Source: Eledone cirrhosa (Eukaryota). From it: a stretch of DNA of 64,000 nucleotides. The DNA lies in assembly GCA_964016885.1 (NCBI GenBank), contig OZ024744.1, positions 122,140,001 through 122,204,000 of the forward strand, written 5' to 3'. A model generated the notes under the pieces. It was not told where the DNA came from, did not search any database, and saw only the letters and a list, made by a program, of their open reading frames with translations. Below are positions 1-64,000 of the stretch, one piece after another. Both the position numbers and the translations under genes were made by a program. How positions within the stretch are numbered: the first letter of the stretch is position 1; the number at the start of each line of letters is the position of its first letter.

Positions 1-729
1 ACCCAGTCACTTTCATACTTCCTCAACACATGACCCAACTGTCCCACACTATCTCTCTTCACAACATCCATTACTACCTCTATTGCTCTCACCCAGTCAC
101 TTTTATCCTTCCTCAACACATGACCCAACCATCTCACACTATCTCTCTTCACAACATCCATCACTACCTCTATTCCTCTCACCCAGTCACTTTCATACTT
201 CCTCAACACATGACCCAACAATCTCACACCATCTCTCTTCACAACATCCATCACTACCTCTATTCCTCTCATCCAGTCACTTTCATACTTCCTCAACACA
301 TGACCCAACCATCTCACACTATCTCTCTTCGCAACATCCATCACTGCCTCTATTCCTCTCACCCAGTCACTTTTATACTTCCTCAACACATGACCCAACC
401 ATCTCACACTATCTCTCTTCACAACATCCATCACTACCTCTATTCCTCTCACCCAGTCACTTTTATACTTCCTCAACACATGACCCAACCATCTCACACT
501 ATCTCTCTTCACAACATCCATCACTAACTCTATTCACTCACCCAGTCACTTTTATCCTTCCTCAACACATGACCCAACCATCTCACACTATCTCTCTACA
601 CAACATCCATCACTACCTCTATTCCTCTCACCCAGTCACTTTTATACTTCCTCAACACATGACCCAACCATCTCACACTATCTCTCTTCACAACATCCAT
701 CACTACCTCTATTCCTCTCAGCCAGTCAC

Positions 730-2010
730 TTTTATCCTTCCTCAACACATGACCCAACCATCTCACACTATCTCCCTTTACAACATCCATCACTACCTCT
801 ATTCCTCTCACCCAGTCACTTTTATACTTCCTCAACACATGACCCAACCATCCCACACTATCTCTCTTCACAACATCCATCTCTACCTCTATTCCTCTCA
901 CCCAATCACTTTCATACTTCCTCAACACATGACCCAACCATCTCACACTATCTCCCTTTACAACATCCATCTCTACCTCTATTCCTTTCACCCAGTCACT
1001 TTTATACTTCCTCAACACATGACCCAACCATCCCACACTATCTCTCTTCACAACATCCATCTCTACCTCTATTCCTCTCACCCAGTCACTTTCATACTTC
1101 CTCAACACATGACCCAACCATCTCACACTATCTCCCTTTACAACATCCATCTCTACCTCTATTCCTCTCACCCAGTCACTTTTATCCTTCCTCAACACAT
1201 GACCCAACCATCTCACACTATCTCTCTTCACAACATCCATCACTACCTCTATTCACTCACCCAGTCACTTTTATCCTTCCTCAACACATGACCCAACCAT
1301 CTCACACTATCTCTCTACACAACATCCATCACTACCTCTATTCCTCTCACCCAGTCACTTTTATACTTCCTCAACACATGACCCAACCATCTCACACTAT
1401 CTCTCTTCACAACATCCATCACTACCTCTATTCCCTCACCCAGTCACTTTTATCCCTCCTCAACACATGACCCAACCATCTCACACTATCTCTCTTCGCA
1501 ACATCCATCACTACCTCTATTCCTCTCACCCAGTCACTTTTATAATTCCTCAACACATGACCCAACCATCCCACATTATCTCTCTTCACAACATCCATCT
1601 CTACCTCTATTCCTCTCACCCAGTCACTTTCATACTTCCTCAACACATGACCCAACCATCTCACACTATCTCCCTTTACAACATCCATCACTACCTCTAT
1701 TCCTCTCACCCAGTCACGTTTATACTTCCTCAACACATGACCCAACCATCCCACACTATCTCTCTTCACAACATCCATCTCTACCTCTATTCCTCTCACC
1801 CAGTCACTTTCATACTTCCCCAACACATGACCCAACCATCTCACACTATCTCCCTTTACAACATCCATCACTACCTCTATTCCTCTCACCCAGTCACTTT
1901 TATACTTCCTCAACACATGACCCAACCATCCCACACTATCTCTCTTCACAACATCCATCTCTACCTCTATTCCTCTCACCCAGTCACTTTCATACTTCCT
2001 CAACACATGA
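730..2010. repeat. Local 180-bp dimeric higher-order pattern (two alternating monomer types); seen again at about 4160-4610
   Basis: Monomers with 'ccatcccaca...catctctacc...tttcatac' alternate with monomers carrying 'tctccctttac...tttatac' at about 750-1200 and 1558-2007. Confidence 0.75.
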
Positions 2011-4705
2011 CCCAACCATCTCACACTATCTCTCTTCGCAACATCCATCACTACCTCTATTCACTCACCCAGTCACTTTTATCCTTCCTCAACACATGAC
2101 CCAACCATCTCACACTATCTCTCTTCACAACATCCATCACTACCTCTGTTCCTCTTACCCAGTCAAGTTTATCCTTCCTCAACACATGACCCAACCATCT
2201 CACACTATCTCTCTTCACAACATCCATCACTACCTCTATTCCTCTCACCCTGTCACTTTTATCCCTCCTCAACACATGACCAAACCATCTCACACTATCT
2301 CTCTTCACAACATCCATCACTACCTCTATTCCTTTCACCCAGTCACTTTTATCCTTCCTCAACACATGACCCAACCATCTCACACGATCACCCTTCACAA
2401 CATCCATCACTACCTCTATTCCTCTCACCCAGTCACTTTCATACTTCCTCAACACATGACCCAACAATCTCACACCATCTCTCTTCACAACATCCATCAC
2501 TACCTCTATTCCTCTCACCCAGTCACTTTCATACTTCCTCAACACATGTCCCAACCATCTCACACTATCTCTCTTCACAACATCCATCACTACCTGTATT
2601 CCCTCACCCAGTCACTTTTATCCCTCGTCAACACATGACCCAACCATCTCACACTATCTCTCTTCGCAACATCCATCACTACCTCTATTCCTCTCACCCA
2701 GTCACTTTTATACTTCCTCAACACATGACCCAACCATCTCACACTATCTCTCTTCACAACATCCATCACTACCTCTATTCCTCTCACCCAGTCACTTTTA
2801 TCCTTCCTCAACACATGACCCAACCATCTCACACTATCTCTCTTCACAACATCCATCACTACCTCTATTCACTCACCCAGTCACTTTCATCCTTCCTCAA
2901 CACATGACCCAACCATCTCACAATATCTCTCTACACAACATCCATCACTACCTCTATTCCTCTCACCCAGTCACTTTTATACTTCCTCAACACATGACCC
3001 AACCATCTCACACTATCTCTCTTCACAACATCCATCACTACCTATATTCCTCTCAGCCAGTCACTTTTATCCTTCCTCAACACATGACCCAACCATCTCA
3101 CACTATCTCCCTTTACAACATCCATCACTACCTCTATTCCTCTCACCCAGTCACTTTTATACTTCCTCAACACATGACCCAACCATCCCACACTATCTCT
3201 CTTCACAACATCCATCTCTACCACTATTCCTCTCAACCAGTCACTTTCATACTTCCTCAACACATGACCCAACCATCTCACACTATCTCCCTTTACAACA
3301 TCCATCTCTACCTCTATTCCTCTCACCCAGTCACTTTTATACTTCCTCAACACATGACCCAACCATCTCACACGATCACCCTTCACAACATCCATCACTA
3401 CCTCTATTCCTCTCACCCAGTCACTTTCATACTTCCTCAACACATGACCCAACAATCTCACACCATCTCTCTTCACAACATCCATCACTACCTCTATTCC
3501 TCTCACCCAGTCACTTTTATACTTCCTCAACACATGACCCAACCATCCCACACTATCTCTCTTCACAACATCCATCTCTACCTCTATTCCTCTCACCCAG
3601 TCACTTTCATACTTCCTCAACACATGACCCAACCATCTCACACTATCTCCCTTTACAACATCCATCTCTACCTCTATTCCTCTCACCCAGTCACTTTCAT
3701 ACTTCCTCAACACATGACCCAACCATCTCACACTATCTCCCTTGACAACATCCATCTCTACCTCTATTCCTCTCACCCAGTCACTTTTATCCTTCCTCAA
3801 CACATGACCCAACCATCTCACACTATCTCTCTTCACAACATCCATCACTACCTCTATTCACTCACCCAGTCACTTTTATCCTTCCTCAACACATGACCCA
3901 ACCATCTCACACTATCACTCTACACAACATCCATCACTACCTCTATTCCTCTCACCCAGTCACTTTTATACTTCCTCAACACATGACCCAACCATCTCAC
4001 ACTATCTCTCTTCACAACATCCATCACTACCTCTATTCCCTAACCCAGTCACTTTTATCCCTCCTCAACACATGACCCAACCATCTCACACTATCTCTCT
4101 TCGCAACATCCATCACTACCTCTATTCCTCTCACCCAGTCACTTTTATACTTCCTCAACACATGACCCAACCATCCCACACTATCTCTCTTCACAACATC
4201 CATCTCTACCTCTATTCCTCTCACCCAGTCACTTTCATACTTCCTCAACACATGACCCAACCATCTCACACTATCTCCCTTTACAACATCCATCACTACC
4301 TCTATTCCTCTCACCCAGTCACGTTTATACTTCCTCAACACATGACCCAACCATCCCACACTATCTCTCTTCACAACATCCATCTCTACCTCTATTCCTC
4401 TCACCCAGTCACTTTCATACTTCCTCAACACATGACCCAACCATCTCACACTATCTCCCTTTACAACATCCATCACTACCTCTATTCCTCTCACCCAGTC
4501 ACTTTTATACTTCCTCAACACATGACCCAACCATCCCACACTATCTCTCTTCACAACATCCATCTCTACCTCTATTCCTCTCACCCAGTCACTTTCATAT
4601 TTCCTCAACACATGACCCAACCATCTCACACTATCTCTCTTCGCAACATCCATCACTACCTCTATTCACTCACCCAGTCACTTTTATCCTTCCTCAACAC
4701 ATGAC
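1170..4705. repeat. Imperfect higher-order duplication, offset 2605 bp (29 monomers minus five 1-bp deletions): about 1170-2100 versus about 3775-4705
   Basis: ORF-track pairs 1288/3893, 1428/4033, 1467/4072 and 2096/4701 all differ by 2605. The shared rare variant 'gtcacgtttatac' occurs in both copies. Upstream markers (gccag at 721/3056) are offset by 2335. Confidence 0.85.
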
Positions 4706-7700
4706 CCAACCATCTCACACTATCTCTCTTCACAACATCCATCACTACCTCTATTCCTCTCACCCAGTCACTTTCATACTTCCTCAACACATGACCCAAC
4801 CATCTCACACTATCTCTCTTCACAACATCCATCACTACCTCTGTTCCTCTTACCCAGTCAAGTTTATCCTTCCTCAACACATGACGCAACCATCTCACAC
4901 TATCTCTCTTCACAACATCCATCACTACCTCTATTCCTCTCATCCAGTCACTTTTATCCTTCCTCAACACATGACCAAACCATCTCACACTATCTCTCTT
5001 CACAACATCCATCACTACCTCTATTCCTCTCACCCTGTCACTTTTATCCCTCCTCAACACATGACCAAACCATCTCACACTATCTCTCTTCACAACATCC
5101 ATCACTACCTCTATTCCTTTCACCCAGTCACTTTTATCCTTCCTCAACACATGACCCAACCATCTCACACGATCACCCTTCACAACATCCATCACTACCT
5201 CTATTGCTCTCACCCAGTCACTTTCATACTTCCTCAACACATGACCCAACCATCTCACACTATCTCTCTTCACAACATCCATCACTACCTCTGTTTCTCT
5301 CACCCAGTCACATTCATACTTCCTCAACACATGACCCAACCATCTCACACTATCTCCCTTCACAACATCCATTACTACCTCTATTGCTCTCACCCAGTCA
5401 ATTTTATCCTTCCTCAACACATGACCCAACCATCTCACACTATCTCTCTTCACAACATCCATCACTACCTCTATTCCTTTCACCCAGTCACTTTTATCCT
5501 TCCTCAACACATGACCCGACCATCTCACACTATCTCTCTTCACAACATCCATCACTACCTCTATTCCTCTCACCCGGTCACTTTTATCCTTCCTCAACAC
5601 ATGACCCAACCATCTCACACTATCTCTCTTCACAACATCCATCACTACCTCTATTCACTCACCCAGTCACTTTTATCCTTCCTCAACACATGACCCAACC
5701 ATCTCACACTATCTCTCTACACAACATCCATCACTACCTCTATTCCTATCACCCAGTCACATTCATACTTCCTCAACACAGGACCCAACCATCTCACACT
5801 ATCTCTCTTCACAACATCCATTACTACCTCTGTTCCTCTCACCCAGTCACATTCATACATCCTCAACATATGACCCAACCATCTCACACTATCTCTCTTC
5901 ACAACATCCATCACTACCTCCATTCCTCTCACCCAGTCACTTTCATACTTCCTCAACACATGACCCAACCATCTCACACTATCTCTCTTCACAACATCCA
6001 TCACTACCTCTATTCCTCTCACCCATTCACTTTCATACTTCCTCAACTCATGACCCAACCATCCCACAGTATCTCTCTTCACAACATCCATCACTACCTC
6101 TATTCCTCTCACCCAGTCACTTTTATCCTTCCTCAACACATGACCCAACCATCTCACACTATCTCTCTTCACAACATCCATCACTACCTCTATTCCTTTC
6201 ACCCAGTCACTTTTATCCTTCCTCAACACATGACCCAACCATCTCACACGATCACCCTTCACAACATCCATCACTACCTCTATTGCTCTCACCCAGTCAC
6301 TTTCATACTTCCTCAACACATGACCCAACCATCTCACACTATCTCTCTTCACAACATCCATCACTACCTCTGTTTCTCTCACCCAGTCACATTCATACTT
6401 CCTCAACACATGACCCAACCATCTCACACTATCTCTCTTCACGACATCCATCACTACCTCTGTTCCTCTTACCCAGTCAAGTTTATCCTTCCTCAACACA
6501 TGACCCAACCATCTCACACTATCTCTCTTCACAACATCCATTACTACCTGTATTCCTCTCACCCAGTCACTTTCATACTTCCTCAACACATGACCCAACC
6601 ATCTCACACTATCTCCCGTCACAACATCCATTACTACCTCTATTGCTCTCACCCAGTCAATTTTACCCTTCCTCAACACATGACCCAACCATCTCACACT
6701 ATCTCTCTTCACAACATCCATCACTACCTCTATTCCTTTCACCCAGTCACTTTTATCCTTCCTCAACACATGACCCGACCATCTCACACTATCTCTCTTC
6801 ACAACATCCATCACTACCTCTATTCCTCTCACCCGGTCACTTTTATCCTTCCTCAACACATGACCCAACCATCTCACACTATCTCTCTTCACAACATCCA
6901 TCACTACCTCTATTCACTCACCCAGTCACTTTTATCCTTCCTCAACACATGACCCAACCATCTCACACTATCTCTCTACACAACATCCATCACTACCTCT
7001 ATTCCTATCACCCAGTCACATTCATACTTCCTCAACACAGGACCCAACCATCTCACACTATCTCTCTTCACAACATCCATTACTACCTCTGTTCCTCTCA
7101 CCCAGTCACATTCATACATCCTCAACATATGACCCAACCATCTCACACTATCTCTCTTCACAACATCCATCACTACCTCCATTCCTCTCACCCAGTCACT
7201 TTCATACTTCCTCAACACATGACCCAACCATCTCACACTATCTCTCTTCACAACATCCATCACTACCTCTATTCCTCTCACCCATTCACTTTCATACTTC
7301 CTCAACTCATGACCCAACCATCCCACAGTATCTCTCTTCACAACATCCATCACTACCTCTATTCCTCTCACCCAGTCACTTTTATCCTTCCTCAACACAT
7401 GACCCAACCATCTCACACTATCTCTCTTCACAACATCCATCACTACCTCCATTCCTCTCAGCCAGTCACATTCATACTTCCTCAACACATGACCCAACCA
7501 TCTCACACTATCTCTCTTCACAACATCCATCACTACCTCTGTTCCTCTTACCCAGTCAAGTTTATTCTTCCTCAACACATGACGCAACCATCTCACACTA
7601 TCTCCCTTCACAACATCCATCACTACCACTATTCCTCTCACCCAGTCACTTTTATCCTTCCTCAACACATGACCAAACCATCTCACACTATCTCTCTTCA

Positions 7701-10700
7701 CAACATCCATCACTACCTCTATTCCTCTCATCCAGTCACTTTTATCCTTCCTCAACACATGACCAAACCATCTCACACTATCTCTCTTCACAACATCCAT
7801 CACTACCTCTATTCCTCTCACCCTGTCACTTTTATCCTTCCTCAACACATGACCCAACCATCTCACACTATCTCTCTTCACAACATCCATCACTACCTCT
7901 ATTCCTTTCACCCAGTCACTTTTATCCTTCCTCAACACATGACCCAACCATCTCACACGATCTCCCTTCACAACATCCATCACTACCTCTATTCCTCTCA
8001 CCCAGTCACTTTCATACTTCCTCAACACATGACCCAACCATCTCACACTATCTCTCTTCACAACATCCATCACTACCTCTGTTTCTCTCACCCAGTCACA
8101 TTCATACTTCCTCAACACATGACCCAACCATCTCACACTATCTCTCTTCACAACATCCATCACTACCTCTGTTCCTCTTACCCAGTCAAGTTTATCCTTC
8201 CTCAACACATGACCCAACCATCTCACCCTATCTCTCTTAACAACATCCATTACTACCTGTATTCCTCTCACCCAGTCACTTTCATACTTCCTCAACAAAT
8301 GACCCAACCATCTCACACTATCTCACTTCACAACATCCATTACTACCTCTATTGCTCTCACCCAGTCAATTTTATCCTTCCTCAACACATGACCCAACCA
8401 TCTCACACTATCTCTCTTCACAACATCCATCACTACCTCTTATTCCTCTCACCCAGTCACTTTCATACTTCCTCAACACATGACCCAAACATCTCACACT
8501 ATCTCTCTTCACAACATCCATTACTACCTCTATTGCTCTCACCCAGTCACTTTTATCCTTCCTCAACACATGACCCAACCATCTCACACTATCTCTCTTC
8601 ACAACATCCATCACTACCTCTATTCCTCTCACCCAGTCACTTTCATACTTCCTCAACACATGACACAACCATCTCACACTATCTCTCTTCACAACATCCA
8701 TCACTACCTCTATTCCTCTCACCCAGTCACTTTTATCCTTCCTCAACACATGACCCAACCATCTCACACTATCTCTCTTCACAACATCCATCACTACCTC
8801 TATTCCTCTCACCCGGTCACTTTTATCCTTCCTCAACACATGACCCAACCATCTCACACTATCTCTCTTCACAACATCCATCACTACCTCTATTCACTCA
8901 CCCAGTCACTTTAATCCTTCCTCAACACATGACCCAACCATCTCACACTATCTCTCTACACAACATCCATCACTACCTCTATTCCTATCACCCAGTCACA
9001 TTCATACTTCCTCAACACAGGACCCAACCATCTCACACTATCTCTCTTCACAACATCCATCACTACCTCTGTTCCTCTCACCCAGTCACATTCATACATC
9101 CTCAACACATGACCCAACCATCTCACACTATCTCTCTTCACAACATCCATCACTACCTCTATTCCTCTCACCCAGTCACTTTCATACTTCCTCAACACAT
9201 GACCCAACCATCCCACAGTATCTCTCTTCACAACATCCATCACTACCTCTATTCCTCTCACCCAGTCACTTTCATACTTCCTCAACATATGACCCAACCA
9301 TCTCACACTATCTCTCTTCACAACATCCATCACTACCTCTGTTCCTCTCACCCAGTCACTTTTATCCTTCCTCAAGACATGATCCAACCATCTCACACTA
9401 TCTCTCCTCACAACATCCATCACTACCTCTATTCCTCTCACCCAGTCACTTTTATCCTTCCTCAACACATGACCCAACCATCTCACACTATCTCTCTTCA
9501 CGACATCCATCACTACCTCTGTTCCTCTTACCCAGTCAAGTTTATCCTTCCTCAACACATGACCCAACCATCTCACACTATCTCTCTTCACAACATCCAT
9601 CACTACCTCTGTTCCTCTTACCCAGTCAAGTTTATCCTTCCTCAACACATGACCCAACCATCTCACACTATCTCTCTTCACAACATCCATTACTACCTGT
9701 ATTCCTCTCTCCCAGTCACTTTCATACTTCCTCAACACATGACCCAACCATCTCACACTATCTCCCTTCACAACATCCATTACTACCTCTATTGCTCTCA
9801 CCCAGTCAATTTTATCCTTCCTCAACACATGACCCAACCATCTCACACTATCTCTCTTCACAACATCCATCACTACCTCTATTCCTTTCACCCAGTCACT
9901 TTTATCCTTCCTCAACACATGACCCGACCATCTCACACTATCTCTCTTCACAACATCCATCACTACCTCTATTCCTCTCACCCGGTCACTTTTATCCTTC
10001 CTCAACACATGACCCAACCATCTCACACTATCTCTCTTCACAACATCCATCACTACCTCTATTCACTCACCCAGTCACTTTTATCCTTCCTCAACACATG
10101 ACCCAACCATCTCACACTATCTCTCTACACAACATCCATCACTACCTCTATTCCTATCACCCAGTCACATTCATACTTCCTCAACACAGGACCCAACCAT
10201 CTCACACTATCTCTCTTCACAACATCCATCACTACCTCTGTTCCTCTCACCCAGTCACATTCATACATCCTCAACATATGACCCAAGCATCTCACACTAT
10301 CTCTCTTCACAACATCCATCACTACCTCTATTCCTCTCACCCTGTCACTTTTATCCTTCCTCAACACATGACCCAACCATCTCACACTATCTTTCTTCAC
10401 AACATCCATCACTACCTCTATTCCTTTCACCCAGTCACTTTTATCCTTCCTCAACACATGACCCAACCATCTCACATGATCTCCCTTCACAAGATCCATC
10501 ACTACCTCTATTCCTCTCACCCAGTCACTTTCATACTTCCTCAACACATGACCCAACCATCTCACACTATCTCTCTTCACAACATCCATCACTACCTCTG
10601 TTTCTCTCACCCAGTCACATTCATACTTCCTCAACACATGACCCAACCATCTCACACTATCTCTCTTCACAACATCCATCACTACCTCTGTTCCTCTTAC

Positions 10701-12170
10701 CCAGTCAAGTTTATCCTTCCTCAACACATGACCCAACCATCTCACACTATCTCTCTTCACAACATCCATTACTACCTGTATTCCTCTCACCCAGTCACTT
10801 TCATACTTCCTCAACACATGACCCAACCATCTCACACTATCTCACTTCACAACATCCATTACTACCTCTATTGCTCTCACCCAGTCAATTTTATCCTTCC
10901 TCAACACATGACCCAACCATCTCACACTATCTCTCTTCACAACATCCATCACTACCTCTATTCCTTTCACCCAGTCACTTTTATCCTTCCTCAACACATG
11001 ACCCGACCATCTCACACTATCTCTCTTCACAACATCCATCACTACCTCTGTTTCTCTCACCCAGTCACATTCTTACTTCCTCAACTCATGACCCAACCAT
11101 CTCACACTATCTCTCTTCACAACATCCATCACTACCTCTTATTCCTCTCACCCAGTCACTTTCATACTTCCTCAACACATGACCCAACCATCTCACACTA
11201 TCTCTCTTCACAACATCCATTACTACCTCTATTGCTCTCACCCAGTCACTTTTATCCTTCCTCAACACATGACCCAACCATCTCACACTATCTCTCTTCA
11301 CAACATCCATCACTACCTCTATTCCTCTCACCCGGTCACTTTTATCCTTCCTCAACACATGACCCAACCATCTCACACTATCTCTCTTCACAACATCCAT
11401 CACTACCTCTATTCACTCACCCAGTCACTTTAATCCTTCCTCAACACATGACCCAACCATCTCATACTATCTCTCTACACAACATCCATCACTACCTCTA
11501 TTCCTATCACCCAGTCACATTCATACTTCCTCAACACAGGACCCAACCATCTCACACTATCTCTCTTCACAACATCCATCACTACCTCTGTTCCTCTCAC
11601 CCAGTCACATTCATACATCCTCAACACATGACCCAACCATCTCACACTATCTCTCTTCACAACATCCATCACTACCTCTATTCCTCTCACCCAGTCACTT
11701 TCATACTTCCTCAACACATGACCCAACCATTCCACAGTATCTCTCTTCACAACATCCATCACTACATCTATTCCTCTCACCCATTCACTTTCATACTTCC
11801 TCAACATATGACCCAACCATCTCACACTATCTCTCTTCACAACATCCATCACTACCTCTGTTCCTCTCACCCAGTCACTTTTATCCTTCCTCAAGACATG
11901 ATCCAACCATCTCACACTATCTCTCCTCACAACATCCATCACTACCTCTATTCCTCTCACCCAGTCACTTTTATCCTTCCTCAACACATGACCCAACCAT
12001 CTCACACTATCTCTCTTCACAACATCCATCACTACCTCCATTCCTCTCAGCCAGTCACATTCATACTTCCTCAACACATGACCCAACCATCTCACACTAT
12101 TTCTCTTCACAACATCCATCACAACCTCTATTCCTCTTACCCAGTCACTTTTTTTCCTTCCTGAACACAT
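4700..12170. repeat. Variable-length higher-order repeat block (units of 14, 22, 13 and 15 monomers)
   Basis: The marker cassette 'tattcactcaccc'(-1 bp) > 'ctctacac' > 'cctatcac' > 'cacaggacc' > 'catacatcc' recurs at about 5651, 6910, 8890, 10059 and 11409. Spacings are 1259, 1980, 1169 and 1350 bp. Confidence 0.8.
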
Positions 12171-12339
12171 GACCCAACCATCTCACACTATCTCACTTCA
12201 CAACATCCATTACTACCTCTATTGCTCTCATCCAGTCACTTTTATCCTTCCTCAACACATGACCCAACCATCTCACACTATCTCTCTTCACAACATCCAT
12301 CACTACCTCTATTCATCTCACCCAGTCACATTCATACTA

Positions 12340-15300
12340 CTTCCTCAAAACATGACCCAACCATGTCACACTGTCTCTCTTCACAACATCCATCACTACC
12401 TCTATTCCTCTCACCCAGACACTTTCATACTTCCTCAACACATGACCCAACCATCTCACACTATCTCTCTTCACGACATTCATCACTACATCTATTCCTC
12501 TCACCCAGTCACTTTTATCCTTCCTCAACACATGACCCAACCATCTCACACTATCTCTCTTCACAACATCCATCACTACCTCTATTCCTCTCACCCAGTC
12601 ACTTTCATACTTCCTCAACACATGACCCAACCATCTCACACAAGCTCTCTTCACAACATCCATCACTACCTCTATTCCTCTCACCCAGTCACTTTCATAC
12701 TTCCTCAACACATGACCCAACCATCTCACACTATCTCTCTTCACGACATCCATCACTACATCTATTCCTCTCACCCAGTCACTTTCATACTTCCTCAACA
12801 CATGACCCAACCATCTCACACTATCTCTCTTCACGACATCCATCACTACATCTATTCCTCTCACCCAGTCACTTTTATCCTTCCTCAACACATGACCCAA
12901 CCATCTCACACTATCTCTCTTCACAACATCCATCACTACCTCTATTCCTCTCACCCAGTCACTTTCATACTTCTTCAGCACATGAGCCAACCATCTCACA
13001 CTATCTCCCTTTACAACATCCATCACTACCTCTATTCCTCTCACCCAGTCACATTCATACATCCTCAACACATGACCCAACCATCTCACACTATCTCTCT
13101 TCACAACATCCATCACGACATCTATTCCTTTCACCCAGTCACTTTTATCCTTCCTCAACACATGACCCAACCATCTCACACTATCTCTCTTCACAACATC
13201 CATTACTACCTGTATTCCTCTCACCCAGACACTTTCATACTTCCTCAACACATGACCCAACCATCTCACACTATCGCACTTCACAACATTCATTACTACC
13301 TCTATTGCTCTCACCCAGTCAATTTTATCCTTCCTCAACACATGACTCAACCATCTCACACTATCTCTCTTCACAACATCCATCACTACCTCTACTCCTA
13401 TCACCCAGTCACATTCATACTTCCTCAACACAGGACCCAACCATCTCACACTATCTCTCTTCACAACATCCATCACTACCTCTGTTCCTCTCACCCAGTC
13501 ACATTCATACATCCTCAACACATGACCCAACCATCTCACACTATCTCTCTTCACAACATCCATCACTACCTCTATTCCTCTCACCCAGTCACTTTTATCC
13601 TTCCTCAACACATGACCCAACCATCTCACACTATCTCTCTTCACAACATCCATCACTACCTCCATTCCTCTCAGCCAGTCACATTCATACTTCCTCAACA
13701 CATGACCCAACCATCTCACACTATCTCTCTTCACAACATCCATCACTACCTCTATTCCTCTCACACAGTCACTTTCATACTTCCTCAACACATGACCCAA
13801 CCATCCCACAGTATCTCTCTTCACAACATCCATCACTACCTCTATTCCTCTCACCCAGTCACTTTCATACTTCCTCAACATGTGACCCAACCATCTCACA
13901 CTATCTCTCTTCACAACATCCATCACTACCTCTGTTCCTCTCACCCAGTCACTTTTATCCTTCCTCAACACATGACCCAACCATCTCACACTATCTCTCT
14001 TTACAACATCCATCACTACCTCTATTCCTCTCACCCAGTCACTTTTATCCTTCCTCAACACATGATCCAACCATCTCACACTATCTCTCCTCACAACATC
14101 CATCACTACCTCTATTCCTCTCACACAGTCACTTTTATCCTTACTCAACACATGACCCAACCATATCACACTATCTCTCTTCACAACATCCATCACTACC
14201 TCCATTCCTCTCAGCCAGTCACATTCATACTTCCTCAACACATGACCCAACCATCTCACACTATCTCTCTTCACAACATCCATCACTACCTCTATTCCTC
14301 TCACACAGTCACTTTCATACTTCCTCAACACATGACCCAACCATCTCACACTATCTCTCTTCACAACATCCATCACTACCTCTATTCCTCTCACCCAGTC
14401 ACTTTTATCCTTCCTCAACACATGACCCAACCATCTCACACGATCACTCTTCACAACATCCATCACTACCTCTATTCCTCTCACCCAGTCACATTCATAC
14501 TTCCTCAAAACATGACCCAACCATGTCACACTGTCTCTCTTCACAACATCCATCACTACCTCTATTCCTCTCACCCAGACACTTTCATACTTCCTCAACA
14601 CATGACCCAACCATCTCACACTATCTCTCTTCACGACATTCATCACTACATCTATTCCTCTCACCCAGTCACTTTTATCCTTCCTCAACACATGACCCAA
14701 CCATCTCACACTATCTCTCTTCACAACATCCATCACTACCTCTATTCCTCTCACCCAGTCACTTTCATACTTCCTCAACACATGACCCAACCATCTCACA
14801 CTATCTCTCTTCACGACATACATCACTACATCTATTCCTCTCACCCAGTCACTTTCATACTTCCTCAACACATGACCCAACCATCTCACACTATCTCTCT
14901 TCACGACATCCATCACTACATCTATTCCTCTCACCCAGTCACTTTCATACTTCCTCAACACATGACCCAACCATCTCACACTATCTCTCTTCACGACATC
15001 CATCACTACATCTATTCCTCTCACCCAGTCACTTTTATCCTTCCTCAACACATGACCCAACCATCTCACACTATCTCTCTTCACAACATCCATCACTACC
15101 TCTATTCCTCTCACCCAGTCACTTTCATACTTCTTCAGCACACGAGCCAACCATCTCACACTATCTCCCTTTACAACATCCATCACTACCTCTATTCCTC
15201 TCACCCAGTCACATTCATACTTCCTCAACACATGACCCAACCATCTCACACTATCTCTCTTCACAACATCCATCACGACATCTATTCCTCTCACCCAGTC

Positions 15301-18300
15301 ACTTTTATCCTTCCTCAACACATGACCCAACCATCTCACACTATCTCTCTTCACAACATCCATTACTACCTGTATTCCTCTCACCCAGACACTTTCATTA
15401 TTCCTCAACACATGACCCAACCATCTCACACTATCTCACTTCACAACATTCATTACTACCTCTATTGCTCTCACCCAGTCAATTTTATCCTTCCTCAACA
15501 CATGACCCAACCATCTCACACTATCTCTCTTCACAACATCCATCACGACATCTATTCCTCTTACCCAGTCACTTTTATCCTTCCTCAACACATGACCCAA
15601 ACATCTCACACTATCTCTCTACACAACATCCATCACTACCTCTATTCCTATCACCCAGTCACATTCATACTTCCTCAACACAGGACCCAACCATCTCACA
15701 CTATCTCTCTTCACAACATCCATCACTACCTCTGTTCCTCTCACCCAGTCACATTCATACATCCTCAACACATGACCCAACCATCTCACACTATCTCTCT
15801 TCACAACATCCATCACTACCTCTATTCCTCTCACCCAGTCACTTTTATCCTTCCTCAACACATGACCCAACCATCTCACACTATCTCTCTTCACAACATC
15901 CATCACTACCTCCATTCCTCTCAGCCAGTCACATTCATACTTCCTCAACACATGACCCAACCATCTCACACTATCTCTCTTCACAACATCCATCACTACC
16001 TCTATTCCTCTCACACAGTCACTTTCATACTTCCTCAACACATGACCCAACCATCCCACAGTATCTCTCTTCACAACATCCATCACTACCTCTATTCCTC
16101 TCACCCAGTCACTTTCATACTTCCTCAACATGTGACCCAACCATCTCACACTATCTCTCTTCACAACATCCATCACTACCTCTGTTCCTCTCACCCAGTC
16201 ACTTTTATCCTTCCTCAACACATGACTCAACCATCTCACACTATCTCTCTTTACAACATCCATCACTACCTCTATTCCTCTCACCCAGTCAGTTTTATCC
16301 TTCCTCAACACATGATCCAACCATCTCACACTATCTCTCCTCACAACATCCATCACTACCTCTATTCCTCTCACCCAGTCACTTTTATCCTTACTCAACA
16401 CATGACCCAACCATCTCACACTATCTCTCTTCACAACATCCATCACTACCTCCATTCCTCTCAGCCAGTCACATTCATACTTCCTCAACACATGACCCAA
16501 CCATCTCACAATATCTCTCTTCACAACATCCATCACTACCTCTATTCCTTTCACCCAGTCACTTTCATACTTCCTCAACACATGACCCAACCATCCCACA
16601 GTATCTCTCTTCACAACATCCATCACTACCTCTATTCCTCTCACACAGTCACTTTCATACTTCCTCAACACATGACCCAACCATCTCACACCATCTCTCT
16701 TCACAACATCCATCACAACCTCTATTCCTCTTACCCAGTCACTTTTATCCTTCCTGAACACATGAACCAACCATCTCACACTATCTCTCTTCACAACATC
16801 CATCACTACCTCTATTCCTCTCACCCAGTCACTTTTATCCTTCCTCAACACATGACCCAACCATCTCACACTATCTCTCTTCACGACATACATCACTACA
16901 TCTATTCCTCTCACCCAGTCACTTTCATACTTCCTCAACACATGACCCAACCATCTCACACTATCTCTCTTCACAACATCCATCACTACATCTATTCCTC
17001 TCACCCAGTCACTTTCATACTTCCTCAACACATGACCCAACCATCTCACACTATCTCTCTTCACGACATCCATCACTACATCTATTCCTCTCACCCAGTC
17101 ACTTTTATCCTTCCTCAACACATGACCCAACCATCTCACACTATCTCTCTTCACAACATCCATCACTACCTCTATTCCTCTCACCCAGTCACTTTCATAC
17201 TTCTTCAGCACACGAGCCAACCATCTCACACTATCTCCCTTTACAACATCCATCACTACCTCTATTCCTCTCACCCAGTCACATTCATACTTCCTCAACA
17301 CATGACCCAACCATCTCACACTATCTCTCTTCACAACATCCATCACGACATCTATTCCTCTCACCCAGTCACTTTTATCCTTCCTCAACACATGACCCAA
17401 CCATCTCACACTATCTCTCTTCACAACATCCATTACTACCTGTATTCCTCTCACCCAGACACTTTCATTATTCCTCAACACATGACCCAACCATCTCACA
17501 CTATCTCACTTCACAACATTCATTACTACCTCTATTGCTCTCACCCAGTCAATTTTATCCTTCCTCAACACATGACCCAACCATCTCACACTATCTCTCT
17601 TCACAACATCCATCACGACATCTATTCCTCTTACCCAGTCACTTTTATCCTTCCTCAACACATGACCCAAACATCTCACACTATCTCTCTACACAACATC
17701 CATCACTACCTCTATTCCTATCACCCAGTCACATTCATACTTCCTCAACACAGGACCCAACCATCTCACACTATCTCTCTTCACAACATCCATCACTACC
17801 TCTGTTCCTCTCACCCAGTCACATTCATACATCCTCAACACATGACCCAACCATCTCACACTATCTCTCTTCACAACATCCATCACTACCTCTATTCCTC
17901 TCACCCAGTCACTTTTATCCTTCCTCAACACATGACCCAACCATCTCACACTATCTCTCTTCACAACATCCATCACTACCTCCATTCCTCTCAGCCAGTC
18001 ACATTTATACTTCCTCAACACATGACCCAACCATCTCACACTATCTCTCTTCACAACATCCATCACTACCTCTATTCCTCTCACACAGTCACTTTCATAC
18101 TTCCTCAACACATGACCCAACCATCCCACAGTATCTCTCTTCACAACATCCATCACTACCTCTATTCCTCTCACCCAGTCACTTTCATACTTCCTCAACA
18201 TGTGACCCAACCATCTCACACTATCTCTCTTCACAACATCCATCACTACCTCTGTTCCTCTCACCCAGTCACTTTTATCCTTCCTCAACACATGACTCAA

Positions 18301-18900
18301 CCATCTCACACTATCTCTCTTTACAACATCCATCACTACCTCTATTCCTCTCACCCAGTCACATTCATACTTCCTCAACACATGACCCAACCATCTCACA
18401 CTATCTCTCTTCACGACATCCATCACTACATCTATTCCTCTCACCCAGTCACTTTTATCCTTCCTCAACACATGATCCAACCATCTCACACTATCTCTCC
18501 TCACAACATCCATCACTACCTCTATTCCTCTCACCCAGTCACTTTTATCCTTACTCAACACATGACCCAACCATCTCACACTATCTCTCTTCACAACATC
18601 CATCACTACCTCCATTCCTCTCAGCCAGTCACATTCATACTTCCTCAACACATGACCCAACCATCTCACACTATCTCTCTTCACAACATCCATCACTACC
18701 TCTATTCCTCTCACACAGTCACTTTCATACTTCCTCAACACATGACCCAACCATCTCACACTATCTCTCTTCACAACATCCATCACAACCTCTATTCCTC
18801 TCACCCAGTCACTTTTATCCTTCCTCAACACATGACCCAACCATCTCACACGATCACTCTTCACAACATCCATCACTACCTCTATTCCTCTCACCCAGTC
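12340..18900. repeat. About three copies of a 23-24-monomer higher-order unit (offsets 2160 and 2070 bp), indel-free
   Basis: 'ttcctcaaaacatgacccaaccatgtcacactg' at 12341 and 14501 (2160). 'tcacgacata' at 14811 and 16881 (2070). ORF pairs 15429/17499 and 15619/17689 (2070). Confidence 0.85.
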
Positions 18901-19799
18901 ACATTCATACTTCCTCAACACAGGACCCAACCATCTCACACTATCTCTCTTCACAACATCCATCACTACCTCTGTTCCTCTCACCCAGTCACATTCATAC
19001 ATCCTCAACACATGACCCAACCATCTCACACTATCTCTCTTCACAACATCCATCACTACCTCTATTCCTCTCACCCAGTCACTTTTATCCTTCCTCAACA
19101 CATGACCCAACCATCTCACACTATCTCTCTTCACAACATCCATCACTACCTCCATTCCTCTCAGCCAGTCACATTCATACTTCCTCAACACATGACCCAA
19201 CCATCTCACACTATCTCTCTTCACAACATCCATCACTACCTCTATTCCTCTCACACAGTCACTTTCATACTTCCTCAACACATGACCCAACCATCTCACA
19301 CTATCTCTCTTCACAACATCCATCACTACCCCTGTTCCTCTCACCCAGTCACATTCATACATCCGCAACACATGACTCAACCATCTCACACTATCTCTCT
19401 TCACAACATCCATCACAACCTCTATTCCTCTCACCCAGTCACTTTTATCCTTCCTCAACACATGACCCAACCATCTCACACTATCTCTCTTCACAACATC
19501 CATCACTACCTCCATTCCTCTCAGCCAGTCACATTCATACTTCCTCAACACATGACCCAACCATCTCATACTATCTCTCTTCACAACATCCATCACTACC
19601 TCTATTCCTCTCACCCAGTCACATTCATACTTCCTCAACACATGACCCAACCATCTCACACTGTCTCTCTTCACAACATCCATCACTACCTCTATTCCTC
19701 TCACCCAGTCACTTTCATACTTCTTCAACACGTGAGCCAACCATCTCACACTATCGCCCTTTACAACATCCATCACTACCTCTATTCCTCTCACCCAGT

Positions 19800-22700
19800 C
19801 ACATTCATACTTCCTCAACACATGACCCAACCATCTCAGACTATCTCTCTTCACAACATCCATCACGACCTCTATTCCTCTCACCCAGTCACTTTTATCC
19901 CTCCTCAACACATGACCCAACCATCTCACACTATCTCTCTTCACAACATCCATCACTACCTCCATTCCTCTCAGCCAGTCACATTCATACTTCCTCAACA
20001 CATGACCCAACCATCTCACACTATCTCTCTTCACAACATCCATCACTACCTCTATTCCTATCACACAGTCACTTTCATACTTCCTGAACACATGAACCAA
20101 CCATCTCACACTATCTCTCTTCACAACATCCATTACTACCTGTATTCCTCTCACCCAGTCACTTTTATCGTTCCTCAACACATGACCCAACTATCTTACA
20201 CTATCTCTCTTCACAACATCCATCACTACCTCTATTCCTCTCACCCAGTCACTTTCATACTTCCTCAACACATGACCCAACCATCTCACACTATCTCTCT
20301 TCACAACATCCATCACTACCTCTATTCCTCTCACCCAGTCACTTTCATACTTCCTCAACACATGACCCAACCGTCTCACACTATCTCTCTTCACAACATT
20401 CATCACTACCTCTATTCCTCTCACCCTGTCACTTTTATCCTTCCTCAACACATGATCCAACCATCTCACACTATCTCTCTTCACAACATCCATCACTACC
20501 TCCATTCCTCTCAGCCAGTCACATTCATACTTCCTCAACGCATGACCCAACCATCTCACACTATCTCTCTTCACAACATCCATCACTACCTCTGTTCCTC
20601 TTACCCAGTCAAGTTTATCCTTCCTTAACACATGACCCAACCATCTCACACTATCTCTCTTCACAACATTCATTACTACTTGTATTCCTCTCACCCATTC
20701 ACTTTCATACTTCCTCAACACATGACCCAACCATCTCACACTATCTCACTTCACAACATCCATTACTACCTCTATTGCTCTCACCCAGTCAATTTTATCC
20801 TTCCTCAACACATGACCCAACCATCTCACACTATCTCTCTTCACAACATCCATCACTACCTCTATTCCTCTCACCCAGTCACATTCATACTTCCTCAACA
20901 CATGACCCAACCATCTCAGACTGTCTCTCTTCACAACATCCATCACTACCTCTATTCCTCTCACCCAGTCACTTTTATACTTCCTCAACACATGACCCAA
21001 CCATCTCACACTATCTCTCTTCACAACATCCATCACTACCTCTATTCCTCTCATCCAGTCACTTTTATCCTCCCTCAACACATGACCAAACCATCTCACA
21101 CTATCTCTCTTCACAACATCCATCACTACCTCTATTCCTCTCACCCTGTCACTTTTATCCTTCCTCAACACATGACCCAACCATCTCACACTATCTCTGT
21201 TCACAACATCCATCACTACCTCTATTCCTTTCACCCAGTCACTTTTATCCTTCCTCAACACATGACCCAACCATCTCACACTATCTCTCTTCACAACATC
21301 CATCACTACCTCCATTCCTCTCAGCCAGTCACATTCATACTTCCTCAACACATGACCCAACCATCTCACACTATCTCTCTTCACAACATCCATCACTACC
21401 TCTATTCCTCTCACCCAGTCACATTCATACTTCCTCAACACATGACCCAACCATCTCACACTATCTCTCTTCACAACATCCATCACTACCTTTATTCCTC
21501 TCACACAGTCACTTTCATACTTCCTCAACACATGGCCCAACCATCTCACACTATCTCTCTTCACAACATCCATCACAACATCTATTCCTCTTGCCCAGTC
21601 ATTTTTATCCTTCCTGAACACATGAACCAACCATCTCACACTATCTCTCTTCACATCATCCATTACTACCTGTATTCCTCTCACCCAGTCACTTTCATAC
21701 TTCCTCAACACATGACCCAACCATCTCACACTATCTCACTTCACAACATCCATTACTACCTCTATTGCTCTCACCCAGTCACTTTTATCCTTCCTCAACA
21801 CATGACCCAACCATCTCACACTATCTCTCTTCACAACATCCATCACTACCTTTATTCCTCTCACCCAGTCACATTCATACTTCCTCAACACATGACCCAA
21901 CCATCTCACACTGTCTCTCTTCACAACATCCATCACTACCTCTATTCCTCTCACCCAGTCACTTTTATACTTCCTCAACACATGACCCAACCATCTCACA
22001 CTATCTCTCTTCACAACATCCATCACTACCTCTATTCCTCTCACCCAGTCATTTTATCCTTCCTCAACACATGACCCAACCATCTCACACTATCTCTCTT
22101 CACAACATCCATCACTACCTCTATTCCTCTCACCCAGTCACTTTTATCCTTCCTCAACACACGACCCAACCATCTCACACTATCTCTCTTCACAACATCC
22201 ATCACTACCTCTATTCCTCTCACCCAGTCACTTTTATCCTTCCTCAACACATGACCCAACCATCTCACACTATCTCTCTTCACAACATCCATCACTACCT
22301 CCATTCCTCTCAGCCAGTCACATTCATACTTCCTCAACACATGACCCAACCATCTCACACTATCTCTCTTCACAACATCCATCACTACCTCTATTCCTCT
22401 CACCCAGTCACATTCATACTTCCTCAACACATGACCCAACCATCTCACACTGTCTCTCTTCACAACATCCATCACTACCTCTATTCCTCTCACCCAGTCA
22501 CTTTCATACTTCCTCAACACATGACCCAACCATCTCAGACTATCTCTCTTCACAACATCCATCACGACCTCTATTCCTCTCACCCAGTCACTTTTATCCT
22601 TCCTCAACACATGACCCAACCATCTCACACTATCTCTCTTCACAACATCCATCACTACCTCCATTCCTCTCAGCCAGTCACATTCATACTTCCTCAACAC

Positions 22701-25000
22701 ATGACCCAACCATCTCACACTATCTCTCTTCACAACATCCATCACTACCTCTATTCCTATCACACAGTCACTTTCATACTTCCTGCACACATGAACCAAC
22801 CATCTCACACTATCTCTCTTCACAACATCCATTACTACCTGTATTCCTCTCACCCAGTCACTTTTATCCTTCCTCAACACATGACCCAACTATCTCACAC
22901 TATCTCTCTTCACAACATCCATCACTACCTCTATTCCTCTCACCCAGTCACTTTCATACTTCCTCAACACATGACCCAACCATCTCACACTATCTCTCTT
23001 CACAACATCCATCACTACCTCTATTCCTCTCACCCAGTCGCTTTCATACTTCTTCAACACATGAGCCAACCATCTCACACTATCTCCCTTTACAACATCC
23101 ATCACTACCTCTATTCCTCTCATCCAGTCACATTCATACTTCCTCAACACATGACCCAACCATCTCACACTATCTCTATTCACAACATCCATCACGACCT
23201 CTATTCCTCTCACCCAGTCACTTTTATCCTTCCTCAACACATGATCCAACCATCTCACACTATCTCTCTTCACAACATCCATCACTACCTCCATTCCTCT
23301 CAGCCAGTCACATTCATACTTCCTCAACACATGACCCAACCATCTCACACTATCTCTCTTCACAACATCCATCACTACCTCTGTTCCTCTTACCCAGTCA
23401 AGTTTATCCTTCCTTAACACATGACCCAACCATCTCACACTATCTCTCTTCACAACATTCATTACTACCTGTATTCCTCTCACCCATTCACTTTTATCCT
23501 TCCTCAACACATGATCCAACCATCTCACACTATCTCTCTTCACAACATTTCATCACTACCTCTATTCCTCTCACCCATTCACTTTCATACTTCCTCAACA
23601 CATGACCCAACCATCTCACACTATCTCACTTCACAACATCCATTACTACCTCTATTGCTCTCACCCAGTCAATTTTATCCTTCCTCAACACATGACCCAA
23701 CCATCTCACACTATCTCTCTTCACAACATCCATCACTACCTCTATTCCTCTCAACCAGTCACATTCATACTTCCTCAACACATGACCCAACCATCTCAGA
23801 CTGTCTCTCTTCACAACATCCATCACTACCTCTATTCCTCTCACCCAGTCACTTTTATACTTCCTCAACACATGACCCAACCATCTCACACTATCTCTCT
23901 TCACAACATCCATCACTACCTCTATTCCTCTCATCCAGTCACTTTTATCCTCCCTCAACACATGACCAAACCATCTCACACTATCTCTCTTCACAACATC
24001 CATCACTACCTCTATTCCTCTCACCCTGTCACTTTTATCCTTCCTCAACACATGACCCAACCATCTCACACTATCTCTGTTCACAACATCCATCACTACC
24101 TCTATTCCTTTCACCCAGTCACTTTTATCCTTCCTCAACACATGACCCAACCATCTCACACGATCACCCTTCACAACATCCATCACTACCTCTATTCCTC
24201 TCACCCAGTCACTTTCATACTTCCTCAACACATGACCCAACCATCTCACACTATCTCTCTTCACAACATCCATCACTACCTTTATTCCTCTCACACAGTC
24301 ACTTTCATACTTCCTCAACACATGACCCAACCATCTCACACTATCTCTCTTCACAACATCCATCACAACATCTATTCCTCTTGCCCAGTCATTTTTATCC
24401 TTTCTGAACACATGAACCAACCATCTCACACTATCTCTCTTCACATCATCCATTACTACCTGTATTCCTCTCACCCAGTCACTTTCATACTTCCTCAACA
24501 CATGACCCAACCATCTCACACTATCTCACTTCACAACATCCATTACAACCTCTATTGCTCTCACCCAGTCACTTTTATCCTTCCTCAACACATGACCCAA
24601 CCATCTCACACTATCTCTCTTCACAACATCCATCACTACCTCTATTCCTCTCACCCAGTCACATTCATACTTCCTCAACACATGACCCAACCATCTCACA
24701 CTGTCTCTCTTCACAACATCCATCACTACCTCTATTCCTCTCACCCAGTCACTTTTATACTTCCTCAACACATGACCCAACCATCTCACACTATCTCTCT
24801 TCACAACATCCATCACTACCTCTATTCCTCTCACCCAGTCATTTTATCCTTCCTCAACACATGACCCAACCATCTCACACTATCTCTCTTCACAACATCC
24901 ATCACTACCTCTATTCCTCTCACCCAGTCACTTTTATCCTTCCTCAACACATGACCCAACCATCTCACACTATCTCTCTTCACAACATCCATCACTACCT
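19800..25000. repeat. Imperfect duplication of about 30-32 monomers (offsets 2699-2880, mostly 2790 bp)
   Basis: ORF pairs 21736/24526, 21765/24555 and 22041/24831 (2790); 20632/23421 (2789); 20191/22890 (2699). Shared rare variants are 'ttgcccagtcatttt', 'ccttaacac' and the -1 'gtcattttatcc'. Confidence 0.85.
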
Positions 25001-28000
25001 CTATTCCTCTCACCCAGTCACTTTTATCCTTCCTCAACACATGACCCAACCATCTCACACGATCACTCTTCACAACATCCATCACTACCTCTATTCCTCT
25101 CACCCAGTCACTTTCATACTTCCTCAACACATGACCCAACCATCTCACACTATCTCTCTTCACGACATCCATCACTACATCTATTCCTCTCACCCAGTCA
25201 CTTTTATCCTTCCTCAACACATGACCCAACCATCTCACACTATCTCTCTTCACAACATCCATCACTACCTCTATTCCTCTCACCCAGTCACTTTCATACT
25301 TCTTCAACACATGAGCCAACCATCTCACACTATCTCCCTTTACAACATCCATCACTACCTCTATTCCTCTCACCCAGTCACATTCATACTTCCTCAACAC
25401 ATGACCCAACCATCTCAGACTATCTCTCTTCACAACATCCATCACGACCTCTATTCCTCTCACCCAGTCACTTTTATCCTTCCTCAACACATGACCCAAC
25501 CATCTCACACTATCTCTCTTCACAACATCCATCACTACCTCCATTCCTCTCAGCCAGTCACAGTCATACTTCCTCAACACATGACCCAACCATCTCACAC
25601 TATCTCTCTTCACAAAATCCATCACTACCTCTGTTCCTCTTACCCAGTCAAGTTTATCCTTCCTCAACACATGACCCAACCATCTCACACGATCACCCTT
25701 CACAACATCCATCACTACCTCTATTCCTCTCACCCAGTCACTTTCATACTTCCTCAACACATGACCCAACCATCTCACACTGTCTCTCTTCACAACATCC
25801 ATCACTACGTCTATTCATCTCACCCAGTCACTTTCATACTTCCTCAACATATGACCCAACCATCTCACACTATCTCTCTTCACAACATCCATCAAAACCT
25901 CTATTCCACTCACCCAGTCACTTTCATACTTCCTCAACACATGATCTAACCATCTCACACTATCTCTCTTCACAACATCCATCACTACCTCCATTCCTCT
26001 CACCCAGTAACTTTTATCCTTCCTCAACACATGACCCAACCATCTCACACTATCTCTCTACACAACATCCATCACTACCTCTATTCCTATCACCCAGTCA
26101 CATTCATACTTCCTCAACACAGGACCCAACCATCTCACACTATCTCTCTTCACAACATCCATCACTACCTCTGTTTCTCTCACCCAGTCACATTCATACA
26201 TCCTCAACACATGACCCAACCATCTCACACTATCTCTCTTCACAACATCCATCACTACCTCTATTCCTCTCACCCTGTCACTTTCATACTTCCTCAACAC
26301 ATGACCCAACCATCCCACAGTGTCTCTCTTCACAACATCCATCACTACCTCTATTCCTCTAACCCAGTCACTTTCATACTTCCTCAACATATGACCCAAC
26401 CATCTCACACTATCTCTCTTCACAACATCCATCACTACCTCTGTTCCTCTCACCCAGTCACTTTTATCCTTCCTCAACACATGACCCAACCATCTCACAC
26501 TATCTCTCTTTACAACATCCATCACTACCTCTATTCCTCTCACCCAGTCACTTTTATCCTTCCTCAACACATGATCCAACCATCTCACACTATCTCACTT
26601 TACAACATCCATCACTACCTCTATTCCTCTTACCCAGTCACTTTTATCCTTCCTGAACACATGAACCAACCATCTCACACTATCTCTCTTCACAACATCC
26701 ATTACTACCTGTATTCCTCTCACCCAGTCACTTTCATACTTCCTCAACACATGACCCAACCATCTCACACTATCTCACTTCACAACATCCATTACTACCT
26801 CTATTGCTCTCACCCAGTCACTTTTATCCTTCCTCAACACATGACCCAAGCATCTCACACTATCTCTCTTCACAACATCCATCACTACCTCTATTCCTCT
26901 CACCCAGTCACATTCATACTTCCTCAACACATGACCCAACCATGTCACACTGTCTCTCTTCACAACATCCATCACTACCTCTATTCCTCTCACCCAGTCA
27001 CTTTTATCCTTCCTCAACACATGACCCAACCATCTCACCCTATCTCTCTTCACAACATCCATCACTACCTCTATTCCTCTCACCCAGTCACTTTTATCCT
27101 TCCTCAACACATGACCCAACTAACTCACACTATCTCTCTTCACAACATCCATCACTACCTCTATTCCTCTCACCCAGTCACTTTTATCCTTCCTCAACAC
27201 ATGACCCAACTATCTCACACGATCACTCTTCACAACATCCATCACTACCTCTATTCCTCTCATCCAGTCACTTTTATCCTTCCTCAACACATGACCAAAC
27301 CATCTCACACTATCTCTCTTCACAACATCCATCACTACCTCTATTCCTCTCACCCTGTCACTTTTATCCTTCCTCAACACATGACCCAACCATCTCACAC
27401 TATCTCTCTTCACAACATCCATCACTACCTCTATTCCTTTCACTCAGTCACTTTTATCCTTCCTCAACACATGACCCAACCATCTCATACGATCACCCTT
27501 CACAACATCCATCACTACCTCTATTCCTCTCACCCAGTCACTTTCATACTTCCTCAACACATGACCCAACCATCTCACACTATCTCTCTTCACAACATCC
27601 ATCACTACCTCTATTCCTCTCACCCAGTCACTTTCATACTTCCTCAACACATGATCTAACCATCTCACACTATCTCTCTTCACAACATCCATCACTACCT
27701 CCATTCCTCTCAGCCAGTCACTTTTATCCTTCCTCAACACATGACCCAACCATCTCACACTATCTCTCTTCACAACATCCATCAGTACCTCTATTCCTCT
27801 CACCCAGTCACTTTCATACTTCCTCAACACATGACCCAACCATCTCACACTATCTCTCTTTGCAACATCCATCACTACCTCTATTCCTCTCACCCAGTCA
27901 CTTTTATCCTTCCTCAACACATGACCCAACCATCTCACACTATCTCTGTTCACAACATCCATCACTACCTCTATTTCTCTCACCCAGTCACTTTTATCCT

Positions 28001-31000
28001 TCCTCAACACATGACCCAACCATCTCACACTATCTCTCTTCACAACATCCATCACTACCTCCATTCCTGCCAGCCAGTCACATTCATACTTCCTCAACAC
28101 ATGACCCAACCATCTCACACTATCTCTCTTCACATCATCCATCAATAACTTTATTCCTCTCACACAGTCACTTTCATACTTCCTCAACACATGACCCAAC
28201 CATCTCACACAATCTCTCTTCACAAAATCCATCACTACCTCTGTTCCTCTCACCTAGTCACTTTCATACTTCCTCAACACATGACCCAACTATCTCACAC
28301 TATCTCTAATAACAACATCCATTACTACCTCTGTTCCTCTCACCAAGTCTCTTTAACCTTCCTCAACACATGACCCAACCATCTCACACTATTTCTCTTC
28401 ACAACATCGATCACTACCTCTATTCCTCTCACCCAGTCACTTTCATACTTCCTCAACACATGACCCAACCATCTCACACTATCTCTCTTCACAACATCCA
28501 TCACAACCTCTATTCCTCTTACCCAGTCACATTTATCCTTCCTGAACACATGAGCCAACCATCTCACACTATCTCTCTTCACAACATCCATTACTACCTC
28601 TATTCCTCTCACCTCCCAGTCACTTTTATCCTTGCTCAACACATGACCCAACCATCTCACACTATCTCTCTTCACAACATCCATTACTACCTCTATTGCT
28701 CTCACCCAGTCACTTTTATCCTTCCTCAACACATGACCCAACCATCTCACACTATCTCTCCTCACAACATCCATCACTACCTCTATTCCTCTCACCCAGT
28801 CACGTTCATACTTTCTCAACACATGACCCAACCATCTCACACTGTCTCTCTTCACAACATCCATCACTACCTCTATACTTCTCACCTCCCAGTCACTTTT
28901 ATCCTTCCTCAACACATGACCCAACCATCTCACACAATCTCTCTTCACAAAATCCATCACTACCTCTGTTCCTCTCACCCAGTCACTTTCATACTTCCTC
29001 AACACATGACCCAACCATCTTATACTATCTCTCTTCACAACATCCATCACTACCTCTATTCCTCTCACCCAGTCACTTTTATCCTTCCTCAACACATGAC
29101 CCAACCATCTCACTATCTCTCTTCACAACATCCATCACTACCTCTATTCCTCTCACCCAGTCACTTTCATACTTCCTCAACACATGACCCAACAATCTCA
29201 CATTATCTCTCTTTTCAACATCCATCACTACCTCTAATCCTCTCACCCAGTCACTTTCATACTTCCTCAACACATGACCCAACCATCTCAAACTATCTCT
29301 CTTCACAACATCCATCACAACCTCTATTCCTCTTACCCAGTCAATTTTATCCTTCCAGAACACATGACCCAACTATCTCACACTATCTCTCTTCACAACA
29401 TACATCACTACCTCTATTCCTCTCACCCAGTCACTTTTATCCTTCCTCAACACATGACCCAACCATCTCACACTATCTCTCTTCACAACATCCATCACTA
29501 CCTCTATTCCTCTCACCCAGTCACTTTTATCCTTCCTCAACACATGACCCAACTAACTCACACTATCTCTCTTCACAACATCCATCACTACCACTATTCC
29601 TCTCACCCAAGTCACTTTTATCCTTCCTCAACACATGACCCAACCATCTCACACGATCACTCTTCACTACATCCATCACTACCTCTATTCCTCTCATCCA
29701 GTCACTTTTATCCTTCCTCAACACATGACCAAACCATCTCACACTATCTCTCTTCACAACATCCATCACTACCTCTATTCCTCTCACCCTGTCACTTTTA
29801 TCCTTCCTCAACACATGACCCAACCATCTCACACTATCTCTCTTCACAACATCCGTCACTACCTCTATTCCTTTCACTCAGTCACTTTTATCCTTCCTCA
29901 ACACATGACCCAACCATCTCACACGATCACCCTTCACAACATCCATCACTACCTCTATTCCTCTCACCCAGTCACTTTCATACTTCCTCAACACATGACC
30001 CAACGATCTCACACTATCTCTCTTCACAACATCCAGCACTACCTCTGTTCCTCTCACCCAGTCACTTTTATCCTTCCTCAACACATGACCCAACCATCTC
30101 ACACTATCTCTCTTTACAACATCCATCACTACCTCTATTCCTCTCACCCAGTCACTTTTATCCTTCCTCAACACATGATCCAACCATCTCACACTATCTC
30201 TCCTCACAACATCCATCACTACCTCTATTCCTCTCACACAGTCACTTTCATACTTCCTCAACACATGACCCAACCATCTTACACTATCTCTCTTCACAAT
30301 ATCTATTACTACCTCTGTTCCTCTCACCAAGTCTCTTTACTCTTTCTCAACACATGACCCAACCATCTCACACTATCTCTCTTCACAACATCCATCACTA
30401 CCTCTATTCCTCTCACCCAGTCACTTTTATACTTCCTCAACACATGACCCAACCATCTCACACAATCCCTCTTCACAACATCCATCACTACCTCTGTTCC
30501 TCTCACCCAGTCACTTTCATAATTCCTCAACACATGACCCAACCATCTCACACTATTTCTAATCACAACATCCATTACTACCTCTGTTCCTCTCACCAAG
30601 TCTCTTTAACCTTCCTCAACACATGACCCAACCATCTCACACTATTTCTCTTCACAACACCCATCACTACCTCTATTGCTCTCACCCAGTCACTTTTATC
30701 CTTCCTCAACACATGACCCAACCATCTCACACTATCTCTCCTCACAACATCCATCACTACCTCTATTCCTCTCACCCAGTCACTTTCATACTTCCTCAAC
30801 ACATGACCCAACCATCTCACACTGTCTCTCTTCACAACATCCATCACTACGTTTATTCATCTCACCCAGTCAATTTTATACTTGCTCAACACATGACCCA
30901 ACCATCTCACACTATCTCTCTTCACAACATCGATCACTACCTCTATTCCTCTCACCCAGTAACTTTCATACTTCCTCAACACATGATCTAACCATCTCAC

Positions 31001-31989
31001 ACTATCTCTCTTCACAACATGCATCACTACCTCTATTCCTATCAGCCAGTCACTTTTATACTTCCTTAACACATGACGCAACCATCTCACACTATCTCTC
31101 TTCACAACATCCATCACTACCTCTATTTCTCTCACCCAGTCACTTTTATCCTTCCTCAACACATGACCCAACCATCTCACACTATCTCTCTTCACAACAT
31201 CCATCATTACCTCTATTCCTCTCACCCAGTCACTTTTATACTTCCTCAACACATGACCCAACCATCTGACACTATCTCACTTCACAACATCCATCACCAC
31301 CTCTATTCCTCTCACCCAGTCACTTTTATCCTTCCTCAACACATGACCCAACCATCTCACACTATCTCTCTTCACAACATCCATCACCACCTCTATTCCT
31401 CTCACCCAGTCACTTTTATCCTTCCTCAACACATGACCTAACCATCTGACACTATCTCTCTTCACAACATCCATCACCACCTCTATTCCTCTCACCCAGT
31501 CGCTTTTATCCGTCCTCAACACATGACCCAACCATTTCACACCATCTCTCTTCACAACATCCATCACCACCTCTATTCCTCTCACCCAGTCACTTTTATC
31601 CTTCCTCAACACATGACCCAACCATCTCACACTATCTCTCTTCACAACATCCATCACTACCTCTATTCCTCTCACCCAGTCACTTTTATCTTTCCTCAAC
31701 ACATGACCCAACTATCTCACACTATCTCTCTTCACAACATCCATCACTACCTCTATTCCTCTCACCCAGTCACTTTTATCCTTCCTCAACACATGAACCA
31801 ACCATCTCACACTATCTCTCTTAACAAAATCCATCACTACCTCTATTCCTATCAGCCAGTCACTTTTATCCTTCCTCAACACATGACCCAACCATATCAC
31901 ACTATCTCTCTTCACAACATCAATCACTACCTCTATTCCTATCAGCCAGTCACTTTTATACTTCCTCAACACATGACGCAACCATCTCA

Positions 31990-34900
31990 CACTATCTCTC
32001 TTCACAACATCCATCACTACCTCTATTCCTCTCACCCAGTCACTTTTATTCTTCCTCAACACATGACCCAACCATCTCACACTATCTCTCTTCACAACAT
32101 CCATCATTACCTCTATTGCTCTCACCCAGTCACTTTCATACTTCCTCAACACATGACCCAACCATCTCACACTATCTGTCTTCACAACATCCATCATTAC
32201 CTCTATTGCTCTCACCCAGTCACTTTCATACTTCCTCAACACATGACCCAACCATCTCATACTATCTCTCTTCACAACATCCATCACTACCTCTATTCCT
32301 CTCAACCAGTCACTTTTATCCTTCCTCAACACATGACCCAACCATCTCACACTATCTCTCTTCACAACATCTATCACTACCTCTATTCCTCTCACCCAGT
32401 CACTTTTATCCTTCCTCAAAACATGTCTAAACCATCTCACACTATCTCTCTTCACAACATCCATCACTACCTCTATTCCTCTCACCCAGTCACTTTCATA
32501 CTGCCTCAACCCATGACCCAACCATCTCACACTATCTCTTTTCACAACATCCATCACTACCTCTATTCCTCTCACCCAGTCACTTTTATCCTTCCTCAAC
32601 ACATGACCTAACCATCTCACACTATCTCTCTTCAACAACATCCATCACTATCTCTATTCCTCTCACCCAGTCACTTTCATAATTCCTCAACACATGACCC
32701 AATCATCTCACACTATCTCTCTTCACAACATCCATCACTACCTCTATTCCTCTCACCTCCCAGTCACTTTTATCCTTTCTCAACACATGACCCAACAATC
32801 TCACACTATCTCTCTTGACAACATCCATCACTACCTCTAATCCTCTCAGCCAGTCACTTTCATACATCCTCAACACATGACCCAACCATCTCACACTATC
32901 TCTCTTCACAACATCCATCACTACCTCTATTCCTCTCACCCAGTCACTTTTATCCTTCCTCAACACATGACCCAACCATCTCACACCATCTCTCTTCACA
33001 ACATCCATCACTACCTCTATTCCTCTCACCCAGTCACTTTTATCCTTCCTCAACACATGACCTAACCATCTCACACTATCTCTCTTCAACAACATCCATC
33101 ACTATCTCTATTCCTCTCACCCAGTCACTTTCATAATTCCTCAACACATGACCCAATCATCTCACACTATCCCTCTTCACAACATCCATCACTACCTCTA
33201 TTCCTCTCACCCAGTCACTTTTATACTTCCTCAACACATGACCCAACCATCTCACGCTATCTCTCTTCACAATATCCATCACTACCTCTATTCCTCTCAC
33301 CCAGTCACTTTTATCCTTGCTCAACACATGACCCAACCATCTCACACTATCTCTCTTCACAACATCCATCACTACCTCTACTCCTCTCACCTAGTCACTT
33401 TCAACCTTCCTCAACACATGACCCAACCATCTCACACTATCTTTCTTCACAACATCCTTCACTACCTCTATTCCTCTCACCCAGTCACTTTTATACTTCC
33501 TCAACACATGACCCAACCATCTGACACTATCTCACTTCACAACATCCATCACCACCTCTATTCCTCTCACCCAGTCACTTTTATCCTTCCTCAACACATG
33601 ACCCAACCATCTCACACTATCTCTCTTCACAACATCCATCACCACCTCTATCCCTCTCACCCAGTCACTTTTATCCTTCCTCAACACATGACCTAACCAT
33701 CTGACACTATCTCTCTTCACAACATCCATCACCACCTCTATTCCTCTCACCCAGTCACTTTTATCCGTCCTCAACACATGACCCAACCATCTCACACTAT
33801 CTCTCTTCACAACATCCATCACCACCACTATTCCTCTCACCCAGTCACTTTTATCCTTCCTCAACACATGACCCGACCATCTCACACTATCCCTCTTCAC
33901 AACATCCATCACTACCTCTATTCCTCTCACCCAGTCACTTTTATCTTTCCTCAACACATGACCAAACTATCTCACACTATCTCTCTTCACAACATCCATC
34001 ACTACTTCTATTCCTCTCACCCAGTCACTTTTATCCTTCCTCAACACATGACCCAACCATCTCACACTATCTCTCTTCACAACATCCATCACTACCTCTA
34101 TTCCTATCAGCCAGTCACTTTTATCCTTCCTCAACACATGACCCAACCATATCACACTATCTCTCTTCACAACATCAATCACTACCTCTGTTCCTATCAG
34201 CCAGTCACTTTTATACTTCCTCAACACATGACCCAACCATCTCACACTATCTCTCTTCACAACATCCATCACCACCTCTATTCCTCTCACCCAGTCACTT
34301 TTATCCTTCCTCAACACATGACCCAACCATCTCACACTATCTCTCTTCACAACATCCATCACCACCTCTATTCCTCTCACCCAGTCACTTTTATCCTTCC
34401 TCAACACATGACCTAACCATCTGACACTATCTCTCTTCACAACATCCATCACCACCTCTATTCCTCTCACCCAGTCACTTTTATCCGTCCTCAACACATG
34501 ACCCAACCATTTCACACTATCTCTCTTCACAACATCCATCACTACCTCTATTCCTCTCACCCAGTCACTTTTATTCTTCCTCAACACATGACCCAACCAT
34601 CTCACACTATCTCTCTTCACAACATCCATCATTACCTCTATTGCTCTCACCCAGTCACTTTCATACTTCCTCAACACATGACCCAACCATCTCACACTAT
34701 CTGTCTTCACAACATCCATCATTACCTCTATTGCTCTCACCCAGTCACTTTCATACTTCCTCAACACATGACCCAACCATCTCATACTATCTCTCTTCAC
34801 AACATCCATCACTACCTCTATTCCTCTCAACCAGTCACTTTTATCCTTCCTCAACACATGACCCAACCATCTCACACTATCTCTCTTCACAACATCTATC

Positions 34901-37065
34901 ACTACCTCTATTCCTCTCACCCAGTCACTTTTATCCTTCCTCAAAACATGACTAAACCATCTCACACTATCTCTCTTCACAACATCCATCACTACCTCTA
35001 TTCCTCTCACCCAGTCACTTTCATACTGCCTCAACCCATGACCCAACCATCTCACACTATCTCTTTTCACAACATCCATCACTACCTCTATTCCTCTCAC
35101 CCAGTCACTTTTATCCTTCCTCAACACATGACCTAACCATCTCACACTATCTCTCTTCAACAACATCCATCACTATCTCTATTCCTCTCACCCAGTCACT
35201 TTCATAATTCCTCAACACATGACCCAATCATCTCACACTATCTCTCTTCACAACATCCATCACTACCTCTATTCCTCTCACCTCCCAGTCACTTTTATCC
35301 TTTCTCAACACATGACCCAACAATCTCACACTATCTCTCTTGACAACATCCATCACTACCTCTAATCCTCTCAGCCAGTCACTTTCATACATCCTCAACA
35401 CATGACCCAACCATCTCACACTATCTCTCTTCACAACATCCATCACTACCTCTATTCCTCTCACCCAGTCACTTTTATCCTTCCTCAACACATGACCCAA
35501 CCATCTCACACCATCTCTCTTCACAACATCCATCACTACCTCTATTCCTCTCACCCAGTCACTTTTATCCTTCCTCAACACATGACCTAACCATCTCACA
35601 CTATCTCTCTTCAACAACATCCATCACTATCTCTATTCCTCTCACCCAGTCACTTTCATAATTCCTCAACACATGACCCAATCATCTCACACTATCCCTC
35701 TTCACAACATCCATCACTACCTCTATTCCTCTCACCCAGTCACTTTTATACTTCCTCAACACATGACCCAACCATCTCACGCTATCTCTCTTCACAATAT
35801 CCATCACTACCTCTATTCCTCTCACCCAGTCACTTTTATCCTTGCTCAACACATGACCCAACCATCTCACACTATCTCTCTTCACAACATCCATCACTAC
35901 CTCTACTCCTCTCACCTAGTCACTTTCAACCTTCCTCAACACATGACCCAACCATCTCACACTATCTTTCTTCACAACATCCTTCACTACCTCTATTCCT
36001 CTCACCCAGTCACTTTTATACTTCCTCAACACATGACCCAACCATCTGACACTATCTCACTTCACAACATCCATCACCACCTCTATTCCTCTCACCCAGT
36101 CACTTTTATCCTTCCTCAACACATGACCCAACCATCTCACACTATCTCTCTTCACAACATCCATCACCACCTCTATCCCTCTCACCCAGTCAGTTTTATC
36201 CTTCCTCAACACATGACCTAACCATCTGACACTATCTCTCTTCACAACATCCATCACCACCTCTATTCCTCTCACCCAGTCACTTTTATCCGTCCTCAAC
36301 ACATGACCCAACCATCTCACACTATCTCTCTTCACAACATCCATCACCACCACTATTCCTCTCACCCAGTCACTTTTATCCTTCCTCAACACATGACCCG
36401 ACCATCTCACACTATCCCTCTTCACAACATCCATCACTACCTCTATTCCTCTCACCCAGTCACTTTTATCTTTCCTCAACACATGACCAAACTATCTCAC
36501 ACTATCTCTCTTCACAACATCCATCACTACTTCTATTCCTCTCACCCAGTCACTTTTATCCTTCCTCAACACATGACCCAACCATCTCACACTATCTCTC
36601 TTCACAACATCCATCACTACCTCTATTCCTATCAGCCAGTCACTTTTATCCTTCCTCAACACATGACCCAACCATATCACACTATCTCTCTTCACAACAT
36701 CAATCACTACCTCTGTTCCTATCAGCCAGTCACTTTTATACTTCCTCAACACATGACCCAACCATCTCACACTATCTCTCTTCACAACATCCATCACCAC
36801 CTCTATTCCTCTCACCCAGTCACTTTTATCCTTCCTCAACACATGACCCAACCATCTCACACTATCTCTCTTCACAACATCCATCACCACCTCTATTCCT
36901 CTCACCCAATCACTTTTATCCTTCCTCAACACATGACCTAACCATCTGACACTATCTCTCTTCACAACATCCATCACCACCTCTATTCCTCTCACCCAGT
37001 CACTTTTATCCGTCCTCAACACATGACCCAACCATTTCACACTATCTCTCTTCACAACATCCATC
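31990..37065. repeat. Near-identical tandem duplication, unit 2525 bp (28 monomers +5 bp)
   Basis: ORF pairs 32116/34641, 32703/35228, 33148/35673, 33532/36057, 33778/36303 and 33967/36492 all differ by 2525. One +3 and two +1 insertions per unit account for the +5. Confidence 0.92.
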
Positions 37066-40000
37066 ACCACCTCTATTCCTCTCACCCAGTCACTTTTATC
37101 CTTCCTCAACACATGACCCAACCATCTCACACTATCCCTCTTCACAACATCCATCACTACCTCTATTCCTCTCACCCAGTCACTTTTATCTTTCCTCAAC
37201 ACATGACCCAACTATCTCACACTATCTCTCTTCACAACATCCATCACTACCTCTATTCCTCTCACCCAGTCACTTTTGTCCTTCCTCAACACATGACCCA
37301 ACCATCTCACACTATCTCTCTTCACAACATCCATCACTACCTCTATTCCTATCAGCCAGTCACTTTTATCCTTCCTCAACACATGACCCAACCATATCAC
37401 ACTATCTCTCTTCACAACATCAATCACTACCTCTATTCCTATCAGCCAGTCACTTTTATACTTCCTCAACACATGACGCAACCATCTCACACTATCTCTC
37501 TTCACAACATCCATCACTACCTCTATTCCTCTCACCCAGTCACTTTTATCCTTCCTCAACACATGACCCAACCATCTCACACTATCTCTCTTCACAACAT
37601 CCATCATTACCTCTATTGCTCTCACCCAGTCACTTTCATACTTCCTCAACACATGACCCAACCATCTCACACTATCTCTCTTCACAACATCCATCATTAC
37701 CTCTATTGCTCTCACCCAGTCACTTTCATACTTCCTCAACACATGACCCAACCATCTCATACTATCTCTCTTCACAACATCCATCACTACCTCTATTCCT
37801 CTCACCCAGTCACTTTTATCCTTCCTCAACACATGACCCAACCATCTCACACTATCTCTCTTCACAACATCCATCACTACCTCTATTCCTCTCACCCAGT
37901 CACTTTTATCCTTCCTCAAAACATGACTAAACCATCTCACACTATCTCTCTTCACAACATCCATCACTACCTCTATTCCTCTCACCCAGTCACTTTCATA
38001 CTGCCTCAACCCATGACCCAACCATCTCACACTATCTCTTTTCACAACATCCATCACTACATCTGTTCCTCTCACCCAGTCACTTTTATACTTCCTCAAA
38101 ACATGACCCAACCATCTCACACTATCTCTCTTCACAACATCCATCACTACCTCTATTCCTCTCACCTCCCAGTCACTTTTATCCTTTCTCAACACATGAC
38201 CCAACAATCTCACACTATCTCTCTTGACAACATCAATCACTACCTCTAATCCTCTCAGCCAGTCACTTTCATACTTCCTCAACACATGACCCAACCATCT
38301 CACACTATCTCTCTTCACAACATCCATCACTACCTCTATTCCTCTCACCCAGTCACTTTTATCCTTCCTCAACACATGACCCAACAATCTCACACTATCT
38401 CTCTTCTCAACATCCATCACTACCTCTATTCCTCTCACCCAGTCACTTTTATCCTTCCTCAACACATGACCTAACCATCTCACACTATCTCTCTTCAACA
38501 ACATCCATCACTATCTCTATTCCTCTCACCCAGTCACTTTCATAATTCCTCAACACATGACCCAATCATCTCACACTATCCCTCTTCACAACATCCATCA
38601 CTACCTCTATTCCTCTCACCCAGTCACTTTTATACTTCCTCAACACATGACCCAACCATCTCACACTATCTCTCTTCACAACATCCATCACCACCTCTAT
38701 TCCTCTCACCCAGTCACTTTTATCCTTCCTCAACACACGACCTAACCATCTGACACTATCTCTCTTCAAAACATCCATCACTACCTCTATTCCTATCAGC
38801 CAGTCACTTTTATCCTTCCTCAACACATGACCCAACCATATCACACTATCTCTCTTCACAACATCCATCACTACCTCTATTCCTCTTACCCAGTCACTTT
38901 CATACTTCCTCAACACATGACCCAACCATCTCATACTATCTCTCTTCACAACATCCATCACTACCTCTATTCCTCTCACTCAGTCACTTTTGTACTTCCT
39001 CAACACATGACCCAACCATCTCACACTATCTCTCTTGACAACATCCATCACTACCTCTAATCCTCTCAGCCAGTCACTTTCATACTTCCTCAACACATGA
39101 CCCAACCATCTCACACTATCTCTCTTCACAACATCCATCACTACCTCTATTCCTCTCACCCAGTCACTTTTATCCTTCCTCAACACATGACCCAACAATC
39201 TCACACTATCTCTCTTCACAACATCCATCACTACCTCTATTCCTCTCACCCAGTCACTTTTATCCTTCCTCAACACATGACCTAACCATCTCACACTATC
39301 TCTCTTCAACAACATCCATCACTATCTCTATTCCTCTCACCCAGTCACTTTCATAATTCCTCAACACATGACCCAACCATCTCACGCTATCTCTCTTCAC
39401 AATATCCATCACTACCTCAATTCCTCTCACCCAGTCACTTTTATCCTTCCTCAATACATGACCCAACCATCTCACACTATCTCTCTTCACAACATCCATC
39501 ACTACTTCTACTCCTCTCACCTAGTCACTTTCAACCTTCCTCAACACATGACCCAACCATCTCACACTATCTCTCTTCACAACATCCTTCACTACCTCTA
39601 TTCCTCTCACCCAGTCACTTTCATACTGCCTCAACCCATGACCCAACCATCTCACACTATCTCTCTTCACAACATCCATCACTACATCTGTTCCTCTCAC
39701 CCAGTCACTTTTATACTTCCTCAACACATGACCCAACCATCTCACAATATCTCTCTTCACAACATCCATCACTACCTCTATTCCTCTCACCCAGTTACTT
39801 TTATCCTTCCTCAACACATGACCCAACCATCTCACACTATCTCTCTTCACAACATCCATCACTACCTCTACTCCTCTCACCTAGTCACTTTCAACCTTCC
39901 TCAACACATGACCCAACCATCTGACACTATCTCACTTCACAACATCCATCACCACCTCTATTCCTCTCACCCAGTCACTTTTATCCTTCCTCAACACATG

Positions 40001-43000
40001 ACCCAACCATCTCACACTATCTCTCTTCACAACATCCATCACCACCTCTATTCCTCTCACCCAGTCACTTTTATCCTTCCTCAACACATGACCTAACCAT
40101 CTGACACTATCTCTCTTCACAACATCCATCACCACCTCTATTCCTCTCACCCAGTCACTTTTATCCGTCCTCAACACATGACCCAACCATCTCATACTAT
40201 CTCTCTTCACAACATCCATCACTACCTCTATTCCTCTCACCCAGTCACTTTTATCCTTCCTCAACACATGACCCAACCATCTCACACTATCTCTCTTCAC
40301 AACATCCATCACTACCACTATTCCTCTCACCCAGTCACTTTTATCCTTCCTCAAAACATGACTAAACCATCTCACACTATCTCTCTTCACAACATCCATC
40401 ACTACCTCTATTCCTCTCACCCAGTCACTTTCATACTGCCTCAACCCATGACCCAACCATCTCACACTATCTCTTTTCACAACATCCATCACTACATCTG
40501 TTCCTCTCACCCAGTCACTTTTATACTTCCTCAACACATGACCCAACCATCTCACACTATCTCTCTTCACAACATCCATCACTACCTCTATTCCTCTCAC
40601 CCAGTCACTTTTATCCTTCCTCAACACATGACCCAACCATCTTACACTATCTCTCTTCACAACATCCATCACTACCTCTATTCCTCTCAACCAGTCACTT
40701 TTATCCTTCCTCAACACATGACCCAACCATCTCACACTATCTCTCTTCACAACATCCATCACCACCTCCATTCCTCTCACCCAGTCACTTTTATCCTTCC
40801 TCAACACATGACCCAACCATCTCACACTATCTCTCTTCACACATCCATCACCACCTCTATTCCTCTCACCCAGTCACTTTTATCCTTCCTCAACACATGA
40901 CCCAACCATCTCACACTATCTCTCTTCACAACATACATCACCACCTCTATTCCTCTCACCCAATCACTTTTATCCTTCCTCAACACACGACCTAACCATC
41001 TGACACTATCTCTCTTCAAAACATCCATCACTACCTCTATTCCTATCAGCCAGTCACTTTTATCCTTCCTCAACACATGACCCAACCATATCACACTATC
41101 TCTCTTCACAACATCCACCACTACCTCTATTCCTCTCACCCAGTCACTTTCATACTTCTTCAACACATGACCCAACCATCTCATACTATCTCTCTTCACA
41201 ACATCCATCACTACCTCTATTCCTCTCACTCAGTCACTTTTATACTTCCTCAACACATGACCCAACCATCTCACAATATCTCTCTTCACAACATCCATCA
41301 CTACCTCTATTCTTCCCACCTCCCAGTCACTTTTATCCTTTCTCAACACATGACCCAACCATCTCACACTATCTCTCTTCACAACATCCATCACTACCTC
41401 TATTCCTCTCACCCAGTCACTTTCATACTTCCTCAACACATGACCCAACCATCTCATACTATCTCTCTTCACAACATCCATCACTACCTCTATTCCTCTC
41501 ACTCAGTCACTTTTATACTTCCTCAACACATGACTCAACCATCTCATACTATCTCTCTTCACAACATCCATCACTACCTCTATTCCTCTCACCCAGTCAC
41601 TTTTATCCTTCCTCAACACATGACCCAACAATCTCACACTATCTCTCATCACAACATCCATCACTACCTCTATTCCTCTCACCCAGTCACTTTTATCCTT
41701 CCTCAACACATGACCTAACCATCTCACACTATCTCTCTTCAACAACATCCATCACTACCTCTATTCCTCTCACCCAGTCACTTTCATACTTCCTCAACAC
41801 ATGACCCAACCATCTCATACTATCTCTCTTCACAACATCCATCACTACCTCTATTCCTCTCACTCAGTAACTTTTATACTTCCTCAACACATGACCCAAC
41901 CATCTCACACTATCTCTCTTCACAACATCCATCACTACCTCTATTCCTCTCACCCAGTCACTTTCATAATTCCTCAACACATGACCCAACCATCTCACGC
42001 TATCTCTCTTCACAATATCCATCACTACCTCTATTCCTCTCACCCAGTCACTTTTATCCTTCCTCAATACATGACCCAACCATCTCACACTATCTCTCTT
42101 CACAACATCCATCACTACTTCTACTCCTCTCACCTAGTCACTTTCAACCTTCCTCAACACATGACCCAACCATCTCACACTATCTCTCTTCACAACATCC
42201 TTCACTACCTCTATTCCTCTCACCCAGTCACTTTTATCCTTCCTCAAAACATGACTAAACCATCTCACACTATCTCTCTTCACAACATCCATCACTACCT
42301 CTATTCCTCTCACCCAGTCACTTTCATACTGCCTCAACCCATGACCCAACCATCTCACACTATCTCTCTTCACAACATCCATCACTACCTCTACTCCTCT
42401 CACCTAGTCACTTTCAACCTTCCTCAACACATGACCCAACCATCTGACACTATCTCACTTCACAACATCCATCACCACCTCTATTCCTCTCACCCAGTCA
42501 CTTTTATCCTTCCTCAACACATGACCCAACCATCTCACACTATCTCTCTTCACAACATCCATCACCACCTCTATTCCTCTCACCCAGTCACTTTTATCCT
42601 TCCTCAACACATGACCTAACCATCTGACACTATCTCTCTTCACAACATCCATCACCACCTCTATTCCTCTCACCCAGTCACTTTTATCCGTCCTCAACAC
42701 ATGACCCAACCATCTCATACTATCTCTCTTCACAACATCCATCACTACCTCTATTCCTCTCACCCAGTCACTTTTATCCTTCCTCAACACATGACCCAAC
42801 TATCTCACACTATCTCTCTTCACAACATCCATCACTACCTCTATTCCTCTCACCCAGTCACTTTTATCCTTCCTCAAAACATGACTAAACCATCTCACAC
42901 TATCTCTCTTCACAACATCCATCACTACCTCTATTCCTCTCACCCAGTCACTTTTATCCTTCCTCAACACATGACCCAACTATCTCACACTATCTCTCTT

Positions 43001-46000
43001 CACAACATCCATCACTACCTCTATTCCTCTCACCCAGTCACTTTTATCCTTCCTCAAAACATGACTAAACCATCTCACACTATCTCTCTTCACAACATCC
43101 ATCACCACCTCTATTCCTCTCACCCAGTCACTTTTATCCTTCCTCAACACATGACCTAACCATCTGACACTATCTCTCTTCACAACATCCATCACCACCT
43201 CTATTCCTCTCACCCAGTCACTTTTATCCGTCCTCAACACATGACCCAACCATTTCACACTATCTCTCTTCACAACATCCATCACCACCTCTATTCCTCT
43301 CACCCAGTCACTTTTATCCTTCCTCAACACATGACCCAACCATCTCACACTATCCCTCTTCACAACATCCATCACTACCTCTATTCCTCTCACCCAGTCA
43401 CTTTTATCTTTCCTCAACACATGACCCAACTATCTCACACTATCTCTCTTCACAACATCCATCACTACCTCTATTCCTCTCACCCAGTCACTTTTGTCCT
43501 TCCTCAACACATGACCCAACCATCTCACACTATCTCTCTTCACAACATCCATCACTACCTCTATTCCTATCAGCCAGTCACTTTTATCCTTCCTCAACAC
43601 ATGACCCAACCATATCACACTATCTCTCTTCACAACATCAATCACTACCTCTATTCCTATCAGCCAGTCACTTTTATACTTCCTCAACACATGACGCAAC
43701 CATCTCACACTATCTCTCTTCACAACATCCATCACTACCTCTATTCCTCTCACCCAGTCACTTTTATCCTTCCTCAACACATGACCCAACCATCTCACAC
43801 TATCTCTCTTCACAACATCCATCATTACCTCTATTGCTCTCACCCAGTCACTTTCATACTTCCTCAACACATGACCCAACCATCTCACACTATCTCTCTT
43901 CACAACATCCATCATTACCTCTATTGCTCTCACCCAGTCACTTTCATACTTCCTCAACACATGACCCAACCATCTCATACTATCTCTCTTCACAACATCC
44001 ATCACTACCTCTATTCCTCTCACCCAGTCACTTTTATCCTTCCTCAACACATGACCCAACCATCTCACACTATCTCTCTTCACAACATCCATCACTACCT
44101 CTATTCCTCTCACCCAGTCACTTTTATCCTTCCTCAAAACATGACTAAACCATCTCACACTATCTCTCTTCACAACATCCATCACTACCTCTATTCCTCT
44201 CACCCAGTCACTTTCATACTGCCTCAACCCATGACCCAACCATCTCACACTATCTCTTTTCACAACATCCATCACTACATCTGTTCCTCTCACCCAGTCA
44301 CTTTTATACTTCCTCAAAACATGACCCAACCATCTCACACTATCTCTCTTCACAACATCCATCACTACCTCTATTCCTCTCACCTCCCAGTCACTTTTAT
44401 CCTTTCTCAACACATGACCCAACAATCTCACACTATCTCTCTTGACAACATCAATCACTACCTCTAATCCTCTCAGCCAGTCACTTTCATACTTCCTCAA
44501 CACATGACCCAACCATCTCACACTATCTCTCTTCACAACATCCATCACTACCTCTATTCCTCTCACCCAGTCACTTTTATCCTTCCTCAACACATGACCC
44601 AACAATCTCACACTATCTCTCTTCTCAACATCCATCACTACCTCTATTCCTCTCACCCAGTCACTTTTATCCTTCCTCAACACATGACCTAACCATCTCA
44701 CACTATCTCTCTTCAACAACATCCATCACTATCTCTATTCCTCTCACCCAGTCACTTTCATAATTCCTCAACACATGACCCAATCATCTCACACTATCCC
44801 TCTTCACAACATCCATCACTACCTCTATTCCTCTCACCCAGTCACTTTTATACTTCCTCAACACATGACCCAACCATCTCACACTATCTCTCTTCACAAC
44901 ATCCATCACCACCTCTATTCCTCTCACCCAGTCACTTTTATCCTTCCTCAACACACGACCTAACCATCTGACACTATCTCTCTTCAAAACATCCATCACT
45001 ACCTCTATTCCTATCAGCCAGTCACTTTTATCCTTCCTCAACACATGACCCAACCATATCACACTATCTCTCTTCACAACATCCATCACTACCTCTATTC
45101 CTCTTACCCAGTCACTTTCATACTTCCTCAACACATGACCCAACCATCTCATACTATCTCTCTTCACAACATCCATCACTACCTCTATTCCTCTCACTCA
45201 GTCACTTTTGTACTTCCTCAACACATGACCCAACCATCTCACACTATCTCTCTTGACAACATCCATCACTACCTCTAATCCTCTCAGCCAGTCACTTTCA
45301 TACTTCCTCAACACATGACCCAACCATCTCACACTATCTCTCTTCACAACATCCATCACTACCTCTATTCCTCTCACCCAGTCACTTTTATCCTTCCTCA
45401 ACACATGACCCAACAATCTCACACTATCTCTCTTCACAACATCCATCACTACCTCTATTCCTCTCACCCAGTCACTTTTATCCTTCCTCAACACATGACC
45501 TAACCATCTCACACTATCTCTCTTCAACAACATCCATCACTATCTCTATTCCTCTCACCCAGTCACTTTCATAATTCCTCAACACATGACCCAACCATCT
45601 CACGCTATCTCTCTTCACAATATCCATCACTACCTCAATTCCTCTCACCCAGTCACTTTTATCCTTCCTCAATACATGACCCAACCATCTCACACTATCT
45701 CTCTTCACAACATCCATCACTACTTCTACTCCTCTCACCTAGTCACTTTCAACCTTCCTCAACACATGACCCAACCATCTCACACTATCTCTCTTCACAA
45801 CATCCTTCACTACCTCTATTCCTCTCACCCAGTCACTTTCATACTGCCTCAACCCATGACCCAACCATCTCACACTATCTCTCTTCACAACATCCATCAC
45901 TACATCTGTTCCTCTCACCCAGTCACTTTTATACTTCCTCAACACATGACCCAACCATCTCACAATATCTCTCTTCACAACATCCATCACTACCTCTATT

Positions 46001-49000
46001 CCTCTCACCCAGTTACTTTTATCCTTCCTCAACACATGACCCAACCATCTCACACTATCTCTCTTCACAACATCCATCACTACCTCTACTCCTCTCACCT
46101 AGTCACTTTCAACCTTCCTCAACACATGACCCAACCATCTGACACTATCTCACTTCACAACATCCATCACCACCTCTATTCCTCTCACCCAGTCACTTTT
46201 ATCCTTCCTCAACACATGACCCAACCATCTCACACTATCTCTCTTCACAACATCCATCACCACCTCTATTCCTCTCACCCAGTCACTTTTATCCTTCCTC
46301 AACACATGACCTAACCATCTGACACTATCTCTCTTCACAACATCCATCACCACCTCTATTCCTCTCACCCAGTCACTTTTATCCGTCCTCAACACATGAC
46401 CCAACCATCTCATACTATCTCTCTTCACAACATCCATCACTACCTCTATTCCTCTCACCCAGTCACTTTTATCCTTCCTCAACACATGACCCAACCATCT
46501 CACACTATCTCTCTTCACAACATCCATCACTACCACTATTCCTCTCACCCAGTCACTTTTATCCTTCCTCAAAACATGACTAAACCATCTCACACTATCT
46601 CTCTTCACAACATCCATCACTACCTCTATTCCTCTCACCCAGTCACTTTCATACTGCCTCAACCCATGACCCAACCATCTCACACTATCTCTTTTCACAA
46701 CATCCATCACTACATCTGTTCCTCTCACCCAGTCACTTTTATACTTCCTCAACACATGACCCAACCATCTCACACTATCTCTCTTCACAACATCCATCAC
46801 TACCTCTATTCCTCTCACCCAGTCACTTTTATCCTTCCTCAACACATGACCCAACCATCTTACACTATCTCTCTTCACAACATCCATCACTACCTCTATT
46901 CCTCTCAACCAGTCACTTTTATCCTTCCTCAACACATGACCCAACCATCTCACACTATCTCTCTTCACAACATCCATCACCACCTCCATTCCTCTCACCC
47001 AGTCACTTTTATCCTTCCTCAACACATGACCCAACCATCTCACACTATCTCTCTTCACACATCCATCACCACCTCTATTCCTCTCACCCAGTCACTTTTA
47101 TCCTTCCTCAACACATGACCCAACCATCTCACACTATCTCTCTTCACAACATACATCACCACCTCTATTCCTCTCACCCAATCACTTTTATCCTTCCTCA
47201 ACACACGACCTAACCATCTGACACTATCTCTCTTCAAAACATCCATCACTACCTCTATTCCTATCAGCCAGTCACTTTTATCCTTCCTCAACACATGACC
47301 CAACCATATCACACTATCTCTCTTCACAACATCCACCACTACCTCTATTCCTCTCACCCAGTCACTTTCATACTTCTTCAACACATGACCCAACCATCTC
47401 ATACTATCTCTCTTCACAACATCCATCACTACCTCTATTCCTCTCACTCAGTCACTTTTATACTTCCTCAACACATGACCCAACCATCTCACAATATCTC
47501 TCTTCACAACATCCATCACTACCTCTATTCTTCCCACCTCCCAGTCACTTTTATCCTTTCTCAACACATGACCCAACCATCTCACACTATCTCTCTTCAC
47601 AACATCCATCACTACCTCTATTCCTCTCACCCAGTCACTTTCATACTTCCTCAACACATGACCCAACCATCTCATACTATCTCTCTTCACAACATCCATC
47701 ACTACCTCTATTCCTCTCACTCAGTCACTTTTATACTTCCTCAACACATGACTCAACCATCTCATACTATCTCTCTTCACAACATCCATCACTACCTCTA
47801 TTCCTCTCACCCAGTCACTTTTATCCTTCCTCAACACATGACCCAACAATCTCACACTATCTCTCATCACAACATCCATCACTACCTCTATTCCTCTCAC
47901 CCAGTCACTTTTATCCTTCCTCAACACATGACCTAACCATCTCACACTATCTCTCTTCAACAACATCCATCACTACCTCTATTCCTCTCACCCAGTCACT
48001 TTCATACTTCCTCAACACATGACCCAACCATCTCATACTATCTCTCTTCACAACATCCATCACTACCTCTATTCCTCTCACTCAGTAACTTTTATACTTC
48101 CTCAACACATGACCCAACCATCTCACACTATCTCTCTTCACAACATCCATCACTACCTCTATTCCTCTCACCCAGTCACTTTCATAATTCCTCAACACAT
48201 GACCCAACCATCTCACGCTATCTCTCTTCACAATATCCATCACTACCTCTATTCCTCTCACCCAGTCACTTTTATCCTTCCTCAATACATGACCCAACCA
48301 TCTCACACTATCTCTCTTCACAACATCCATCACTACTTCTACTCCTCTCACCTAGTCACTTTCAACCTTCCTCAACACATGACCCAACCATCTCACACTA
48401 TCTCTCTTCACAACATCCTTCACTACCTCTATTCCTCTCACCCAGTCACTTTTATCCTTCCTCAAAACATGACTAAACCATCTCACACTATCTCTCTTCA
48501 CAACATCCATCACTACCTCTATTCCTCTCACCCAGTCACTTTCATACTGCCTCAACCCATGACCCAACCATCTCACACTATCTCTCTTCACAACATCCAT
48601 CACTACCTCTACTCCTCTCACCTAGTCACTTTCAACCTTCCTCAACACATGACCCAACCATCTGACACTATCTCACTTCACAACATCCATCACCACCTCT
48701 ATTCCTCTCACCCAGTCACTTTTATCCTTCCTCAACACATGACCCAACCATCTCACACTATCTCTCTTCACAACATCCATCACCACCTCTATTCCTCTCA
48801 CCCAGTCACTTTTATCCTTCCTCAACACATGACCTAACCATCTGACACTATCTCTCTTCACAACATCCATCACCACCTCTATTCCTCTCACCCAGTCACT
48901 TTTATCCGTCCTCAACACATGACCCAACCATCTCATACTATCTCTCTTCACAACATCCATCACTACCTCTATTCCTCTCACCCAGTCACTTTTATCCTTC

Positions 49001-49171
49001 CTCAACACATGACCCAACTATCTCACACTATCTCTCTTCACAACATCCATCACTACCTCTATTCCTCTCACCCAGTCACTTTTATCCTTCCTCAAAACAT
49101 GACTAAACCATCTCACACTATCTCTCTTCACAACATCCATCACTACCTCTATTCCTCTCACCCAGTCACTT
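36855..49171. repeat. Near-identical duplication, offset 6218 bp (69 monomers +8 bp): about 36855-42953 versus about 43073-49171
   Basis: Every ORF from 37023/43241 to 42701/48919 is paired at offset 6218 with matching translations. The indels sum to +3+1+1-1+3+1 = +8. Confidence 0.93.
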
Positions 49172-52100
49172 TCATACTGCCTCAACCCATGACCCAACCA
49201 TCTCACACTATCTCTTTTCACAACATCCATCACTACATCTGTTCCTCTCACCCAGTCACTTTTATACTTCCTCAACACATGACCCAACCATATCACACTA
49301 TCTCTCTTCACAACATCCATCACTACCTCTATTCCTCTCACCCAGTCACTTTTATCCTTCCTCAACACATGACCCAACCATCTTACACTATCTCTCTTCA
49401 CAACATCCATCACTACTTCTACTCCTCTCACCTAGTCACTTTCAACCTTCCTCAACACATGACCCAACCATCTCACACTATCTCTCTTCACAACATCCTT
49501 CACTACCTCTATTCCTCTCACCAAGTCACTTTCATACTGCCTCAACCCATGACCCAACCATCTCACACTATCTCTCTTCACAACATCCATCACTACATCT
49601 GTTCCTCTCACCCAGTCACTTTTATACTTCCTCAACACATGACCCAACCATCTCACAATATCTCTCTTCACAACATCCATCACTACCTCTATTCCTCTCA
49701 CCCAGTTACTTTTATCCTTCCTCAACACATGACCCAACCATCTCACACTATCTCTCTTCACAACATCCATCACTACCTCTACTCCTCTCACCTAGTCACT
49801 TTCAACCTTCCTCAACACATGACCCAACCATCTGACACTATCTCACTTCACAACATCCATCACCACCTCTATTCCTCTCACCCAGTCACTTTTATCCTTC
49901 CTCAACACATGACCCAACCATCTCACACTATCTCTCTTCACAACATCCATCACCACCTCTATTCCTCTCACCCAGTCACTTTTATCCTTCCTCAACACAT
50001 GACCTAACCATCTGACACTATCTCTCTTCACAACATCCATCACCACCTCTATTCCTCTCACCCAGTCACTTTTATCCGTCCTCAACACATGACCCAACCA
50101 TCTCATACTATCTCTCTTCACAACATCCATCACTACCTCTATTCCTCTCACCCAGTCACTTTTATCCTTCCTCAACACATGACCCAACCATCTCACACTA
50201 TCTCTCTTCACAACATCCATCACTACCACTATTCCTCTCACCCAGTCACTTTTATCCTTCCTCAAAACATGACTAAACCATCTCACACTATCTCTCTTCA
50301 CAACATCCATCACTACCTCTATTCCTCTCACCCAGTCACTTTCATACTGCCTCAACCCATGACCCAACCATCTCACACTATCTCTTTTCACAACATCCAT
50401 CACTACATCTGTTCCTCTCACCCAGTCACTTTTATACTTCCTCAACACATGACCCAACCATCTCACACTATCTCTCTTCACAACATCCATCACTACCTCT
50501 ATTCCTCTCACCCAGTCACTTTTATCCTTCCTCAACACATGACCCAACCATCTTACACTATCTCTCTTCACAACATCCATCACTACCTCTATTCCTCTCA
50601 ACCAGTCACTTTTATCCTTCCTCAACACATGACCCAACCATCTCACACTATCTCTCTTCACAACATCCATCACCACCTCCATTCCTCTCACCCAGTCACT
50701 TTTATCCTTCCTCAACACATGACCCAACCATCTCACACTATCTCTCTTCACACATCCATCACCACCTCTATTCCTCTCACCCAGTCACTTTTATCCTTCC
50801 TCAACACATGACCCAACCATCTCACACTATCTCTCTTCACAACATACATCACCACCTCTATTCCTCTCACCCAATCACTTTTATCCTTCCTCAACACACG
50901 ACCTAACCATCTGACACTATCTCTCTTCAAAACATCCATCACTACCTCTATTCCTATCAGCCAGTCACTTTTATCCTTCCTCAACACATGACCCAACCAT
51001 ATCACACTATCTCTCTTCACAACATCCACCACTACCTCTATTCCTCTCACCCAGTCACTTTCATACTTCTTCAACACATGACCCAACCATCTCATACTAT
51101 CTCTCTTCACAACATCCATCACTACCTCTATTCCTCTCACTCAGTCACTTTTATACTTCCTCAACACATGACCCAACCATCTCACAATATCTCTCTTCAC
51201 AACATCCATCACTACCTCTATTCTTCCCACCTCCCAGTCACTTTTATCCTTTCTCAACACATGACCCAACCATCTCACACTATCTCTCTTCACAACATCC
51301 ATCACTACCTCTATTCCTCTCACCCAGTCACTTTCATACTTCCTCAACACATGACCCAACCATCTCATACTATCTCTCTTCACAACATCCATCACTACCT
51401 CTATTCCTCTCACTCAGTCACTTTTATACTTCCTCAACACATGACTCAACCATCTCATACTATCTCTCTTCACAACATCCATCACTACCTCTATTCCTCT
51501 CACCCAGTCACTTTTATCCTTCCTCAACACATGACCCAACAATCTCACACTATCTCTCATCACAACATCCATCACTACCTCTATTCCTCTCACCCAGTCA
51601 CTTTTATCCTTCCTCAACACATGACCTAACCATCTCACACTATCTCTCTTCAACAACATCCATCACTACCTCTATTCCTCTCACCCAGTCACTTTCATAC
51701 TTCCTCAACACATGACCCAACCATCTCATACTATCTCTCTTCACAACATCCATCACTACCTCTATTCCTCTCACTCAGTCACTTTTATACTTCCTCAACA
51801 CATGACCCAACCATCTCACACTATCTCTCTTCACAACATCCATCACTACCTCTATTCCTCTCACCCAGTCACTTTCATAATTCCTCAACACATGACCCAA
51901 CCATCTCACGCTATCTCTCTTCACAATATCCATCACTACCTCTATTCCTCTCACCCAGTCACTTTTATCCTTCCTCAATACATGACCCAACCATCTCACA
52001 CTATCTCTCTTCACAACATCCATCACTACTTCTACTCCTCTCACCTAGTCACTTTCAACCTTCCTCAACACATGACCCAACCATCTCACACTATCTCTCT

Positions 52101-53108
52101 TCACAACATCCTTCACTACCTCTATTCCTCTCACCCAGTCACTTTTATCCTTCCTCAAAACATGACTAAACCATCTCACACTATCTCTCTTCACAACATC
52201 CATCACTACCTCTATTCCTCTCACCCAGTCACTTTCATACTGCCTCAACCCATGACCCAACCATCTCACACTATCTCTCTTCACAACATCCATCACTACC
52301 TCTACTCCTCTCACCTAGTCACTTTCAACCTTCCTCAACACATGACCCAACCATCTGACACTATCTCACTTCACAACATCCATCACCACCTCTATTCCTC
52401 TCACCCAGTCACTTTTATCCTTCCTCAACACATGACCCAACCATCTCACACTATCTCTCTTCACAACATCCATCACCACCTCTATTCCTCTCACCCAGTC
52501 ACTTTTATCCTTCCTCAACACATGACCTAACCATCTGACACTATCTCTCTTCACAACATCCATCACCACCTCTATTCCTCTCACCCAGTCACTTTTATCC
52601 GTCCTCAACACATGACCCAACCATCTCATACTATCTCTCTTCACAACATCCATCACTACCTCTATTCCTCTCACCCAGTCACTTTTATCCTTCCTCAACA
52701 CATGACCCAACTATCTCACACTATCTCTCTTCACAACATCCATCACTACCTCTATTCCTCTCACCCAGTCACTTTTATCCTTCCTCAAAACATGACTAAA
52801 CCATCTCACACTATCTCTCTTCACAACATCCATCACTACCTCTATTCCTCTCACCCAGTCACTTTCATACTGCCTCAACCCATGACCCAACCATCTCACA
52901 CTATCTCTTTTCACAACATCCATCACTACATCTGTTCCTCTCACCCAGTCACTTTTATACTTCCTCAACACATGACCCAACCATATCACACTATCTCTCT
53001 TCACAACATCCATCACTACCTCTATTCCTCTCACCCAGTCACTTTTATCCTTCCTCAACACATGACCCAACCATCTTACACTATCTCTCTTCACAACATC
53101 CATCACTA
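45695..53108. repeat. Near-identical tandem duplication, unit 3693 bp (41 monomers +3 bp), overlapping the second 6218-bp copy
   Basis: ORF pairs from 45739/49432 to 49018/52711 differ by 3693. The indels sum to -1+3+1 = +3. The junction monomer is at about 49385-49415. Confidence 0.92.
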
Positions 53109-53679
53109 CCTCTATTCCTCTCAACCAGTCACTTTTATCCTTCCTCAACACATGACCCAACCATCTCACACTATCTCTCTTCACAACATCCATCACCACC
53201 TCCATTCCTCTCACCCAGTCACTTTTATCCTTCCTCAACACATGACCCAACCATCTCACACTATCTCTCTTCACACATCCATCACCACCTCTATTCCTCT
53301 CACCCAGTCACTTTTATCCTTCCTCAACACATGACCCAACCATCTCACACTATCTCTCTTCACAACATCCATCACCACCTCTATTCCTCTCACCCAATCA
53401 CTTTTATCCTTCCTCAACACACGACCTAACCATCTGACACTATCTCTCTTCAAAACATCCATCACTACCTCTATTCCTATCAGCCAGTCACTGTTATCCT
53501 TCCTCAACACATGACCCAACCATATCACACTATCTCTCTTCACAACATCCATCACTACCTCTATTCCTCTCACCCAGTCACTTTCATACTTCCTCAACAC
53601 ATGACCCAACCATCTCATACTATCTCTCTTCACAACATCCATCACTACCTCTATTCCTCTCACTCAGTCACTTTTATAC

Positions 53680-56600
53680 TTCCTCAACACATGACCCAAC
53701 CATCTCACAATATCTCTCTTCACAACATCCATCACTCCCTCTATTCTTCCCACCTCCCAGTCACTTTTATCCTTTCTCAACACATGACCCAACCATCTCA
53801 CACTATCTCTCTTGACAACATCCATCACTACCTATAATCCTCTCAGCCAGTCACTTTCATACTTCCTCAACACATGACTCAACCATCTCACACTACCTCT
53901 ATTCCTCTCACCCAGTCACTTTTATCCTTCCTCAACACATGACCCAACAATCTCACACTATCTCTCATCACAACATCCATCACTACCTCTATTCATCTCA
54001 CCCAGTCACTTTTATCCTTCCTCAACACATGACCTAACCATCTCACACTATCTCTCTTCAACAACATCCATCACTATCTCTATTCCTCTCACCCAGTCAC
54101 TTTCATAATTCCTCAACACATGACCCAACCATCTCACGCTATCTCTCTTCACAATATCCATTACTACCTCTATTCGTCTCACCCAGTCACTTTTATCCTT
54201 CCTCAATACATGACCCAACCATCTCACACTATCTCTCTTCACAACATCCATCACTACCTCTATTCCTCTCACCCAGTTACTTTTATCCTTCCTCAACACA
54301 TGACCCAACCATCTCACACTATCTCTCTTCACAACATCCATCACTACCTCTACTCCTCTCACCTAGTCACTTTCAACCTTCCTCAACACATGACCCAACC
54401 ATCTGACACTATCTCACTTCACAACATCCATCACCACCTCTATTCCTCTCACCCAGTCACTTTTATCCTTCCTCAACACATGACCCAACCATCTCACACT
54501 ATCTCTCTTCACAACATCCATCACCACCTCTATTCCTCTCACCCAGTCACTTTTATCCTTCCTCAACACATGACCTAACCATCTGACACTATCTCTCTTC
54601 ACAACATCCATCACCACCTCTATTCCTCTCACCCAGTCTCTTTTATCCGTCCTCAACACATGACCCAACCATCTCATACTATCTCTCTTCACAACATCCA
54701 TCACTACCTCTATTCCTCTCACCCAGTCACTTTTATCCTTCCTCAACACATGACCCAACCATCTCACACTATCTCTCTTCACAACATCCATCACTACCTC
54801 TATTCCTCTCACCCAGTCACTTTTATCCTTCCTCAAAACATGACTAAACCATCTCACACTATCTCTCTTCACAACATCCATCACTACCTCTATTCCTCTC
54901 ACCCAGTCACTTTCATACTGCCTCAACCCATGACCCAACCATCTCACACTATCTCTTTTCACAACATCCATCACTACATCTGTTCCTCTCACCCAGTCAC
55001 TTTTATACTTCCTCAACACATGACCCAACCATCTCACACTATCTCTCTTCACAACATCCATCACTACCTCTATTCCTCTCACCCAGTCACTTTTATCCTT
55101 CCTCAACACATGACCCAACCATCTTACACTATCTCTCTTCACAACATCCATCACTACCTCTATTCCTCTCAACCAGTCACTTTTATCCTTCCTCAACACA
55201 TGACCCAACCATCTCACACTATCTCTCTTCACAACATCCATCACCACCTCCATTCCTCTCACCCAGTCACTTTTATCCTTCCTCAACACATGACCCAACC
55301 ATCTGACACTATCTCTCTTCACACATCCATCACCACCTCTATTCCTCTCACCCAGTCACTTTTATCCTTCCTCAACACATGACCCAACCATCTCACACTA
55401 TCTCTCTTCACAACATCCATCACCACCTCTATTCCTCTCACCCAATCACTTTTATCCTTCCTCAACACACGACCTAACCATCTGACACTATCTCTCTTCA
55501 AAACATCCATCACTACCTCTATTCCTATCAGCCAGTCACTTTTATCCTTCCTCAACACATGACCCAACCATATCACACTATCTCTCTTCACAACATCCAT
55601 CACTACCTCTATTCCTCTCACCCAGTCACTTTCATACTTCCTCAACACATGACCCAACCATCTCATACTATCTCTCTTCACAACATCCATCACTACCTCT
55701 ATTCCTCTCACTCAGTCACTTTTATACTTCCTCAACACATGACCCAACCATCTCACAATATCTCTCTTCACAACATCCATCACTACCTCTATTCCTCCCA
55801 CCTCCCAGTCACTTTTATCCTTTCTCAACACATGACCCAACCATCTCACACTATCTCTCTTGACAACATCCATCACTACCTCTAATCCTCTCAGCCAGTC
55901 ACTTTCATACTTCCTCAACACATGAACCAACCATCTCACACTATCTCTCTTCACAACATCCATCACTACCTCTATTCCTCTCACCCAGTCACTTTTATCC
56001 TTCCTCAACACATGACCCAACAATCTCACACTATCTCTCTTCACAACATCCATCACTACCTCTATTCCTCTCACCCAGTCACTTTTATCCTTCCTCAACA
56101 CATGACCTAACCATCTCACACTATCTCTCTTCAACAACATCCATCACTATCTCTATTCCTCTCACCCAGTCACTTTCATAATTCCTCAACACATGACCCA
56201 ACCATCTCACGCTATCTCTCTTCACAATATCCATCACTACCTCTATTCCTCTCACCCAGTCACTTTTATCCTTCCTCAATACATGACCCAACCATCTCAC
56301 ACTATCTCTCTTCACAACATCCATCACTACCTCTACTCCTCTCAACTAGTCACTTTCAACCTTCCTCAACACATGACCCAACCATCTCACACTATCTCTC
56401 TTCACAACATCCTTCACTACCTCTATTCCTCTCACCCAGTCACTTTTATCCTTCCTCAAAACATGACTAAACCATCTCACACTATCTCTCTTCACAACAT
56501 CCATCACTACCTCTATTCCTCTCACCCAGTCACTTTCATACTGCCTCAACCCATGACCCAACCATCTCACACTATCTCTCTTCACAACATCCATCACTAC

Positions 56601-59600
56601 ATCTGTTCCTCTCACCCAGTCACTTTTATACTTCCTCAACACATGACCCAACCATCTCACAATATCTCTCTTCACAACATCCATCACTACCTCTATTCCT
56701 CTCACCCAGTTACTTTTATCTTTCCTCAACACATGACCCAACCATCTCACACTATCTCTCTTCACAACATCCATCACTACCTCTACTCCTCTCACCTAGT
56801 CACTTTCAACCTTCCTCAACACATGACCCAACCATCTGACACTATCTCACTTCACAACATCCATCACCACCTCTATTCCTCTCACCCAGTCACTTTTATC
56901 CTTCCTCAACACATGACCCAACCATCTCACACTATCTCTCTTCACAACATCCATCACCACCTCTATTCCTCTCACCCAGTCACTTTTATCCTTCCTCAAC
57001 ACATGACCCAACCATCTCACAATATCTCTCTTCACAACATCCATCACTACCTCTATTCTTCCCACCTCCCAGTCACTTTTATCCTTTCTCAACACATGAC
57101 CCAACCATCTCACACTATCTCTCTTGACAACATCCATCACTACCTATAATCCTCTCAGCCAGTCACTTTCATACTTCCTCAACACATGACTCAACCATCT
57201 CACACTACCTCTATTCCTCTCACCCAGTCACTTTTATCCTTCCTCAACACATGACCCAACAATCTCACACTATCTCTCATCACAACATCCATCACTACCT
57301 CTATTCCTCTCACCCAGTCACTTTTATCCTTCCTCAACACATGACCTAACCATCTCACACTATCTCTCTTCAACAACATCCATCACTATCTCTATTCCTC
57401 TCACCCAGTCACTTTCATAATTCCTCAAAACATGACCCAACCATCTCACGCTATCTCTCTTCACAATATCCATTACTACCTCTATTCGTCTCACCCAGTC
57501 ACTTTTATCCTTCCTCAATACATGACCCAACCATCTCACACTATCTCTCTTCACAACATCCATCACTACCTCTATTCCTCTCACCCAGTTACTTTTATCC
57601 TTCCTCAACACATGACCCAACCATCTCACACTATCTCTCTTCACAACATCCATCACTACCTCTACTCCTCTCACCTAGTCACTTTCAACCTTCCTCAACA
57701 CATGACCCAACCATCTTACACTATCTCACTTCACAACATCCATCACCACCTCTATTCCTCTCACCCAGTCACTTTTATCCTTCCTCAACACATGACCCAA
57801 CCATCTCACACTATCTCTCTTCACAACATCCATCACCACCTCTATTCCTCTCACCCAGTCACTTTTATCCTTCCTCAACACATGACCTAACCATCTGACA
57901 CTATCTCTCTTCACAACATCCATCACCACCTCTATTCCTCTCACCCAGTCTCTTTTATCCGTCCTCAACACATGACCCAACCATCTCATACTATCTCTCT
58001 TCACAACATCCATCACTACCTCTATTCCTCTCACCCAGTCACTTTTATCCTTCCTCAACACATGACCCAACCATCTCACACTATCTCTCTTCACAACATC
58101 CATCACTACCTCTATTCCTCTCACCCAGTCACTTTTATCCTTCCTCAAAACATGACTAAACCATCTCACACTATCTCTCTTCACAACATCCATCACTACC
58201 TCTATTCCTCTCACCCAGTCACTTTCATACTGCCTCAACCCATGACCCAACCATCTCACACTATCTCTTTTCACAACATCCATCACTACATCTGTTCCTC
58301 TCACCCAGTCACTTTTATACTTCCTCAACACATGACCCAACCATCTCACACTATCTCTCTTCACAACATCCATCACTACCTCTATTCCTCTCACCCAGTC
58401 ACTTTTATCCTTCCTCAACACATGACCCAACCATCTTACACTATCTCTCTTCACAACATCCATCACTACCTCTATTCCTCTCAACCAGTCACTTTTATCC
58501 TTCCTCAACACATGACCCAACCATCTCACACTATCTCTCTTCACAACATCCATCACCACCTCCATTCCTCTCACCCAGTCACTTTTATCCTTCCTCAACA
58601 CATGACCCAACCATCTCACACTATCTCTCTTCACACATCCATCACCACCTCTATTCCTCTCACCCAGTCACTTTTATCCTTCCTCAACACATGACCCAAC
58701 CATCTCACACTATCTCTCTTCACAACATCCATCACCACCTCTATTCCTCTCACCCAATCACTTTTATCCTTCCTCAACACACGACCTAACCATCTGACAC
58801 TATCTCTCTTCAAAACATCCATCACTACCTCTATTCCTATCAGCCAGTCACTTTTATCCTTCCTCAACACATGACCCAACCATATCACACTATCTCTCTT
58901 CACAACATCCATCACTACCACTATTCCTCTCACCCAGTCACTTTCATACTTCCTCAACACATGACCCAACCATCTCATACTATCTCTCTTCACAACATCC
59001 ATCACTACCTCTATTCCTCTCACTCAGTCACTTTTATACTTCCTCAACACATGACCCAACCATCTCACAATATCTCTCTTCACAACATCCATCACTACCT
59101 CTATTCCTCCCACCTCCCAGTCACTTTTATCCTTTCTCAACACATGACCCAACCATCTCACACTATCTCTCTTGACAACATCCATCACTACCTCTAATCC
59201 TCTCAGCCAGTCACTTTCATACTTCCTCAACACATGAACCAACCATCTCACACTATCTCTCTTCACAACATCCATCACTACCTCTATTCCTCTCACCCAG
59301 TCACTTTTATCCTTCCTCAACACATGACCCAACAATCTCACACTATCTCTCTTCACAACATCCATCACTACCTCTATTCCTCTCACCCAGTCACTTTTAT
59401 CCTTCCTCAACACATGACCTAACCATCTCACACTATCTCTCTTCAACAACATCCATCACTATCTCTATTCCTCTCACCCAGTCACTTTCATAATTCCTCA
59501 ACACATGACCCAACCATCTCACGCTATCTCTCTTCACAATGTCCATCACTACCTCTATTCCTCTCACCCAGTCACTTTTATCCTTCCTCAATACATGACC

Positions 59601-60303
59601 CAACCATCTCACACTATCTCTCTTCACAACATCCATCACTACCTCTACTCCTCTCAACTAGTCACTTTCAACCTTCCTCAACACATGACCCAACCATCTC
59701 ACACTATCTCTCTTCACAACATCCTTCACTACCTCTATTCCTCTCACCCAGTCACTTTTATCCTTCCTCAAAACATGACTAAACCATCTCACACTATCTC
59801 TCTTCACAACATCCATCACTACCTCTATTCCTCTCACCCAGTCACTTTCATACTGCCTCAACCCATGACCCAACCATCTCACACTATCTCTCTTCACAAC
59901 ATCCATCACTACATCTGTTCCTCTCACCCAGTCACTTTTATACTTCCTCAACACATGACCCAACCATCTCACAATATCTCTCTTCACAACATCCATCACT
60001 ACCTCTATTCCTCTCACCCAGTTACTTTTATCTTTCCTCAACACATGACCCAACCATCTCACACTATCTCTCTTCACAACATCCATCACTACCTCTACTC
60101 CTCTCACCTAGTCACTTTCAACCTTCCTCAACACATGACCCAACCATCTGACACTATCTCACTTCACAACATCCATCACCACCTCTATTCCTCTCACCCA
60201 GTCACTTTTATCCTTCCTCAACACATGACCCAACCATCTCACACTATCTCTCTTCACAACATCCATCACCACCTCTATTCCTCTCACTCAGTCACTTTTA
60301 TCC
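53680..60303. repeat. Tandem duplication, unit 3312 bp (37 monomers -18 bp), marked by a 65-bp truncated monomer
   Basis: ORF pairs from 54048/57360 to 56346/59658 differ by 3312. The indels sum to +3-25+1-1+3+1 = -18. The 25-bp deletion junction is at 53891 and 57203. Confidence 0.92.
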
Positions 60304-63300
60304 TTCCTCAACACATGACCTAACCATCTGACACTATCTCTCTTCACAACATCCATCACCACCTCTATTCCTCTCACCCAGTCACTTTTATCCGTCCTCA
60401 ACAGATGACCCAACCATCTCATACTATCTCTCTTCACAACATACATCACTACCTCTATTCCTCTCACCCAGTCACTTTTATCCTTCCTCAACACATGACC
60501 CAACCATCTCACACTATCTCTCTTCACAACATCCATCACTACCTCTATTCCTCTCACCCAGTCACTTTTATCCTTCCTCAAAACATGACTAAACCGTCTC
60601 ACACTATCTCTCTTCACAACATCCATCACTACCTCTATTCCTCTCACCCAGTCACTTTCATACTGCCTCAACCCATGACCCAACCATCTCACACTATCTC
60701 TTTTCACAACATCCATCACTACATCTGTTCCTCTCACCCAGTCACTTTTATACTTCCTCAACACATGACCCAACCATCTCACACTATCTCTCTTCACAAC
60801 ATCCATCACTACCTCTATTCCTCTCACCCAGTCACTTTTATCCTTCCTCAACACATGACCCAACCATCTCACACTATCTCTCTTCAAAACATCCATCACC
60901 ACCTCCATTCCTCTCACCCAGTCACTTTTATCCTTCCTCAACACATGACCTAACCATCTCACACTATCTCTCTTCACACATCCATCACCACCTCTATTCC
61001 TCTCACCGAGTCACTTTTATCCTTCCTCAACACATGACCCAACCATCTCACACTATCTCTCTTCACAACATCCATCACCACCTCTATTCCTCTCACCCAA
61101 TCACTTTTATCCTTCCTCAACACACGACCTAACCATCTGACACTATCTCTCTTCAAAACATCCATCACTACCTCTATTCCTATCAGCCAGTCACTTTTAT
61201 CCTTCCTCAACACATGACCCAACCATATCACACTATCTCTCTTCACAACATCCATCACTACCTCTATTCCTCTCACTCAGTCACTTTTATACTTCCTCAA
61301 CACATGACCCAACCATCTCACAATATCTCTCTTCACAACATCCATCACTACCTCTATTCCTCCCACCTCCCAGTCACTTTTATCCTTTCTCAACACATGA
61401 CCCAACCATCTCACACTATCTCTCTTGACAACATCCATCACTACCTCTAATCCTCTCAGCCAGTCACTTTCATACTTCCTCAAAACATGACTAAACCATC
61501 TCACACTATCTCTCTTCAACAACATCCATCACTATCTCTATTCCTCTCACCCAGTCACTTTCATACTGCCTCAACCCATGACCCAACCATCTCACACTAT
61601 CTCTCTTCACAACATCCATCACTACATCTGTTCCTCTCACCCAGTCACTTTTATACTTCCTCAACACATGACCCAACCATCTCACACTATCTCTCTTCAC
61701 AACATCCATCACTACCTCTATTCCTCTCACCCAGTTACTTTTATCTTTCCTCAACACATGACCCAACCATCTCACACTATCTCTCTTCACAACATCCATC
61801 ACTACCTCTACTCCTCTCACCTAGTCACTTTCAACCTTCCTCAACACATGACCCAACCATCTGACACTATCTCACTTCACAACATCCATCACCACCTCTA
61901 TTCCTCTCACCCAGTCACTTCTATCCTTCCTCAACACATGACCCAACCATCTCACACTATCTCTCTTCACAACATCCATCACCACCTCTATTCCTCTCAC
62001 CCAGTCACTTTTATCCTTCCTCAACACATGACCCAACCATATCACACTATCTCTCTTCACAACATCCATCATTACCTTTATTGCTCTCACCCAGTCACTT
62101 TCATACTTCCTCAACACATGACCCAACCATCTCATACTATCTCTCTTCACAACAACCATCACTACCTCTATTCCTCTCACCCAGTCACTTTTATCCTACC
62201 TCAACACATGACCCAACCATCTCACACTATCTCTCTTCACAACATCCATCACTAACTCTATTCCTCTCACCCAGTCACTTTTATCCTTCCTCAACACATG
62301 ACCTAACCATCTCACACTATCTCTCTTCACAACATCCATCATTACCTCTATTGCTCTCACCCAGTCACTTTCATACTTCCTCAACACATGACCCAACCTT
62401 CTCACACTATCTCTCTTCACAACATCCATCACTACCTCTATTCCTCTCACCCAGTCACTTTCATACTTCCTCAACACATGACCCAACCATCTCACACTAT
62501 CTCTCTTCACAACATCCATCACTACCTCTATTCCTCTCACCCAGTCACTTTTATCCTTCCTCAACACATGACCCAACCATCTCACACTATCTCTCTTCAC
62601 AACATCCATCACTACCTCTATTCCTCACACCCAGTCACTTTTATCCTTCCTCAACACATAACTCAACCATCTCACACTATCTCTCTTCACAACATCCATC
62701 ACTACCTCTATTCCTCTCACCCAGTCACTTTCATACTTCCTCAACACATGACCCACCTATCTCACACTATCCCTCTTCACAACATCCATCACTACCTCTA
62801 TTCCCCTCACCCAGTCACTTTCATACTGCCTCAACACATGACCCAACAATCTCTCACTATCTCTCTTCACAACATCCATCACTACCTCTATTCCTCTCAC
62901 CCAGTCACTTTCATACTTCCTCAACACATGACCCAACCATCTCACACTATCTCTCTTCACAACATCCATCACTACCTCTATTCCTCTCACCCAGTCACTT
63001 TTATCCTTCCTCAATACATAACCTAACCATCTGACACTATCTCTCTTCACAACATCCATCACTACATCTGTTCCTCTCACCCAGTCACTTTCATACTTCC
63101 TCAACACATGAACCAACCATCTCACACTATCTCTCTTCACAACATCCATCACTACATTTAATCCTCTCAGCCAGTCAATTTCATACTGCCTCAACACATG
63201 ACCCAACCATCTCTCACTATCTCTCTTCACAACATCCATCACTACCTCTATTCCTCTCACCCAGTCACTTTCATACTTCCTCAACACATGACCCAACCAT

Positions 63301-64000
63301 CTCACGCTATCTCTCTTCACAACATCCATCACTACCTCTATTCCTCTCACCCCATAACTTTTATCCTTCCTCAACACATGACCTAACCATCTCACACTAT
63401 CTCTCTTCACAACATCCATCACTACCTCTATTCCTCTCACCCAGTCACTTTTATACTTCCTCAACACATGACCTAACCATCTGACACTATCTCTCTTCAC
63501 AACATCCATCACTACCTCTATTCCTCTCACCCAGTCACTTTTATCCTTCCTCAACACATGACCTAACCATCTCACACTATCTCTCTTCAACAACATCCAT
63601 CACTATCTCTATTCCTCTCACCCAGTCACTTTCATAATTCCTCAACACATGCCCCAATCATCTCACACTATCCCTCTTCACAACATCCATCACTACCTCT
63701 ATTCCTCTCACCCAGTCACTTTTATACTTCCTCAACACATGACCCAACCATCTCACGCTATCTCTCTTCACAATATCCATCACTACCTCTATTCCTCTCA
63801 CCCAGTCACTTTTATCCTTCCTCAACACATGACCCAACCATCTCACACTATCTCTCTTCACAACATCCATCACTACATCTACTCCTCTCACCTAGTCACT
63901 TTCAACCTTCCTCAACACATGACCCAACCATCTCACACTATCTCTCTTCACAACATCCTTCACTACCTCTATTCCTCTCAGCCAGTCACTTTCATACTTC

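Follow-up and report, generated by a model that had tools for sequence, protein, structure and literature searches.

How can 64,000 consecutive bases of a genome come to consist of a single unit of 90 bp that reads, in its most common form, as a piece of a protein? The question is raised by the window, that is, the whole stretch of 64,000 nucleotides that was analysed: 64,000 of its 64,000 bases belong to one 90-bp tandem array, and an extreme strand skew runs across it. The features used below are, in window coordinates:

1..64000, minus strand: interior of array B of the 90-bp satellite, about 711 units (G000:C28:122,140,001-122,204,000)
87..176, minus strand: a single monomer in natural phase, identical to the majority unit of the window and covering 30 codons of the C-terminal region of a LINE ORF
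168..185, minus strand: a junction between monomers, where LINE position 90 leads back to position 1
53826..53969, minus strand: a short unit of 65 bp, a 25-bp deletion variant
57138..57281, minus strand: the 65-bp variant again, at a distance of 3,312 bp

Translation of window:87-176:- gives GIEVVMDVVKRDSVRWLGHVLRKDKSDWVR, and the same 90 bases are the majority of the 635 ungapped 90-bp units of the window, which differ on average by 3.8% from that majority and by 6.6% from each other. The first-pass annotation stated that each monomer reads this peptide: the majority unit does, but a stop codon lies inside 94 of the 635 units, and of the 778 segments aligned, 143 are fragments of units that have indels. 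No strong higher-order repeat is found in the window, the distance between units being 5.7-6.7% at every lag from 1 to 79. Judging from their spacing, the two 65-bp variants likely stem from a block duplication inside array B.

The window is only a part of the satellite, in a genome of 3.0 Gb. Array A occupies positions 121,048,799-121,464,024, approximately, of C28 on the plus strand (about 415 kb), and array B, within which the window lies, positions 121,801,281-122,325,938, again approximately, on the minus strand (about 525 kb), so that the two are inverted relative to each other. The interiors are known from samples covering 89 of 415 kb in array A and 171 of 524 kb in array B, each sampled stretch being at least 99% monomer. 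In the 337-kb spacer between the arrays, none of 14 ten-kb samples contains the monomer, and the flank of array A, of interest for whether the two arrays might be halves of one inverted array, is single-copy sequence. A satellite-specific 35-mer has 1,434 plus-strand and 2,190 minus-strand matches in the whole genome, the first listed lying where array A begins; from the two arrays, 1,442 and 2,068 would be expected. Since these counts are close, the two arrays of C28 hold nearly all of the satellite, about 10,400 units, and we estimate its size at some 10,000 copies, or about 0.94 Mb on one chromosome. In a search of the genome with the peptide, satellite units alone appear among the 150 of 14,271 candidates that were scored. 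Both arrays are head-to-tail and longer than 100 kb, and their units are homogenised: in 28 of 28 samples, units are 2.3-4.3 bases from the monomer versus 10-12 from the parent sequence described next, the mark of concerted evolution.

Compared with 1.84 billion proteins, the peptide has 25 matches at E<=0.001, of which 24, by reading, look like the same C-terminal stretch of a LINE, the other one, P0015, being an unrelated repeat. Matched proteins that extend far enough have an RGRP-type motif after the peptide stretch, and the longer relatives carry RVT_1. The peptide itself matches no Pfam family, and has only sub-threshold reverse transcriptase (RT) matches in NCBIfam. Against a set of 120 related proteins, gathered via relatives of the peptide and not independent of it, the monomer scores 60.8 bits; none of 500 dinucleotide shuffles reaches this score, the best attaining 30.4, and the match survives the shuffling check that had been suggested for it: it is not due to chance.

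The core 22-mer of the monomer also matches dispersed sites of the genome. At 20 dispersed loci, the upstream reading is RSAMIYGS...RMV.WMSG...ERRTNNEL, and the downstream reading leads into GVMEMNVEGSRGRGRPRKTW, both being summaries of degenerate copies; the dispersed LINE copies read ...MMGIE.VMNVVKRN.MRWLGHVLRKDESDWVRGVMEMNVEGSRGRGRPRKTW. A guessed continuation, consisting of the monomer end followed by Lys/Arg-Cys codons, has 0 matches: the actual continuation is GVMEM. Two of the copies, L108 and L107, are collinear with P0031, a protein with an RVT_1 domain (E 2e-33) that is 82% identical to the LINE family over 319 residues downstream, and L108 also aligns to residues 116-969 of P0034. 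In the close relatives P0037, P0039 and P0055, a single ORF of 1,036-1,083 amino acids combines Exo_endo_phos, RVT_1 and a PHD-like segment.

The slice is collinear with the LINE without gaps. The majority of the family and the monomer are identical at 81 of 90 bases, one of the nine differing positions varying within the satellite, and the identity of 39 single copies to the monomer is 72-87%. The LINE copies lie about 15% from the family majority, which denotes an old, broken family. It shows the RT domain, common 3' end and variable 5' truncation of a non-LTR retrotransposon: the 3' tails are of TTG type, about 260 bases after the start of the slice (L082, L090, L092, L100, L108), and the 5' ends of 29 copies spread from +109 to -687. 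The short 3' UTR with a microsatellite-like end is of the RTE type. The motif in the monomer peptide is one that we take to be the RTE-clade motif; given this motif and the architecture, the parent likely belongs to the RTE clade, a name that none of the matched proteins bears.

With a dispersed parent and a collinear match in hand, the satellite has the makings of one derived from a transposable element, and the alignments make us nearly certain that its monomer is a 90-bp coding slice of an old, dispersed endonuclease-RT LINE. Such an origin was proposed in the first-pass annotation, and its expectations are found in the dispersed copies: one collinear 90-bp match, RT upstream and RGRP downstream. 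The junction, predicted to join DWVR to GIE, does so, and the slice ends before RGRP, into which both the parent copies and the family majority continue.

Another prediction, that of a single capture of the slice, fails: duplications of the slice, joined in several ways, are present at dozens of loci. Of the 5,400 genome matches of a junction 18-mer, the first 100 fall at 45 distinct loci by a count made by hand, and the first 41 of these loci were analysed. A genuine back-jump from position 90 to position 1 exists in 39 of these 41 junction-selected loci, and the 41 loci display 19 junction types in all, the 90-to-1 junction and 18 others, with at least two types within one copy at 18 loci. 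Crossovers of period 90 fall at six points of one imperfect repeat: 79, 82, 85, 89, 90 and 94. A junction pattern of the 99-bp type has 91 matches at 14 loci; of the three examined, one is an array on C3 with a unit of 86 bp and a length of about 10 kb. Among 13 loci chosen as single matches of the 22-mer, three turned out to be duplicated.

We also selected 54 copies by their upstream or downstream flank (L099-L123 and L165-L193, L164 being excluded as query). Back-jumps landing at -15..30 occur in 5 of these 54 copies versus 4 elsewhere, which defines a hotspot with a rate ratio of about 16 (p=2e-4) for a zone that was picked after seeing the data; short deletions are also present there. The sequence around the zone does not single it out in an obvious way. 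The imperfect repeat that flanks the unit agrees at 10 of 19 bases at lag 90, with a second register at lag 99, and merely ties for best among 82 windows of the element. The fold of the RNA near the slice is nothing unusual (z between -1.4 and 0.6), and 5' ends are not significantly clustered at the hotspot zone (7/29, p=0.15). The main junction has an exact microhomology of 3 bases, GGA, or 6 bases if G-T wobble is counted, and over the 19 junction types exact microhomology is not above chance (1.1 vs 1.0). There is some link with truncation: the start lies within -39..90 in 26 of 39 junction loci, versus 9 of 25 unduplicated copies (p=0.02), and 18 of 28 versus 9 of 25 when only tailed copies are kept (p=0.056).

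The divergence between units, computed without the columns fixed by the search pattern, allows the duplications to be ordered in time. Between neighbouring units, the difference is 19% for dimers (11 loci), 16% for trimers (12), 12.5% for 4-5-mers (11) and 3.8% for arrays of at least 6 units (6), compared with 21% between unrelated copies of the LINE. The proportions of shared derived alleles are 17%, 17%, 33% and 79% for dimers, trimers, 4-5-mers and longer arrays, and 9% for unrelated copies. Since the two units of a dimer have diverged almost as much as unrelated copies have, the first duplication must be of almost the same age as the insertion; in the longer arrays, which are homogeneous and of low unit divergence, amplification came later and started from a unit that had already mutated. 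Late amplification fits the satellite of C28 too, whose distance from the parent is that of a single old unit.

Traces of its founder are visible at the 5' edge of array B. The outermost units start at position 12 and have parent alleles at most diagnostic sites, the second unit holds a 548-bp insertion of other repeats, and satellite alleles are fixed from the unit after this insertion onward. In array A, some bases of the first partial unit are of parent type as well, but this unit is deleted and mixed. The first-pass annotation had asked whether LINE sequence, RT upstream and RGRP downstream, adjoins the array ends: neither is found at any of the four ends, nor is the 3' tail of the founder, a tail that is kept in 28 of 39 small arrays elsewhere. 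A commoner LINE of the host adjoins array B, and its motif is collinear with the monomer but distant; it is not the parent.

In sequencing runs, organism A has both the satellite and parent-type sequence (X1, X23). Five others, organisms B, C, D, E and F, yield a collapsed, near-identical monomer at depth 9-83. Since 0 satellite reads came from the sampled part, about 1 in 100, of the raw Hi-C run of organism E, we took the signal of organisms B to F as trace DNA, and not as a sign of a satellite common to several species. No RNA run is among the listed holders of the satellite.

What, then, made the first duplications? Observed are the parent family, the junction and how often it recurs, the relative ages of the units, and the founder units of array B. 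A proposal that we prefer to its rivals, while holding it to be evenly balanced between right and wrong, connects them: template slippage at insertion would seed two or three units, and later amplification at the DNA level would build the arrays. Reverse transcription, proceeding 3' to 5' along the RNA, would stall near position 1 of the slice; the end of the cDNA would re-pair about 80-100 nt back within an imperfect purine-rich repeat, ATGATGGGAAT-like upstream and GTGATGGAAAT-like downstream; and the slice would be copied again, often just before the 5' truncation of the copy. A founder would then gather about 8 private changes before unequal exchange or gene conversion multiplied one of its units, and a portion of the array would be inverted or moved 337 kb away. 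The spread of crossovers over six points of the same imperfect repeat and the tendency of duplications toward the truncated 5' end speak for such slippage. On the other side of the ledger are the chance level of microhomology, the unclustered 5' ends, and a repeat strength and RNA fold that do not single out the zone, together with the 17% of derived alleles shared in dimers and trimers versus 9%, which hint at a subfamily.

A subfamily would be expected if one or several source elements, carrying an in-frame duplication of 90 or 99 bp, had been spread by retrotransposition, other junctions and long arrays arising later at the DNA level. We find this possible but unlikely. The equal age of units in dimers fits it too, the 90-to-1 junction is the commonest even in flank-chosen copies (L181, L190 and probably L173), in-frame units could leave the ORF of the source open, and the excess of shared derived alleles points the same way. 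Position 156 of the LINE, where A is present in 0 of 23 junction loci versus 14 of 42 others, is a further hint; query bias is ruled out, though its nominal p=0.001 does not reach the corrected bar for 753 tests. Against a source element, none of the 753 allele tests in 251 flank columns survives correction, the 19 junction types and their varied combinations at 18 of 41 loci would require many sources, and 10 of the 19 types are out of frame. Early slippage at the DNA level, after insertion, is a rather improbable origin of the first duplications, even though it is a route on record for minisatellites derived from transposable elements, in the portions of PMC6947457 and PMC3389668 available to us. 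An imperfect repeat does flank the unit at lag 90, with its second register at lag 99, and the hotspot zone does contain short deletions. But such events are expected at all ages, and dimers are nearly as diverged as unrelated copies; the duplications tend to lie at the truncated 5' end; and equally good repeats elsewhere in the element are no hotspots. A Haber-Louis minisatellite has a unit flanked by direct repeats of 5-10 bp, and the main junction has only 3 exact microhomology bases, or 6 with wobble, along with a longer repeat that is imperfect.

That units are in frame could suggest that the array is a functional coding repeat, its peptide polymer being made or selected. Runs without a stop do extend to 1,032 codons (window) and 866 codons (array A), and changes of amino acid occur a little less often than silent ones (5.5 vs 7.8 per possible change). 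However, changes that produce a stop occur as often as silent ones (7.6 vs 7.8), frameshifted units recur along with the units containing stops, and the fixed differences from the parent alter 6 of 30 residues. The 9 junction types of 19 that are in frame do not depart from chance (p=0.15), and codon periodicity by itself already favours lags that keep the frame (2.0% vs 1.2-1.4% of 10-mers). Purifying selection on the reading frame is not detected: the peptide is without function and not under selection, and a coding role for the array is very improbable. The in-frame motif origin put forward in the first-pass annotation stands for the slice, which is taken in frame from the LINE; the frame is not a selected feature.

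Returning to slippage during reverse transcription, one may conjecture, tentatively and with more doubt than belief, that the RT of this LINE stutters at one internal site of its coding RNA during insertion and, in the manner of telomerase, copies a stretch of 90-99 nt several times over, about one copy in ten being born as a mini-array. One such seed would have grown into a chromosome-specific megabase satellite, possibly a centromere or heterochromatin block, on a chromosome that is listed out of size order and may be a sex chromosome.

The first duplication of long tandem units is an open question in the field. Here, one genome contains a 90-bp slice of a LINE singly, as dimers, in arrays that reach about 10 kb and as a satellite of 0.94 Mb, so that the steps of the birth of a satellite can be read within a single genome; with the full series and datable units, the initiation step becomes directly testable, by comparison of orthologues and by in-vitro reverse transcription. 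In the literature covered, with most subscription journals, Repbase and Dfam outside its scope, there is no account of the C28 satellite, nor of any satellite seeded by slippage of an RT.

Satellites from LINE ORFs are already known, and the class is not new. According to the available part of a review, the chicken HinfI satellite contains CR1 ORF2 plus 3' UTR, the Phodopus PROsat and seal Pvc 20 satellites contain L1 ORF2, and the rye E900 satellite contains a gag fragment (PMC9659126); the same part finds no conclusive evidence for preferred parts of transposable elements. The C28 satellite is, like these four, a tandem repeat from retrotransposon coding sequence. In the known cases, as there described, the ORF is a part of the monomer (for PROsat, 88% to a small region), whereas the C28 monomer is all ORF; and, unlike them, it coexists with dimers to 10-kb arrays of the same slice.

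The parent LINE appears to resemble, by description only, the RTE-clade LINEs Octopus RTE-2_OV (PMC9115989) and Bov-B (PMC13295347), which the consulted parts of these sources depict as having a single long ORF with endonuclease, RT and zinc-finger-like segment, and a microsatellite-like 3' tail; it differs from them in being old and broken. The RTs of R2 and L1 jump templates and continue cDNA synthesis (PMC2912911, in part): those jumps go to target DNA or to other RNAs, while here they would go backwards on the same RNA, repeatedly, at one internal site. Microhomology deletions are described for Hebe in the part seen of PMC2861651.

The closest parallel is with minisatellites of Alu and other transposable elements, as the accessible parts of two studies present them. 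Short flanking repeats are the standard initiation model (PMC6947457); internal segments are tandemly duplicated, mostly as two units, with long arrays later, and local duplication hotspots are known in AluS and LTR12 (PMC3389668, PMC6947457). In a human survey, two standard models account for 6% of the tandem repeats that transposable elements gave rise to, and its authors suggest that initiation may be triggered during retrotransposition (PMC3389668). The slice studied here is likewise an internal segment in tandem, mostly of two units at first. In contrast to the cases in those parts, it is a LINE coding slice, with exact repeats of 3 bases and one locus of about 0.94 Mb, and, judged by the divergence of its units, the first step took place at roughly the same time as the insertion. 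What is new is a satellite that is wholly a LINE coding slice, together with a complete set of intermediate stages and a hotspot where duplication recurs.

The two inverted satellite arrays of contig C28 have drifted apart, as judged from the variant at monomer position 70: its frequency is about 0.2-0.3 across most of array A (plus strand) and 0.4-0.7 in array B (minus strand), with peaks at both ends of B. Four further features, in or near these arrays or elsewhere in the host genome, are the following.

Window 53826-53969 and 57138-57281: pair of 65-bp variant units, identical to each other and spaced by 3,312 bp.
Locus L044, 7374-7486, 1.3 kb upstream of array A: perfect and long inverted repeat, its arms about 50 bp each, flanked on both sides by TA microsatellites.
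Locus L168, 12-1238, contig C3 near 348.17 Mb: 41-bp minisatellite of about 30 units, from LINE positions -124 to -84, counted from the start of the slice.
Locus L214, 2582-10000, contig C3 at 129.41 Mb: array with units of 86-87 bp, some 8-10 kb long, derived from the slice that also forms the satellite.

The paired units point to a recent block duplication within the window. The inverted repeat upstream of array A resembles a MITE by eye.

The same LINE has given rise to other tandem arrays. The minisatellite, which sits at the 5' end of a LINE copy, is built from a different slice, and the array at L214 combines an internal deletion with the 99-bp junction, the second register in which the slice is tandemly duplicated. 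At a third locus (L097, near 4380), a 99-bp array starts directly within an ATG-type microsatellite; this microsatellite matches the ATGATG found upstream of the slice, suggesting that 5' joining was guided by homology.

Contig C28 is 136.5 Mb long, versus 134.7 Mb for C5, while the remaining contigs seen descend by size. Sex chromosomes are often placed out of size order in assembly listings; if C28 is one, the satellite would be sex-linked.

Beyond the host, the last 100 or so residues of a hagfish RNF168-like isoform (P0028, UniRef) correspond to the C-terminus of the LINE family, with 74% identity to the host family, and are either an exonised LINE or a mis-annotation. Together with unnamed proteins 76-82% identical to the host family, they hint at horizontal transfer or very slow change. 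Finally, since two proteins from other sources (P0011 and P0004) contain the C-terminal motif region twice, a similar duplication near this motif may also occur in other LINE families.
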